The position numbers and the translations under genes were made by a program. Positions 1 through 64,000 of a stretch of DNA of 64,000 nt are shown here, piece after piece. Below the pieces are notes generated by a model. It was not told the DNA's origin, did not search any database, and saw only the letters and a list, made by a program, of their open reading frames with translations. This DNA is from Haplodiscus bocki (lineage: Eukaryota): contig OZ296651.1 in the NCBI GenBank assembly GCA_965655095.1, positions 117,738,001-117,802,000 of the forward strand. Reading direction: 5' to 3'. The first letter of the stretch is position 1; each line of letters starts with the position of its first letter.

Positions 1-1118
1 TTGCTATTTTTCTATTGAAAAAATTTACATGTTCCTTTAAGTGATGCCACGCAAATGGTGCAACTGACTTCCTTCAACATTTTTTCACGTTTCAACGGTC
101 TGAAAGTTCAGTCTTTAGTGAATGAGGAGTATGTTTGGTCACAATTACAATCTTCAATGAACTTTCACTGAATATTAATGGCTGTAAATGCAAAAGAAAA
201 GAGTATACGGATTGAAAACGTGTTAATTCAGGATAAAAATGTTCTTTTATATGACAACCAGTCTAACATGAAAGAAAAATTTTTTTTTAAAAAAACAATT
301 CATTGCACAGACAATGAGAGCAATTCAAAAGAAATGAAACAATCGGCATTTTTTGACTTGAACAAATGAAGTTAACTTGAAGCTACGTAAAACAATATTT
401 CAAGGCAAGTAATCTGTGGAATGTTTCATTTCAATGAGAAGTTCAATTAGCTACAAAAAAACATTAGGCATAAAGTCAATGCTGAGCAAAGAGCAACAAT
501 CATGGGTTTAGCAGTATTCGAAGTTTATGGAAAAACGTAACTGAAAGAAACTAACATACAGAAAAAAACAACACAACATGCCAAATTCAAAGTTTTCACG
601 AAAGACACCGACATTTATTCCAGAAAATCATTTAACTTTGTTAAGAAGTTACAAAAACTAAAAACTCAGATCACTTTAAAGTCGATTCCAATTGTATGCA
701 CAGTAAAACAACCAATAAGTCCCATTTGTTTGCTGCATGATAAAATAGGAATATCTGTTTAATCGAATTTACCGAAAGAAGCCTTCATAACATTGGTCGT
801 CCAAGTTTACCACTACACTTTTTTCTCTCTTTCAGCTGCAAAAGGATGTGATTGCTTTCAGAACCCCAGTCGACAATGAGCAGGTGTACGTATTCTACGA
901 CGCTCTGTTAAAACAGTGGGCATTAAACAGTTACAATTGATCAGAATTTTGTCGGCCACATTATGACAATTTTCCAGTCAACTTTCATAATTTGAAATAA
1001 AAGAACGAGGAAAGGGAAGAAACACGCCATTAACAAAAAATCAAACACAGGGTACCATGTTAGAGACTGCGTTCATTAATCAACAACTACTTCACGAAGG
1101 TTTTGTTACTTGTACTTA

Positions 1119-1879
1119 TCACAGGTCAGAAAAACGTAGTACAGTACCCAAAACTCTTTTCCTTAGAATGTACATCAAGTTGGAAACACCGTGACGAGAT
1201 AAATGCAAGCCATCCATCAAATTCCTCTCGGAGCTCATTTTGCTAGCAACCGACACAAAATTGTATTGACCCGAAGAGTTTCTGAGTCCATCGTTCACCC
1301 TTTTGATATCTAGGAAGCAAGGTTCGGATCTCATGACTAGAGCCAGACAGTATACTCTGTAACACATTGGAGTGGCCAGACGCACGAGGTACATAATGTC
1401 TCGAACCACCTAAGAGTTTACAAATTTTTTTAAGCTGAAGATGCACTTCGTCTGATTTTGTTCAACTTTCTTCAAATTTTGGAGAAAACAAAAAGAAAAT
1501 ATTTTCAGTTGCATTTGAAGGTCATTAATTGGAAAATGTTTTCGCAGGGAAATATTGCCCGCGTATCGACTCATACACAATGCACCCTGATGTTGCAACC
1601 AGTATTTTTCTAAAACGTTTTCAGTCGCAAGCAATTTGACATTGTGTGGAATAAATTACTCACTTGCTCAGGACTCTTTCCCCGTTGTCTGCCCCGGCTT
1701 GTAAGTCCATTTCCCCCGATGAACAGAATGATTGATTCATAAAACGTTGTTAGGTTTCTTAAACAGTCAATTACCCCACGGCAAGATGCCGTGGCACCAG
1801 GGAAGAACTTCACTTCCAGGTTTTCGTGCTTCCTGGCAAGTCTTCTTCCAAGAGAATCAGCTATGATAAGATGTTTCAT
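1119..1879 (-). CDS. Two-exon SGNH/GDSL-hydrolase-like protein (~168 aa): exon1 1879-1664, exon2 1409-1119
   Basis: SGNH blocks IIADSL, FPGA, IGGNG and DGLHLS are split across two ORFs. A phase-0 intron with CAA|GTGAGT donor (1663) and CTCTTAG|GTG acceptor (1410) joins them in frame. Both sites are kept in copy 2. Confidence 0.75.
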
Positions 1880-2755
1880 TTCGATCTGCAGAACATTGAA
1901 AAGCAACGACAAGGGGCGATGACAAAAAAAAACGACAAATAATGATTCCAACAGCATAGGTACACTATGATGGAACACACAAAACAATTGTCATTAGCAT
2001 TATGTTGGAGTATAAAACGCAAGAGCTGAAAATAACTTTGTTCAAAAAGCTCTAAATATTTATTTGCTCATTTGAGTATGTCTGCTTTTTGGTATAGAAT
2101 TAACGTTTTACCAAGTGTTTCACCTTGCGGTCGAAACAGGAAGAAGTACAGGGCTTTTATCATACATTATCTGGGAGTATATCGTTATTAGGACAAACAA
2201 AAAAGAAAGTGTTCGACAAGCATACGCTAAAAATGCAGTGCAAAAAGTTAAATTTACTAATCAATCAACTTTAAATACAGTGGGCAATCAGGAACGTTCA
2301 TTGTTAAGGTGCAGTTTATGAAAACCTAATGTACCTATTTTAAGGTTCCAAAAAGCATGTTGTGCAGCAAAGTGCAGCATGGAAAAGTGCAGCAAATTCT
2401 TTTCCGCAAATGAATAATGTCGAGAAAGTTTTGTATTAAGCTTACTTAAACGTTAAACTCAATGGAAAAGAGTACGTTGGCTAAATATTCTGCAGACTAC
2501 TCTCAAAGACATCACAAATCGAACAATTGAATTGTTGTAATTAGCAAGAGAAACAACATTTAGAATTAACAAATTCAGCGTTCTTTAAACGCAACAAAAA
2601 GCAAAAACACACATACGAAAAACTTCATACGTGCACCTCTCGAAACCACCGGACAAATTGAAGATATACGTTGGACGTTCAAAAATTCACTTCATGTGTT
2701 GATTAAGTAATGAACTTTATGTTTTTTTGTGAAAGGGCATTCACTTCGTCACATT

Positions 2756-5700
2756 TCACATCTGCTGTTGACAATGCATTCGGGAGGAGATGTTCTTCTT
2801 TCTCAAGTTAAGCACTTTAGTAACTGCCTCAAGCCACTGTTTTTCAAAAAACCTTATTCGATCCGTTGAGCTGCTTGAAAGAAAGCCGGTCACATAAGCA
2901 CACAAAACCCAAGGTCTTCGAGAGGGATCCTGTGTGAATGATGCTCCCAAGCCAACATTATGTTCACGAATTCGTCGATTGAGGCACATTGTTGAACCAA
3001 TATATAACAAGTTGTTTTGGGGGATGCTCTGAATAAGGTAACAGTAGCCAACATTCTCCTGCGGTATACTGATGGTTGATGGAAAAGGGTTTGTAGCACC
3101 ATGGAAGATCGTTGGGTCACGGGAAGAACACTTCTGGAGGATTTCGGTACTCAGCTCCGACCACTGTGACTTTTTACTCAGCAAACTCAGGATGGCTCCT
3201 TCGTTGGACTGCTTCAATCCCACGAAAGTGATGTCCACCAGTGATCGAACACGACTCATTACTACGTATAGTTGCTCTGGCAACCAAAGCGAAAACTCTT
3301 GAGCTCCAACAATCTGCGTAGCAACTGTTGGGAGTGTTTCGCCCATAGTTTTATGGATAGTTGACGCCACGTACAATTTGAGGGGGAATTGGATTCTGCG
3401 ACAAATAGTCCTGTGGTTAAGACGAATGTTCACTCCAATTTCTTTTGCAAGGACAATACATCTCCAGGTACTTCGTATTACAGAGACTGGTGGAATAGAT
3501 CGGCAACCAGCAGGTGCCAAGGCAACAGTTACTTCCGTTGTCAGCCAATGGGTCCAGGGAGACCAAAACACAGAGTTGTCCTTGGAAAGCCATCACATTT
3601 GGCTTGTTCACGGTGAGTCGGAGAATTGCTCCGGGGAACAGAAACAACGATTGTGGCTCCAAACATTTCTTGTTTAGAAACTTTGTTACCGCTCCAGAAG
3701 CTTCTATCCAGTTGTCCGTACTTGACACGCACATTTCAACTGTCGATGAACTTTCATGGAACTGGGAACCACTGTCTTTCACTTGATTAATATTTTCAAC
3801 GTCGCATATCTTTCTGCTTTGCGAGTAGCAAAAATTCGAATTGCATCATTTGGTACGTCATCACAACATTCTACGAAATTGCAATTTCGCTCGATCAAAT
3901 TCCAAATTTGCTTTCCCATGGCAGTTGTTCTGGGAAAAGTTGACATGAGTGACAAAACTTTCTGCCCTGTTTCATTTTGCATACGCACAAAGTGCTGGAG
4001 GAAACTAAAATGAAAAGTCGTTAAAGGGAATGAAGAACTGATCAGACAACTTCCTTTTGGTGGAAGTTGAAAAAAATCTCCTGTTGCAATGATTAGTTTC
4101 CCAGCAAATGGCACGTAGTTCGAGCAAATGATTTGGAAAACGTGGTCCGTGGCCGCCCAAAGTTCACTAGAGATCATCGAAATTTCTTCAACGAACAATA
4201 CATCCAAATTCTGGAGAAGCCGACTTTTGTCCGGTGATTTCTGCAAGCTGGACAAAGCTACTCGAGACAAAGAATTAACAGTTCCATTTTTTTCCACCGG
4301 GAAAGGAATAAGAGCGTTCAGATGCTTCCCACCTAAAGCAGCCGACCTTTCGGCCGCCAGCGAAGTTACCATGCAATTGAGTCCTTGACATATTGCATAA
4401 CTCAGAGCTCTCAACATGATGAACGTTTTTCCCGTTCCTGGTGCCCCTGCAATGATTTGATGTCTGACGAAATTTTGTGTTCCTCCTCTGTACAAGTCCA
4501 CCATTTCAACTAAATGTTTCAAAATTTCACTCTGTTCACAGTACGACTTCACTGTCTGGCCAGGATGTCTACCAAAGTCCGGTTTCCAAACAATGGGTGC
4601 AGTTAGGGAAGCGTCTATCATACTTTCTTCGCTTGGAAGTCCCATTTGACATGTGTGTAAGAACTCTACCAATCTACTCTTGTTCATTGTCAAATCTACA
4701 GCAACATTTTCTTCGGAGTCGGCAGAGATAGTGCGATCCAAAACAACTGGTACCCCGGATGCAAAATACAAATTGTTTTCTAACAGTGCCTCTCCTAGAA
4801 CGCTATTTGCCATCAACAAAAACTTGTCAATGAGTTTAGAGGATCCTGGCACGAAGCGGAGCTGTTGCAGTAGGTACCGGCGAGCTAGTTGAAGGACGAC
4901 TGCTACAGTAATGTTGTTACGCTCGACCAGTTTGGCAGCTACAAAAGCTTCCCTGAAAGAGGAAACAGAGAGAATGTCCAGTTCGGTGTCAAACGAACCA
5001 AAAGTTAGTACAAAGTGCAACAAGAACTTTGTTGGACTACTGGGCAGATTATTTGTGAAAACCACTATGGCTTTTTGATCTGAGAAACAAAGATTGTACG
5101 CTACTAGTCTGGGGCAACTGTTGGTTCCTTGCAATTTGGGGACAATGTGTTTGCGGCACTCCTCTTTCAAAAATTCGTCCCTCGGCTTATCACTTCTTGT
5201 TGCACAGAAATCAAGAAAATCGAAGATAGCGGGTGGGCGTATCTTGATGACGTATCCGAGGCAATCAACCCAAAAGTCATTACACGATGCACGGCTCAAC
5301 AAAATCTCATGACTACTTTTCCCTTTCGAAATGTTGTTTTTGAGTCTAACGAACCAACTGAAATAACTTTTCAAACTGCTGACAAAGAGAAGCTCCGGTG
5401 GTCTCAGCCCAAAAATGGTCACTTTGTCAGGCGTAATCGAACTCGCTTCTACATCTGCCAACAACAATTCTTGATTTTTTGTTAATTGTCGATGTTTTGG
5501 AAGCTTCAGGACGTTTTTCCGAATTCGAACAGCTTCGGCAAAAACAGCACTGATGTTCATGGTGCTCGCAGTATATTTTTCTATCACTATTCCTGATCTG
5601 AACTCTTTGGGAACTGTTGGTACATGAATGAAATCTATGTTTGTGCAAACGTACGGCAATTGCAAAGCCCATCACAAGCATTCAGTTATGCTAACAATTC

Positions 5701-8700
5701 TGCCCGTTACAGATTTGCGTTTATCATCATCCTGACGTTTTTTGGTAACGCTGGTTTGGACTCCGGCGATTTTTTCGTTCACAATAGGTTCTGTTTGGAC
5801 TTTCACTTCATTCTCACCAGCAGAGGCTAATATCTTTGTGAACGCCCGACCTTCCACAGCGGCAGCATACTTTGCAACGTATCGTGAACACATTTCGTCG
5901 TCACAAATTTGGACGTTCGTACTGCTTTCCGTGAAAGCAAACAACGCAGCATTTGTTGGTGACATGTGTTCATTGTAAGCAGCAGGGTAGTGATGTTTTC
6001 CAGCTTTAAGTTCTTCTTCAACTTTGTCTGTTGAAGAGTTAGGGTCAATATAGGACAATTTCATGCTTCTCAACAAGTCCCAAGTTTCTTTCGAGTAATT
6101 AGGTTGTATTTCTTTAAAGAGAACCCAACTGATGCAGGATATTTAGGTACCCTACACACTGTCTTTCCCAACCAATCAGTTTTCTTTTTACATCTATTTT
6201 TTCCCTTGCCACAATCGTGCCGTTGGCATTTTTGGAAAAGTTCTCCCAACCGGAACCGTTCGCTATCCGATAACGCTGGACAGCATTTGCTTAAGGCGCC
6301 CATGAATGTTTCTTTTGAACAGCAGACTCGGGATTGAACTTCCGGACCAAACTTGTTTTCTCCGGTACCCACTAGTGCATGGATGTGTGGAAAGGCCGAA
6401 GTTTCGTCTTGCCACTCGTATCTCATCCATAAGTGAGAGATTGGTCCCAAAGGTTGCTCGGCCGAACATTTCAACCATTGCATTACATACTGTGAGGCGC
6501 GATGCCAACATCTAAGCATAGGCATTAATTCACTTTGTATTACAGATAATCTCAGTTCTTTGGATGTCATATCGGGCGGGTAAAGTTTGTCAATAGCCTG
6601 AAAAATTTTCCGCAAGCCAGGGTGAGTAGATTGCCCACATGTGTATGTTACAAAATAAGTGGGGTTTTTATCTCTAATGAGTGCTGCTACTTCGCACACA
6701 TTTTTCCGGGATTCTGCACAATCAAACTTGAACGTTTGATCGGAAAAGTACTGGTAATTAGTAGGCGTACTGCCCAATTCTTGCCAGCCTCTGTTCAACA
6801 CAATTCGAATATCAGTTTTACTCAGTTGTAAGTTTAAAAGACAGTCAAAAACGAACTGAAGATATGATGTGTGACTGGAGGTTAAAAGCGACCCGTCAGT
6901 GATGCGAGTTCGTAGCATGTTCTCTAACCCTGCAAACCCCACTTGTTTGTTGTATCTTTCGGATTGGAACAGGGATATTGGAATTGCTCCATCAATGCTG
7001 CCATCGTAACTTTGGGACCAGAAAATAGAAGGAAAAAGCAGCCCTTCCGGTTGAAGCAAAGGCGTTGATGATGTTGAAGAAGCTGTAATGTTTTCCATGA
7101 AACGTTTCTCCTTAACGGTCAGGGAAATGGGATGACTTTTTTTCCTGTACAGTAAGTTGCATCGAGAATTCAACAGTATGTGGAGAGGAATATTGTAGTC
7201 TTCTTCTCTGAAAGCCTCTTGTACAGCAACAATGGCCCTTTCACCGGAACACACGTTCAATTTATTCATCGCCAATTCACTTTCGCTGATCGAGTTTGCG
7301 TTCATGTTGTTGCACAAAAAAGAAGCTATTGATGATGAACTTGAGTTTTGACTTGAACAGTTGATGGATAGATCTGGTTCAACAACGCTTTTGTCCTGCT
7401 CACATAAACTACCCAAGTTGGAATTCAGTTCACACTGTGTAGCAATGATTGCAGCTTCAGCGGTCGGTTTTTCAGGCGTTAATTTTTGTTCTGCTGTAGG
7501 TCGAACTAAAACTCGTAAGTTTGGATGTTTCATTCCCTCGTCGAAGTGTTTCTTACACACACAACTGTTGCATTTTGAGTAGGCACATCTGAGGAATGAT
7601 GACCTTCCACATCGACAGAAGTAGTTGCTACGTCGGAAGTCCCTCGTTAACGGAACATCATGTTTGTCACAAATGAAAATTCCTTGACCGGTTAAATTAC
7701 TAAGATAGTGCCACTTTACAGTCGACACCTTTTTAGAGTTAGTTCTTCGGTAGATTAAAAAAGTCCAGTAGCCTCGTAGAAATTTTTCTAGTAAGGTCTC
7801 AGGTGAGTCCAACAAAGGTTCAGCAAACTTGTTAGCTTTCACTATACGCCAAACATTGCAGAAGCGACCACCGTGCCGAAGCAAAATTACAGCATCTGTA
7901 CCCCGAGAACCACAACCACATCCCACAAGCTCAAATTGGACATCAAATAGGAAGACGTTGAGAGGTGGGTTGACCTTGTTCCTCAGATTATTTACATCAG
8001 TTGTTGTAGCGATCACGTGTTTCGTATCCACGGTAACGTCGCGCAGAATTTTCTCAGTTAATTCTTTTCTTTGGCTCAACTGAAGATGGCATAAGTCAGC
8101 ACATAATGCGTGCAACACCAAGCAACCCGCCTGAAAAAAGTTTGAAATCATGTTTGGCTTGTCATTGTTAGTCGCCGCGTTATTCAATATACTGTCAATG
8201 TCAGCTTGAGCTTGTGAAATACGCTGCAACTTGCTTTCTTTTCCAAACCGAGCAAATGTATGACGCAACAGTGAAAACAAATTTGTTGCGAAAACGTGAT
8301 TAACGCCAGACACCATGGATGAACATAAAAATGGAGATATGCAGCAAGCTGCTTGAAGAAACCAGAGTGTATCGCCAGTATCATTGATCAGAGGAGGAGG
8401 TGAGCAACCATGTTCATTGTTTGGTTGAGCCAAAGCGTAGCACTGAAGAAATTTCACATTACTCAAAAGTTCTTGTTCGTTTTTGTCCATCACCTTCGTC
8501 AATCGAATGCAGGTGTCAAGATCTACGCCGACATGCTCCGCCATTTTTTCATTTTCCGGCTGATATTGAGAGAGATCAGTGGCGACATCTTCAATCAATT
8601 TACCTTCAACAACCCATTGTCTAATTAAAATGGGAATATCTGACCTGAAAAACATGGCGGTTCCTTCAGCTTGGAACAAACGGTTGCTAGTGATGTTCCA

Positions 8701-10726
8701 ACGCCGTTTACGTCTCAATGAAACAGTAATCATACCACTATAAGACCCAACGCTCCGAAACAGTTGATAGGTGTGGCTAGCATAATTAGCCTTTAAGCTA
8801 CTCACAAACGACAATGAAGGTGATGCAATGGCTAATCGTTCCTCAAACAAAGTTGGAATTCGTCCCAGCTCCGGATGCCTGGGGGGATGCAAGAACTGTA
8901 ACGCACATCCCCTGTCATGCGCAGAACAAGTTTGCACAACCAAACCTTCTTTCTCATGTAACCAAAAAATCGACTCTGGCGCCTCTGAGTTTTTTGAATG
9001 CAGACGCTTGGAATTATTTGAAAGTTCTGTCCACCAAGTTTATGAAATGTTGCGCTGGTATGTACCCAGGATCTTCGATAAACGTCCAACAACCAAAAGG
9101 GCAACGTATGTCTGGATACGGTTCCAAGTCCAAAGCTTCAGCCATTTCTTTTTGTCTCATTGTTCTCATTAGTTGCTCGAAACGTTTCAATCTCTGTGTT
9201 CCATCAACAGTACAAGTGCCAAGAATACGCGGCCGATTTAAAACACGCTGGATGCAGATAGGGAAAAGGGTAATTACCCCTAGCCAATGTTGCCTTATTT
9301 CCAGGGGTAACAGCGAGCAAATAGCGACTAAAGAAGCTTCGGGTCTGGAAGTATCAGAAAGGAGCGTGAAAAAAACAGCTGGCCAAGCCATTTGCCAGTT
9401 AACATTTGGTGCAGTACAATAGTTATAACAGAAACAACACAGATGTACATTTTCGTTTTTCAGCTTTTTGCCGAACTTTCTATTAACCAATCCAACTTTG
9501 CTGTAGGCCTTAAGGTCGAACGGAAAATATACCGTGGCTTGACGCATGCACTTGCAACAAATGTTGGCAGCATCGACAGTATCTGTCACAACCAATTTTG
9601 AATCGATTTCAACGGTTGATTCTTCAGTCGATTTCGGTGGTGGTACAAAGTTTTCAGTTAATTTCAGGAAAATCTCATCAGTCAACTCACCTCCAGGCAA
9701 TCTGTGAAATTGATGTTGTCGATGTTCCACAGCAGTTGGAGGACGGCCTCCATTTTGCGTTGTAGTTTTTTCTGCACCACAAAGAGCTTCCGCCAAACAA
9801 AAAGATGTCACAGCTGTATTAGTTTCTCCAATGTCGATCAAATGTGTGCCGACTGGATAATCTGAAATCCGTCTGCGCTTCTGCAAGGGCTCAGTTTCAT
9901 CAAGTGCTTCAAGTGCTGTCTGGATTACGTGGCAGTCAGTATTCATTGCTGATTTTCCACATTGACTACTCGAACCAGCTAAATCTTCTGATAGGAGTAA
10001 TGAAGTGTGGCATGTTTCGGTCAAGCCACTAATTACCTCAAAGTGATCTCCAGTTCGCGTTTGTTGAATGAAAACTCCTTGTCTGTCATTTGAGCAGTCG
10101 CATTTGTAAACGAACCAACTTTTCAAAATATTGTGGTATACATAAACGTCCAATTTAAAAATTTGACAAAAGGTATAAATTTCCACACAAGTGCCAAAAA
10201 CTCCATTTTCTGCCATTCGCGATGTCTGCAGGTAGTGGTTGACAGTTGGGCTCGTGAGAAGTTTGTTCTGGTTGGGGAACTCAGCGGAATAGATTGAGGT
10301 TTGCAAACTTTTTTCCGGAAAAGTCACCGAGTCCATGTTACTCACAATAAGTTTCCTCAAATCATGACCACTTTCATGAGAAAAACCGAGGGCAACGCCC
10401 GGGGCAGTGAAAAGACAATTACCATCACCCGTTATAGAAAGACTGTGCGAGGGTTGAACAGAACTGAGGCGAATGTTAGTTTTATTCCCAATTATGCCGC
10501 TTGTTGGGGAACAGGATAGTCCCATCGCTTCCAACGTTGATTCTAAGTGCAGGGCATCAACAGAGGAGACCAGCAACTTACTGTCAGGTATACTGTACAA
10601 AATTCCTAATGGTTCGCTAGTTGAAGAAACATTGTCGGTGTTATTTGGACAGGAGTGATTACGTTCAGTGAAGCGTCCACATTTTGCACAGCGACGTCTT
10701 TTCAAATCATTCTTGCCAGATGGCAT
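2756..10726 (-). pseudogene. Disrupted RepHel polyprotein (OTU - Cys-rich - HUH Rep - PIF1 helicase - GIY-YIG), family B copy 1
   Basis: Fragments 10753-9014, 8943-6070, 6076-5672, 5665-3779, 3782-3417, 3571-2756 are colinear with the 2673-aa family A protein. Motifs: GDGNCLF and GDHFE (OTU); EWQDETSAFPHIH and YVAKY (Rep); GAPGTGKT, EEISM, GDFFQLPP, QLYVVMSRV (PIF1); GYCYL..YIGST..RRIREHN (GIY-YIG). Broken by stops, frameshifts and deletions. Confidence 0.9.
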
Positions 10727-10906
10727 TACTCTTTCACAAGAAACTTCGCGCAAAAGTTTATCAATAACTCATCTTCAATAGTGAATACATTGTAAAGAGT
10801 GGGCGCCATTATAGGACCAACGTACAAAACTTTCAAACTGTTCAATTAACGGTAGCATCTAATGAATTCGAAAAAATCGGTATCCAGAAAAATATATGCA
10901 ATGTGG

Positions 10907-10944
10907 GCCTTGGTTTTGCGCAGTTAACGAAGCAAAACCAAGGC
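10907..10944. repeat. Perfect 13-bp inverted repeat upstream of family B RepHel
   Basis: GCCTTGGTTTTGC-N12-GCAAAACCAAGGC; stem identical at 62058-62095. Confidence 0.8.
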
Positions 10945-13900
10945 ATTCATCAGAGAAAGAAAACAAACAGGTATTTACTCGTAGAGGCGGCGATGTAATG
11001 AGTGTTAATTGCGAATCTTGTGTTGTTTGAAAATCGTATATAAGAATTTATTTTCCGTTCACCCATACAAGTGGAACGCATCCCGATGTTACGGACTCCC
11101 GTCAATTAGTAGTGTACACGGCGAGTTCGTTGAATTCGAAAGTTTTTTCCCCAATCCTCAGTGAAAGAGACTACAATGCACATCACAATCGTTCTTAGAA
11201 GCCAACAAGGTTCAGTTGGAAAAACCAACTGAGAACGCATGAGTGTTGAGCGAACTCATACGAATTTCCAAAGGTGTTTCGGAAAAGTGTGCACTTTAGC
11301 AGGGCTGCAAGTTAACGCGAAAAGAGTAATCATGAAAAATGTGGAGGCAAGAAATGGAGAAAAAATAAAGTTTTTCTGAGATCTTACTACTAATTCAGGC
11401 AAACTGAAATTATGCCCTTTTGTTTATGACTGAAGTCTGACATGACGTGAAAAATGATACCACAAAAAAACATCGTCATGTAGAAAACCGGAAAGCCTAA
11501 CAAATTAGAGAACTATGTTTGAAAGATTCTCACCATCTTGTTTTTCTCTTGGGAAAATCTTGGCTTCCAAAATCATTGCATTATAAGGAAATTATGAAAT
11601 CTAAAAAAACCGGGTGATTTAGTTGAGAAAACAATTGCTCAGAGCAGCGGTTGATCAATAAAATATCAGTCAATAATGTCGACAGCGATTATGTATATGC
11701 TAAAAATAAAACATTCAACTTGATTATTGTACAAAACAGATGGGATTTTTGAAAGTTTGAAACAAGAAACAGCAAGAGGCCGTCTTTTTCCCCCGCAAAA
11801 CAACATGTTAACAGTTAAACCTTGTCAAAGTTTCATTTGAACAACTGAAGAATGTAAACATTCAGTATTTACCGAAAGTTATTGAAATTGCCGTCAAAGA
11901 GAAATCGTTTTCTGATAAGTGCGTCCCAAAGTTGATCCACAGTCAGATGCGTGGTACTTCCATGCCAAAGATAACACACAGTTTGCTATAAATGTTGAGG
12001 CAGTACTTTTCATCAATAAGTATTTTCCGCAGCTTTTTCGGTAATATCTGCACAAAGCGCGTCCGAATCCAAACAATGTTGTCGGAGAAGGCACTTTTTT
12101 GCGGTCAAAACTATTGAAAATATGATATGAATTATGGCTATTCGATCTTGAATTTGGTTCCAACAATGGTAAAAACGATTGAGTGGTTGATCACATGGAA
12201 GATGAAACGAAACTCACAGGCAACACAAACATGAAGATTTTTCAATAGCAGCAAAAACACGATGAAATGACGCACACAATAACAAGTTTGTCAGAAACCT
12301 TTAGGTAATGTAGTTCTGCGAACATGCACGTTAACACTCTGTAGCTTTTAGGCGGTAGATGGGTAAAAAATTAATGAAAACAATTTCTCTTCCGTAGCAA
12401 AACCATTAACATGCTCAAATTTGAGGAGCCCGTTGACCCTGTTCGTTCAATGCCAATCATCTTTGGGATCCATCGGTATAAATTTAAAGTTACGATTATG
12501 TTGTACACTTTTCAATTTTTCTTACGTTTCTCATGCTTCATGAGTAACATTAGCAATTCATGTACGATGATAACAGCGGAGTTCCCCTTTGCAATTCAGA
12601 AATTGTGGAAGAACACCTAGTACTCAGGCAACGATTGTTACAAACAATATCCAGCATTCTTCGTCTACGAAAACGTCATTTAAAAAAATTACCCAAAACA
12701 ATTGGCTCAATTTGTCGACAGAAGCCATACGATGTTGACCATAGTCAGTTGAGACTTCAGTGAGTCACGATTCACAATATGAAAAGTTCAAACGATCGAA
12801 TGACATGAGAAAATTATCTATTTCAGAGGGTTCAAATGAGGGATGGGAAATTGGCAATGTCGAGTTGACGCTAAAGAAATAATGATTCCATATCAAAACA
12901 CTTTATCCAAAAACTAACTTCGGCATGAGTTCAGAGGAATAACACGTTGCCATATTTCGCTCAACGGCGGATATTTTTTTTTGACAACGAGAAGCATTTT
13001 TTCACAGAAAAATCAAAACTTATTTTGAAAGAAGTTCAAAACTCCGATAAGTAGGCTTCAAAACCAACCAGATATATTCTTCCGAAAAACTCAGATAAAA
13101 GAATTTGTGAAACGCAAACAATTTTTGAACGGTCTGTAGAGCAGTAAAATCTTCAAAATCGGAAACACTCAAAACCGACATCAACAGTAGAGAAGCATCG
13201 TTTTAACTCTACACGTTACCTCCACATATTGTTAAAGTTGCTTCCACTAAAAACATTTCATGTTGACAAAAGCTCAAAATGTAGAGAATCGAAGTACTGC
13301 TTTCACAACTTCATAAATGGAAGGCAGATATTTAATCGACATCAGTACTGATCCGCCATCAAATTGGCCTTCATCTTGTCATAATTTATGGTTGACGATT
13401 ATTTTATGAACACAACTGTCTCAATTCAATGATGATTATGACCAGTAACTTTTTCTCATGTTTTTATTTTCCGGAAGCATCAAACATTCTATATATGTTT
13501 TGGACGACGCATGAACAATATTGTTACATAGTGGATGAAATGTCATGGCGCAGAACTTCTTTTTCATAAATTTGTCTAGTACAGAACACCTAACTGTACA
13601 TTTTCATTTTTTGAAAAAATCAACTGATGTGAAATAGCACACAAAACCTATATTGTTCCTCTGAAGCACAAAAGAAGGCAACGAGAACCAGCAAGAAATG
13701 CTTCAAGTACATGACTCATTACGCAACCAAAAGATTTCTTTGAAAAAAGTGGATTCAATAAATGGAACGGAACAGTACTGAAAACGTCCATTGTTATGGA
13801 AGCCGGTAACGGGTAGGTCTGTGGAGTTATATTTTAATTCAGCAGCTGATAAAGTGGAAAAATTGTTACTTTACTGTTCTGAGCTGACTTCGGGAAAAAA

Positions 13901-14204
13901 TCGACCGGAAAGTACGTTTGCCATATTTCATTGCTGCTGTCATGAACTTTAAAAAAAACAGGAAATTTACTAGGTTTTGAGGAACAACCCCACATTTACG
14001 GTGTGAGATGAACTCTGTGCGTATCAGTTGCATCTGCACTGTGCGAGTTAATCTTCAGCCTGGAGAAAAGTATCGTAAAAAAAGAACAAACAACAGTTTT
14101 CAATTATATAAACAAAAATTTAGAACTTCGAACCAATCACCAGAATTGATACCGGAAAAAAATTGAAAGCAAAAAAACCCGCCATCCAGTAAATTGCACC
14201 GTTG

Positions 14205-14221
14205 CCTCCACTGGGTGGTCA
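14205..14221 (+). repeat. 17-bp unit junction J1 (CCTCCACTGGGTGGTCA)
   Basis: Exact 17-mer shared by all 7 junctions; marks the switch from family B to family A sequence. Confidence 0.95.
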
Positions 14222-14810
14222 GGGATGTAACCTTTTTAGAATCCGAGGCCGGGTAGGGTCCCGTTGCCGAGGTTAAATATTAGTCGATAAATTTTCATCT
14301 AGGTGCACTAGGGGTCTGGGAAGCCGATCTCGGGTCCTACCCGATAGAATTTATTCATAATTTGCATGCGGTCCTCAAATGGCGAAGTGAGAAAGGGGAT
14401 GAGGGAAAAAACTTTTTCCATTCACAACGTGATGAGTTATGACGGAATGATCGTGTTTTTTGTCCCGATTTTGACTTCTCATCGCTTTAGTTCCACATCT
14501 ACCCGATACAATTGGCCCAAATTTTGTGTGTGAGGCACAAATGATTTGAACAATTTGCATGCCAAAAATTTTTGGCCCAGCTTTTTTTGTTCGGGAGATA
14601 GGCGCTGATGAATTTGTAAATTTTTGCAAAAAATGCGTCATTCCGTCATTTTTGATCGCCAAAACCAACTTTTTCTCGTATGCTAGCCTTCGCTAAGGAT
14701 GCCAAAACTGAACCGGCAATTGATTTCGGTTAACCAGAAATTTTCGATCGAAATGCCGAAAAAAAAATGACGGATATGACGGGAAAAAAATGACGGAAAT
14801 GACGGATATT
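14222..14810 (+). repeat. Alpha-type head module with inverted repeats and ATGACGG iterations
   Basis: Homologous to 29230-29815 and 31315-31903, more distantly to beta/gamma heads. CGGGTAGGGTCCC (14250) / GGGTCCTACCCG (14332) inverted pair; 4x ATGACGG at 14767-14805. Confidence 0.85.
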
Positions 14811-14842
14811 TTTGTGAGAAAAAAAAAATTTTCCCGGGAAAG

Positions 14843-14918
14843 GATCGCTTTGCGCGTAAAAAGCGCCTAAAAACGCTGGAATTGATCGTTTTGCGCGTAA
14901 AATGCGGCTAACAATGTT
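14843..14918 (+). repeat. Imperfect 41-bp tandem duplication (GATCG(C/T)TTTGCGCGTAAAA...)
   Basis: Copies start at 14843 and 14884; also present in family A copy 2. Confidence 0.7.
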
Positions 14919-15790
14919 TCGCAGCTTCTACACAAGTGGTCGTTGACACTTTGACAGTATTTTGTCTCATATGACACAGTTTTTTCAGCTAAACTCAAAT
15001 TTAATCTAGTTAGGCGTTACTTATGTAAGTTATATTTTATAATCCTACATTTTTTCTCATCAAGTATAATGGCATACATAAATTATATCTTGGATCAGGG
15101 CTCTTTGTTGGTTGTAGAATGCAATAGATGCTTCCATTACGTGTCATTCATTTTGAAAAATAAAAATAAAAGTTTTGGCAATAAGTTTTGCATTCCATTT
15201 CAATTGTTTGCCAGAAATTTTAAGTTTGTTATATTATTGTTCTGAGCATCTATGAGGTTCTTTCGTTTTCCTTGTTATGTTTTTCTGTAGAAATCAGCAG
15301 TGTTGGAACTTTCCACGTTTGCATTACGAGAGTTGAACCTCTTTCATGCCTTGTAAGTTGGAGTGTGTTATGTAATTGTTAATTTTTTTGGTCAGTTTAT
15401 GGTTGGCGTTCAACAAGCACCACTTTGGCATTCGACAAGGAATATTTTGAGAGTATACTTACTCAGCAGTTTGTTTTGTTTGGTGTACAACGCTAACAGT
15501 CCTCATTGTTTTGAATTTGAATCGTATTTAACTAATCATTTTTTCAAGTACTGCAAGTCTTGCTGAAATCACACAAGCATGGTATTTTCGGCATTAAAAA
15601 CGAAAAGTCACTGAAGAGACAGTTAAAAATTCAACTGGTGAACTTCAAATATTCAATGCAGTGAATCTTTTGAATTCAAATGATCCAACTGTTTTTGAAG
15701 TTCCTTTCGATAGAAGATTTTTCTGTAACGCATGTGGCTGTTTCAAAGCCTTCATTGACTGAGTTTTATAGATGTAGGCGCCGCCACTGA

Positions 15791-16213
15791 GTGTTGATGG
15801 GTGTACAGAGTTTTGACGAATCTCATTTTCAGAAAATGGTTTACTCACTTTGTTTAACTTTGTTGATGATTTGGTCTTCTTTATGGACAGTTTTGGAAAA
15901 AGATGGAATTGTTTATGTGAACAATGTCGGAGAAGTCTTCAGCTCAGACGTCACCGTTGGGGAATTTTGTGTCTCTTTGTGTCTTCAGGATCACTTGCAG
16001 TTTATGAGGATCGGCAATTCTGATGAGGTTTCGATGACTCGCAGAATGTTACTTTTGTTTCTGTTGAGAAGTGGTATAGAAACCAACCCTGGCCCGCCAA
16101 AAAAAAAAGAAATTGTGCAGAGAGCCCAGGAAATGCGTAACATGTGGGCGTTTTTATGGCAGCAAAGACTGCTCCTGTTTCCAATCATCCATGGTAAAAG
16201 CCTCAGTTGGTGA
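15791..16213 (+). CDS. Leader ORF with hydrophobic N-terminus and 2A-like ribosome-skipping motif (LLLFLLRSGIETNPGP); probable 5' part of the RepHel gene
   Basis: GIETNPGP encoded at 16073-16096, followed by an A10 run (16099-16108); removing one A fuses it to the RepHel frame. Likely start ATG 15836, behind an acceptor-like TTTTCAG. Confidence 0.65.
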   Translation: MLMGVQSFDESHFQKMVYSLCLTLLMIWSSLWTVLEKDGIVYVNNVGEVFSSDVTVGEFCVSLCLQDHLQFMRIGNSDEVSMTRRMLLLFLLRSGIETNPGPPKKKEIVQRAQEMRNMWAFLWQQRLLLFPIIHGKSLSW

Positions 16214-19200
16214 AGACTATTTTGATCGGTCGCTGTTTTCTGCGCCATTCAATACCATGAGTCTTTTCTCGAACGTGCCGAATTCAACAGCTTTTTCATG
16301 CACAATCGCTAATTTGACGAGAATTTGCATTGTGTTTGGAATACCGTTTGTGGCAAAACCATTGAACACACACTTGTTGGGTGCCAAATCTTTGAACAGT
16401 TTGCATCCATCACAAACTCATCCTGTTCCAGGTGACGGTAATTGTTTGTTCTCTGCTTTAGCGGTGTCAATTGGGTCACAATATTGGTATCATTCACAAC
16501 TACGCCAGCGTATTTGTTTGGCTTTACCCTCCGTAGATATTGCTCCGCATTTTCTGGAAATTTACACAACCATTGATGGAAATGTTGTGGTAGAGACAGC
16601 TTCAAACGTGAACGAATATTTGAATCGTTCCGGAATGAGATCGAATGGTGTGTATGGCACTTGTGTAGAGATCTATGCTTTCGCCCAAATTGCGGTGGCT
16701 GATGTTTACGTTTACCATTGCATGACAAAATTGTGGATAGTTTATAGCTATGCCGGAGATCGTGCTTCAATGGACGTTCCATCTGTCTTCCTGGTACATA
16801 CTCATACAGGTAACCATTTTGAAACGGTAGCAGTGTTGTCGGCAGAAAATCCAAATTCACAGCAAAGTTTGCCTCATGGTTGCGTCCAGAGTTCATTCCC
16901 AGATACGGCATCACAATGCAATGTGATTTCCGCGTCATTTCATGCGAACACTTCTGATCCAAAAGGTAGTGCGTGTTCTGAATTTAAAGTTTTGCCTCAT
17001 TTGTGCGATGAAGGCCTCACATCACCCTCTGTTGGATTGGGCGGTATGCACAACGACCTTTTGTTGCCCAGCAACAGTTGTTTAAGCCTAGCGACAATTG
17101 AATGTGAAGAAAATGGTTCTAAGTGTGACCCGTTGAGCCCAGGTGTTTGCTTCAATGCCCTGCCTCAGGAGATTCAATCCACGCAATCCGCACACAATGG
17201 CACAGCCACAATGATTATGAAGAAAGATAACGCCTGTCGTAATGAGGATGCCTCGAGTGACAATTGTGTTTTGACGTCCACTTTTTCAGCCGACAAAGCA
17301 CAAAACAGAGAAATGTGCGGTAAATGTTGTCGAATTTCAACTCCTGCTTATCCTTTGCAATGGCAAACTCTTGAAAAAACAGCAATCAAACGAAGGAGAT
17401 TTGGTTTGCGACCTACTGCTACCTGTCTGGTCTGCCAAAGTTGTTTCAATTACAATAATGGCGGAAATTGTTGGCGGTACGCTTGGCCTTCCGTGATTCA
17501 TTCGTTACTGAAGGATCTCAGCATTCGAGATTGTACTATGAAAAAATTTGTTTCTTTTTTACCTCCCGAAATACGCGACAGTTGGGCTATGTGTCAACAT
17601 CTGCATCCTGCTGTTTCTATGGGTGATCCATCTGTTCTAGTTGATATAACAAAACGGAAGGAAGTTTTTCTGGACAAAATAAATTCGGGTAATTTCACTG
17701 ATTTGGAGGAAGCCTTAGATAATGAATGTTATCCAAATTGTAGATGTCCCTTCGGTTGTTTCACATTTGTTGAAGAAACAGGTCGAATCGGTTTCAACCA
17801 CCTTGTAAATGGGATTTTGCCTTCATTCACATCGTTCAGCTCTGATTACTTGTACCATTTGCGAGGTGCAAGAGACGATTGGTTGAAACCAATGAAAGTT
17901 TTGGATGCGTTTGATGTTTCCGGCTTTGTCAGTGTTAATGGGGCATATGGCCTTGTTATCGGAACTTGTGTGCAGCATAACAATGGGTCTCACCTGCAGT
18001 ATCTTCACCCGCCTGCACACCCGTCTCTGGGACGTCTCAGTGTTCCTACCAACGACAGATTAGCATTTGTTGCTCCAAATTTGCGTATTTTGAAGAATGT
18101 CAAAGCGAATTACGCTAGTCACACTTTCCAGTTGCTGAAAGCTGTCGGTAATTATTCAGGCATTAGTAGCATTCGCTTGAGCTCTCAACGCCGTTGGGAT
18201 ATTACTTCGGATCTGTTAGTGAAGGCGGAATCTCAATGTAGTTTTTACCGAAGCGATATTCAATATTTTTTGAATAGCTTAGTGTCTTCTGGCGAAACAA
18301 CTGATGAAATCCGACAAGGCATTCAAAGTAAACCGAACATTGAACAGTCGGCTGCTTCTCTTTCCGCATCAACAAGTGTGTCTATAACGGATACGTATCG
18401 TTTATTCAGTTCTCCTGGATTGACTGATGGACAACGCTTATGCGCAAAATTCAAGTCTGTGACGTTCGCTCAGCCTCCGAATTCGTTTGGTTCCTCTCCT
18501 CCAAAAATTTTCAGCTGCAAGACTCACTTTTTGTCGTTGTTGCAAACTTTATTTTGCATCTCTCCTCAACTGTGTCGATCCATATCTGATTCAGCTGGTG
18601 TTGATAATGCGATTTTTCCTTTGCTGCAATTTTTGGACCCTGTAATTTTTCCAAGGTTCCGTCGCTGCACAAGAAAAACTGTGGATGCGTCTATGAGTGA
18701 TGGATTGTCGAAGTTGTTTACAAGATTTCCGGAAAGTCCATCTCGTTGTCTCAGTTTCGGTGTGTCACAATTTTGTGATGATGTCATCCATGAAAACGTG
18801 GCAAGCCGTCAAGATATTTGGCATTTTTTGGAAGCTCAAGAATTTGAAGGTGTAAATGTCATACTTTTTTCATACGCGGGAGTAAATACTTTGCGTTCTA
18901 AATTCAAAGCTCCTCTGAACTTCCAAACTGCTCAGTCCGTTTTCGAGTTGAAATTTATTGCTACTGAAGGTTTAGCGACTCGTAATAACATTCTTTTGAG
19001 GCATGGTGGTGTCTTTCAAAGTTTTTGGGTGTATAAAAGCAAAAGTATTTTTCCTGAACAGGTGAGGCTGCCTTGTGATAGAGCGGTTGATCATTTTATT
19101 AATGACTATTGGAATATCTGTGTTTACTATCGACAGACCTTTGCCGATATTAGTGAGTTGCGGTCGAAATATTTTGAAACACTGGCAGGTCAAGGAAAAT

Positions 19201-22200
19201 TCTTTTGTAAAAAGCATTCTCTGTTACTCACCCGTGATTTTCCTTCAAGTGGTTTCAAATGCTCATGTGGTAGAAGTTCTTTTTTACGTTGTCCAGTGTC
19301 TGGTTGTTTGGCAAGTGTTTGCAGGATGCATTCTGAAGATGAAAGTCAGGAAAAGCACTTTGTTTTTGATGGTAAAAAAAGGATCTTTGGTGAGTCCACA
19401 AAAAACTCAGCGTGCGGCTCAAGTCAGTTAGATGATTGTAGCTATAGCCGTGTTTCTGTCGATTCAGAGAATCGGTCCACATCGCCTACCAACACTGTCG
19501 CGTCCTCGGAATTTGTTACCAACCCTGGCCTTTTAGAGGAAGATTCTGAGGGATCGCATGTTTCGCTGCCTGTTACAACTGCTGCTGGAGATTCAACTGT
19601 TGTTTTGGAACGTGATTTCCGAATAGACAGCACTGATTTTCAGCTCCCACTACATGTTTTATTGAATGGTCAATGCGGTTTACTGAAAAGGAGTAAAGGG
19701 TCTCCGTTGTATGTTGCAGCTAGACATAAGAGATTTCTGGAGAATATCACTGCAACGTCGCCCCCTAATTCTGTCCCTTTGCTTCAGCCGGAAGCCATGT
19801 TGTTTCCGTCCATCTTTTGGCACCAAAATACAGACGGCAGTTATTCGGGTGCAATACCGTCTCCTTTGTATAATGATCACAAACAAAACGAATTGCTCGG
19901 CTTCGCTAGCTTAGAACAACATTTACAAACGCGCTTGAAAGATTCGTCTCTGTTGACGTCAACGGATCCTCGTTACGTCCAATACGTATTTGACACAATA
20001 TTTAACCTACAGCTGCGTGTCAATGACACGAGAATAGTATTGAACAGAGGTTGGAGTGAAGCCGCTCGGCAACGAAAAAATGTACATGCCATGCGAGAAG
20101 GGGCAATTTTTTTTGATCAATGCGATTCTCGGAAGAATGTCAATGAATTGGGAGCAGCTTTGAAAGAACGACCAGCTACATATTTTTTCACTTACACTTG
20201 TGGGCAGTCAACGCATCCTGGCTTGAGGAAGATTTTTAGTGCGTTGGACGCAAAGTTTCCGAAAGACGTCTGTAAAGAGGAGGTCCGAAAATCAGCGATT
20301 CAATCTGAAATGGTCACCATGTTGAGAGCGTGGGAACGAGCTTCTCGTCTTGTCATGAAGTACATTGAAACGTCACCCGAGCAGCCATTGGGAAAGGTTA
20401 ATAAGATTTGGTATCGGTATGAGTTTCAAGATGAAGCTTGTGGGTTCCCTCATGTACATGCTTTGATTTGGACGGCAGAAGATTGCTTTAGTGAAGCAGT
20501 AAGGTCTAGAATTTGTTGCTCGGCAACAACGTTTCTGGGGAATTTATTGACTGAAGTTGGTTCGCACAATTATAGTTTGGATGAGTTGAACGAGTTACGA
20601 GATCTGTTCAACCGTTACCAATCACACAGCTGTTTTAAAGCTAAATTTCGTTGTCAGAAAAAAACTGACAAATTGAAAAGAAAAACGTGCCGCGTGCCCA
20701 AATACCCTCCTTCTGCTAATTTTACCTACAAATGTATTCACAAAGAACTGTCTGAGGAAACGATAGCAGTTTTGAAGAACATCGGATTAGCTGAGTCGAG
20801 TGACTTTGATTGTTCTGTCACCATTGATCAGCGCCTTTGTGGTGGCAAGCATCATTATCCAACAGAAAGTAACACGCACACTTCTCCAACAAACGCCAAA
20901 ATTTTTGCCCTCGTCCGATCTAGCACCAATCTACAAATTTGCGACATTTACATGAGTAGCCGTTATCTGTCAAAATATGTTGCAGGCGTGGAGGAACGCG
21001 CCGAAGTTTCTATTTCTACGTCAAGTGCAACAGATTTGTATGACTTCCATGTTGATCAACAAGTGAACAACAAAATCGCTGGGGTATACTTGACCAATAT
21101 GAGCAAGGAGGAAAAGCCAAAGAAAAAGTGTTTGAACTCTCGCATTTTGAGTTTAACGGAATCCGTGTGGTGGTCATTGCGATTTCCTTACGTGGTGACC
21201 AATATACAATTCATTCATGTTGTCACTGCCCCGCGAGAGAAACGGGCTGGAATAGTCATTGAACCGAAATGCAGGCTTTCTAGTAGCAATCAGGGTCCTC
21301 TTTTTGGGCGCCAGAGTTCCATTAGACACAGCAAGGACTTTCCTCCTCACCGTTGCTTCACGGTTAATCAGAAGCTGCTGATAATTGATGCAGAAAAAAG
21401 TTCTCTTTCTCCAGACAAGATAACAGTTTTTGGTGTACGACCCCCTGAACTAACTTTTGTGCTCAAAGTGGAAAACTATTTTACTTGGTTCTGCCGCTTC
21501 CGAAAGCCCTCAAAGTTGACACCAGAAAGTTTACTAAAGAGAAATGTAACCAAATCATATTGGGTGGATGGCCTCGGCTATTGCATATACCTTAATGCTT
21601 TGTACAAAGAAGCTTTTTTCAACTACTGTCGCAACTTTTCTAGTGGGGTCCGTCGTTTCTCCAGGCAATGTCATGAAGCCATTGCATGTACAACGAGCAG
21701 TTCAAGTCACAAGTTCATTTATGACAAAAAGGTTTGTCAAACTCAAGTAGTTTTATCGAACGTTGTTCCGAGGAACACAACCAATTTTTTGACCCACATT
21801 CTGTTGTCTCTTGGAGAATACGTAACCGAACTTGACATTTTTTCTCAATCGAATATGAAATCTGCGTTCTTTGAGGCTTCTTTAGCGAGGTCTCATTTAG
21901 GATGCGAAGATTCCGAAGTTATTGATGTTGTTCGGCGCTTTGTGCTTGAACAATTACGCTATTATCCAGGATCATCTACTTTACTAGATCGATTTGTTAC
22001 GAGTGCCTATTTGTGCATCCAGCAAGCAGCACAAAATAATTCGGTCGTTTTTCCGAGCTCAACACCGCGCGTCTTAGAACAGAGTATTGCGCAGCAGAGT
22101 GACAGCAATATTTCACACGAATTAAATGCGCAGAAAGAGAGTCTTCTGTGTGCCATTGCCAATGGGGGTTATGTTGGTTTACCAACGTATGCAGAATTGA

Positions 22201-24134
22201 TGAACGCCACCTTAGCACGTCCTTTTACTTGGAGCCAGAAGATACATAAAGCGCGCAACCAGACTGACGAATCATTGCATGATCAACAGAATATTTTGGA
22301 TTACGTTTGTTCTTTGTACGATAATTATTGTTCTTGTACGACTGCCTTTATTAAACATCAGTTCATAGTTGGTCCACCAGGTACAGGAAAGAGCCATGTG
22401 TTGATCCATTGTGTGATCGCGGCTCTAGCTAGGGGATTGAGATGCGTCATAACTAGTGTCGCTGCGGAGAGAGCTTCACTTTTCGGCGGAAGACACATAA
22501 ACGCTTTAATCCCTTTCCCTGTCGTTCAAAATGGAACGGTGACTCATCTAGTTTCGCATGCATTGAACACTCTTGCCCGAGATCCTGTAAAATTTACTTT
22601 TTTGGAGAGGTTGGATGTTTTATTTGTCGAGGAAGTCTCAATGATTTCAGCTGAACTTTGGTCCGCAATGGACAATGTGTTGCAAGCCGTGTCTGAAAAC
22701 AATCTTCCCTTTGGAGGAAAGATTGTTATTTGCACAGGTGATTTTCGTCAACTTCCGCCTCCTACGGGAACGTTCCTTTTGCTGAGCAACTCGGTGTTAG
22801 CTAATTTCGAGGTTCGGTATTTGAAGCACTATGTGAGGATGCAGAACCAGCAAGGAAAGAGACTTCTGGATTTGCTGTCTGAATATCCTGTGACAGAAGC
22901 ATGTATTAAGGAGTGTTGTGAGATCATTGACAAGTTCTGTATTTTTGTAAGCACGTGGACGGAAGTCCCTCTGGATATTTTGAGAGTGTTCAGTACGCGA
23001 GTTGCGGAAAAAGAGGCCGTGGAAGAGAGAATATCGTTTGTGACAACACATCAAAACATACAGAGTGTGTCTTTCCATTGCAAGGATGAAATGTCAAATA
23101 CAGGAACCCAGAATTGGGTTACCGCAACAGCACCCGTCAGCAAGTTCCTCAACCGAAGTTGCCTTGAGCCAGAGTCTTTGTTTATACATGTTGGGTGTGT
23201 ATTGCGCTTAACTTGCAATTTGCCATCGCTGAAACTGTTCCAGGGACAATTGTGTTTAGTTGAATCGTTCGATGAAAATGATCCTCATATTGTTGTGAGA
23301 GTTGCACCAGCCGGAGTAAGGTCTGTGTCATCTAACAACCCGGACGTTAATTCCTGGAGACTTGTAGTTGTTCGTAAAAGAATTGGCGTTCTCCATAAGT
23401 ATAGCAATTCTACCGTTTGCAGACGTGTTCAGTTTCCTTTGAAAATGTATGTGGCGTCAACGGTTCACAAAATAATGGGTGACACTGTTCCAAACTTGGC
23501 AACACAGATTGTTGGGGGTAAAAAATTCTCCTACTGGCTGAAAGAGCAGCTTTATGTAGTTGTTAGTCGGGTCGCTGATCTTTCCCATATAACGTTTGTC
23601 GGTGACAAGCAGCGTACACTTGATGCAATTAATCTTCTTTGCCGCAAAGATAGCCATTTGGTACCTTTGATAGATAACTTTCTGTCGTCTCGTGGCAGTT
23701 GTAATTCCGGTGTTTCAGCGATCCAGACATTTTATCCCTTTCCCTTACGTGTTTTTGATGTACCCCTTTCGGCAATTGGTTACTGTTATTTGTTGGTGAG
23801 CGTTAAACGCAGGGAACTTTTTTACATTGGAAGCTGTAAGACGTTGCGGCGACGATTGCAGGAGCATAATTCGGGAAATGGGAGCGCATTTACAAAGCCT
23901 GTTGAAAGAAGACCCTGGGCTTTAGTTGCTTACGTGACGGGGTTTTCCAACGCTGTTTCCCGAAGCCGTTACTCTTTCGAACAGGATTGGCAAAGAGCAA
24001 TGGTTAATCACAAATATTCGAATGTGATGCTAACGCTTGCAGATTACTTGTCAGAATGCCATGTTCTTATGGATTTGTATAAAGTTACAGGTATCGAAAC
24101 AGCCCTGGAATGTGATTGCATGCAGAATTTTTAG
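16113..24134 (+). CDS. Helitron-type RepHel polyprotein, 2673 aa: OTU protease, Cys-rich region, HUH Rep, PIF1-family helicase, C-terminal SLX1-like GIY-YIG endonuclease
   Basis: OTU VPGDGNCLF (~16425) and GNHFE (16809). Rep YFFTYTC (20181), YEFQ..PHVH (20418-20459), YLSKY (20964). Helicase GPPGTGKS (22371), EEVSM, GDFRQLPP, QFPL..STVHK, QLYVVVSRV. GIY-YIG GYCYLL..YIGS..RRLQEHN..RPW..VTGF..FEQDWQ from 23778. True start uncertain (TTG; first ATG at 16191). Confidence 0.95.
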   Translation: MCREPRKCVTCGRFYGSKDCSCFQSSMVKASVGEDYFDRSLFSAPFNTMSLFSNVPNSTAFSCTIANLTRICIVFGIPFVAKPLNTHLLGAKSLNSLHPSQTHPVPGDGNCLFSALAVSIGSQYWYHSQLRQRICLALPSVDIAPHFLEIYTTIDGNVVVETASNVNEYLNRSGMRSNGVYGTCVEIYAFAQIAVADVYVYHCMTKLWIVYSYAGDRASMDVPSVFLVHTHTGNHFETVAVLSAENPNSQQSLPHGCVQSSFPDTASQCNVISASFHANTSDPKGSACSEFKVLPHLCDEGLTSPSVGLGGMHNDLLLPSNSCLSLATIECEENGSKCDPLSPGVCFNALPQEIQSTQSAHNGTATMIMKKDNACRNEDASSDNCVLTSTFSADKAQNREMCGKCCRISTPAYPLQWQTLEKTAIKRRRFGLRPTATCLVCQSCFNYNNGGNCWRYAWPSVIHSLLKDLSIRDCTMKKFVSFLPPEIRDSWAMCQHLHPAVSMGDPSVLVDITKRKEVFLDKINSGNFTDLEEALDNECYPNCRCPFGCFTFVEETGRIGFNHLVNGILPSFTSFSSDYLYHLRGARDDWLKPMKVLDAFDVSGFVSVNGAYGLVIGTCVQHNNGSHLQYLHPPAHPSLGRLSVPTNDRLAFVAPNLRILKNVKANYASHTFQLLKAVGNYSGISSIRLSSQRRWDITSDLLVKAESQCSFYRSDIQYFLNSLVSSGETTDEIRQGIQSKPNIEQSAASLSASTSVSITDTYRLFSSPGLTDGQRLCAKFKSVTFAQPPNSFGSSPPKIFSCKTHFLSLLQTLFCISPQLCRSISDSAGVDNAIFPLLQFLDPVIFPRFRRCTRKTVDASMSDGLSKLFTRFPESPSRCLSFGVSQFCDDVIHENVASRQDIWHFLEAQEFEGVNVILFSYAGVNTLRSKFKAPLNFQTAQSVFELKFIATEGLATRNNILLRHGGVFQSFWVYKSKSIFPEQVRLPCDRAVDHFINDYWNICVYYRQTFADISELRSKYFETLAGQGKFFCKKHSLLLTRDFPSSGFKCSCGRSSFLRCPVSGCLASVCRMHSEDESQEKHFVFDGKKRIFGESTKNSACGSSQLDDCSYSRVSVDSENRSTSPTNTVASSEFVTNPGLLEEDSEGSHVSLPVTTAAGDSTVVLERDFRIDSTDFQLPLHVLLNGQCGLLKRSKGSPLYVAARHKRFLENITATSPPNSVPLLQPEAMLFPSIFWHQNTDGSYSGAIPSPLYNDHKQNELLGFASLEQHLQTRLKDSSLLTSTDPRYVQYVFDTIFNLQLRVNDTRIVLNRGWSEAARQRKNVHAMREGAIFFDQCDSRKNVNELGAALKERPATYFFTYTCGQSTHPGLRKIFSALDAKFPKDVCKEEVRKSAIQSEMVTMLRAWERASRLVMKYIETSPEQPLGKVNKIWYRYEFQDEACGFPHVHALIWTAEDCFSEAVRSRICCSATTFLGNLLTEVGSHNYSLDELNELRDLFNRYQSHSCFKAKFRCQKKTDKLKRKTCRVPKYPPSANFTYKCIHKELSEETIAVLKNIGLAESSDFDCSVTIDQRLCGGKHHYPTESNTHTSPTNAKIFALVRSSTNLQICDIYMSSRYLSKYVAGVEERAEVSISTSSATDLYDFHVDQQVNNKIAGVYLTNMSKEEKPKKKCLNSRILSLTESVWWSLRFPYVVTNIQFIHVVTAPREKRAGIVIEPKCRLSSSNQGPLFGRQSSIRHSKDFPPHRCFTVNQKLLIIDAEKSSLSPDKITVFGVRPPELTFVLKVENYFTWFCRFRKPSKLTPESLLKRNVTKSYWVDGLGYCIYLNALYKEAFFNYCRNFSSGVRRFSRQCHEAIACTTSSSSHKFIYDKKVCQTQVVLSNVVPRNTTNFLTHILLSLGEYVTELDIFSQSNMKSAFFEASLARSHLGCEDSEVIDVVRRFVLEQLRYYPGSSTLLDRFVTSAYLCIQQAAQNNSVVFPSSTPRVLEQSIAQQSDSNISHELNAQKESLLCAIANGGYVGLPTYAELMNATLARPFTWSQKIHKARNQTDESLHDQQNILDYVCSLYDNYCSCTTAFIKHQFIVGPPGTGKSHVLIHCVIAALARGLRCVITSVAAERASLFGGRHINALIPFPVVQNGTVTHLVSHALNTLARDPVKFTFLERLDVLFVEEVSMISAELWSAMDNVLQAVSENNLPFGGKIVICTGDFRQLPPPTGTFLLLSNSVLANFEVRYLKHYVRMQNQQGKRLLDLLSEYPVTEACIKECCEIIDKFCIFVSTWTEVPLDILRVFSTRVAEKEAVEERISFVTTHQNIQSVSFHCKDEMSNTGTQNWVTATAPVSKFLNRSCLEPESLFIHVGCVLRLTCNLPSLKLFQGQLCLVESFDENDPHIVVRVAPAGVRSVSSNNPDVNSWRLVVVRKRIGVLHKYSNSTVCRRVQFPLKMYVASTVHKIMGDTVPNLATQIVGGKKFSYWLKEQLYVVVSRVADLSHITFVGDKQRTLDAINLLCRKDSHLVPLIDNFLSSRGSCNSGVSAIQTFYPFPLRVFDVPLSAIGYCYLLVSVKRRELFYIGSCKTLRRRLQEHNSGNGSAFTKPVERRPWALVAYVTGFSNAVSRSRYSFEQDWQRAMVNHKYSNVMLTLADYLSECHVLMDLYKVTGIETALECDCMQNF

Positions 24135-25475
24135 TGTTTATTTGATTGTTCATATGTAATTGTCTACAACGATTTAGACTTTTGTAAAACTGCCATCGAG
24201 AAAACCGATTGTATTTCAAAAGTATTCCTGAACATTGGTTTGTCCGAAACCAACTTTTCAGCAAATAATTTTTGTAGCCAATCATGTTGATTGATTTGAT
24301 TCTTTGCCATTGTTTGCTGTTGGTTTTGAGCCAACCTTTGAAAAAGAGGATGTGTTGTAATAGTTGGAAGATTAATTTTGTAACGGGATGTCGTTTTCAT
24401 TTTTATCACCTTTTCGTTGGACTCACTGAGTAACTTTGTTTAGATTCGTGATCGAACTTTTATGCTATGATACTTTATGGAATAACGTACACAATTATAT
24501 CACACGGTAATTGAAAGAATCATACAATCCTTTTCCGCCATAATTTGTTTTGACATGTGTCTGTAATTACACTGAAGGAGCTGTTTTGATGTTTTTGGGA
24601 GATTGTTTCCAATATTTCAGACGCTATAGGGGTTTAACTTTTTGTTCGGTAATCAGTGCAGAAATTTATTGAAAAAATTGTCAACTGCAAGAGAATGTGA
24701 CGGGGTTTCTACAATGTGACATTGCTGTTTATGTTTTGTGATTGTATCACTGACTGTGAGCTGTTTTAGATGTTAATTCTGACTCATATAATGATTTATT
24801 TTTTTTATAGCTGACGGAGGCAATTTAGCTTTCATGTTTTGTTTTGCTGGTTGCTCAGCAACCGCCGACGCAAGTTCTCAATTAGAATGTTGTTTGTTAG
24901 ATGAACGTATATGAGTTGGTTGTCCAGCAACCCATGTTCTACAAACTGGCCTGGAAACATAAAGAGATAGCAGCGGAGTTCATTTGTAGCGCGGCACCTT
25001 TCAAATCCATTCCATATTCCTTGTTACGGAAGCTGTGAACACTTTTTCTTTCAAGTCATTAAACGCTCTATCATTTGTTTTATGAGAAGCTTTTTTATTA
25101 TCGTTACTTTTGTGAATTGAAGTGTTTCACCACTATGTACTTCTTTGCAGCGATTAAAGAGGGGCTCTTATTTCGTGCATATCGAGTTGTTTGAGTGAGA
25201 TTTTCATTCTTCGGGTATGTGGCTATTGTATTTTTTATAAAATTTCCTTTCCTCAAAGAACATTTCTGATTTTTGACCGTATTGACGACTCTGTAGCTGT
25301 GTGACCGTTGTGAATTTTTGTTTGACTTCGTTTTTGTTCTAATAAGCAAATGACATGAATGAAAGGAGATTCTGGAGTTTGAGTAGGTTTTTCTAATTGC
25401 AAAGTAAACAATATAAAGTATGTTTCGTTCGTTTGTTTGTTTTCATAATGCATTGTCTTTCGGTTTCCGGTTGTT

Positions 25476-26129
25476 ATGTCTGAATATTTTGTTTTGGCGG
25501 CCTCTTCCCTTTATTGGGCAGCTCAGGAGAAACCTTACCTCTTTGATCCTTTCAAGTCACAATTTTGTGCAATTTCTGGTGCTTCGCTAAATAACTACCA
25601 ACCAGAAAAAAACATTTGTTATCTTCTTCAATCGAATTCCTGCAACACTAATGGAAGAAAGGTTATCATTTGGCATGATGCTGTCAATAACTCTTTGTCA
25701 AGCAAGAAGAATCCGGCAATGAGTCCTGAGGCTTTTTTCAGTAAACTGGCGTACTTGAGAAAATTCAATGTCGTGGCTTTTTCCTACTTACCACGATCAG
25801 GAGCGCATAATTTAAACGAGCTCTTGGAAAATTGTCCAACAGGAATTATTTTTTTGAAAATGAAATCGATTCTATCAAAACGGTACAAACTTTTACTTGA
25901 TGAAAGTAACGATCTGCACCTGAATAGCTTGTTAGAGAATCATATGCTATCCAGAACACTGTTGAACAATGGTTTGCAGGATTTGACTTTGCGTCGGTGC
26001 CGCAATAGACGCAATAATCTCCGAAACAAAGTTAGTGTTTTAGTTTTTGGTTTCTGTTTTATTGACAATTTCGAAGATAAGCAGCAACATATTTTTGCCA
26101 CAATTTTTGAAAGAAAACCGGAACGTTAG
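25476..26129 (+). CDS. Divergent SGNH-hydrolase-like protein (possibly spliced 26030->26370, stop 26408)
   Basis: SGNH-like blocks LAASSL, ISGASL, WHDAVNNSL, NDLHLN. Same position in the gene order as the clearer SGNH gene of family B. Candidate phase-0 intron AAA|GTTAGT...TTCTTGCAG|G. Confidence 0.6.
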   Translation: MSEYFVLAASSLYWAAQEKPYLFDPFKSQFCAISGASLNNYQPEKNICYLLQSNSCNTNGRKVIIWHDAVNNSLSSKKNPAMSPEAFFSKLAYLRKFNVVAFSYLPRSGAHNLNELLENCPTGIIFLKMKSILSKRYKLLLDESNDLHLNSLLENHMLSRTLLNNGLQDLTLRRCRNRRNNLRNKVSVLVFGFCFIDNFEDKQQHIFATIFERKPER

Positions 26130-26291
26130 TGATTACACGGTTGATGCATTTAACATCCGAACCAAGTGAGTAGATACAAATTTCGTGCATAACATATTCA
26201 CTTTACTCAGTGTCAATAGTTTAAAGTTTTTGGTAACCAAATCCGGAGTTGGAAGAGTTAACTGGAGAGTTTTTTATGCTTCAATAACAGC

Positions 26292-26331
26292 ACTTGCTTG
26301 TTTTCACGATTCATCGTGAAAACAAGCAAGT
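26292..26331. repeat. Perfect 19-bp inverted repeat with 2-nt spacer
   Basis: ACTTGCTTGTTTTCACGAT-TC-ATCGTGAAAACAAGCAAGT. Confidence 0.9.
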
Positions 26332-27072
26332 CCTTTGCGAACTATTTCAAGATTATCTGTTTCTTGCAGGTCAAAAGAAACAGATGTGAGTTTCACGAAT
26401 CGGCATAGGCATCAATTACCGCGAGCTCCATGAAGATAACTTGATGATTAGGAAGTCCGTCGGTGTTTTAACACCGCGTGAATATTTGTAATGCGGTCAT
26501 TTCTGTCATGATTTGGTGTTATTGTTTAATTGCACTATTTGTGCTGCCATATGGTTTTTAAATGTAAAAAATGAATTGGCAATATTGCATTCATTTAGTT
26601 GAACTATGATTTTACATTTGATGATGTTATTTGAAGCTGAACGCTTTTTTGGCATTTTGTTTATATCCTTTTGGCATGCAGGTTTTTTTACTGGAATCTG
26701 TTGTAAATTGTTTTGTTTTTGGAAATAGAAATAGTTCAGAGGAAATTCAGTTTAATGTACTATCTGTGTTTCAATTTATATGTTTTCGGTATGCGACCAA
26801 TTTTTGACTTGGAGTGGAAAACTGTTTTGAGGACACACCCGATAAATGACTGCAGATTCAGTTGATTCCAGACAAAGTGTACCATAGACGGGACTGAAGA
26901 GTTGCTAGGCTTTAATAAAAAAACGGATTTTCTAAAGTTTTCTTTCATCAAAAATTTTTCTTTGTTCATTGGGCGTTTTTCCGTTTGAGAGAAATCAGAC
27001 TGCAAATCTTGACTTGTGTTTTTTATCGTGTACTTCCTCGTTTGAAACACATCCTTTTGCATTTTTTAAGAA

Positions 27073-28065
27073 ATGAATAGACAAGTAACTGTTGCTGAAG
27101 TTACAGGCGAAGGTTTCCTGCGCAACAGCCAGAACACTGTAATAAGGGGGATAGTTTTGGTTCTGAAAAAAAGTGATCGGCCACTTCAGTTGTTTAGACC
27201 TCAAGCTACAAAATTGAAACGACCACTTCCTGAAGGGACATATGACAGAATGGTTATTATTGGTCAATGGAATAGTAAAGATTGTTTTGTCGTCATCTCA
27301 GTATCCGCGCAGAAGTCTGCTAAACTGTTTTCGGATCGTCATCTGACTGTTGGTTCTGTTGTAGAGGTTACAGAGCCTATATATTCGAACACGTGTTTAG
27401 GGAATGACAAAAATAATCCGATTATTGAAACTCATCAGGCGATCGTTGTTATCAATAACGTAAGCAATGAGGATTTTCCGCCAATTCCAATTATTTCCCT
27501 ACCGAGCACGCCCGCAATGTTCCATTACACTCTCAACAGTAGAAATTTGTTGTTTTTGCATGGAAACATTATATCACCTACGTGTTCTGGAAGTATGTGC
27601 GACCGTCGTATTCTCAGAAATGAAACGGTGTGCGCTTGCTTACACAAGAATTCAGTTTCGTCGTGGACTGTCGCCGCACGCATCATTTCTAGGGACGTGG
27701 AAGAAGAAGCGGACGATCCCCTGAGCGGAGACATGACCCAAAGTCATCAGTTGGCATCGTTCTTTTGCAGCAATGACGTTCTTCGATTGCCAGCTAGCTC
27801 GGTTGAATTGAATCTGTTGCGTGAATCAATGACTAGGGTGACAGCATATGTCAACGATAATGGTGGTTGGAGAATATCTGGCTACAGCAAATCCAGTGTC
27901 AGTGATGAGTCAATTACTCAAGCTGTTCATCATGTGCGAATTTGTCGTCTTATGCCAGCTTCGGTAATCCCGAACAACTTGAAGTACACTATTGGTAATG
28001 CTCGGCAACCGCCCAATCGGCCACCTCCACTACAGCATGCCAACCCGAATGTTCAGCACGATTGA
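27073..28065 (+). CDS. Conserved 330-aa accessory protein, possible OB-fold/Zn-binding ssDNA-binding protein
   Basis: Full-length homolog of the family B ORF at 49737-50768 (FLRNS, DRPLQLFRPQ, YDR, CLGND, CSGxxCDRR..CACL, NGGWRxSG). Function is inference only. Confidence 0.8.
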   Translation: MNRQVTVAEVTGEGFLRNSQNTVIRGIVLVLKKSDRPLQLFRPQATKLKRPLPEGTYDRMVIIGQWNSKDCFVVISVSAQKSAKLFSDRHLTVGSVVEVTEPIYSNTCLGNDKNNPIIETHQAIVVINNVSNEDFPPIPIISLPSTPAMFHYTLNSRNLLFLHGNIISPTCSGSMCDRRILRNETVCACLHKNSVSSWTVAARIISRDVEEEADDPLSGDMTQSHQLASFFCSNDVLRLPASSVELNLLRESMTRVTAYVNDNGGWRISGYSKSSVSDESITQAVHHVRICRLMPASVIPNNLKYTIGNARQPPNRPPPLQHANPNVQHD

Positions 28066-29212
28066 TTTGTTATGGATTTTTCAAAATCCCCTACGGATAT
28101 GTGCTTTTTGAAGTCGAATGAGAATGAACATATAGAAGGATGTTCCTTTTTGAAAGTTTCACATCTATTGTTATTCTGTAGTGCCGTCGATGAATTCAAC
28201 GCAGTTGCCTTAGCAACTCAACTTTACATGGTCTCTTTTACATTTAAACCTTCTTTCCACAAACTTTACAATGAAACAAACAACTGTTTTTCTCTCACCT
28301 AAATAAATCTTGTTTCGTTATGGCAGTACCCTGCATTATTCTCTGTAAAGTAGTTCGATTTACTTCAATAATCCACGTTGAAGGTTTTATGAAATTTTCA
28401 CTACGCTTTTCAATGTTAGTAAAGCACTATGGAAGTAATTTTCTTAAGTCAGTGGCCTCTCAATAATGATGCTATCATTAGTATTAGAAGATATATTTGC
28501 TCCAATTTGTCAAGATATTGATAAATTTAACGTACTCAAATTAGATAGGAACTTTTGGTTCGCGATTTGCCTCGTGTTCAAATAGTTTACTCATAAAGTT
28601 GGAGGAACAAATGAAAATACTTTGAAAGTGTTCAAAGTTCTAAAAGAGATTCACTGTGAATAGCAACGATTTATAGTTTGCATGAGCCGTGAAGTCATTT
28701 CGATGTCCCAAGTCAGTGGTACGCTCACAGAAGTCTATGTTGTCTTTGTTCAAAATGTCGCAGTGATTAAACGGAGATGAAATTCTCGTTTAAAATAAGA
28801 CAGTAAAGAAGGTTGAGCGAATTTTGCAGTGTGTGAGCCTCGTTTTGCTATGTAGACATATCGATCTTTTAGGAACATTTATAAATGGGAAAACGTGTAG
28901 GAGCTTTGAAATTTTTCATAAACAGCTGTTTTGAGTTTTATGTTTCTTCTCAAAATTTAATTGTTATTTTTGGACCTGGTTTTTTCAATAGGAGTTGGAA
29001 AAAGTTCTTTTACTCAGGGGTTTTTCTTTGATAAAGTCGGATCTATTTTTCCGTTTTGGCTATTGTTGTTCATTTCTTGAACGGTTTTAGCTTCTGTTCT
29101 GTTGAGATTGAGAGTTAATTTTTTTTACTTTTATGACAAAACTCCATTTCAGTTGGTGTCCACAGATACCTATCCAACATTCACTGGGCCTCTCTAGCGA
29201 ACGGTACCTTTG

Positions 29213-29229
29213 CCTCCACTGGGTGGTCA
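29213..29229 (+). repeat. 17-bp unit junction J2
   Basis: Exact CCTCCACTGGGTGGTCA. Confidence 0.95.
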
Positions 29230-30239
29230 GGGATGTAACCTTTTTAGAATCCGAGGCCGGGTAGGGTCCCGCTGCCGAGGTTAAATATTAGTCGATAAAT
29301 TTTCATCAATGTGCACTAGGGGTCTGGGAAGCCGATCTCGGGTCCTACCCGATAGAATTTATTCATATTTTGCATGCGGTCCTCAAATGGTGAGGTGAGA
29401 AAGGGGAGGAGGGAAAAAACTTTTTCCCTTCACAACGTGATGAGTTATGACGGAATGATCGTGTTTTTTGCCCCGATTTTGACTTCTCATCGCTTTAGTT
29501 CCACATCTACCCGATACAATTGGCCCAAATTTTGTGTGTGAGGCACAAATGATTTGAACAGTTTGCATGCCAAAATTTTTCGGCCCAGCTGTTTTCGTTT
29601 GGGAGATAGGTGCTGATGAATTTTCGGATTTTTGCTAAAAATGCGTCATTCCGTCATTTTTGATCGCCAAAACCAACTTTTTCCCGTAAGCTAGCCTTCG
29701 CTAAGGATGCCAAAACTGAACCGGCAATTGATTTTGATTGGCCAAAATTTTTCGGTCAAAATGCAGAAAAAAAATGACGGATATGACGGGAAAAAAATGA
29801 CGGAAATGACGGATTTGTTTTTTTCAAAAAAAATTTTTTCTCGAAATTTTCATTTTTGCACAAAAAAATGTGCCTGACAATGTTACACAGCTTCTAGACA
29901 GGTGGCTGTTGACTTTTTGATCGTTTTCCACCTCAGATGAGACAATCATTTTTTTTGAAGGACATTTTTTGGAGCTATGCCATGCTTTATAAATATTAAA
30001 GTGTCCCGTTGTTCTGGAGATCAGCTCCGCGCCAATCTCCAGAACAAGGGGTTCAACTACCGAAAAAAGAAGCACTGGAGTGCTCTAATCTCATTATTTC
30101 GAAGAAATGAGACAGCAGAATGCCTTCAACATCAAGACATTTAAAATCAATTTTCTTTCATCACAATTGCCAGAAAGGAAGTAGAGTATTCTCCCTCAGA
30201 TACTTACATATTATCCTCCTCTCGCAGTTCTTACCCTTT
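29213..30239 (+). mobile_element. Short non-autonomous unit, alpha type (1,027 bp)
   Basis: Head is a diverged copy of the family A head; tail (CCTCTC..TACCCTTT) resembles the family A tail (CCTCTC..TACCTTT); hairpin at 30005-30051; no credible ORF. Confidence 0.8.
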
Positions 30240-30256
30240 CCTCCACTGGGTGGTCA
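30240..30256 (+). repeat. 17-bp unit junction J3
   Basis: Exact CCTCCACTGGGTGGTCA. Confidence 0.95.
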
Positions 30257-31297
30257 AGCTTTTTAGCGACAGAAAACTGTTACGAGGCGGGGTAGGGGCC
30301 CCTATGCCGAGTTTCATAAATCAAGTTTACACCTAACCGGACCCCCCCGAAAAGGAGACGATCTCGAAACCTAACCATACGATTTTGATCAAACTTTCAA
30401 TGTGGATAGAGTCTGCCGATGTTTGAAGATTTTTGGCACTTACATCATTTTTTTTCTTTTCGTTGGGGAGATATGACGCAATGATCCTGTTTTTTGGCAG
30501 GTTTCGATGTTTTTTTCGCAATATCTCCACACTTTAACCATAGCATTGGACCCAATTTTTTTGTGTGAAGCACAATTGTTGTGGACTACCTACATGCCAA
30601 AATATTTCGGCCAGGGCCTTTTGCCTTAGGAGATATGACCTTTCAAAGTCGTCAAAAATAGGCCAAAATTGACCATTTTGTCATTTCTCCCACGATGATG
30701 TAAAAAAAGTGATGTAAGCTTTCGTCACAACGTGACGGGACTTGTGTCAAATGAAAGATAATTTTCCGACGAAAAAACAGTTTTGGTCAAATTGCCGAAA
30801 ATAATGACGGTTATGACGAAATTTCCGAAAAAAAAATAAAAAATTTCCAAAAAAATAAATTTTTGACTGCAGAATTAATCCCGATGATCCTTTGCGCGAT
30901 TTCCTCGCCCAAAATCTTCCTCCCGTCCGAAAGGGGTCAAGATCAACTAGAAAGTTTACGTAGAACAGTTTTCCGAAAGTTTTCTCGAACATCACACAAA
31001 CGGTTGAAAAACCTACAAAGAAAGGACAAAAATCGAGAATCAAATTTCACATCACCTTCGCCCCGTTTTTCCGTAGATTAGCGCAGCGTTTCGGAGGAAT
31101 AACGGGGCAAAAAGGATTTCCACTTTTCTTTACTTTATCTGCTTTTTTAAGTTTTTATGACAGAAGTTTATAAAACTCTAGTTTTTGACTCAAACTGGGT
31201 AGATTACGCAACATGGAACGTTCATAGGAACAGTGAAAGTGCATACATTGGCACAAAAAAATAACCAGTGGCCGCCAACTGGTGAATTTCACCGTTG
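30240..31297 (+). mobile_element. Short non-autonomous unit, beta type (1,058 bp)
   Basis: Full-length homolog of 47353-48410; head shared with the family B unit at 48411; hairpins at 31060-31108 and 31265-31307. Confidence 0.85.
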
Positions 31298-31314
31298 CCT
31301 CCACTGGGTGGTCA
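31298..31314 (+). repeat. 17-bp unit junction J4
   Basis: Exact CCTCCACTGGGTGGTCA. Confidence 0.95.
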
Positions 31315-32883
31315 GGGATGTAACCTTTTTAGAATCCGAGGCCGGGTAGGGTCCCGTTGCCGAGGTTAAATATTAGTCGATAAATTTTCATCTAGGTGCA
31401 CTAGGGGTCTGGGAAGCCGATCTCGGGTCCTACCCGATAGAATTTATTCATAATTTGCATGCGGTCCTCAAATGGCGAAGTGAGAAAGGGGAGGAGGGAA
31501 AAAACTTTTTCCATTCACAACGTGATGAGTTATGACGGAATGATCGTGTTTTTTGTCCCGATTTTGACTTCTCATCGCTTTAGTTCCACATCTACCCGAT
31601 ACAATTGGCCCAAATTTTGTGTGTGAGGCACAAATGATTTGAACAATTTGCATGCCAAAAATTTTTGGCCCAGCTTTTTTTGTTCGGGAGATAGGCGCTG
31701 ATGAATTTGTAAATTTTTGCAAAAAATGCGTCATTCCGTCATTTTTGATCGCCAAAACCAACTTTTTCTCGTATGCTAGCCTTCCCTAAGGATGCCAAAA
31801 CTGAACCGGCAATTGATTTCGGTTAACCAGAAATTTTCGATCGAAATGCCGAAAAAAAAATGACGGATATGACGGGAAAAAAATGACGGAAATGACGGAT
31901 ATTTTTGTGAGAAAAAAAAAATTTTCCCGGGAAAGGATCGCTTTGCGCGTAAAAAGCGCCTAAAAACGCTGGAATTGATCGTTTTGCGCGTAAAATGCGG
32001 CTAACAATGTTTCGCAGCTTCTACACAAGTGGTCGTTGACACTTTGACAGTATTTTGTCTCATATGACACAGTTTTTTCAGCTAAACTCAAATTTAATCT
32101 AGTTAGGCGTTACTTATGTAAGTTATATTTTATAATCCTACATTTTTTCTCATCAAGTATAATGGCATACATAAATTATATCTTGGATCAGGGCTCTTTG
32201 TTGGTTGTAGAATGCAATAGATGCTTCCATTACGTGTCATTCATTTTGAAAAATAAAAATAAAAGTTTTGGCAATAAGTTTTGCATTCCATTTCAATTGT
32301 TTGCCAGAAATTTTAAGTTTGTTATATTATTGTTCTGAGCATCTATGAGGTTCTTTCGTTTTCCTTGTTATGTTTTTTTGTAGAAATCAGCAGTGTTGGA
32401 ACTTTCCACGTTTGCATTACGAGAGTTGAACCTCTTTCATGCCTTGTAAGTTGGAGTGTGTTATGTAATTGTTAATTTTTTTGGTCAGTTTATGGTTGGC
32501 GTTCAACAAGCACCACTTTGGCATTCGACAAGGAATATTTTGAGAGTATACTTACTCAGCAGTTTGTTTTGTTTGGTGTACAACGCTAACAGTCCTCATT
32601 GTTTTGAATTTGAATCGTATTTAACTAATCATTTTTTCAAGTACTGCAAGTCTTGCTGAAATCACACAAGCATGGTATTTTCGGCATTAAAAACGAAAAG
32701 TCACTGAAGAGACAGTTAAAAATTCAACTGGTGAACTTCAAATATTCAATGCAGTGAATCTTTTGAATTCAAATGATCCAACTGTTTTTGAAGTTCCTTT
32801 CGATAGAAGATTTTTCTGTAACGCATGTGGCTGTTTCAAAGCCTTCATTGACTGAGTTTTATAGATGTAGGCGCCGCCACTGA

Positions 32884-33306
32884 GTGTTGATGGGTGTACA
32901 GAGTTTTGACGAATCTCATTTTCAGAAAATGGTTTACTCACTTTGTTTAACTTTGTTGATGATTTGGTCTTCTTTATGGACAGTTTTGGAAAAAGATGGA
33001 ATTGTTTATGTGAACAATGTCGGAGAAGTCTTCAGCTCAGACGTCACCGTTGGGGAATTTTGTGTCTCTTTGTGTCTTCAGGATCACTTGCAGTTTATGA
33101 GGATCGGCAATTCTGATGAGGTTTCGATGACTCGCAGAATGTTACTTTTGTTTCTGTTGAGAAGTGGTATAGAAACCAACCCTGGCCCGCCAAAAAAAAA
33201 AGAAATTGTGCAGAGAGCCCAGGAAATGCGTAACATGTGGGCGTTTTTATGGCAGCAAAGACTGCTCCTGTTTCCAATCATCCATGGTAAAAGCCTCAGT
33301 TGGTGA
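32884..33306 (+). CDS. Leader ORF with 2A-like motif, copy 2
   Basis: Same translation as 15791-16213; A10 run at 33192-33201. Confidence 0.65.
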   Translation: MLMGVQSFDESHFQKMVYSLCLTLLMIWSSLWTVLEKDGIVYVNNVGEVFSSDVTVGEFCVSLCLQDHLQFMRIGNSDEVSMTRRMLLLFLLRSGIETNPGPPKKKEIVQRAQEMRNMWAFLWQQRLLLFPIIHGKSLSW

Positions 33307-36300
33307 AGACTATTTTGATCGGTCGCTGTTTTCTGCGCCATTCAATACCATGAGTCTTTTCTCGAACGTGCCGAATTCAACAGCTTTTTCATGCACAATC
33401 GCTAATTTGACGAGAATTTGCATTGTGTTTGGAATACCGTTTGTGGCAAAACCATTGAACACACACTTGTTGGGTGCCAAATCTTTGAACAGTTTGCATC
33501 CATCACAAACTCATCCTGTTCCAGGTGACGGTAATTGTTTGTTCTCTGCTTTAGCGGTGTCAATTGGGTCACAATATTGGTATCATTCACAACTACGCCA
33601 GCGTATTTGTTTGGCTTTACCCTCCGTAGATATTGCTCCGCATTTTCTGGAAATTTACACAACCATTGATGGAAATGTTGTGGTAGAGACAGCTTCAAAC
33701 GTGAACGAATATTTGAATCGTTCCGGAATGAGATCGAATGGTGTGTATGGCACTTGTGTAGAGATCTATGCTTTCGCCCAAATTGCGGTGGCTGATGTTT
33801 ACGTTTACCATTGCATGACAAAATTGTGGATAGTTTATAGCTATGCCGGAGATCGTGCTTCAATGGACGTTCCATCTGTCTTCCTGGTACATACTCATAC
33901 AGGTAACCATTTTGAAACGGTAGCAGTGTTGTCGGCAGAAAATCCAAATTCACAGCAAAGTTTGCCTCATGGTTGCGTCCAGAGTTCATTCCCAGATACG
34001 GCATCACAATGCAATGTGATTTCCGCGTCATTTCATGCGAACACTTCTGATCCAAAAGGTAGTGCGTGTTCTGAATTTAAAGTTTTGCCTCATTTGTGCG
34101 ATGAAGGCCTCACATCACCCTCTGTTGGATTGGGCGGTATGCACAACGACCTTTTGTTGCCCAGCAACAGTTGTTTAAGCCTAGCGACAATTGAATGTGA
34201 AGAAAATGGTTCTAAGTGTGACCCGTTGAGCCCAGGTGTTTGCTTCAATGCCCTGCCTCAGGAGATTCAATCCACGCAATCCGCACACAATGGCACAGCC
34301 ACAATGATTATGAAGAAAGATAACGCCTGTCGTAATGAGGATGCCTCGAGTGACAATTGTGTTTTGACGTCCACTTTTTCAGCCGACAAAGCACAAAACA
34401 GAGAAATGTGCGGTAAATTTTGTCGAATTTCAACTCCTGCTTATCCTTTGCAATGGCAAACTCTTGAAAAAACAGCAATCAAACGAAGGAGATTTGGTTT
34501 GCGACCTACTGCTACCTGTCTGGTCTGCCAAAGTTGTTTCGATTACAATAATGGCGGAAATTGTTGGCGGTACGCTTGGCCTTCCGTGATTCATTCGTTA
34601 CTGAAGGATCTCAGCATTCGAGATTGTACTATGAAAAAATTTGTTTCTTTTTTACCTCCCGAAATACGCGACAGTTGGGCTATGTGTCAACATCTGCATC
34701 CTGCTGTTTCTATGGGTGATCCATCTGTTCTAGTTGATATAACAAAACGGAAGGAAGTTTTTCTGGACAAAATAAATTCGGGTAATTTCACTGATTTGGA
34801 GGAAGCCTTAGATAATGAATGTTATCCAAATTGTAGATGTCCCTTCGGTTGTTTCACATTTGTTGAAGAAACAGGTCGAATCGGTTTCAACCACCTTGTA
34901 AATGGGATTTTGCCTTCATTCACATCGTTCAGCTCTGATTACTTGTACCATTTGCGAGGTGCAAGAGACGATTGGTTGAAACCAATGAAAGTTTTGGATG
35001 CGTTTGATGTTTCCGGCTTTGTCAGTGTTAATGGGGCATATGGCCTTGTTATCGGAACTTGTGTGCAGCATAACAATGGGTCTCACCTGCAGTATCTTCA
35101 CCCGCCTGCACACCCGTCTCTGGGACGTCTCAGTGTTCCTACCAACGACAGATTAGCATTTGTTGCTCCAAATTTGCGTATTTTGAAGAATGTCAAAGCG
35201 AATTACGCTAGTCACACTTTCCAGTTGCTGAAAGCTGTCGGTAATTATTCAGGCATTAGTAGCATTCGCTTGAGCTCTCAACGCCGTTGGGATATTACTT
35301 CGGATCTGTTAGTGAAGGCGGAATCTCAATGTAGTTTTTACCGAAGCGATATTCAATATTTTTTGAATAGCTTAGTGTCTTCTGGCGAAACAACTGATGA
35401 AATCCGACAAGGCATTCAAAGTAAACCGAACATTGAACAGTCGGCTGCTTCTCTTTCCGCATCAACAAGTGTGTCTATAACGGATACGTATCGTTTATTC
35501 AGTTCTCCTGGATTGACTGATGGACAACGCTTATGCGCAAAATTCAAGTCTGTGACGTTCGCTCAGCCTCCGAATTCGTTTGGTTCCTCTCCTCCAAAAA
35601 TTTTGAGCTGCAAGACTCACTTTTTGTCGTTGTTGCAAACTTTATTTTGCATCTCTCCTCAACTGTGTCGATCCATATCTGATTCAGCTGGTGTTGATAA
35701 TGCGATTTTTCCTTTGCTGCAATTTTTGGACCCTGTAATTTTTCCAAGGTTCCGTCGCTGCACAAGAAAAACTGTGGATGCGTCTATGAGTGATGGATTG
35801 TCGAAGTTGTTTACAAGATTTCCGGAAAGTCCATCTCGTTGTCTCAGTTTCGGTGTGTCACAATTTTGTGATGATGTCATCCATGAAAACGTGGCAAGCC
35901 GTCAAGATATTTGGCATTTTTTGGAAGCTCAAGAATTTGAAGGTGTAAATGTCATACTTTTTTCATACGCGGGAGTAAATACTTTGCGTTCTAAATTCAA
36001 AGCTCCTCTGAACTTCCAAACTGCTCAGTCCGTTTTCGAGTTGAAATTTATTGCTACTGAAGGTTTAGCGACTCGTAATAACATTCTTTTGAGGCATGGT
36101 GGTGTCTTTCAAAGTTTTTGGGTGTATAAAAGCAAAAGTATTTTTCCTGAACAGGTGAGGCTGCCTTGTGATAGAGCGGTTGATCATTTTATTAATGACT
36201 ATTGGAATATCTGTGTTTACTATCGACAGACCTTTGCCGATATTAGTGAGTTGCGGTCGAAATATTTTGAAACACTGGCAGGTCAAGGAAAATTCTTTTG

Positions 36301-39300
36301 TAAAAAGCATTCTCTGTTACTCACCCGTGATTTTCCTTCAAGTGGTTTCAAATGCTCATGTGGTAGAAGTTCTTTTTTACGTTGTCCAGTGTCTGGTTGT
36401 TTGGCAAGTGTTTGCAGGATGCATTCTGAAGATGAAAGTCAGGAAAAGCACTTTGTTTTTGATGGTAAAAAAAGGATCTTTGGTGAGTCCACAAAAAACT
36501 CAGCGTGCGGCTCAAGTCAGTTAGATGATTGTAGCTATAGCCGTGTTTCTGTCGATTCAGAGAATCGGTCCACATCGCCTACCAACACTGTCGCGTCCTC
36601 GGAATTTGTTACCAACCCTGGCCTTTTAGAGGAAGATTCTGAGGGATCGCATGTTTCGCTGCCTGTTACAACTGCTGCTGGAGATTCAACTGTTGTTTTG
36701 GAACGTGATTTCCGAATAGACAGCACTGATTTTCAGCTCCCACTACATGTTTTATTGAATGGTCAATGCGGTTTACTGAAAAGGAGTAAAGGGTCTCCGT
36801 TGTATGTTGCAGCTAGACATAAGAGATTTCTGGAGAATATCACTGCAACGTCGCCCCCTAATTCTGTCCCTTTGCTTCAGCCGGAAGCCATGTTGTTTCC
36901 GTCCATCTTTTGGCACCAAAATACAGACGGCAGTTATTCGGGTGCAATACCGTCTCCTTTGTATAATGATCACAAACAAAACGAATTGCTCGGCTTCGCT
37001 AGCTTAGAACAACATTTACAAACGCGCTTGAAAGATTCGTCTCTGTTGACGTCAACGGATCCTCGTTACGTCCAATACGTATTTGACACAATATTTAACC
37101 TACAGCTGCGTGTCAATGACACGAGAATAGTATTGAACAGAGGTTGGAGTGAAGCCGCTCGGCAACGAAAAAATGTACATGCCATGCGAGAAGGGGCAAT
37201 TTTTTTTGATCAATGCGATTCTCGGAAGAATGTCAATGAATTGGGAGCAGCTTTGAAAGAACGACCAGCTACATATTTTTTCACTTACACTTGTGGGCAG
37301 TCAACGCATCCTGGCTTGAGGAAGATTTTTAGTGCGTTGGACGCAAAGTTTCCGAAAGACGTCTGTAAAGAGGAGGACCGAAAATCAGCGATTCAATCTG
37401 AAATGGTCACCATGTTGAGAGCGTGGGAACGAGCTTCTCGTCTTGTCATGAAGTACATTGAAACGTCACCCGAGCAGCCATTGGGAAAGGTTAATAAGAT
37501 TTGGTATCGGTATGAGTTTCAAGATGAAGCTTGTGGGTTCCCTCATGTACATGCTTTGATTTGGACGGCAGAAGATTGCTTTAGTGAAGCAGTAAGGTCT
37601 AGAATTTGTTGCTCGGCAACAACGTTTCTGGGGAATTTATTGACTGAAGTTGGTTCGCACAATTATAGTTTGGATGAGTTGAACGAGTTACGAGATCTGT
37701 TCAACCGTTACCAATCACACAGCTGTTTTAAAGCTAAATTTCGTTGTCAGAAAAAAACTGACAAATTGAAAAGAAAAACGTGCCGCGTGCCCAAATACCC
37801 TCCTTCTGCTAATTTTACCTACAAATGTATTCACAAAGAACTGTCTGAGGAAACGATAGCAGTTTTGAAGAACATCGGATTAGCTGAGTCGAGTGACTTT
37901 GATTGTTCTGTCACCATTGATCAGCGCCTTTGTGGTGGCAAGCATCATTATCCAACAGAAAGTAACACGCACACTTCTCCAACAAACGCCAAAATTTTTG
38001 CCCTCGTCCGATCTAGCACCAATCTACAAATTTGCGACATTTACATGAGTAGCCGTTATCTGTCAAAATATGTTGCAGGCGTGGAGGAACGCGCCGAAGT
38101 TTCTATTTCTACGTCAAGTGCAACAGATTTGTATGACTTCCATGTTGATCAACAAGTGAACAACAAAATCGCTGGGGTATACTTGACCAATATGAGCAAG
38201 GAGGAAAAGCCAAAGAAAAAGTGTTTGAACTCTCGCATTTTGAGTTTAACGGAATCCGTGTGGTGGTCATTGCGATTTCCTTACGTGGTGACCAATATAC
38301 AATTCATTCATGTTGTCACTGCCCCGCGAGAGAAACGGGCTGGAATAGTCATTGAACCGAAATGCAGGCTTTCTAGTAGCAATCAGGGTCCTCTTTTTGG
38401 GCGCCAGAGTTCCATTAGACACAGCAAGGACTTTCCTCCTCACCGTTGCTTCACGGTTAATCAGAAGCTGCTGATAATTGATGCAGAAAAAAGTTCTCTT
38501 TCTCCAGACAAGATAACAGTTTTTGGTGTACGACCCCCTGAACTAACTTTTGTGCTCAAAGTGGAAAACTATTTTACTTGGTTCTGCCGCTTCCGAAAGC
38601 CCTCAAAGTTGACACCAGAAAGTTTACTAAAGAGAAATGTAACCAAATCATATTGGGTGGATGGCCTCGGCTATTGCATATACCTTAATGCTTTGTACAA
38701 AGAAGCTTTTTTCAACTACTGTCGCAACTTTTCTAGTGGGGTCCGTCGTTTCTCCAGGCAATGTCATGAAGCCATTGCATGTACAACGAGCAGTTCAAGT
38801 CACAAGTTCATTTATGACAAAAAGGTTTGTCAAACTCAAGTAGTTTTATCGAACGTTGTTCCGAGGAACACAACCAATTTTTTGACCCACATTCTGTTGT
38901 CTCTTGGAGAATACGTAACCGAACTTGACATTTTTTCTCAATCGAATATGAAATCTGCGTTCTTTGAGGCTTCTTTAGCGAGGTCTCATTTGGGATGCGA
39001 AGATTCCGAAGTTATTGATGTTGTTCGGCGCTTTGTGCTTGAACAATTACGCTATTATCCAGGATCATCTACTTTACTAGATCGATTTGTTACGAGTGCC
39101 TATTTGTGCATCCAGCAAGCAGCACAAAATAATTCGGTCGTTTTTCCGTGCTCAACACCGCGCGTCTTAGAACAGAGTATTGTGCAGCAGAGTGACAGCA
39201 ATATTTCACACGAATTAAATGCGCAGAAAGAGAGTCTTCTGTGTGCCATTGCCAATGGGGGTTATGTTGGTTTACCAACGTATGCAGAATTGATGAACGC

Positions 39301-41227
39301 CACCTTAGCACGTCCTTTTACTTGGAGCCAGAAGATACATAAAGCGCGCAACCAGACTGACGAATCATTGCATGATCAACAGAATATTTTGGATTACGTT
39401 TGTTCTTTGTACGATAATTATTGTTCTTGTACGACTGCCTTTATTAAACATCAGTTCATAGTTGGTCCACCAGGTACAGGAAAGAGCCATGTGTTGATCC
39501 ATTGTGTGATCGCGGCTCTAGCTAGGGGATTGAGATGCGTCATAACTAGTGTCGCTGCGGAGAGAGCTTCACTTTTCGGCGGAAGACACATAAACGCTTT
39601 AATCCCTTTCCCTGTCGTTCAAAATGGAACGGTGACTCATCTAGTTTCGCATGCATTGAACACTCTTGCCCGAGATCCTGTAAAATTTACTTTTTTGGAG
39701 AGGTTGGATGTTTTATTTGTCGAGGAAGTCTCAATGATTTCAGCTGAACTTTGGTCCGCAATGGACAATGTGTTGCAAGCCGTGTCTGAAAACAATCTTC
39801 CCTTTGGAGGAAAGATTGTTATTTGCACAGGTGATTTTCGTCAACTTCCGCCTCCTACGGGAACGTTCCTTTTGCTGAGCAACTCGGTGTTAGCTAATTT
39901 CGAGGTTCGGTATTTGAAGCACTATGTGAGGATGCAGAACCAGCAAGGAAAGAGACTTCTGGATTTGCTGTCTGAATATCCTGTGACAGAAGCATGTATT
40001 AAGGAGTGTTGTGAGATCATTGACAAGTTCTGTATTTTTGTAAGCACGTGGACGGAAGTCCCTCTGGATATTTTGAGAGTGTTCAGTACGCGAGTTGCGG
40101 AAAAAGAGGCCGTGGAAGAGAGAATATCGTTTGTGACAACACATCAAAACATACAGAGTGTGTCTTTCCATTGCAAGGATGAAATGTCAAATACAGGAAC
40201 CCAGAATTGGGTTACCGCAACAGCACCCGTCAGCAAGTTCCTCAACCGAAGTTGCCTTGAGCCAGAGTCTTTGTTTATACATGTTGGGTGTGTATTGCGC
40301 TTAACTTGCAATTTGCCATCGCTGAAACTGTTCCAGGGACAATTGTGTTTAGTTGAATCGTTCGATGAAAATGATCCTCATATTGTTGTGAGAGTTGCAC
40401 CAGCCGGAGTAAGGTCTGTGTCATCTAACAACCCGGACGTTAATTCCTGGAGACTTGTAGTTGTTCGTAAAAGAATTGGCGTTCTCCATAAGTATAGCAA
40501 TTCTATCGTTTGCAGACGTGTTCAGTTTCCTTTGAAAATGTATGTGGCGTCAACGGTTCACAAAATAATGGGTGACACTGTTCCAAGCTTGGCAACACAG
40601 ATTGTTGGTGGTAAAAAATTTTCCTACTGGCTGAAAGAGCAGCTTTATGTAGTTGTTAGTCGGGTCACTGATCTTTCCCATATAACGTTTGTCGGTGACA
40701 AGCAGCGTACACTTGATGCAATTAATCTTCTTTGCCGCAAAGATAGCCATTTGGTACCTTTGATAGATAACTTTTTGTCGTCTCGTGGCAGTTGTAATTC
40801 CGGTGTTTCAGCGATCCAGACATTTTATCCCTTTCCCTTACGTGTTTTTGATGTACCCCTTTCGGCAATTGGTTACTGTTATTTGTTGGTGAGCGTTAAA
40901 CGCAGGGAACTTTTTTACATTGGAAGCTGTAAGACGTTGCGGCGACGATTGCAGGAGCATAATTCGGGAAATGGGAGCGCATTTACAAAGCCTGTTGAAA
41001 GAAGACCCTGGGCTTTAGTTGCTTACGTGACGGGGTTTTCCAACGCTGTTTCCCGAAGCCGTTACTCTTTCGAACAGGATTGGCAAAGAGCAATGGTTAA
41101 TCACAAATATTCGAATGTGATGCTAACGCTTGCAGATTACTTGTCAGAATGCCATGTTCTTATGGATTTGTATAAAGTTACAGGTATCGAAACAGCCCTG
41201 GAATGTGATTGCATGCAGAATTTTTAG
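33206..41227 (+). CDS. RepHel polyprotein (OTU/Rep/PIF1/GIY-YIG), 2673 aa, copy 2
   Basis: Same motifs as 16113-24134; about 9 amino-acid differences counted by eye, including CGKC->CGKF. Confidence 0.95.
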   Translation: MCREPRKCVTCGRFYGSKDCSCFQSSMVKASVGEDYFDRSLFSAPFNTMSLFSNVPNSTAFSCTIANLTRICIVFGIPFVAKPLNTHLLGAKSLNSLHPSQTHPVPGDGNCLFSALAVSIGSQYWYHSQLRQRICLALPSVDIAPHFLEIYTTIDGNVVVETASNVNEYLNRSGMRSNGVYGTCVEIYAFAQIAVADVYVYHCMTKLWIVYSYAGDRASMDVPSVFLVHTHTGNHFETVAVLSAENPNSQQSLPHGCVQSSFPDTASQCNVISASFHANTSDPKGSACSEFKVLPHLCDEGLTSPSVGLGGMHNDLLLPSNSCLSLATIECEENGSKCDPLSPGVCFNALPQEIQSTQSAHNGTATMIMKKDNACRNEDASSDNCVLTSTFSADKAQNREMCGKFCRISTPAYPLQWQTLEKTAIKRRRFGLRPTATCLVCQSCFDYNNGGNCWRYAWPSVIHSLLKDLSIRDCTMKKFVSFLPPEIRDSWAMCQHLHPAVSMGDPSVLVDITKRKEVFLDKINSGNFTDLEEALDNECYPNCRCPFGCFTFVEETGRIGFNHLVNGILPSFTSFSSDYLYHLRGARDDWLKPMKVLDAFDVSGFVSVNGAYGLVIGTCVQHNNGSHLQYLHPPAHPSLGRLSVPTNDRLAFVAPNLRILKNVKANYASHTFQLLKAVGNYSGISSIRLSSQRRWDITSDLLVKAESQCSFYRSDIQYFLNSLVSSGETTDEIRQGIQSKPNIEQSAASLSASTSVSITDTYRLFSSPGLTDGQRLCAKFKSVTFAQPPNSFGSSPPKILSCKTHFLSLLQTLFCISPQLCRSISDSAGVDNAIFPLLQFLDPVIFPRFRRCTRKTVDASMSDGLSKLFTRFPESPSRCLSFGVSQFCDDVIHENVASRQDIWHFLEAQEFEGVNVILFSYAGVNTLRSKFKAPLNFQTAQSVFELKFIATEGLATRNNILLRHGGVFQSFWVYKSKSIFPEQVRLPCDRAVDHFINDYWNICVYYRQTFADISELRSKYFETLAGQGKFFCKKHSLLLTRDFPSSGFKCSCGRSSFLRCPVSGCLASVCRMHSEDESQEKHFVFDGKKRIFGESTKNSACGSSQLDDCSYSRVSVDSENRSTSPTNTVASSEFVTNPGLLEEDSEGSHVSLPVTTAAGDSTVVLERDFRIDSTDFQLPLHVLLNGQCGLLKRSKGSPLYVAARHKRFLENITATSPPNSVPLLQPEAMLFPSIFWHQNTDGSYSGAIPSPLYNDHKQNELLGFASLEQHLQTRLKDSSLLTSTDPRYVQYVFDTIFNLQLRVNDTRIVLNRGWSEAARQRKNVHAMREGAIFFDQCDSRKNVNELGAALKERPATYFFTYTCGQSTHPGLRKIFSALDAKFPKDVCKEEDRKSAIQSEMVTMLRAWERASRLVMKYIETSPEQPLGKVNKIWYRYEFQDEACGFPHVHALIWTAEDCFSEAVRSRICCSATTFLGNLLTEVGSHNYSLDELNELRDLFNRYQSHSCFKAKFRCQKKTDKLKRKTCRVPKYPPSANFTYKCIHKELSEETIAVLKNIGLAESSDFDCSVTIDQRLCGGKHHYPTESNTHTSPTNAKIFALVRSSTNLQICDIYMSSRYLSKYVAGVEERAEVSISTSSATDLYDFHVDQQVNNKIAGVYLTNMSKEEKPKKKCLNSRILSLTESVWWSLRFPYVVTNIQFIHVVTAPREKRAGIVIEPKCRLSSSNQGPLFGRQSSIRHSKDFPPHRCFTVNQKLLIIDAEKSSLSPDKITVFGVRPPELTFVLKVENYFTWFCRFRKPSKLTPESLLKRNVTKSYWVDGLGYCIYLNALYKEAFFNYCRNFSSGVRRFSRQCHEAIACTTSSSSHKFIYDKKVCQTQVVLSNVVPRNTTNFLTHILLSLGEYVTELDIFSQSNMKSAFFEASLARSHLGCEDSEVIDVVRRFVLEQLRYYPGSSTLLDRFVTSAYLCIQQAAQNNSVVFPCSTPRVLEQSIVQQSDSNISHELNAQKESLLCAIANGGYVGLPTYAELMNATLARPFTWSQKIHKARNQTDESLHDQQNILDYVCSLYDNYCSCTTAFIKHQFIVGPPGTGKSHVLIHCVIAALARGLRCVITSVAAERASLFGGRHINALIPFPVVQNGTVTHLVSHALNTLARDPVKFTFLERLDVLFVEEVSMISAELWSAMDNVLQAVSENNLPFGGKIVICTGDFRQLPPPTGTFLLLSNSVLANFEVRYLKHYVRMQNQQGKRLLDLLSEYPVTEACIKECCEIIDKFCIFVSTWTEVPLDILRVFSTRVAEKEAVEERISFVTTHQNIQSVSFHCKDEMSNTGTQNWVTATAPVSKFLNRSCLEPESLFIHVGCVLRLTCNLPSLKLFQGQLCLVESFDENDPHIVVRVAPAGVRSVSSNNPDVNSWRLVVVRKRIGVLHKYSNSIVCRRVQFPLKMYVASTVHKIMGDTVPSLATQIVGGKKFSYWLKEQLYVVVSRVTDLSHITFVGDKQRTLDAINLLCRKDSHLVPLIDNFLSSRGSCNSGVSAIQTFYPFPLRVFDVPLSAIGYCYLLVSVKRRELFYIGSCKTLRRRLQEHNSGNGSAFTKPVERRPWALVAYVTGFSNAVSRSRYSFEQDWQRAMVNHKYSNVMLTLADYLSECHVLMDLYKVTGIETALECDCMQNF

Positions 41228-42568
41228 TGTTTATTTGATTGTTCATATGTAATTGTCTACAACGATTTAGACTTTTGTAAAACTGCCATCGAGAAAACCG
41301 ATTGTATTTCAAAAGTATTCCTGAACATTGGTTTGTCCGAAACCAACTTTTCAGCAAATAATTTTTGTAGCCAATCATGTTGATTGATTTGATTCTTTGC
41401 CATTGTTTGCTGTTGGTTTTGAGCCAACCTTTGAAAAAGAGGATGTGTTGTAATAGTTGGAAGATTAATTTTGTAACGGGATGTCGTTTTCATTTTTATC
41501 ACCTTTTCGTTGGACTCACTGAGTAACTTTGTTTAGATTCGTGATCGAACTTTTATGCTATGATACTTTATGGAATAACGTACACAATTATATCACACGG
41601 TAATTGAAAGAATCATACAATCCTTTTCCGCCATAATTTGTTTTGACATGTGTCTGTAATTACACTGAAGGAGCTGTTTTGATGTTTTTGGGAGATTGTT
41701 TCCAATATTTCAGACGCTATAGGGGTTTAACTTTTTGTTCGGTAATCAGTGCAGAAATTTATTGAAAAAATTGTCAACTGCAAGAGAATGTGACGGGGTT
41801 TCTACAATGTGACATTGCTGTTTATGTTTTGTGATTGTATCACTGACTGTGAGCTGTTTTAGATGTTAATTCTGACTCATATAATGATTTATTTTTTTTA
41901 TAGCTGACGGAGGCAATTTAGCTTTCATGTTTCGTTTTGCTGGTTGCTCAGCAACCGCCGACGCAAGTTCTCAATTAGAATGTTGTTTGTTAGATGAACG
42001 TATATGAGTTGGTTGTCCAGCAACCCATGTTCTACAAACTGGCCTGGAAACATAAAGAGATAGCAGCGGAGTTCATTTGTAGCGCGGCACCTTTCAAATC
42101 CATTCCATATTCCTTGTTACGGAAGATGTGAACACTTTTTCTTTCAAGTCATTAAACGCTCTATCATTTGTTTTATGAGAAGCTTTTTTATTATCGTTAC
42201 TTTTGTGAATTGAAGTGTTTCACCACTATGTACTTCTTTGCAGCGATTAAAGAGGGGCTCTTATTTCGTGCATATCGAGTTGTTTGAGTGAGATTTTCAT
42301 TCTTCGGGTATGTGGCTATTGTATTTTTTATAAAATTTCCTTTCCTCAAAGAACATTTCTGATTTTTGACCGTATTGACGACTCTGTAGCTGTGTGACCG
42401 TTGTGAATTTTTGTTTGACTTCGTTTTTGTTCTAATAAGCAAATGACATGAATGAAAGGAGATTCTGGAGTTTGAGTAGGTTTTTCTAATTGCAAAGTAA
42501 ACAATATAAAGTATGTTTCGTTCGTTTGTTTGTTTTCATAATACATTGTCTTTCGGTTTCCGGTTGTT

Positions 42569-43222
42569 ATGTCTGAATATTTTGTTTTGGCGGCCTCTTC
42601 CCTTTATTGGGCAGCTCAGGAGAAACCTTACCTCTTTGATCCTTTCAAGTCACAATTTTGTGCAATTTCTGGTGCTTCGCTAAATAACTACCAACCAGAA
42701 AAAAACATTTGTTATCTTCTTCAATCGAATTCCTGCAACACTAATGGAAGAAAGGTTATCATTTGGCATGATGCTGTCAATAACTCTTTGTCAAGCAAGA
42801 AGAATCCGGCAATGAGTCCTGAGGCTTTTTTCAGTAAACTGGCGTACTTGAGAAAATTCAATGTCGTGGCTTTTTCCTACTTACCACGATCAGGAGCGCA
42901 TAATTTAAACGAGCTCTTGGAAAATTGTCCAACAGGAATTATTTTTTTGAAAATGAAATCGATTCTATCAAAACGGTACAAACTTTTACTTGATGAAAGT
43001 AACGATCTGCACCTGAATAGCTTGTTAGAGAATCATATGCTATCCAGAACACTGTTGAACAATGGTTTGCAGGATTTGACTTTGCGTCGGTGCCGCAATA
43101 GACGCAATAATCTCCGAAACAAAGTTAGTGTTTTAGTTTTTGGTTTCTGTTTTATTGACAATTTCGAAGATAAGCAGCAACATATTTTTGCCACAATTTT
43201 TGAAAGAAAACCGGAACGTTAG
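42569..43222 (+). CDS. Divergent SGNH-hydrolase-like protein, copy 2
   Basis: Same translation as 25476-26129. Confidence 0.6.
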   Translation: MSEYFVLAASSLYWAAQEKPYLFDPFKSQFCAISGASLNNYQPEKNICYLLQSNSCNTNGRKVIIWHDAVNNSLSSKKNPAMSPEAFFSKLAYLRKFNVVAFSYLPRSGAHNLNELLENCPTGIIFLKMKSILSKRYKLLLDESNDLHLNSLLENHMLSRTLLNNGLQDLTLRRCRNRRNNLRNKVSVLVFGFCFIDNFEDKQQHIFATIFERKPER

Positions 43223-43384
43223 TGATTACACGGTTGATGCATTTAACATCCGAACCAAGTGAGTAGATACAAATTTCGTGCATAACATATTCACTTTACT
43301 CAGTGTCAATAGTTTAAAGTTTTTGGTAACCAAATCCGGAGTTGGAAGAGTTAACTGGAGAGTTTTTTATGCTTCAATAACAGC

Positions 43385-43424
43385 ACTTGCTTGTTTTCAC
43401 GATTCATCGTGAAAACAAGCAAGT
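43385..43424. repeat. Perfect 19-bp inverted repeat, copy 2
   Basis: Identical to 26292-26331. Confidence 0.9.
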
Positions 43425-44164
43425 CCTTTGCGAACTATTTCAAGATTATCTGTTTCTTGCAGGTCAAAAGAAACAGATGTGAGTTTCACGAATCGGCATA
43501 GGCATCAATTACCGCGAGCTCCATGAAGATAACTTGATGATTAGGAAGTCCGTCGGTGTTTTAACACCGCGTGAATATTTGTAATGCGGTCATTTCTGTC
43601 ATGATTTGGTGTTATTGTTTAATTGCACTATTTGTGCTGCCATATGGTTTTTAAATGTAAAAAATGAATTGGCAATATTGCATTCATTTAGTTGAACTAT
43701 GATTTTACATTTGATGATGTTATTTGAAGCTGAACGCTTTTTTGGCATTTTGTTTATATCCTTTTGGCATGCAGGTTTTTTTACTGGAATCTGTTGTAAA
43801 TTGTTTTGTTTTTGGAAATAGAAATAGTTCAGAGGAAATTCAGTTTAATGTACTATCTGTGTTTCAATTTATATGTTTTCGGTATGCGACCAATTTTTGA
43901 CTTGGAGTGGAAAACTGTTTTGAGGACACACCCGATAAATGACTGCAGATTCAGTTGATTCCAGACAAAGTGTACCATAGACGGGACTGAAGAGTTGCTA
44001 GGCTTTAATAAAAAAACGGATTTTCTAAAGTTTTCTTTCATCAAAAATTTTTCTTTGTTCATTGGGCGTTTTCCGTTTGAGAGAAATCAGACTGCAAATC
44101 TTGACTTGTGTTTTTTATCGTGTACTTCCTCGTTTGAAACACATCCTTTTGCATTTTTTAAGAA

Positions 44165-45157
44165 ATGAATAGACAAGTAACTGTTGCTGAAGTTACAGGC
44201 GAAGGTTTCCTGCGCAACAGCCAGAACACTGTAATAAGGGGGATAGTTTTGGTTCTGAAAAAAAGTGATCGGCCACTTCAGTTGTTTAGACCTCAAGCTA
44301 CAAAATTGAAACGACCACTTCCTGAAGGGACATATGACAGAATGGCTATTATTGGTCAATGGAATAGTAAAGATTGTTTTGTCGTCATCTCAGTTTCCGC
44401 GCAGAAGTCTGCTAAACTGTTTTCGGATCGTCATCTGACTGTTGGTTCTGTTGTAGAGGTTACAGAGCCTATATATTCGAACACGTGTTTAGGGAATGAC
44501 AAAAATAATCCGATTATTGAAACTCATCAGGCGATCGTTGTTATCAATAACGTAAGCAATGAGGATTTTCCGCCAATTCCAATTATTTCCCTACCGAGCA
44601 CGCCCGCAATGTTCCATTACACTCTCAACAGTAGAAATTTGTTGTTTTTGCATGGAAACATTATATCACCTACGTGTTCTGGAAGTATGTGCGACCGTCG
44701 TATTCTCAGAAATGAAACGGTGTGCGCTTGCTTACACAAGAATTCAGTTTCGTCGTGGACTGTCGCCGCACGCATCATTTCTAGGGACGTGGAAGAAGAA
44801 GCGGACGATCCCCTGAGCGGAGACATGACCCAAAGTCATCAGTTGGCATCGTTCTTTTGCAGCAATGACGTTCTTCGATTGCCAGCTAGCTCGGTTGAAT
44901 TGAATCTGTTGCGTGAATCAATGACTAGGGTGACAGCATATGTCAACGATAATGGTGGTTGGAGAATATCTGGCTACAGCAAATCCAGTGTCAGTGATGA
45001 GTCAATTACTCAAGCTGTTCATCATGTGCGAATTTGTCGTCTTATGCCAGCTTCGGTAATCCCGAACAACTTGAAGTACACTATTGGTAATGCTCGGCAA
45101 CCGCCCAATCGGCCACCTCCACTACAGCATGCCAACCCGAATGTTCAGCACGATTGA
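44165..45157 (+). CDS. Conserved 330-aa accessory protein, copy 2
   Basis: One amino-acid difference (V->A) from 27073-28065. Confidence 0.8.
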   Translation: MNRQVTVAEVTGEGFLRNSQNTVIRGIVLVLKKSDRPLQLFRPQATKLKRPLPEGTYDRMAIIGQWNSKDCFVVISVSAQKSAKLFSDRHLTVGSVVEVTEPIYSNTCLGNDKNNPIIETHQAIVVINNVSNEDFPPIPIISLPSTPAMFHYTLNSRNLLFLHGNIISPTCSGSMCDRRILRNETVCACLHKNSVSSWTVAARIISRDVEEEADDPLSGDMTQSHQLASFFCSNDVLRLPASSVELNLLRESMTRVTAYVNDNGGWRISGYSKSSVSDESITQAVHHVRICRLMPASVIPNNLKYTIGNARQPPNRPPPLQHANPNVQHD

Positions 45158-46304
45158 TTTGTTATGGATGTTTCAAAATCCCCTACGGATATGTGCTTTT
45201 TGAAGTCGAATGAGAATGAACATATAGAAGGATGTTCCTTTTTGAAAGTTTCACATCTATTGTTATTCTGTAGTGCCGTCGATGAATTCAACGCAGTTGC
45301 CTTAGCAACTCAACTTTACATGGTCTCTTTTACATTTAAACCTTCTTTCCACAAACTTTACAATGAAACAAACAACTGTTTTTCTCTCACCTAAATAAAT
45401 CTTGTTTCGTTATGGCAGTACCCTGCATTATTCTCTGTAAAGTAGTTCGATTTACTTCAATAATCCACGTTGAAGGTTTTATGAAATTTTCACTACGCTT
45501 TTCAATGTTAGTAAAGCACTATGGAAGTAATTTTCTTAAGTCAGTGGCCTCTCAATAATGATGCTATCATTAGTATTAGAAGATATATTTGCTCCAATTT
45601 GTCAAGATATTGATAAATTTAACGTACTCAAATTAGATAGGAACTTTTGGTTCGCGATTTGCCTCGTGTTCAAATAGTTTACTCATAAAGTTGGAGGAAC
45701 AAATGAAAATACTTTGAAAGTGTTCAAAGTTCTAAAAGAGATTCACTGTGAATAGCAACGATTTATAGTTTGCATGAGCCGTGAAGTCATTTCGATGTCC
45801 CAAGTCAGTGGTACGCTCACAGAAGTCTATGTTGTCTTTGTTCAAAATGTCGCAGTGATTAAACGGAGATGAAATTCTCGTTTAAAATAAGACAGTAAAG
45901 AAGGTTGAGCGAATTTTGCAGTGTGTGAGCCTCGTTTTGCTATGTAGACATATCGATCTTTTAGGATCATTTATAAATGGGAAAACGTGTAGGAGCTTTG
46001 AAATTTTTCATAAACAGCTGTTTTGAGTTTTATGTTTCTTCTCAAAATTTAATTGTTATTTTTGGACCTGGTTTTTTCAATAGGAGTTGGAAAAAATTCT
46101 TTTACTCAGGGGTTTTTCTTTGATAAAGTCGGATCTATTTTTCCGTTTTGGCTATTGTTGTTCATTTCTTGAACGGTTTTAGCTTCTGTTCTGTTGAGAT
46201 TGAGAGTTAATTTTTTTTACTTTTATGACAAAACTCCATTTCAGTTGGTGTCCACAGATACCTATCCAACATTCACTGGGCCTCTCTAGCGAACGGTACC
46301 TTTG

Positions 46305-46321
46305 CCTCCACTGGGTGGTCA
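46305..46321 (+). repeat. 17-bp unit junction J5
   Basis: Exact CCTCCACTGGGTGGTCA; identity between the two A copies and their right flanks stops a few bases after it. Confidence 0.95.
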
Positions 46322-47352
46322 GGGGATTGCGCCCCACATAGGTCCTCGCGAGGCGGGGGAGGGGCCCCTTTGCCTCGCGTTAAAATATAGGAAATAACAA
46401 ATACGCACTTACGGTATAGGGAATGTGCGATCTCAGCTCCCACCCATACGATTTGGATCAAACTTTGCATGCGGACATAACTTTCAATTCTAAGAACAAT
46501 GGTGCAAGTTAGATCATTTTAGCAAAAATGGTTGGGGAGTTATGACGGGATGATTCTGTTTTTTGGCCTCATTTTGCAGTTTTTTACCGACAGCCCTGCA
46601 AGTAACCAGATGCATTTGGCCGAAACTTTTCGTGTGAAGCAGAATAACTAAGGGCTACACGCATGCAAGAAATTTTCTACCAACTCGTCATAGGTGTTGA
46701 GATATGACGGATCAAATTTGGAAAAAAATGCCGAAAATCGACCATTTCGTCATAGCTCCCACATTGAAGTGCATAGTTTGCCCTCTGGAGTGGCTCCAGT
46801 ATGAAATCAACTCCATAACTTGAAAGACAATTTTCCGAAGATGAAAAATTTTCGGCCACTTTGCCGAAAGAAATGACGGTTATGACGAAATTTTCGAAAA
46901 AAATATTAAAAATTTCCAAAAACTCAGTTTTGATTGTAGAATTCATATCTGGCAAATGTTTTGTCCAACTTTCCCCCAAATTTTTCTTACTGCATAGTTT
47001 TTTTGAATTTTAACCTTTTTTGTGGGTTGAAGTATTGAAATTTTCTGGAAAAACAATCATAATTTGGCCCAAAATTTAAAAAAAAAAATTTCGAAATTCA
47101 AATTGTTAATTGCCCCGCCCCGTTGTTTCGTAGATTAGCGAAGCGACACGGAGAAACAACGGGGCCAAACTGTTCGGAAGCTTCGTCTTCAATGTCCTGT
47201 CGATTTCAATGAAGATTTCACAGGCTCAATTTCAATGCATTAAACAGGCATTTGCAAAACTCATTACTGTGTTCGAAGAAAAGACTATCAGTAATGTATC
47301 ATATTTCAGAGGTGCTTCTCCAGTGACCGCCACCTGGTGATTTTCACCGGTG
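46305..47352 (+). mobile_element. Short non-autonomous unit, gamma type (1,048 bp)
   Basis: Diverged, but keeps head motifs (CGAGGCGGGGGAGGGGCCCC, CGATCTC, GAGTTATGACG, ATGACGGTTATGACG at 46873), the hairpin at 47117-47165 and a beta-like tail hairpin. Confidence 0.8.
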
Positions 47353-47369
47353 CCTCCACTGGGTGGTCA
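47353..47369 (+). repeat. 17-bp unit junction J6
   Basis: Exact CCTCCACTGGGTGGTCA. Confidence 0.95.
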
Positions 47370-48410
47370 CGCTTTTTAGCCACACAAAACATTTGCGAGG
47401 CGGGGTAGGGGCCCCTGTGCCGAGCTTCATAAATCAAGTTTACACCTAACCGGACCCCCCCGAAAAGGAGACGATCTCGAAACCTAACCATACGATTTTG
47501 ATGAAACTTTGCATGTGGATAGAGTCTGCCGATGTATGAACATTTTTGGCACTTACATCATTTTTTTTCTTTTGGTTGGGGAGATATGACGCAATGATCC
47601 TGTTTTTTGGCAGGTTTCGATGTTTTTCCCGCAATATCTCCACACTTTACCCATAGCATTGGACCCTAATTTTTTGTGTGAAGCACATTTGCTGTTAACT
47701 ACCTACATGCCAAAATTTTTGGCCAGGGCCTTTTGCCCTAGGAGATAAGACCTTTCAAATTTGTCAAAAAGAGGCCAAAATCGAGCATTTTGTCATTTCT
47801 CCCAGGTTGATGTTAAAAAAGTGATGTGAGCTTTCGTCACAACGTGACGGGACCTGTGTCAAATGAAAGATAATTTTCCGACGAAAAAACAGTTTTGGTC
47901 AAATTGCCGAAAATAATGACGGTTATGACGAAATTTCCGAAAAAAAAAATAAAAAATTCCCAAAAAATTAATTTTTGACTGCAGAATTAATCCCGATGAT
48001 CATTTGCGCGATTTCTTCGCCCAAAATCTTCCTCCCATCCGAAAGGGGTCAAGATCAACTAGAAAGTTCACGTAGAACAGTTTTCCGAAAGTTTTCTCGA
48101 ACATCACACAAACGGTTGAAAAACCTACAAAGAAAGGACAAAAATCGAGAATCAAATTTCACATCACCTTCGCCCCGTTTTTCCGTAGATTAGCGCAGCG
48201 TTTCTGAGGAATAACGGGGCAAAAAGGATTTCCACTTTTCTTTACTTTATCTACTTTTTTAAGTTTTTATGACAGAAGTCTCTAAAAATGTAGTTTTTGA
48301 CTCAAACTGGGGAAAGTACCTAACATGGAACGTTTCATAGGAACAGTGAAAGTGCATACATTGGCACAAAAAAATAACCAGTGGCCGCCAACTGGTGAAT
48401 TTCACCGTTG
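47353..48410 (+). mobile_element. Short non-autonomous unit, beta type, copy 2 (1,058 bp)
   Basis: Homologous end to end with 30240-31297, but with many more substitutions than between the two A copies. Confidence 0.85.
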
Positions 48411-48427
48411 CCTCCACTGGGTGGTCA
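48411..48427 (+). repeat. 17-bp unit junction J7
   Basis: Exact CCTCCACTGGGTGGTCA. Confidence 0.95.
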
Positions 48428-49736
48428 AGCTTTTTAGCGACACAAAACTGTTACGAGGCGGGGGAGGGGCCCCTGTGCCGAGTTTCATAAATCAAGTTTA
48501 CACCTAACCGGACCCCCCCGAAAAGGACACGATCTCGAAACCTAACCATACGATTTTGATCAAACTTTCCATGTGGATAGAGTCTGCCGATGTATGAAAA
48601 TTTTTGGCACTTACATCATTTTGTTTCTTTTCGTTGGGGAGATATGACGCAATGATCCTGTTTTTTGGCAGGTTTCGATGTTTTTTTCGCTATATCTCCA
48701 CACTTTAACCATAGCATTGGACCCAATTTTTTGTGTGAAGCACAATTGCTGTGGACTACCTACATGCCAAAAATTTTTGGCCAGGGCCTTTTGCCCTCGG
48801 AGATATGACCTTTCAAAGTTGTCAAAAATAGGCCAAAATCGAGCATTTTGTCATTTCTCCCACGTTGATGTTAAAAAAGTGATGTGAGCTTTCGTCACAA
48901 CGTGACGGGACCTGTGTCAAATGAAAAAAAAATTTCCGACAAAAAAACAGTTTTGGTCAAAATAATGACGGTTATGACGATTTTTTGTGGAGGAAAAAAA
49001 ACAGGTAAAAAGTCAGTTTCTCCTCTACTTCATCTGAAATCCGTCAACTTTTTGAAAGCGGGAATGAAGCTTTGCTGAAATTTCATACTCAACTATTAGG
49101 CTGGGAAACTGTCGGTAACACAAGTTTTAACTTGGGCCAATTCAAGGAAACTCGCTGCAGTTTTTTTCTTTCAATTCCAAATTATTTGTAATAGAAATTG
49201 TGAAGATTATCTTATGGTTATACATAACTGTAGCAACTTTTTTTTTGTCTCAGCGGACATTGAATTAGATTTGAGGTGCCTAGTTACAAGAAGCTGCACA
49301 AACTTTTTTCTGAATGACCCATTGAATTTTTAATGAACATTATACGTACCAACAACAGAAAACAACTTAAACTGTGCTAAATAAAGTTCACTAGTAATAC
49401 AAAGTGAAATCTCAGTTTAACTGCAAATGAATGGTAGCAACCCTTGAAAATTCAATTGAATGCACGTAGAAAAAATGCACTTCATGACAACTCACTTTTT
49501 CTTAAACGACAATTGATCTTTTAATTTTGGGCAAACACCTTACGGTCGAATGCCTTGTGATAGTCGATGTTGCATGCAAACAACTTTCGGTAGCTTGCTG
49601 AATGATTCATTGCACCTTGTTTTAATTGTCTCTAATACCTGTGTTGAGCCTGTAATTAATTTGTAACTGTAGTAAAAACTATCACAACAGTGATTGATAT
49701 AAGATTTGTTTGAGTTTTGTTGGTTCAATGAAGTGT

Positions 49737-50750
49737 TCATCTCATGTTTTTTGCATTGTCACTTGCCGGCAAACTTGCGTTAGCGTGAAAAAGGCGTGGT
49801 GGCTGGTTTGTATCGTCTCCAGTCCAGGGAATTACATTGTACTTCAAGTTCACAGGGATCTCACTCGCTGGAGTGATCCGACAAATTCTTACCCTTTGAA
49901 CATTTTGGGCAATGTTTTCTTCTGTCAAAGCAGTTTTGTAGAAGCCTGACACTCTCCATCCACCATTGTTATTAACATGGTTAGCAACACGCATGACAGC
50001 TTCTCTCAAAAGTCCCCTGTCAATTGATGTGTATGCCGATCTAATGATAGCTTCCTCACAAAAAAGTTTGGTCAAAGACAAACTTTGCAGAATATCCCCT
50101 GTTAGAGGATCATCGTCTTCGTTCAATATGTCCTGACTAATTACCCTTGCTGACATTACCCATGCCGACAACGTCGATTTTTGCAAACATGCACAAATGC
50201 TTTCGTTTTTTCTATTTCTTCTGTCGCACAAAAAACCTGAACAAGTCGGAAACACAGGAATTGCGTGCATAAACGAAAGGAGTCGATGTGGGAGACAGAA
50301 GTGGAACATTGCACCCGTCGAGGGATTCAAATCGATAGGAACAGGCTCCATTGGCAGGTCGTCGGTAACTACCTCTAACGGAAGAGACACGTTGAAAATT
50401 GGATTGGTTCGATCGTTACCAAGGCAGGAGTTGGAAAATATTGCTTCTTTCACATCAACGATGGCACCAATAGTTAATTTTCGGTCAGCAAAAAGGAGTG
50501 AACTTTTCTGCGCAGAATCGGCTATTACTGCAAAGCATTCTCGCGTTTCCATTTCGCCGATGATGATTAGGCGATCATAGTTTGTGTCAGGGGTCAGTCT
50601 TTTAGCTTTTACAGTTTGCGGTCGAAATAACTGTAGGGGACGATCAAATTTTTTAAAAACCAAAACAACACCTCGGATATATGTGTTCTCACTGTTGCGC
50701 AAGAAGTTGGGAGCAGTTATTTGGGCCGTATTTACACGGGTGGTCATCAT
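49737..50750 (-). CDS. Conserved ~337-aa accessory protein of family B (homolog of the 330-aa family A protein)
   Basis: Open ORF 49737-50768; ATG at 50750/50747 aligns with the family A start; shared motifs over the whole length. Confidence 0.8.
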   Translation of the reverse strand: MMTTRVNTAQITAPNFLRNSENTYIRGVVLVFKKFDRPLQLFRPQTVKAKRLTPDTNYDRLIIIGEMETRECFAVIADSAQKSSLLFADRKLTIGAIVDVKEAIFSNSCLGNDRTNPIFNVSLPLEVVTDDLPMEPVPIDLNPSTGAMFHFCLPHRLLSFMHAIPVFPTCSGFLCDRRNRKNESICACLQKSTLSAWVMSARVISQDILNEDDDPLTGDILQSLSLTKLFCEEAIIRSAYTSIDRGLLREAVMRVANHVNNNGGWRVSGFYKTALTEENIAQNVQRVRICRITPASEIPVNLKYNVIPWTGDDTNQPPRLFHANASLPASDNAKNMR

Positions 50751-52091
50751 CTGGAACAATCTCTTCAAGCATCATCTTACACAACGCGGTTTACACAATG
50801 ACATTTTTTTAACCTATTCAGGACGCAGAACTAAGTGTTCTCAATAAACAAAACAAAGAAGATGAAGTTGAACATGATCAAATACAACTTCATTAATTTT
50901 CCACGTTTCAGTGAGAATTGTTAGTATACATTAAAAGGTTCGATATTAAAGTTGTTGCTCTTTTTTTACATTGAAAAAATTTACATGATTATTTACATGA
51001 TGCCACGCAAAAGGTGGAACTGACTTTTTTCAACTTTTTTTTTCACGTTTCAACGGTCTGAAAGTTCAGTCAATAGTAAATGAGGGGTATGTTTGGTCTT
51101 AATTACATTCTTCAACGAACTTTCACTGAACAATCATGGCTGCAAATGCAAATGAAAAGAGTATACGTATTGAAAACGTGTTAACTCAGGATAAAATTGA
51201 AGTTCTTTGTGGTAACCAGTCTAACATGAAACTAAAATCTTTTGAAAATTGATTAATTCATTGCACAGACAATGATAGCAACTTGAAAGAAATGAAACAA
51301 TCGACAGTTTTTTGACTTAAACAAATGAAGTTGAATCGAAGCTACATAAAACGATATTTCAGGGGAAGTAATCTACGGAATGTTCCATTTCAATGAGAGT
51401 TTCAATAAGGTACAAAAAATTAACAGAAATAAAAACAACGCCGAACAAAAAGCAACATTCAAGGGTTTAGCAGTATCCATGGGTTTAGCAGTATTCACTT
51501 TATGGAGAAACGTATGTGAAAGAAACTAGCATACATAAAAAACAACGCAACATACCAAATTCAAAGGTTTACCGGATTAAAATGACATTTACTCAAAAAA
51601 TCATTGAATTTTGTTGAGAAGTTACAAAAAAATAAAAACTCAGATCACTTTATAGTCGATTCCAATTGTATGCACAGTAAAACAACCAATATCTCCTATT
51701 TGTTTGCTGCATGATAAAATAGGAATATCTGGTTAATCGAATATGCCGAAGGAAGCCTTCAAAACCTTGGTCGTCCAGGTTTCCCACAACACTTTTATTT
51801 CTTTTTCAGTTGGAAATTGATGTGATTGCTTTCAGAACCCCAGTCGACATTGAGCAGGTGTACGTATTCTGCGACGCTCTGTTAAAAGAGTGGGCATTAA
51901 ACAATTACAATTGATCACAATTTTGTCGACCACATTATGAAAACTTTTCAGTCAACTTTGATATTTTAAAAGAAACTAAGAAGAAAGAAAACAAACACGC
52001 CATTACCAAAAAATCTAACACAGGGTACCATGTTAGAGACTGCGTTCATTAATCAACAACTACTTCACGAAAGCTTTGTTACTTGTACTTA

Positions 52092-52859
52092 TCACAGGTC
52101 AGAAAAATGTGGTACAGTACCCAAAACTCTTTTTCTTAGAATGTACATCAAGTTGGAAACACCGTGACGAGATAAATGCACGCCATCCATCAAATTCCTC
52201 TCGGAGCTCATTTTGCTAGCCACCGACAAAAAATTGTATTGACCCGAAGAGTTTCTGAGTCCATCGTTCACCCTTTTGATATCTAGGAGGCAACGTTTGG
52301 ATCTCATGACAAGAGCCAGACAGTATACTGTGTAACACATTGGAGTGGCCAGACGCACGAGGTACATAATGTCTCGAACCACCTAAGATTTAACAAAATT
52401 TTTTGAGGTGAACATGCACTTCGTTTGATTTTGTCGAACTTTCTTCAAATTTTGGAGGAAAAAAAATGAAAATACTTTCAGTTTCATTTGACGCTCAGCT
52501 TTTTAATAGGAAAATTTTTTTCGCAGGGAAATATCACCTGCTTATCAATGCATGCACAATGCACCCTGATGTTGCAATGAGTATTTTCCTTAAAATGTTT
52601 TCAGTCGCGACCAACTTGACATTCTGTTGAACAAATCAATCACTTGCTCAGGAGTTTTTCCCCGCTGTCTGCCCCTGCTTGTAAGTGCATTTGCCCCGAT
52701 GAACAGAATGATTGATTCATAAAACGTTGTTAGGTTTCTTAAACAGTCAATTACCGGACGGCAAGATGCCGTGGCACCAGGGAAAAACTTCACTTCCAGG
52801 TTTTCGTGCTTCCTGACAAGTCTTCTGCCAAGAGAATCAGCTATGATAAGATGTCTGAT
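52092..52859 (-). CDS. Two-exon SGNH-hydrolase-like gene, family B copy 2 (exons 52859-52644 and 52382-52092); start codon changed ATG->ATC, possibly inactive
   Basis: IIADSL, FPGA, DGVHLS; donor GTGATT at 52643, acceptor TCTTAG ending at 52383. Confidence 0.65.
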
Positions 52860-53791
52860 TTAGATCTGCAGAACGTTGAAAAACAAAGACAAGGGGGGAC
52901 GACAAAAAAAACGACAATTAATGATTCCAACATCATAGGTACACTATGATGGAACACAGAAGATAAGTGTCATTAGCATTAAATTGGAGTATAAAACGCA
53001 AGAGCTGAAAATATCATTGTTCCAAAAGCTCTAAATATATATTTGCTCATTTGAGTGTGTGTGCTTTTTGGTATAGAAGTTTCACTAAGGTTTCACTAAA
53101 TGTTTCACCTTGCCGTCGAAACAGGAAGAAGTACAAGGCTTTTATCATACACTATCTGGGAGTATATCGTTATCAGGACAAACAAAAAAGAAAGTGTTCG
53201 ATAAGCATACGTTAAAAATGCAGTGCAAAAAGTTAAATTTTCTAATCAATCAACTTTACTAACAGTGGGCAATCAGGAACGTTCTTTGTTAAGGGGCAGT
53301 TTAAGAACACCTAATGTACCCATTTCAATGTTCCAAAAAGCATGTTGAAAGTGCAGCAAACTTTTTTTCCGCAAATGAATATTGTCGAGAAAGTTTTGTA
53401 TTAAACTTACTTAAACGTTGAACTCTATGGAAAACAGTACGTTGCCTAAATATTCTGTAGACTACTCTCAAAGACGTCACAAATCGAACAATTGAATTGT
53501 TGTAAATAGCAAAAGAAAAAACAATTAGAAATAACAAATTCAGCGTTCTTTAAACACAGCAAAAAGCAAAAACACACATACTAAAAACATTATACGTGCA
53601 CCTCTGGAAACCACCGGGGACATTGAAGATATACGTTGGAAGTTTAAAAATTCATTTCATGTGTTGAATAAATAATGAACTTCAGGTTTTTTTGTGAGAA
53701 AGCATTCACTTCGTCACATTTCACAGTCGGCGAAGCATTTGATAAGTAGTTTGTCAGTGTTTCTCTAAGGTATTAAAGTAATATGGGCTGA

Positions 53792-56700
53792 TTACAGCAA
53801 ATTGCCAATTTCAAGACATCTTCTTTATGAGGCCAATTTATGACTAAGTTTTCTGCTGTTGACAATGCATTCGGGAGGGAGATGTTCTTCTCCCTCAAGT
53901 TAAGCACTTTAGTAACTGCCTCAAGCCACCGTTTTTCAAAAAAACCTTATTCTCTCCGTTGAGCTGCTTGCAAGAAAACCAGTCGCGTAAGCACACAAAA
54001 CCCAAGGTCTTCGAGAGGGATCCTGTGTGAATGATGCTCCCAAGCCAACATTATGTTCACGAATTCGTCGATTGAGGCTCATTGTTGAACCAATATATAA
54101 CAAGTTGTTTTGCGGGACGCACTGAATAAGGTAACAGTAGCCAACATTCTCTTGCGGTATACTGATGGTTGATGGAAAAGGGTTTGTAGCACCATGGAAG
54201 ATCGTTGGGTCACGGGAAGAACACTTCTGGAGGATTTCGAAAGTCAGCTCCGACCACTGTGACTTTTTACACAGCAAACTCAGAATGGCTCCTTCGTTCG
54301 ACTGCTTCGATCCCACGAAAGTGATGTCCGCCAGTGACCGAACACGACTCATTACTACGTATAGTTGCTCTGGCAACCAAAGTGAAAACTCTTGGGCTCC
54401 AACAATCTGCGTGGCAACTGTTGGGAGTGTTTCGCCCATAGTTTTATGAATAGTTGACGCCACGTACAATTTGAGGGGGAATTGGATTCTGCGACAAATA
54501 GTTCTGTGGTTTAGACGAATGTTCACTCCAATTTCTTTTGCAAGGACAATACATCTCCAGGTACTTCGAATTACAGAGAGTGGTGGAATGGATCGGCAAC
54601 CAGCAGGTGCCAAGGCAACAGTTACTGTTCCGTTGTCAGCCAATGAGTCCAGGGAAACCAAAACACAGAGTTTTCCTTGGCAAGCCATCACATTTGGCTT
54701 GTTAACGGTGAGTCGGAGAATTGCTCCAGGGAACAGAAACAACGATTGTGGCTCCAAACATTTCTTGTTTAAAAACTTTGTCGCCGCTCCAGAAGCTTCT
54801 ATCCAGTTGTCCGTACTTGACACACACATTTCATCTGTCGATGAACTTTCATGGAACTGGGAACCACTGTCTTTCACTTGACAAATTTTCTTTAATGTCG
54901 CACATCTTTCTGCTTTGCGAGTAGCAAGAATTCTAATTGTATCATTTGGTACGTCATCCCAACATTCTACGAAATTGCAATTTCGCTCAATCAAATTCCA
55001 ATTTGCTTTCCGATGGGAGGTGTTCTGGGAAAAGTTGACATGAGTGACAAAACTTTCTGACCTGCTTCGTTTTGCATACGCACAAAGTGCTGGAGGAAAC
55101 TAAAATGAAAAGTCGTTAAAGGGAATGAAGAACTGATCAGACAACTTCCTTTTGGTGGAAGTTGAAAAAAATCTCCTGTTGCAATGATTAGTTTCCCAGC
55201 AAATGGCACGTAGTTCGAGCAAATGATTTGGAAAACCTGGTCCATGGCAGCCCAAAGTTCACTTGAGATCATCGAAATTTCTTCAACGAACAATACATCC
55301 AAATTCTGGAGAAGCCGACTTTTGTCCGGTGATTTCTGCAAGCTGGACAAAGCTACTCGAGACAGAGAATTAACAGTTCCATTTTTTTCCACCGGGAAAG
55401 GAATGAGAGCGTTCAGATGCTTCCCAACTAAAGCAGCCGACCTTTCGACCGCCAGCGAAGTTACCATGCAATTGAGTCCTTGACATATTGCATAACTCAG
55501 ACCTCTCAGCATGATGAACGTTTTTCCCGTTCCTGGTGCCCCTGCAATGATTTGATGTCTGACGAAATTTTGTGTTCCTCCTCTGTACAAGTCCACCATT
55601 TCAACTAAATGTTTCAAAATTTCACTCTGTTCACAGTACGACTTCACTGTCTGGCCAGGATGTCTACCAAAGTCCGGTTTCCAAACAATGGGTGCAGTTA
55701 GGGAAGCGTCTATCATACTTTCTTCGCTTGGAAGTCCCATTTGACATGTGTGTAAGAACTCTACCAATCTACTCTTGTTCATTGTCAAATCTACAGCAAA
55801 ATTTTCTTCGAAGTCGGCAGAGATAGTGCGATCCAAAACAGCTGGTACCCCGGATGCAAAATACAAATTGTTTTCCAACAGTGCCTCTCCTAGAACACTA
55901 TTTGCCATCAACAAATACTTGTCAATGAGTTTAGAGGATCCTGGCACAAAGCGGAGCTGTTGCAGTAGGTACCGGCGAGCTAGTTGAAGGACGACTGCTA
56001 CAGTAATGTTGTTACGCTCGACCAGTTTGGCAGCTACAAAAGCTTCCCTGAAAGAGGAAACAGAGAGAATGTCCAGTTCGGTGTCAAACGAACCAAAAGT
56101 TAGTACAAAGTGCAACAAGAACTTTGTTGGACTACTGGGCAGATTATTTGTGAAAACCACTATGGCTTTTTGATCTGAGAAACAAAGATTGTACGCTACT
56201 AGTCTGGGGCAACTGTTGGTTCCTTGCAATTTGGGGACAATGTGTTTGCGGCACTCCTCTTTCAAAATTCGTCCCTCGGCTTATCACTTCTTGTTGCACA
56301 GAAATCAAGAAAATCGAAGATAGCGGGTGGGCGTATCTTGATGACGTATCCGAGGCAATCAACCCAAAAGTCATTACACGATGCACGGCTCAACAAAATC
56401 TCATGACTACTTTTCCCTTTCGAAATGTTGTTTTTGAGTCTAACGAACCAACTGAAATAACTTTTCAAACTGCTGACAAAGAGAAGCTCCGGTGGTCTCA
56501 GCCCAAAAATGGTCACTTTGTCAGGCGTAATCGAACTCGCTTCTACATCTGCCAACAACAATTCTTGATTTTTTGTTAATTGTCGATGTTTTGGAAGCTT
56601 CAGGACGTTTTTCCGAATTCGAACAGCTTCGGCAAAAACAGCACTGATGTTCATGGTGCTCGCAGTATATTTTTCTATCACTATTCCTGATCTGAATTCT

Positions 56701-59700
56701 TTGGGAACTGTTGGTACATGAATGAAATCTACGTTTGTGCAAACGCACGGCAACTGCAAAGCCCACCACAAGCATTCAGTAATGCTAACAATTCTTCCTG
56801 TTACAGATTTGCGTTTATCATCATCCTGACGTTTTTTGGTTACGCTGGATTGGACACCGGCTATTTTTTCATTCACAATAGGTTCCGTTTGCACTTTCAC
56901 TTCATTCTCACCAGCAGAGGCTAATATCTTTGTGAACGCCCGACCTTCCACACCGGCAGCATACTTTGCAACGTATCGTGAACACATTTCGTCGTCACAA
57001 ATTTGGACGTTCGTACTGCTTTCGGTGAAAGCAAACAAAGCTGCATTTGTTGGTGACGAGTGTTCATTGTAAGCAGCAGGGTAGTGATGTTTTCCAGCTC
57101 TCAGTTCTTCTTCAACTTTGTCTGTTGAAGAATTAGGGTCAATATAGGACAATTTCATGCTTCTCAGCAAGTCCCAAGTTTCTTTGGAGTAATTAGGTTG
57201 TATTTCCTTGTAAGAGAACTCAACTGATGCAGGATATTTAGGTAGCCTAGACACTGGCTTTCCCGACCAATCAGTTTTATTTTTACATCTATTTTTTCCC
57301 TTGCCACAATCGTGCCGTTGGTATTTTTTGAAAAGTTCTCCCAACCGGAACCGTTCTCTATCCGATAATGCTGGACAACATTTGCTCAAGGCGCCCATGA
57401 ATGTTTCTTTCGAACAGCAGACTCGAGATTGAACTTCCGGACCAAACTTGTTTTCTCCGGTACACATTAGTGCATGGATGTGTGGAAAGGCCGAAGTTTC
57501 ATCTTGCCACTCGTATCTCATCCATAAGTGAGAGATTGGTCCCAAAGGTTGCTCGGCCGAACACTTCAACCATTGCATTACATACAGTGAGGCGCGATGC
57601 CAACATCTAAGCATAAGCATTAATTCACTTTGTATTACAGATAATCTCAGTTCTTTCGATGTAATATCGGGCGGGTAAAGTTCGTCAATAGCCTGGAAAA
57701 TTTTTATATAGCCGGGGTGAGTAGATTGCCCACATGTGTATTTAACAAAATAAGTGGGGTTTTTATCTCTAATGAGTGCTGCTACTTCGCAGACATTTTT
57801 CCGGGATTCTGCACAATCGAACTTGAACGTTTCATCGGAAAAGTACTGATAATTAGTAGGCGCACTGCCCAATTCTTGCCAGCCTCTGTTCAACACAATC
57901 CGAATATCAGTTTTACTCATCTGTAAGTTTAAAAGACAGTCAAAAACGAACTGAAGATATGATGCGTGAATGGAGGTTAAAAGCGACCCATCAGTGATGC
58001 GAGTTCGCAGCATGTTCTCTAAACCTGCAAACCCCACTTGTTTGTTGTATTTTTCGGATTGGAACAGGGATATTGGAATTGCTCCTTCAATGCTGCCATC
58101 GTAATTTTGGGACCAGAAAATAGAAGGAAAAAGGAGTCCTTCCGGTTGAAGCAAAGGCGTTGATGATGTCGAGGAAGCTGTAATGTTTTCCATGAAACGT
58201 TTCTCCTTAACGGTTAGGGTAATGGGATGACTTTTTTTCCTGTACAGTAAGTTGCATCGAAAATTCAACAGTATGTGGAGAGGAGTATTGTAATTTTCCT
58301 CACTGACAGCCTCTTGTACAGCAACAATGGCCCTTTCACCCGAACACACGTTCAATTTATTCATCACCAATTCACTTTCGCTGATCGAGTTTGCGTTCAT
58401 GTTGTTGCACAAAAAAGAAGCTAACGACGAACTTGAGTTTTGACTTGAACAGTTGATGGATAAATCTGGTTCAACAACGCGTCTGTCCTGCTCACATAAA
58501 CTAGCTATGTTGGAATTCAGTTCACACAGTGCACCATTGATTGCAGCTTCAGCGTTTGGTTTTTCAGGCGCTAATTTTCATTTTGCTATAGGTCCAACTA
58601 AAACTCGTAAGTTCGGATGTTTCATTCCCTCGTCGAAATGTGTCTTACACACACAACTGTTGCACTTTGAGTAGGCACATCTGAGGAATGATGACCTTCC
58701 ACATCGACAGAAGTAGTTGCTACGTCGGAAGTCCCTTGTTAAACATCATGTTTGTCACAAATGAAAACTCCTTGACCGGTTAAATTACTGAGATAGTGCC
58801 CCTTTACAGTCGACACTTTCTTAGAGTTAGTTCCTCGGTAGATTAACAAACTCCAGTAGCCTCGTAGAATTTTTTCTATTAAGGTCTCAGGTGACTCCAA
58901 CAAAGGTTCAGCAAACTTGTTAGCTTTCAGTGTACGCCAAAAATTGCAGAAGGGACCACCATGCCGAAGCAAAATTACAGCATCTGTACCCCGAGAACCA
59001 CAACCACATCCCACAAGCTCAAATTGGACATCAAACACGATGATATTGAGAGGTGGGTTGACCTTGTTCCTCAAACTGTTTACATCAGTTGTTGTAGCAA
59101 TCACGTGTTTCGTATCCTTGGTTACGTCGCGCACAATTTTCTCAGTCAATTATATTCTTTGGCTCAAATGCAGATGGCATAAGTCAGCACATAATGCGTG
59201 CAACACCACGCCACCCGCCTGAAAAAAGTTTGAAATCATGTTTGGGTTGTCATTGTTAGTCGCCGCGTTGTTCAATATACTGTCAATGTCAGCTTGAGCT
59301 TGTGAAATACGCTGCAACTTGCTTTCTTTTCCAAACCAAGCAAATGTATGACCAACAGTGACAACAAATTTGTTGCCAAAACGTGGTTAACGCCGGATAC
59401 CATGGATGAACATAAAATTGGAGAAATGCAGCATGCTGCTTGAAGAAACCAGAGTGTATCTCCAGTATCATTGATCAGAGGAGGAGGTGAGCAACCATGT
59501 TCATTGTTTGGTTGAGCCAAAGCGTAGCACTGAAGAAATTTCACATTACTCAAAAGTTCTTGTTCGTTTTTGTCCATCACTTTCGTCAATCGAATGCAGG
59601 TGTCAAGATCTACGCCGACATGCTCCGGCATTTTTTCCTTTTTCAGCTGATATTGAGAGAGATCAGTGGCGACATCTTCAATCAATTTACCTTGAACAAC

Positions 59701-61859
59701 CCATTGTCTAATTAAAATTGGGATATCTGACCTGAAAAACATGGCGGTTCCTTCAACCTGGAACAAACGATTGCTAGTGATGTTCCAACGCCGTTTACGT
59801 CTCAACGAAACAGTACTCATACCACTATAAGACCCAACGCTCCGAAACAGTTGATAGGTGTGGCTAGCATAATTAGCCTTTAAGCTACTCACACACGACA
59901 ATGAAGGTGATACAATGGCTAATCGTTCCTCAAACAAAGTTGGAATTCGTCCCAGCTCCGGATGCCTGGGGGGATGCAAGAACTGTAACGCACATCCCCT
60001 GTCATGCGCAGAACAAGTTTGCACAACCAAACCTTCTTTCTCATGTAACCGCAATGTGGCAGCCACTAGAAACGTCTTTAAGCACATCAAAGGGCGCAAA
60101 AATTCGAGTCTAGCGCCTCTGAGTTTTTTGAATGCAGACGTTTGGAATGATGTGAAAGTTCTGTCTATTAAGTTTACAAAAAGCTGCGCTGGTATGTAGC
60201 CAGGATCTTCGATAAACGTCCAACAACCAAAAAGGCAACGTATGTTTGAATTCGGTTCCAAGTCCAAAGCTTCAGCCATTTCTTTTTGTCTCATTGTTGT
60301 CATTAGTTGCTCGAAACGTTTCAGTCTCTGTGTTCCATCAACAGTACAAGTGCCAAAAATACGCCGCCGATTCAAAACACGCTGGATGCAACTAGGGAAA
60401 AGGGTAATTACCCCTAGCCAATGTTGCCTTATTTCCAGGGGTAACAGCGAGCAAATAGCGAATAACAAGGTTCTGGCTTGGAAGTATCAGAAAGGAGCGT
60501 GAAAAAAACAGCTGGCCAAGCCATTTGCCAGTTAACTTTTGGTGCAGTACAATAGTTATAACAGAAACAACACAGATGTACGTTATCGTTTTTCAGCTTC
60601 CTGCCGAACTTTCTATTAACCAATCCAGCTTTGCTATAGGCCTTAATGTCGAACGGAAAATATACCGTGGCTTGACGCATGCACTTGCATTAAATGCTGG
60701 CAGCATCGACAGTATCTGTCACAACCAATTTTGACTCAGTTTTAACGGTTGATTCTTCAGTCAATTCCGATGATGGAACAAAATTTTCAGTTATTTTCAG
60801 TAAAATCTCATCAGTCAACTCGCCTCCAGGCAATTTGTGAAACTGATCTTGTCGATGTTCCACAGCAGTTGGAGGACGGCCTCTACTTCGCGTTGTAGTA
60901 TTTTCTCCATCACAAAGAGCTTCTGCCAAACAAAAAGATGTCACAGCTGTATTAGTTTCTCTATCGTCGATCAAATATGTGGCGACTGGATATTCTGAAG
61001 ACCGTCTGCGCTTCTGCAACGGCTCAGTTTCATCAAGTGCTGCAAGCGCTGTCTGGATTACGTGGCAGTGAGTATTCATTGCTGAATTTGCACATTGACT
61101 ACTCGAACCAGCAACATCTTCTGATAGGAGTGATGAAGTGTGGTATGTTTCGGTCAAGCCACTAATTACCTCAAAGTGATCTCCAGTTCGCGTTCGTTGA
61201 ATGAAAAGGCCTTGTCTGTCATTTGAGCAGTCGCATTTGTAAACGAACCAATTTTTCAAAAGACTGTGGTATACATAAACGTCCAATTTAAAAATTTGAC
61301 AGAAGGTATATATTTCAACACAAGTGCCAAAAACTCCATTTTCTGCCATTCGCGATGTCTGCAGGTAGTGGTTGACAGTTGGACTGGTGAGAAGTTTGTT
61401 CTGGTTGGGGAACTCAGCGGAATAGATAGAAGTTTGCAAACTGTTTTCCGGAAAAGTTACCGAGTCCATGTTACTCACAATATGTTTCCTCAAATCATGA
61501 CCACTTTCATGAGAGAAACCGATAGCTACGCCCAGGGCAGTGAAAAGACAATTACCATCACCCGTTATTTTAAGACTCTGCGAGGGTCGAACAGAACTGA
61601 GGCGAATGTTAGTTTTATTCACAATTATGCCGCTTGTTGGGGAACAGGATAGTCCCATCGCTTCCAACCTTGATTCTAAGTGCAGGGTATAAACAGAGGA
61701 GACCAGCAAGTTACTATCAGCTATACTGTACAAAATTCCTAATGGTTCGCTGGTTGAAGAAACATTGTCAGTGGTATTTGGACAGGAGTGATTACGTTCA
61801 CTGAAGCGTCCACATTTTGCACAGCGACGTGTTTTCAAATCACTCTTGCCAGATGGCAT
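53792..61859 (-). pseudogene. Disrupted RepHel polyprotein, family B copy 2
   Basis: Fragments 61901-60690, 60680-60429, 60468-59272, 59149-58739, 58412-56262, 56265-54991, 54994-53936 carry the same OTU/Rep/PIF1/GIY-YIG motifs; lesions differ from copy 1. Confidence 0.9.
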
Positions 61860-62057
61860 TACTCTTTCACAAGAAACTTTGCACAAAAGTTTATCAATCA
61901 CTCATCTTTAATAGTGAATACATTGTAAAGAGTGGGCGCCATTATAGAACCAACGTACAAAATGACATCGTTTTGCTCGGCTTTCAAACTGTTCAATTAA
62001 CGGTAGCATCTAATTAATTCGAAAAAAGTAGTATCCAGAAAAATACATGCAATGTGG

Positions 62058-62095
62058 GCCTTGGTTTTGCGCAGTTAACGGAGCAAAACCAAGGC
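62058..62095. repeat. Perfect 13-bp inverted repeat, family B copy 2
   Basis: Stem identical to 10907-10944, one loop substitution. Confidence 0.8.
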
Positions 62096-64000
62096 ATTCA
62101 TCAGAGAATGAAAACAAACAGGTACTTACTTGGAGAGGCGGCGATGTAATGAGTGTTAATTGCGAATCTTGTGTTGTTTAAAAATCGTATTTAAGAAAAT
62201 AATTTCCGTTCGCCCATACAAGTGGAACGCATCTCGATGTTACGGATTCCCGTAAATTAGTAGTGTACATGGCGAGTTCTGTCAAGTTTTTTTCCACAAT
62301 CCTCAATAAAAGAGACTACAATGCACATCACAATGGTTCTTAGAAACCAACAATGTTCAGTTGGAAAAACCAACTGAGAACGCATAAGTGTTGAGCGAAT
62401 TCATACGGATTTCGAAAGGTGTTTGGGAAAACTGTGCACTTTAGCAGGCCTGCAAGTTAACCTAAAAAGAGTAATCATGAAAAATGAGGAGGCAAGAAAT
62501 GGAGAAAAAAAGTTTTCCGAGATCTTACTATTAATTCAGGCAAACTAAAATTATGCCCTATTCTTTATGACTGAAGTCTGACACGAGCTGAAAATTGACT
62601 CCACAGGAAAATATCATCACGTAGAAAACCCGAAATCCTAACAAATTAGAGAACTATGATTAAAAGATTCTCACCATCTCGTTTTTCTCTTAGTAAAATC
62701 TTGGCTTCCAAAATCATTGCATGATACGGAAGTTATGGAAGCTGAGAAAACCAGGTGATTCAGTTGAGAAAACAACTGCTTGGAGCAGTGGTTGATCAAT
62801 AAAAATTCAATCAAAAAAATCGACAGCGTTTATGTAAATGCTAAAAATGAAATATTCAAGTTGATTATTGTACAAAGCAGATGGGATTTTTGACGGTTGA
62901 AACAAGAAACAGCAAGAGGCCCTCTTTTTCCCCCGCGAAAAAACACGTTAACAATTTTACCTTGTCAAAGTTTCATTTGAACACCTGAAGAATGTAAACT
63001 TTCAGTATTTGCCGAAATTTTTTGAAATTGTCGTCAAACAGAAGTCGTTTTCTTATAAGTGCGTCACAAAGTTGATCCACAGTCCCATGCGTGGTACTTC
63101 CACGCCACAGATAACACACAGTTTGCTATGAATGTTGAGGCAGTACTTTCCACCAAAAAGTATTTTCTACAAGCAAGGCTTTTCGCTAACATCTGCACAA
63201 AACGCGTCCGAATCCAAACAGTGTTGTCGGAAAAGGCAATTTTTTGCGGTCAAAACTATTGATAATATGATCTGAATTACGGTCATTCGATCTTGAATTT
63301 CGCTCCAAAATTGGTAAAAACGATTGAGTGGTTGATCACATGGAAGATGAAACGAAACTCACAGGCAACACAAACATGAAGATTTTTCAATAGCAGCAAA
63401 AACACGATGAAATGACGCACACACTGTCAAGTTTGTCAGAAACCTATAGGTAATGTAATTCTGCGAACATGCACGTTAACACTCCGTAGCTTTTAGGCGG
63501 TAGAAGGGTAAAAAATTGATGAAAACATTTTCTCCGTAGCAAAACCATTAGCTTGCTCAACTCTGAGGAGCCCGTTGACACTGTTCGTTCAATGCCAATC
63601 ATCTTTGGAATCCATCGGTATAAATTTAAAGTTACGATTATGTTGTACACTTTTCAATTTTTCTTACGCCTCTCATGCTCCATCAGCCACATTAGCAATT
63701 CATGTAGGATGATAACAGCGGAGTTCCCCTTTGGAATTCGGAAATTGTGGAAGAATACCCAGTAGTCAGTCAACGATTCTTACAAATATTATCCAGCATT
63801 CTTCGTTCAGGAAAACGTCAGTTAAATAAATTACCCGAAACAATTAGCTCAATTTATCGACAGAAGCCACACGATGTTGACCATAGTCAGTTGAGACTTC
63901 AGTGAGCCACGATTCACAAGAGGAAAACTTCAAACGATCGAATGACATAAGAAAAGTGTCTACTTTAGAGGGTACAAATGAGGGATGGGAAATTGGCAAA

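Follow-up and report, generated by a model that had tools for sequence, protein, structure and literature searches.

A mixed array of Helitron-like rolling-circle transposons joined directly end to end

Organisation of the locus

The window, the whole 64-kb stretch of DNA analysed, comes from within an array, in an animal-like genome, that mixes Helitron-like rolling-circle transposons of several families (Table 1). The 17-mer CCTCCACTGGGTGGTCA occurs seven times within it, always on the + strand, with spacings of 15008, 1027, 1058, 15007, 1048, and 1058 bp. Allowing up to 2 mismatches revealed no further sites in the whole window, and there were no chance matches in 100 shuffles. The units follow the order B-A-alpha-beta-A-gamma-beta-B and, in self-BLAST and flank listings, homology switches at the 17-mer. 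This is the pattern described in the initial annotation, with one orientation throughout and a change of family exactly at this sequence. No spacer, target-site duplication, or terminal inverted repeat was seen between the window units by these two approaches, nor was any host DNA, as had also been claimed.

Table 1. Positions of the elements, their genes, and the junctions within the window
Feature	Position	Strand	Remarks
B1, 3' part of autonomous element B	1-14214	+	RTS end ...CACCGTTGCCTCCACTGG; 5' part outside window start
B1 RepHel gene, four ORF fragments	2756-10753	-	Pfam matches: 9014-10753 OTU-like; 6070-8943 Rep; 3779-5665 PIF1 helicase; 2756-3571 GIY-YIG
Junction B1/A1	14205-14221	+	RTS end 14205-14214, LTS start 14215-14221
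A1, complete autonomous element, 15,008 bp	14215-29222	+	5'-GTGGTCAGGG...CCTCCACTGG-3'
LTS hairpin core CGGG-TAGGGT-CCCG	14250-14263	+	36 nt inside A1
A1 RepHel ORF, intact	16191-24134	+	2647 aa from ATG; 2673 aa from first TTG at 16113
A1 accessory ORF, 217 aa	25476-26129	+	Identical protein on 12 contigs
A1 accessory ORF, 330 aa, conserved four-cysteine motif	27073-28065	+	50% identical to the 343-aa ORF of B
Junction A1/alpha	29213-29229	+	17-mer match, flank listing
alpha, 1027 bp, non-autonomous	29223-30249	+	First ~628 bp A-type head (93%); tail its own
Junction alpha/beta1	30240-30256	+	17-mer match, flank listing
beta1, 1058 bp, non-autonomous	30250-31307	+	B-type head (~550 bp, 95%), B-type RTS
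Junction beta1/A2	31298-31314	+	17-mer match, flank listing
A2, second complete A copy	31308-46314	+	RepHel ORF 33206-41227 intact; accessory ORFs 42569-43222, 44165-45157
Junction A2/gamma	46305-46321	+	17-mer match, flank listing
gamma, 1048 bp, non-autonomous	46315-47362	+	Whole-unit copies 88-95% in L025, L028
Junction gamma/beta2	47353-47369	+	17-mer match, flank listing
beta2, 1058 bp, non-autonomous	47363-48420	+	97.6% to L025 unit
Junction beta2/B2	48411-48427	+	17-mer match, flank listing
B2, 5' part of second B copy	48421-64000	+	3' end outside window; minus-strand ORFs: conserved accessory 49737-50768, degraded RepHel 53936-61901

Autonomous elements

The two A copies are 99.8% identical, in a match that ends 26 bp before the upstream 17-mer and 3 bp after the downstream 17-mer. 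Copies matching A1 at 99.6-100% identity are present on at least 10 other contigs. The B copies are 88-96% identical by self-BLAST, and the tail of B1, including its last 424 bp, is contiguous at 90% in an independent JGI contig.

The RepHel protein of A1 has the HUH motif (H1447/H1449), two tyrosines (Y1618/Y1622), the Walker A motif of a PIF1 helicase, and a C-terminal GIY-YIG domain. Pfam matches Helitron_like_N at 31.8 bits (cut-off 28.9) as well as PIF1, and the PDB matches are to PIF1 helicases and the helicase part of Helraiser. The motifs PH[ILV]HA, RY[LIV]xKY, and GPPGTGK[ST] are kept in 13 families. Judged by these domains, the elements are Helitron-like, with a two-tyrosine HUH Rep fused to a PIF1-like SF1 helicase, and the earlier assignment to rolling-circle elements agrees with the Pfam matches to Rep and helicase.

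At least 10 autonomous families are present besides A and B, each with one giant Rep-helicase-nuclease protein. Autonomous members also encode a conserved Cys-rich accessory protein; in the alignment of the 330-aa accessory family, C171, C176, C187, and C189 are invariant. The RepHel proteins of A and B share 37-40% amino-acid identity. That of B is encoded on the strand opposite to A's and to the LTS-to-RTS direction, and the ends of B and A point the same way. A weak OTU-like match is found in B, C, and two homologs, and not in A. There is no Pfam match to an AP endonuclease, the C-terminal domain being GIY-YIG, and no tyrosine recombinase domain was matched in the scanned window ORFs of at least 150 aa. 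No captured host genes could be recognised.

Short non-autonomous units

The short units, of 1.0-1.45 kb, retain the head and tail only. Over their full length, beta1 and beta2 are about 94.6-94.7% identical. Whole-unit copies of alpha are found at 91% identity in L011 and 100% in L003. In L016 a gamma-type head (93%) precedes ~5 kb of unique sequence, beyond which lies a RepHel gene on the opposite strand; the whole may represent one long element bearing a head of gamma type. The initial annotation counted five unit types. The units do differ, but the head of alpha is that of A (93%) and the head of beta is that of B (95%), so these types are autonomous elements and their short non-autonomous derivatives. 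Whole alpha, beta, and gamma units, head and tail together, recur in other neighbourhoods on other contigs, which supports the view that units extend from junction to junction.

Terminal sequences and hairpins

Each unit runs from a left terminal sequence (LTS), starting 5'-GTGG or GTGC, to a right terminal sequence (RTS), ending CTGG-3' or CTAG-3'. The 17-mer is a composite, with 10 nt from the 3' end of one element (...CCTCCACTGG-3') followed by 7 nt from the start of the next (5'-GTGGTCA...), and the true unit boundary lies inside it at G10/G11 (+/-1 nt). This is evident where the A start GTGGTCAGGG is joined to other sequences: to an internal ...TTCTCG of another A (L001), to ...GTCCTG of a B (L006), and to CATTCACTGG, 24 bp short of the normal end of A (L011). 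Other families in the same arrays have different RTS and LTS sequences, which combine across families. The 17-mer is therefore not the invariant attachment site that it was first taken to be.

The sequence GGG..GGG.CCC is invariant in 14 families, approximately 35-45 nt inside the LTS. The hairpin motif lies at an equal offset past every window junction (29258, 30288, 31343, 46354, 47401, and 48459, in addition to the A1 copy in Table 1), and there are compensatory changes in 3 of its 7 predicted pairs. In the B, beta, and gamma tails a GGTGA-ATT-TCACC stem-loop is found 10 nt before the end, with GGTA..TACC in zeta, both recognised by eye. A possible hairpin at the junction itself has one compensatory change, CCAC...GTGG at A-type joints against GCAC...GTGC at delta-type joints. 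The small stem adjoining the 5' end, seen at nt 8-20 in 9 of 13 families, does not exceed shuffled sequence in stability, and no consistent inverted repeat was found between element ends.

Junctions in related contigs

A total of 224 distinct junctions were identified on 18 contigs and the window, co-oriented within each contig. At 221 of these, CTAG or CTGG is followed by GTGG or GTGC. The tetranucleotide directly preceding the LTS is CTAG in 193, CTGG in 28, and another sequence in 3, and the LTS starts with GTGG in 202 and GTGC in 22. The base preceding the LTS is always G, including at both LTS edges in unique DNA, such that all junctions and edges are G/G. No target-site duplications or long terminal inverted repeats were seen at the 224 unit-unit junctions, the two host edges of a single insertion never both being seen.

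Ends of non-cognate types are joined at 58 of the 214 classified junctions (27%), and same-type neighbours are enriched (156/214). One sampled array extends over at least 155 kb. Outside the window there are higher-order repeats of 5.02 kb and runs of identical delta units, and L035 has higher-order repeats of 4 units. The same-type enrichment and the 5-kb repeats show that local amplification has a large share in the arrays.

Because the loci were retrieved via proteins that the elements encode, and almost all belong to one ENA assembly (ERZ26859043), the sample is biased, and other families could have solitary copies. In another assembly the same junction is found beside a RepHel that is only 57% identical (L018), and a JGI metagenome contig has a B-tail/gamma-head joint (L041). 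A RepHel near a host-like exon in a second assembly (L019) has no recognisable junction.

Spread of element A, unusual joints, and array edges

The A copies, at 99.6-100% identity, have approximately 10 different 3' neighbours and 7 different 5' neighbours. The former include alpha, gamma, A, an A variant, delta', epsilon (two contigs), zeta, and a gamma-type head, and the latter are B, beta, C, A, two internal sites, and unique DNA. The short units among which A sits are 85-98% alike, and older. Near-identical copies in some ten neighbourhoods among older units rule out a single concatemer or block duplication, in line with the earlier description of a heterogeneous array of mixed age. None of the sampled A copies has non-element DNA on both sides, as dispersed singletons would, so the initial proposal survives this check; the copy in L030 has unique DNA on its 5' side only. 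An empty site was not found for any A insertion, the beta/gamma joint in L025 being only 88-94% identical.

Three LTS starts adjoin non-canonical CTCG, CCTG, or CTTG, two of them within other elements, and two further LTS starts adjoin CTGG or CTAG in unique DNA. A full junction is therefore not needed as the target, contrary to the initial proposal of integration into an existing 17-mer. L009 contains an A/A tandem. The displaced 424-bp tail was not found downstream of the internal-site A/A and B/A joints; these three joints are not simple insertions, and premature termination fits better.

Only three array edges were observed, each belonging to an array whose other edge was not seen. Unique DNA ending ...TTCCTGG precedes an A LTS in L030, and unique DNA ending ...GCGCTAG, with a copia reverse transcriptase and a proteasome beta-2 exon, precedes a delta' LTS in L038/L024. 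In L028 an epsilon RTS lies against unique DNA.

Comparison with known systems

Precise pairs of different Helitrons are already known in maize and bat. The CTAG/TC joint of two unrelated maize Helitrons is precisely head-to-tail and was ascribed to consecutive insertion in a report that also cites perfect head-to-tail junctions in bat (PMC2267711), and distantly related Helitrons directly adjoin in bat and maize (PMC4067079). The initial statement that nothing of this kind had been described was too strong. The literature searched contained no report of arrays on this scale, of such mixing of ends, or of the target rule.

Canonical Helitrons (HLE1, e.g. Helraiser) likewise have a RepHel with HUH motif, two tyrosines, and PIF1-like helicase, no junction duplication or spacer, and a short hairpin before a CTRR 3' end, here CTGG or CTAG. 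However, they have a 5' TC and insert between host A and T, where the present elements have 5' GTGG or GTGC after the G of CTNG. An extra GIY-YIG nuclease and, in some families, the weak OTU-like match also set the present elements apart. Adjacency, a rare curiosity in HLE1, is the rule here (224 junctions, at least 155 kb). Helitron2/Helentron elements (HLE2) are similar in having features near both ends and a RepHel of variable orientation relative to the ends (PMC3627910, PMC4067079), and in their abundant short non-autonomous partners that have ends in common with the autonomous element. A GIY-YIG domain has been reported in one HLE2 family of Sphagnum (PMC11417382). Compared by features, the present elements differ from HLE2 in having no T/T (or T/C) insertion and no AP endonuclease. 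HLE2 elements have short asymmetric or subterminal terminal inverted repeats and a 5' hairpin; here no clear asymmetric terminal inverted repeats were seen, and the conserved hairpin lies inside every LTS.

In the IS91 family the tetranucleotide target, which adjoins the origin end, is similar to the site at which the element itself terminates, as the proposed CTNG target would be here, with CTTG/GTTC as the target beside oriIS and cleavage of CTCG at terIS (PMC13181058). IS91 elements make no target duplication, and none was seen at the junctions here; they also show alternative or one-ended termination. They are bacterial and without the helicase and GIY-YIG fusion, in contrast to the eukaryote-type RepHel here, and the resemblance is functional only, not one of membership.

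Site-directed, co-oriented build-up of autonomous and many non-autonomous elements in one compartment is shared with the telomere-capping Helitrons of Paramecium and the subtelomeric Helitron-like arrays of cnidarians. The Paramecium Helitrons have very long transposase ORFs, with orientation varying between families (PMC13085455), and Hydractinia has megabase-scale Helitron-derived tandem arrays (PMC11934779). Unlike here, the Paramecium target is telomeric repeats, with a short telomeric stretch after each RTS, and the Hydractinia arrays are of one subfamily with internal repeats. Direct RTS/LTS joints mixing family ends do not appear to be described in either report. Integron arrays are also one-directional, with varied units bounded by a recombination site and apparently built by circle insertion. 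The integron-like cassette function first suggested is not supported, since neither a tyrosine recombinase nor captured host genes were seen; there is no attI/attC and there are no promoter-driven host cassettes, the units being transposons and the junctions transposon ends.

Proposed mechanism and alternatives

The junctions suggest that the elements insert right after the end of another element. Under the best model, to which a probability of roughly 0.6 is given, the 3' end of a resident element, or rarely a CTNG in other DNA, is where Rep would attach the incoming element. Rep would nick G/G at the RTS/LTS boundary. The excised element would probably be a circle, its own RTS-LTS joint recreating the 17-mer, as Helraiser circles have precise RTS-LTS joints and serve as transposition donors (PMC4778049). 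It would be joined to the 3'-OH exposed at the resident RTS end, and its own RTS to whatever came after the resident RTS. Any ...CTNG-3' may be usable at low frequency, with real RTS ends strongly preferred, and tandem amplification of blocks afterwards would add the higher-order repeats. Each insertion would make a new target, so that co-oriented arrays without host DNA could grow beyond 100 kb.

It is possible, if unlikely, that Rep instead recombines existing junctions site-specifically, with no free intermediate, so that whole units are shuffled, deleted, and duplicated. Conjugative relaxases exchange strands between two oriT copies, and the chemistry would be identical to that of insertion. 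Such recombination would account for ends combining across families and the shuffled look of the unit order, and co-orientation within each contig is expected of direct-repeat sites. On its own, however, it leaves unexplained the near-identical A on at least 10 contigs with different neighbours on both sides, and the LTS joined to CTGG or CTAG in unique DNA. Somewhat less likely still is read-through (end-bypass) transposition, in which Rep starts at one LTS, skips one or more RTS, and stops at a later one, so that multi-unit blocks move or are copied again together and mixed arrays are transported instead of assembled on the spot. Helitrons are known to bypass the RTS and use other 3' ends (PMC4778049, PMC4224331), and both the alternative stops 24 bp and 424 bp before normal ends and the 4-unit repeats in L035 would be consistent with this. 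Co-moved blocks should share flanks at the identity seen for A, but A1 and A2 have no common neighbour past the shared RTS/LTS ends and the neighbours of A differ on almost every contig.

Satellite-like unequal crossover or segmental duplication of one ancestral block, without targeted insertion, is highly improbable. A 17.1-kb pseudo-period in the window (A plus two short units) and the identical delta runs and 5.02-kb repeats elsewhere do recall such a process. Within the pseudo-period, however, A1 and A2 are 99.8% identical, beta1 and beta2 94.7%, and alpha and gamma do not align, so it is already contradicted for the window, the unit order of which it does not explain. Switches fall at one exact phosphodiester bond at 224 junctions with flanks sharing only G/GTG, where crossover in homologous segments would place them inside the conserved heads. 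Least credible are divergence within what began as one rolling-circle concatemer, or faulty assembly through collapsed or expanded repeats. Rolling-circle replication can yield tandem copies, as in the A/A tandem of L009, and the circular flag on one all-array contig is a common sign of trouble in assembling repeats. Against this, the transposases of the unit families are only 37-58% identical and unit ages differ ~50-fold. An ENA contig also matches the A1-alpha-beta1 part at 100%, and the junction type recurs across 18 contigs, a second ENA assembly, and a JGI contig.

Implications

The chances are about even that these elements constitute an undescribed GIY-YIG Helitron-like lineage with GTGG...CTRG ends, the Rep of which prefers any resident 3' end and more weakly CTNG, so that families stack over at least 100 kb. 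If insertion at resident 3' ends is correct, the arrays would be a self-made safe haven for transposons, and enzymatic action alone would lead directly from a transposon to satellite-like DNA. An IS91-type tetranucleotide target rule would then also be at work in a eukaryotic element.

Units and proteins of the window

The 17-mer CCTCCACTGGGTGGTCA has 7 exact copies in the window, all on the + strand, with spacings of 15008, 1027, 1058, 15007, 1048 and 1058 bp. This count confirms the number, positions and single orientation reported in the initial annotation. No further site is present in the window at up to 2 mismatches, and 100 shuffles gave 0 matches. Self-comparison of the window was used to establish how its units are related and, with a listing of the 70 nt either side of every 17-mer, bears out the order B-A-alpha-beta-A-gamma-beta-B, where A and B are long elements and the others are short units. 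As was also claimed, nothing lies between the units, and unrelated neighbours are alike only in the 17-mer and the ~6 nt preceding it. In the self-comparison, identity is 99.8% between the two A copies (A1, A2), 94.7% between beta1 and beta2, and 88-96% between B1 and B2. The alpha unit has an A-type head over its first ~630 bp (93%) and beta has a B-type head over its first ~550 bp (95%).

The A element contains an unbroken ORF of 2673 codons (2647 aa from its ATG) with Pfam matches to Helitron_like_N, PIF1 helicase, and a C-terminal GIY-YIG nuclease. B has the same domain architecture plus an OTU-like match, and its RepHel gene (encoding a transposase with HUH Rep and PIF1 helicase) is on the minus strand, fragmented, and just 37-40% identical to that of A. 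The RepHel architecture identifies A and B as Helitron-like rolling-circle transposons, from which the short non-autonomous units alpha, beta, and gamma derive; the elements therefore belong to the Helitron-like superfamily. A database search identified 29 giant proteins related to that of A, mostly in ENA assemblies. Across 13 families the HUH motif PH[ILV]HA, the two-tyrosine motif RY[LIV]xKY, the Walker A motif GPPGTGK[ST], and the GIY-YIG motif are kept. The Rep domain of A covers about residues 1180-1700, and its two tyrosines are Y1618 and Y1622. When the Rep domain was compared with the PDB, the helicase part alone was matched, and an Rfam search of the window gave no match. Judged from its sequence, A is intact and recently active, which makes it a candidate experimental system.

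Additional proteins of 217 aa and 330 aa are encoded by A. The latter shares 50% identity with an ORF of 343 aa found in B, the transposase being less conserved between the two. This accessory protein has invariant cysteines at C171, C176, C187, and C189 and no Pfam match or, by sequence, PDB match; an AlphaFold2 model from a 6-sequence alignment had a pLDDT of 38.8 and was unusable.

Related loci

Exact-protein look-ups identified 37 loci of 13.5-28 kb each, on 19 contigs of ENA assembly ERZ26859043, to which 2 from a second ENA assembly and 1 from an NCBI genome were added. Being reached through element-encoded proteins, these loci are a non-random sample, almost all from one assembly. One of them, L003, matches A1-alpha-beta1 of the window at 100% identity, which indicates that the window and ERZ26859043 are from the same organism and that this order has been independently assembled. 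An exact look-up of the 343-aa ORF of B2 found no identical product, and thus no second contig confirming the order A2-gamma-beta2-B2.

The second ENA assembly has a RepHel with 57% identity to A near the junctions CCTCCACTGG/GTGGTCA and CCTCCGCTGG/GTGGTCC. A scan of JGI metagenomes for the 17-mer and hairpin motif identified one contig, Ga0126343_10350460, where a B tail (90% identical, unbroken through the last 424 bp) meets a gamma-type head. Neither the junction type nor the variety of neighbours is therefore confined to one assembly. The NCBI locus, L017 (GCA_025491035.1, JAOQID010001757.1), is from a genome of 29% GC and its RepHel is 30% identical to A; the ends of its element were not definable. 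Locus L019 has no recognisable junction.

The junction is a composite of two ends

The 17-mer was at first taken to be one 17-bp unit. This was wrong, as it is made of two separate ends: its first 10 nt are the end of an A/B-group right (3') terminal sequence (RTS) and the following 7 nt start an A/B-group left (5') terminal sequence (LTS). The unit boundary is best placed inside the 17-mer, between G10 and G11 (+/-1 nt), on the basis of A starts placed inside other elements, an early A end, and the ends of other families. The A start GTGGTCAGGG directly follows an internal position of a second A (...TTCTCG) in L001 and of a B (...GTCCTG) in L006, with the first ten bases of the 17-mer missing from both joints. 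In L011, A stops 24 bp early at an internal CATTCACTGG, followed directly by GTGGTCA. The epsilon, delta, and theta families of the related arrays have ends of their own (see table) and mixed pairs exist, such as an A or a delta RTS joined to an epsilon LTS.

Removal of overlaps leaves 224 distinct junctions, spread over 18 contigs and the window, and on each contig every junction is co-oriented. The LTS is preceded by CTAG in 193 of the 224, by CTGG in 28, and by CTCG, CTTG, and CCTG in 1 each. It starts with GTGG in 202 and GTGC in 22. From these counts the element can be described as 5'-GTG(G/C)...CT(A/G)G-3'. Ends of different types are joined in 58 of 214 classified junctions.

In both the A of L001 and the B of L006, the cut falls exactly 424 bp short of the unit end, and a complete A start comes next. 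The corresponding 424-bp tails of A and B have no homology to one another (z ~2.5), and a motif search at the breaks found nothing consistent.

A GGG..GGG.CCC hairpin core is present 35-45 nt inside every LTS, and is invariant in 14 families; of its 7 predicted pairs, 3 have compensatory changes. A GGGGGAAGGGGCCCCC hairpin core is also upstream of the RepHel gene in L017, despite the low identity of that RepHel to A, and the motif is therefore old. A small stem beside the 5' end is unsupported, with z ~0 for most of the 13 LTS types when the first 32 nt were folded. The flank listing shows that in B-type tails the terminal decamer is preceded, at a distance of 10 nt, by the stem-loop GGTGA-ATT-TCACC, which has a stem of 5 bp. 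At cognate joints the RTS CCAC can pair with the LTS GTGG and, with one compensatory change, GCAC with GTGC in the delta family. It is suggestive only that such pairing would put the nick at the loop-stem border.

The hexamer ATGACG occurs at the same LTS offsets (~225 and ~545-585) in A, alpha, beta, gamma, B, and the zeta family, each head having 2-7 forward copies where ~0.5 would be expected counting both strands. In the heads of A and alpha, TRF reported the hexamer as a repeat of 23 bp. It is near-absent from epsilon and theta units, and the single copy in delta is at another distance from the LTS. Its role could be that of an iteron bound by a protein, or of a promoter element, in either case specific to the families with the common 17-mer.

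Coordinates of features in the window and related loci, end sequences of other families, and neighbours of A copies
Feature	Position or locus	Detail
A1	window 14205-29212	
A2	window 31298-46304	
B1	window 1-14204	
B2	window 48428-64000	
ATG of the A ORF	window 16191	
Accessory protein, 330-343 aa	window 27073-28065 (+), 49737-50768 (-); L018:6562-7554; L032:6844-7857; L033:4024-5022	
ATGACG	window 14439, 14767-14804; 29446, 29774-29811; 30473, 30804-30818; 46542, 46873-46887; 48644, 48965-48979	
Break 424 bp before end of A	L001:8026	projected on window: 28788
Break 424 bp before end of B	L006:8420	projected on window: 13780
Hairpin core	L017:296	
Left edge, ctg88153	L038:4389 (= L024:2397)	flank ends ...GCGCTAG
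Second left edge	L030	flank ends ...TTCCTGG
Right edge	L028:11882	epsilon RTS, then unique sequence
ORFs right of edge	L028:11883-12400	no Pfam match
Internal A joints, ctg88836	L013:10980, 15780; L014:178	unit position 12252 to 10153, and 14953 to 1449
Epsilon ends		RTS ...CCTCCAGCGCTAG; LTS GTGGTCCGG
Delta ends		RTS ...CCGTGCACGTCTAG; LTS GTGCCATAAC, or GTGGT(C/T)GGCCC in delta'
Theta ends		RTS ...CCACACT.TC...CTAG; LTS GTGGCCG(T/C)CTC
A 3' neighbour	window, L003	alpha
A 3' neighbour	window	gamma
A 3' neighbour	L009	A
A 3' neighbour	L014, L030	A variant
A 3' neighbour	L002/L015	delta'
A 3' neighbour	L007, L012	epsilon
A 3' neighbour	L008	zeta
A 3' neighbour	L011	alpha-like unit
A 3' neighbour	L016	gamma-type head, then unique sequence
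A 5' neighbour	window	B, beta
A 5' neighbour	L005	C (a further family)
A 5' neighbour	L009	A
A 5' neighbour	L001	internal A
A 5' neighbour	L006	internal B
A 5' neighbour	L030	unique non-coding DNA ending ...TTCCTGG

Extent and edges of the arrays

The array of contig ctg88153 was sampled from 170,144 to 324,883, a distance of 155 kb that contains 80 junctions on one strand. Three array edges were found in all, two left and one right. The left edge of ctg88153 adjoins unique DNA containing a copia-type reverse transcriptase fragment and an exon matching proteasome subunit beta type-2. The PDB scores of this exon are 141 bits for mammalian chains, 118 for the next group, and 93 for yeast, and it is the sole basis for considering the host to be animal-like. 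The right edge is the one instance among ~139 in which the RTS motif has no LTS following it; the DNA beyond may be another degraded mobile element. The LTSs at the edges are preceded by ...(C)TNG, matching the elements' own 3' ends.

Assembly of the arrays

Copies of A differ from A1 by 0-0.4%, while the short units around them are 85-98% alike. Together with the varied neighbours of A (see table), this shows that a young A has been placed repeatedly at exact unit borders in older arrays. The window has a 17.1-kb pseudo-period in which the two A copies and the two beta units differ in their degree of identity (99.8% and 94.7%) and alpha and gamma do not align. This rules out a simple block duplication and, in agreement with the earlier statement, a single concatemer. 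The beta-gamma joint of L025 was considered as an orthologous empty site for A2 and rejected, its units being 88-94% identical to those of the window.

Local amplification is also found, with three identical delta units in L002 and an A-A tandem in L009. On ctg88153, L035 and L036 contain a block of four delta-type units (1250, 1259, 1255, and 1257 bp) with a 5.02-kb period, and these higher-order repeats show satellite-like block amplification on top of unit-by-unit mixing. On ctg88836, A copies are joined internally without the junction motif, in what look like ordinary deletions or duplications in an A tandem. Contig ctg82348_34.98x_c of ERZ26859043 (119,150 bp; L025 and L026) is flagged as circular by the assembler (suffix _c) and, in the 40 kb sampled, consists solely of mixed epsilon, theta, delta, beta, and gamma units with 30 junctions. 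Such a contig could reflect an artefact of repeat assembly, or else a large extrachromosomal circle of the array.

In the Helitron Helraiser, Rep nicks at the LTS and remains covalently bound, and the 3'-OH of the RTS then resolves this link to give a circle with a precise RTS-LTS joint, which is a transposition donor (PMC4778049). In the model proposed for this lineage, the target could be the 3'-OH at the RTS of an element already in place; the incoming element would be linked to it by its LTS, and by its own RTS to whatever came next. Were a CTNG nick site needed on the 5' side, every RTS end would be a target and every insertion would create a new one. Such a model would account for exact joints, the free combination of ends, co-orientation, the lack of host DNA, and array growth, as well as for the rare cases in which an edge lies next to CTGG or CTAG outside the elements. 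The initial annotation, in which circles integrate at a shared nick site, came close to this, although the site is the boundary of two ends. Rep-mediated recombination between existing junctions, or read-through transposition of multi-unit blocks, may instead have generated the joints, and both are compatible with the sequence data. Unequal crossover may likewise have had a larger or smaller share in building the arrays.

Comparison with known elements

The 3' end of the elements fits the CTRR of canonical Helitrons, but the 5' end does not fit TC. Insertion is not between A and T, as for canonical Helitrons, nor between T and T, as for HLE2, and the elements carry a GIY-YIG rather than an AP endonuclease. 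A GIY-YIG domain has been described in one HLE2 family of Sphagnum (PMC11417382), and ORF orientation is variable in Helitron2 and Paramecium Helitrons (PMC3627910, PMC13085455). In IS91, the target tetranucleotide, CTTG or GTTC, adjoins oriIS and resembles the terIS cleavage site, CTCG (PMC13181058); the (C)TNG before the LTS, matching the elements' own 3' ends, parallels this likeness. Two different Helitrons forming a precise pair are described from maize, and the same paper cites Helitron junctions in bat that are perfectly head-to-tail (PMC2267711); distantly related Helitrons directly adjoin one another in bat and maize (PMC4067079). Telomere-directed Helitrons are known from Paramecium (PMC13085455) and Helitron-derived subtelomeric arrays from Hydractinia (PMC11934779). 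In the full-text literature searched, neither many-family arrays of at least 100 kb with direct RTS-LTS joints combining end types nor a CTNG target rule for a eukaryotic element was found.

Significance

Helitrons are usually said to target a loose dinucleotide, AT or TT, and their tandem copies to be a by-product of rolling-circle replication. In these arrays the target appears to be the 3' end of the element itself. If confirmed, this would provide a testable target rule for a eukaryotic HUH transposase, a G/G nick after CTNG with RTS ends preferred. It would also explain how many competing families can occupy one genomic compartment without gene disruption, and would offer a mechanism for long, mixed, one-directional arrays such as those at subtelomeres and repeat-rich regions of long-read animal genomes.

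Follow-up and report, generated by a model that had tools for sequence, protein, structure and literature searches.

The Helitron-like elements of the window

The window, a stretch of 64,000 nucleotides on a 121-Mb contig of the 1.5-Gb Haplodiscus bocki genome, contains an array of Helitron-like elements, among them two copies of family A (A1 and A2) that are 99.8% identical across 15 kb and two copies of family B (Table 1). The family A element is Helitron-like because an HUH Rep domain and a PIF1-family helicase are encoded in one ORF (RepHel). Read in frame, its modules are an 86-aa leader, a 2A-like motif, a proline, a basic patch, a zinc knuckle and the OTU, Rep, PIF1 and GIY-YIG domains, in that order; the OTU match is above the curated Pfam cut-off in the relatives P0007 and P0008. 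Family B has the same domains on the opposite strand in broken frames, and its ATG (10726 and 61859, minus strand) lies 12 codons ahead of the knuckle.

Table 1. Features of the family A and family B elements in the window
Feature	Position	Strand	Remarks
Family B start: Met, basic patch, zinc knuckle	10670..10726	-	No leader, no 2A; second copy starts at 61859
Element copy A1, Helitron-like	14215..29222	+	15,008 bp; starts GTGGTC, finishes CCACTGG, read on the RepHel ORF strand
Leader, 86 aa	15836..16093	+	From ATG in AAAATGG context (predicted start codon) to Gly of NPG
Signal-peptide-like hydrophobic start of leader (predicted)	15836..15895	+	Kyte-Doolittle 11-mer maximum 2.32
Leu-rich 2A-like (StopGo) motif	16037..16096	+	Core GIETNPG/P; predicted skip between 16093 and 16094
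A1 long RepHel frame	16080-24134	+	2684 aa; first ATG 16191
A10 run	16099..16108	+	A9 in the majority of copies; slippage hotspot; breaks the A1 frame
Basic patch (putative NLS) and CxxCGxF...CxC zinc knuckle	16101..16178	+	First module past the 2A
OTU-like protease domain	16428..16799	+	Pfam PF02338 E=0.0029, under curated cut-off; GDGNC and NHF motifs present
HUH Rep domain	20169..20984	+	FFTYTC, HVH and YLSKY motifs, with a longer spacing in motif II; Pfam Helitron_like_N E=2e-7 over 20169-20468
PIF1-family helicase core	22353..22760	+	Pfam PF05970 E=3e-13; Helraiser 7lcc E=4e-7
C-terminal GIY-YIG nuclease	23778..23999	+	Pfam PF01541 E=3e-9; SLX1 matches
Copy A2 leader, 2A and A10 run	32929..33201	+	Same as A1
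Copy A2 RepHel frame	33173..41227	+	2684 aa; differs from A1 by 9 residues

The first-pass annotation of this DNA described, in both A copies, a 2A-like GIETNPGP followed by an A10 run that places RepHel in the +1 frame, a TAG at 16077 and a first in-frame ATG at 16191, and for family B a matching zinc knuckle (RRCAKCGRF) and no 2A. All of this is present as described: RRMLLLFLLRSGIETNPG-P at 16040-16096 is followed by CCA and the A10 run, A2 is the exact equivalent of A1 over 16040-16200 (offset +17093), and the RepHel frame is +1 relative to the 2A frame, with TAG at 16077-16079 as its upstream limit. Across all six frames of the window, ExNPG occurs just twice, once in each A copy. That annotation overlooked an open stretch of 98 codons upstream in the 2A frame, with an ATG in good context at 15836. 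Its expectation that nine As would carry the 2A frame into RepHel is borne out, except for the peptide at the junction, given as PKKKLC: natural A9 copies read PPKKKKLCREPRK, with four lysines.

The leader is demonstrably under coding constraint. The ATG at 15836 is retained, along with its context, in 6/6 divergent copies, and the 261-nt leader region has no gaps in 5/5 divergent copies versus 6-31 gaps in the 1.3 kb upstream. In the most divergent pair, 14 changes per 58.8 synonymous sites compare with 22 per 202.2 non-synonymous sites (p=0.018), and the last 25 codons contain six synonymous versus two non-synonymous changes (p=0.002); dN/dS is weaker evidence in other pairs (p=0.085 for L052, about 0.7 for L057 and L058). 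By hydropathy alone, five of eight leaders begin with a strongly hydrophobic 11-mer (>2.1), often followed by Trp-Cys/Ser, one is intermediate, and two have no hydrophobic start, possibly as a result of the called start. The leaders of the 2A relatives barely align with one another; a search for homologs returned no usable match from the ESM Atlas, and a search of shorter proteins matched the leader's own family alone (12 matches). The Herpes_teg_N profile had 0 matches in the host genome and likewise 0 in controls.

Reading frame at the A-run

A genome search with 351 bases gave 37 matches on nine contigs, and all 35 outside the window were retrieved; 35 copies including both window copies could be scored for frame, two of the 37 being too decayed. 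At the A-run, 23/35 copies are in frame, nine are +1, two are -1 and one is -4, and in seven copies leader, 2A and RepHel form a single frame of 2780 codons that runs uninterrupted to the stop. The first-pass annotation had called for the length of the A-run in other genomic copies, and most turn out to keep the frame. The A-run is the longest homopolymer of the ORF, and 12/35 copies have an indel there, in both directions, with +1 outnumbering -1 by 9:2; the T8 run and the two A7 runs of the ORF have no recurrent indel. Copies with +1 are present in all three subfamilies, as judged by shared indels (mosaics and truncations disturb the DNA tree of the copies, which has poor resolution). Three of them carry the same 11-nt deletion as four in-frame copies; thus, +1 either arose repeatedly or moved by recombination. 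This deletion breaks RepHel about 840 nt past the 2A and is common to L031-L033, L040 and L047-L049, on two contigs, and since seven copies share it, defective copies spread in trans or by array expansion. Further breaks or an early end of alignment are found in 7/9 of the +1 copies, among which only the window pair is otherwise whole; RepHel is open to its stop in 2/9 of the +1 copies versus 8/23 of the in-frame copies (p=0.68), with no enrichment in the former. Other public assemblies contain full-length in-frame proteins (P0181, P0187), a protein with one Lys fewer that keeps the frame (P0185), and short proteins of the +1 type (P0215, P0217, P0218, P0221) that may share a source with the host genome.

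Read contigs were available from four runs on two samples of one study (29 of 39 pieces listed). Among the pieces listed, seven span the run in the two large subfamilies and are all A9; another three, belonging to the small G-A subfamily, are of +1 length (X1 record 4, X2 record 11, X3 record 18), so +1 alleles exist as DNA. For the subfamily of the window, no A10 contig crosses the run among the pieces listed, bearing in mind that contigs drop minority alleles. These contigs favour A9 in the two large subfamilies, yield +1 in the G-A subfamily, and speak neither way on the A10 of the window itself.

Three explanations of the A10 run have to be weighed. The reading that the first-pass annotation put first is a programmed one: +1/-2 frameshifting or transcriptional slippage on the A-run, tied to the pause at the 2A, would limit transposase output. 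Both window copies are otherwise intact, the +1 form arose at least three times and outnumbers -1, and it occurs in read contigs of one subfamily and as short proteins in public assemblies, all of which would suit such a mechanism. Against it, the majority of copies are in frame, and most copies, like the listed read contigs of the two large subfamilies, carry A9, the length that the annotation itself regarded as leaving no recoding; 7/9 of the +1 copies are damaged elsewhere or end early in alignment; and the six protein relatives all read through in one frame (7/7 relatives of the motif in total are in frame). The sister family in the same genome has the 2A with the A-run in 0/4 copies, so that there is no conserved slippery site, and the sequence after the run folds no better than shuffles in any of three windows of pseudoknot-free prediction (z -0.25, 0.14, 0.76), which speaks against a 3' stimulatory structure. 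Programmed recoding is accordingly rejected as extremely unlikely; a low-level accidental leak on A10 may occur but would not count as programmed. The A10 of the window might instead be only an assembly or sequencing error, both window copies being in frame, which would agree with the A-run being the longest homopolymer of the ORF and with the lack of A10 across the run in the listed contigs of the window's subfamily (four runs, two samples). The loss of minority alleles from contigs, the +1 allele in contigs of another subfamily and the lack of recurrent indels in T8 and the two A7 runs make this unlikely, and it bears only on whether the window copies are live, not on the mechanism. As an account of all +1 alleles, pure assembly error is weakened by the +1 form in the G-A read contigs, from which it follows that +1 is mostly real slippage. 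Of the two simpler possibilities offered by the first-pass annotation, then, a 1-nt insertion stands, recurring in three subfamilies, and homopolymer error is unlikely. The A10 of the window is most likely a product of ordinary replication slippage, a one-base mutation by which the frame is lost; the shift belongs to the normal decay of homopolymers.

Conservation of the 2A-like motif

A search with the Rep region gave 31 proteins, and a wider set comprises 176 homologous proteins (317,210 residues). The six nearest relatives (P0003-P0008), 51-64% identical in Rep, all have an in-frame ExNPGP located 47-154 residues from the called start and directly before the basic patch and zinc knuckle, and a second family in the same genome has GLELNPGP in 4/5 copies and NLGP in 1/5 at the same position. 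NPGP occurs six times in the 176 homologous proteins, each time at the 2A site, so the motif is not there by chance. ExNPGP is invariant in 8/8 family representatives, and their cores open with G, C or N; the consensus (D/G/C/N)(V/I)ExNPGP is matched exactly by six of the eight, and two have Leu at the V/I position (GLE, NLE). One copy of family A has NSGP at the motif. The leader-2A cassette is therefore conserved in frame across a branch of rolling-circle DNA transposons, and the identification of a 2A by the first-pass annotation is upheld, as is its absence from family B.

The basic patch and zinc knuckle are conserved in relatives with and without 2A. Family B, P0009, P0010, P0014, P0015, L094 and L097 start with Met just before them, and families that have no leader retain the OTU domain; the N-termini of P0011-P0013 look truncated, which makes their 'no 2A' label uncertain. 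In a quick Rep tree (best 45 of 125 usable rows by score; a second tree had 21 rows), seven 2A rows group together (SH-aLRT 100), with P0008 as the sister of a Met-started group (SH-aLRT 97), a placement that implies one gain and one loss, or two gains, of the 2A. The AU test neither rejects nor establishes a single 2A clade (p=0.084), and the 2A label changes twice on the tree versus 7.5 times in shuffles. The wider lineage of Rep-PIF1-GIY-YIG proteins has 970 representatives at E 0.001, reaches protists (one match in Perkinsus olseni), and seems little described.

Comparison with known 2A peptides

In cellular genomes, 2A peptides are known from retrotransposons and from a small number of host genes. 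The expanded StopGo core is (D/G/C/N)(V/I)ExNPGP, with G as common as D in viruses (PMC12846837); GLE and NLE, with Leu at the V/I position, are not among the variants tested in that source. The window core fits viral StopGo motif 5 of the same source, the G-core Leu-rich type, including the (A/G/S)G described at its upstream end, and differs in belonging to a transposon rather than a virus; motif 5 is not among the motifs assayed there. By inspection, the window 2A has five Leu at -10 to -15, including -13 and -14. Five Leu at these positions fit the active class of Snell and Matreyek (PMC13405545), who screened 20-mers in a reporter in human cells and found that three to six Leu, with Leu at -13 and -14, accompany reduced protein abundance, which was seen for 59-70% of the retrotransposon 2A-like peptides tested. 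From their data, 28 of 48 rows with six G-core endings were listed, of which 25 are Leu-rich after subtraction of three of the Trp type; among these 25 analogues listed, 12 skipped, three fell off and 10 did not skip, nine scored reduced protein, and one of the four that end in GIETNPGP skipped (PMC13405545). Judged by its sequence, the window motif is likely to be active in skipping.

Like the 2A-like peptides of APE-type non-LTR retrotransposons (Odon et al. 2013, PMC3708506), the motif of family A is Leu-rich, lies near the start of a long enzyme ORF at a fixed position, and is patchy across related lineages. It differs in being part of a rolling-circle DNA transposon that has no reverse transcriptase or APE domain, in its core, G(I/V/L)ExNPGP here versus GD(V/I)ExNPGP there, and in that sister families show Met at the cut site (PMC3708506). 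The 2A-like signal sequences of Roulston et al. 2016 (PMC4981915) offer a further parallel, in that a skip would leave a secretion signal on one side and a cytosolic product on the other. In that case the 2A doubles as the signal, and in sea urchins the unskipped product is reported to enter the ER (PMC4981915). In family A the signal-like segment is distinct from the 2A, about 65 residues ahead of it, and what would be released is a transposase. The Acropora millepora protein XP_044182051.1 (PMC13405545, file 4 row 102) has an N-terminal 2A-like peptide before a deubiquitinase-like domain, with PIF1 as its top match, but it has a D-core peptide, another leader and protease fold and a 'falloff' score, and is filed as a DNA helicase (PMC13405545); it is probably an unrecognised Helentron fragment. 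No paper was found that places a 2A in a Helitron, although Repbase, subscription journals and further supplements may hold one: the word 'Helitron' is absent from the main texts of PMC12338488, PMC12846837, PMC3708506, 10.64898/2026.06.17.732966 and 10.64898/2026.09.24.754024, and from the searched supplements of PMC12338488 and 10.64898/2026.06.17.732966. As far as the literature could be searched, an in-frame leader-2A cassette on a GIY-YIG RepHel is undescribed.

Proposed function of the leader-2A cassette

RepHel is a one-frame gene in most copies, and it is probable that the leader and 2A serve to release the transposase by a skip of the Gly-Pro bond and that the A10 of the window is a slip. 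Translation would start at the ATG at 15836, the ribosome would skip the Gly-Pro bond at 16093/16094, and the released transposase would begin with Pro, the basic patch and the knuckle, like the products of the Met-started families. From the window copies, translation would yield the leader and a further 39 residues before ending at 16211, and these copies would need in-frame ones in order to move. Should the hydrophobic start prove a genuine signal, the unskipped product would enter the ER. Since a transposase released in this way would have an N-terminus like that of the Met-started families, the role of the cassette most likely concerns the amount or place of the transposase and leaves its action unchanged. 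More tentatively, and somewhat doubtfully, the arrangement may be a virus-style polyprotein gated by the ER, in which the signal leads to the membrane and only skipping ribosomes free a nuclear transposase, any unskipped product being drawn into the ER and lost; the cassette would then be an add-on that replaces the start codon, gained or lost in the lineage, and maybe convergent with those of LINEs and Helentrons.

Release by skipping has two rivals. The motif might stall or throttle translation, its Leu-rich helix lowering output or causing drop-off and making the transposase self-limiting, as the Leu count of five, including -13 and -14, would predict from the reduced-abundance peptides of Snell and Matreyek and from the nine of 25 analogues listed that were reduced; the strict NPGP and a post-skip N-terminus that matches the Met start of sister families fit a defined cut better, and throttling as the function is distinctly unlikely, even though throttling and skipping are compatible rather than mutually exclusive. 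Alternatively, there might be no recoding: the Leu-rich stretch could serve as another hydrophobic segment, or be cut by a protease such as the OTU of the element itself, with the leader cut off post-translationally or retained. An OTU-like domain with catalytic motifs does lie about 110 residues downstream, and the 10 of 25 listed analogues that failed to skip could be cited in favour, but leaderless families retain the OTU, the first core position varies only within the set that StopGo permits, and ExNPGP has no exception in the eight representatives, all of which makes this reading highly improbable.

With release by skipping as the preferred reading, a conserved 2A in a DNA transposon would mean that 2A use is independent of an RNA life cycle. 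The same arrays hold sister families that have the cassette and others that lack it, and this natural pairing can serve to test the role of the peptide ahead of a transposon 2A, a question raised by Odon et al. 2013 (PMC3708506) and by the 2026 screens. For such proteins, gene prediction from the first ATG downstream overlooks the true N-terminus.

Element ends and classification

The ends of family A were mapped from 11 5' and eight 3' junctions of genomic copies, with a latitude of up to 3 nt, GT/GGT being common to both sides. The left flanks end in CT(A/G/T)G in 11/11 and the right flanks start with GT in 8/8. The same pattern is that of the element's own end-to-start junction (window 14215, 29222/29223, 31308 and about 46315; L066-L085), and sequence-specific junctions could explain mixed head-to-tail arrays. 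The junction pattern presumably resembles the tetranucleotide targeting of IS91-type elements. No inverted match of at least 8 nt was found between the end regions that would represent inverted terminal repeats, and at E 0.01 Pfam matched neither APE nor DUF6570 in the window elements.

As in HLE1 and HLE2 elements, Rep and PIF1 are in one ORF with the OTU upstream, and the orientation of the ORF relative to the ends is variable; a GIY-YIG domain is known in one HLE2 family, HelenSM92, and the available text mentions no 2A for either group (PMC11417382, PMC3627910, PMC6431247). Their ends are TC...CTRR inserted between A and T, or insertions between T and T with asymmetric inverted repeats, and family A has neither (PMC11417382, PMC3627910, PMC6431247). 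Where HLE1 has 5'-TC, CTRR-3' and insertion between A and T, family A starts with GT and ends with CTGG, between flanks of CTDG and GT; the T-T target and asymmetric inverted repeats of HLE2 are likewise absent at the mapped ends. By its ends the element fits neither HLE1 nor HLE2, and it is filed under neither, although it works in the manner of a rolling-circle transposon.

Several other features of these arrays are recorded here. Families A (16080-24134, plus) and B (2756-10768 and 53936-61901, minus) apparently have common end sequences with RepHel in opposite orientation, and some 30-70 nt inward of the GTGGTC end, inspection by eye shows a GC-rich stretch resembling a hairpin. Elsewhere in the genome, a mixed array of about 0.55 Mb (C3:133.75-134.31 Mb) holds many copies of several Rep families at a spacing of about 15 kb. 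Three large contigs carry Wnt matches, which mark the host as an animal. Collagen IV NC1 matches occur only on C85:27004-29407 and on none of the large contigs, possibly marking an unplaced or foreign piece. Accessory ORFs at 25449-26129 and 27070-28065 (again at 42542-43222 and 44162-45157) and at 49737-50771 (minus) have no Pfam match at E 0.01. The 2,085-bp unit at 29223-31307 has the family A 5' end and no long ORF, and is probably a non-autonomous passenger. A near-perfect palindrome of 46 nt lies between the two accessory ORFs of family A (26289-26334 and 43382-43427).
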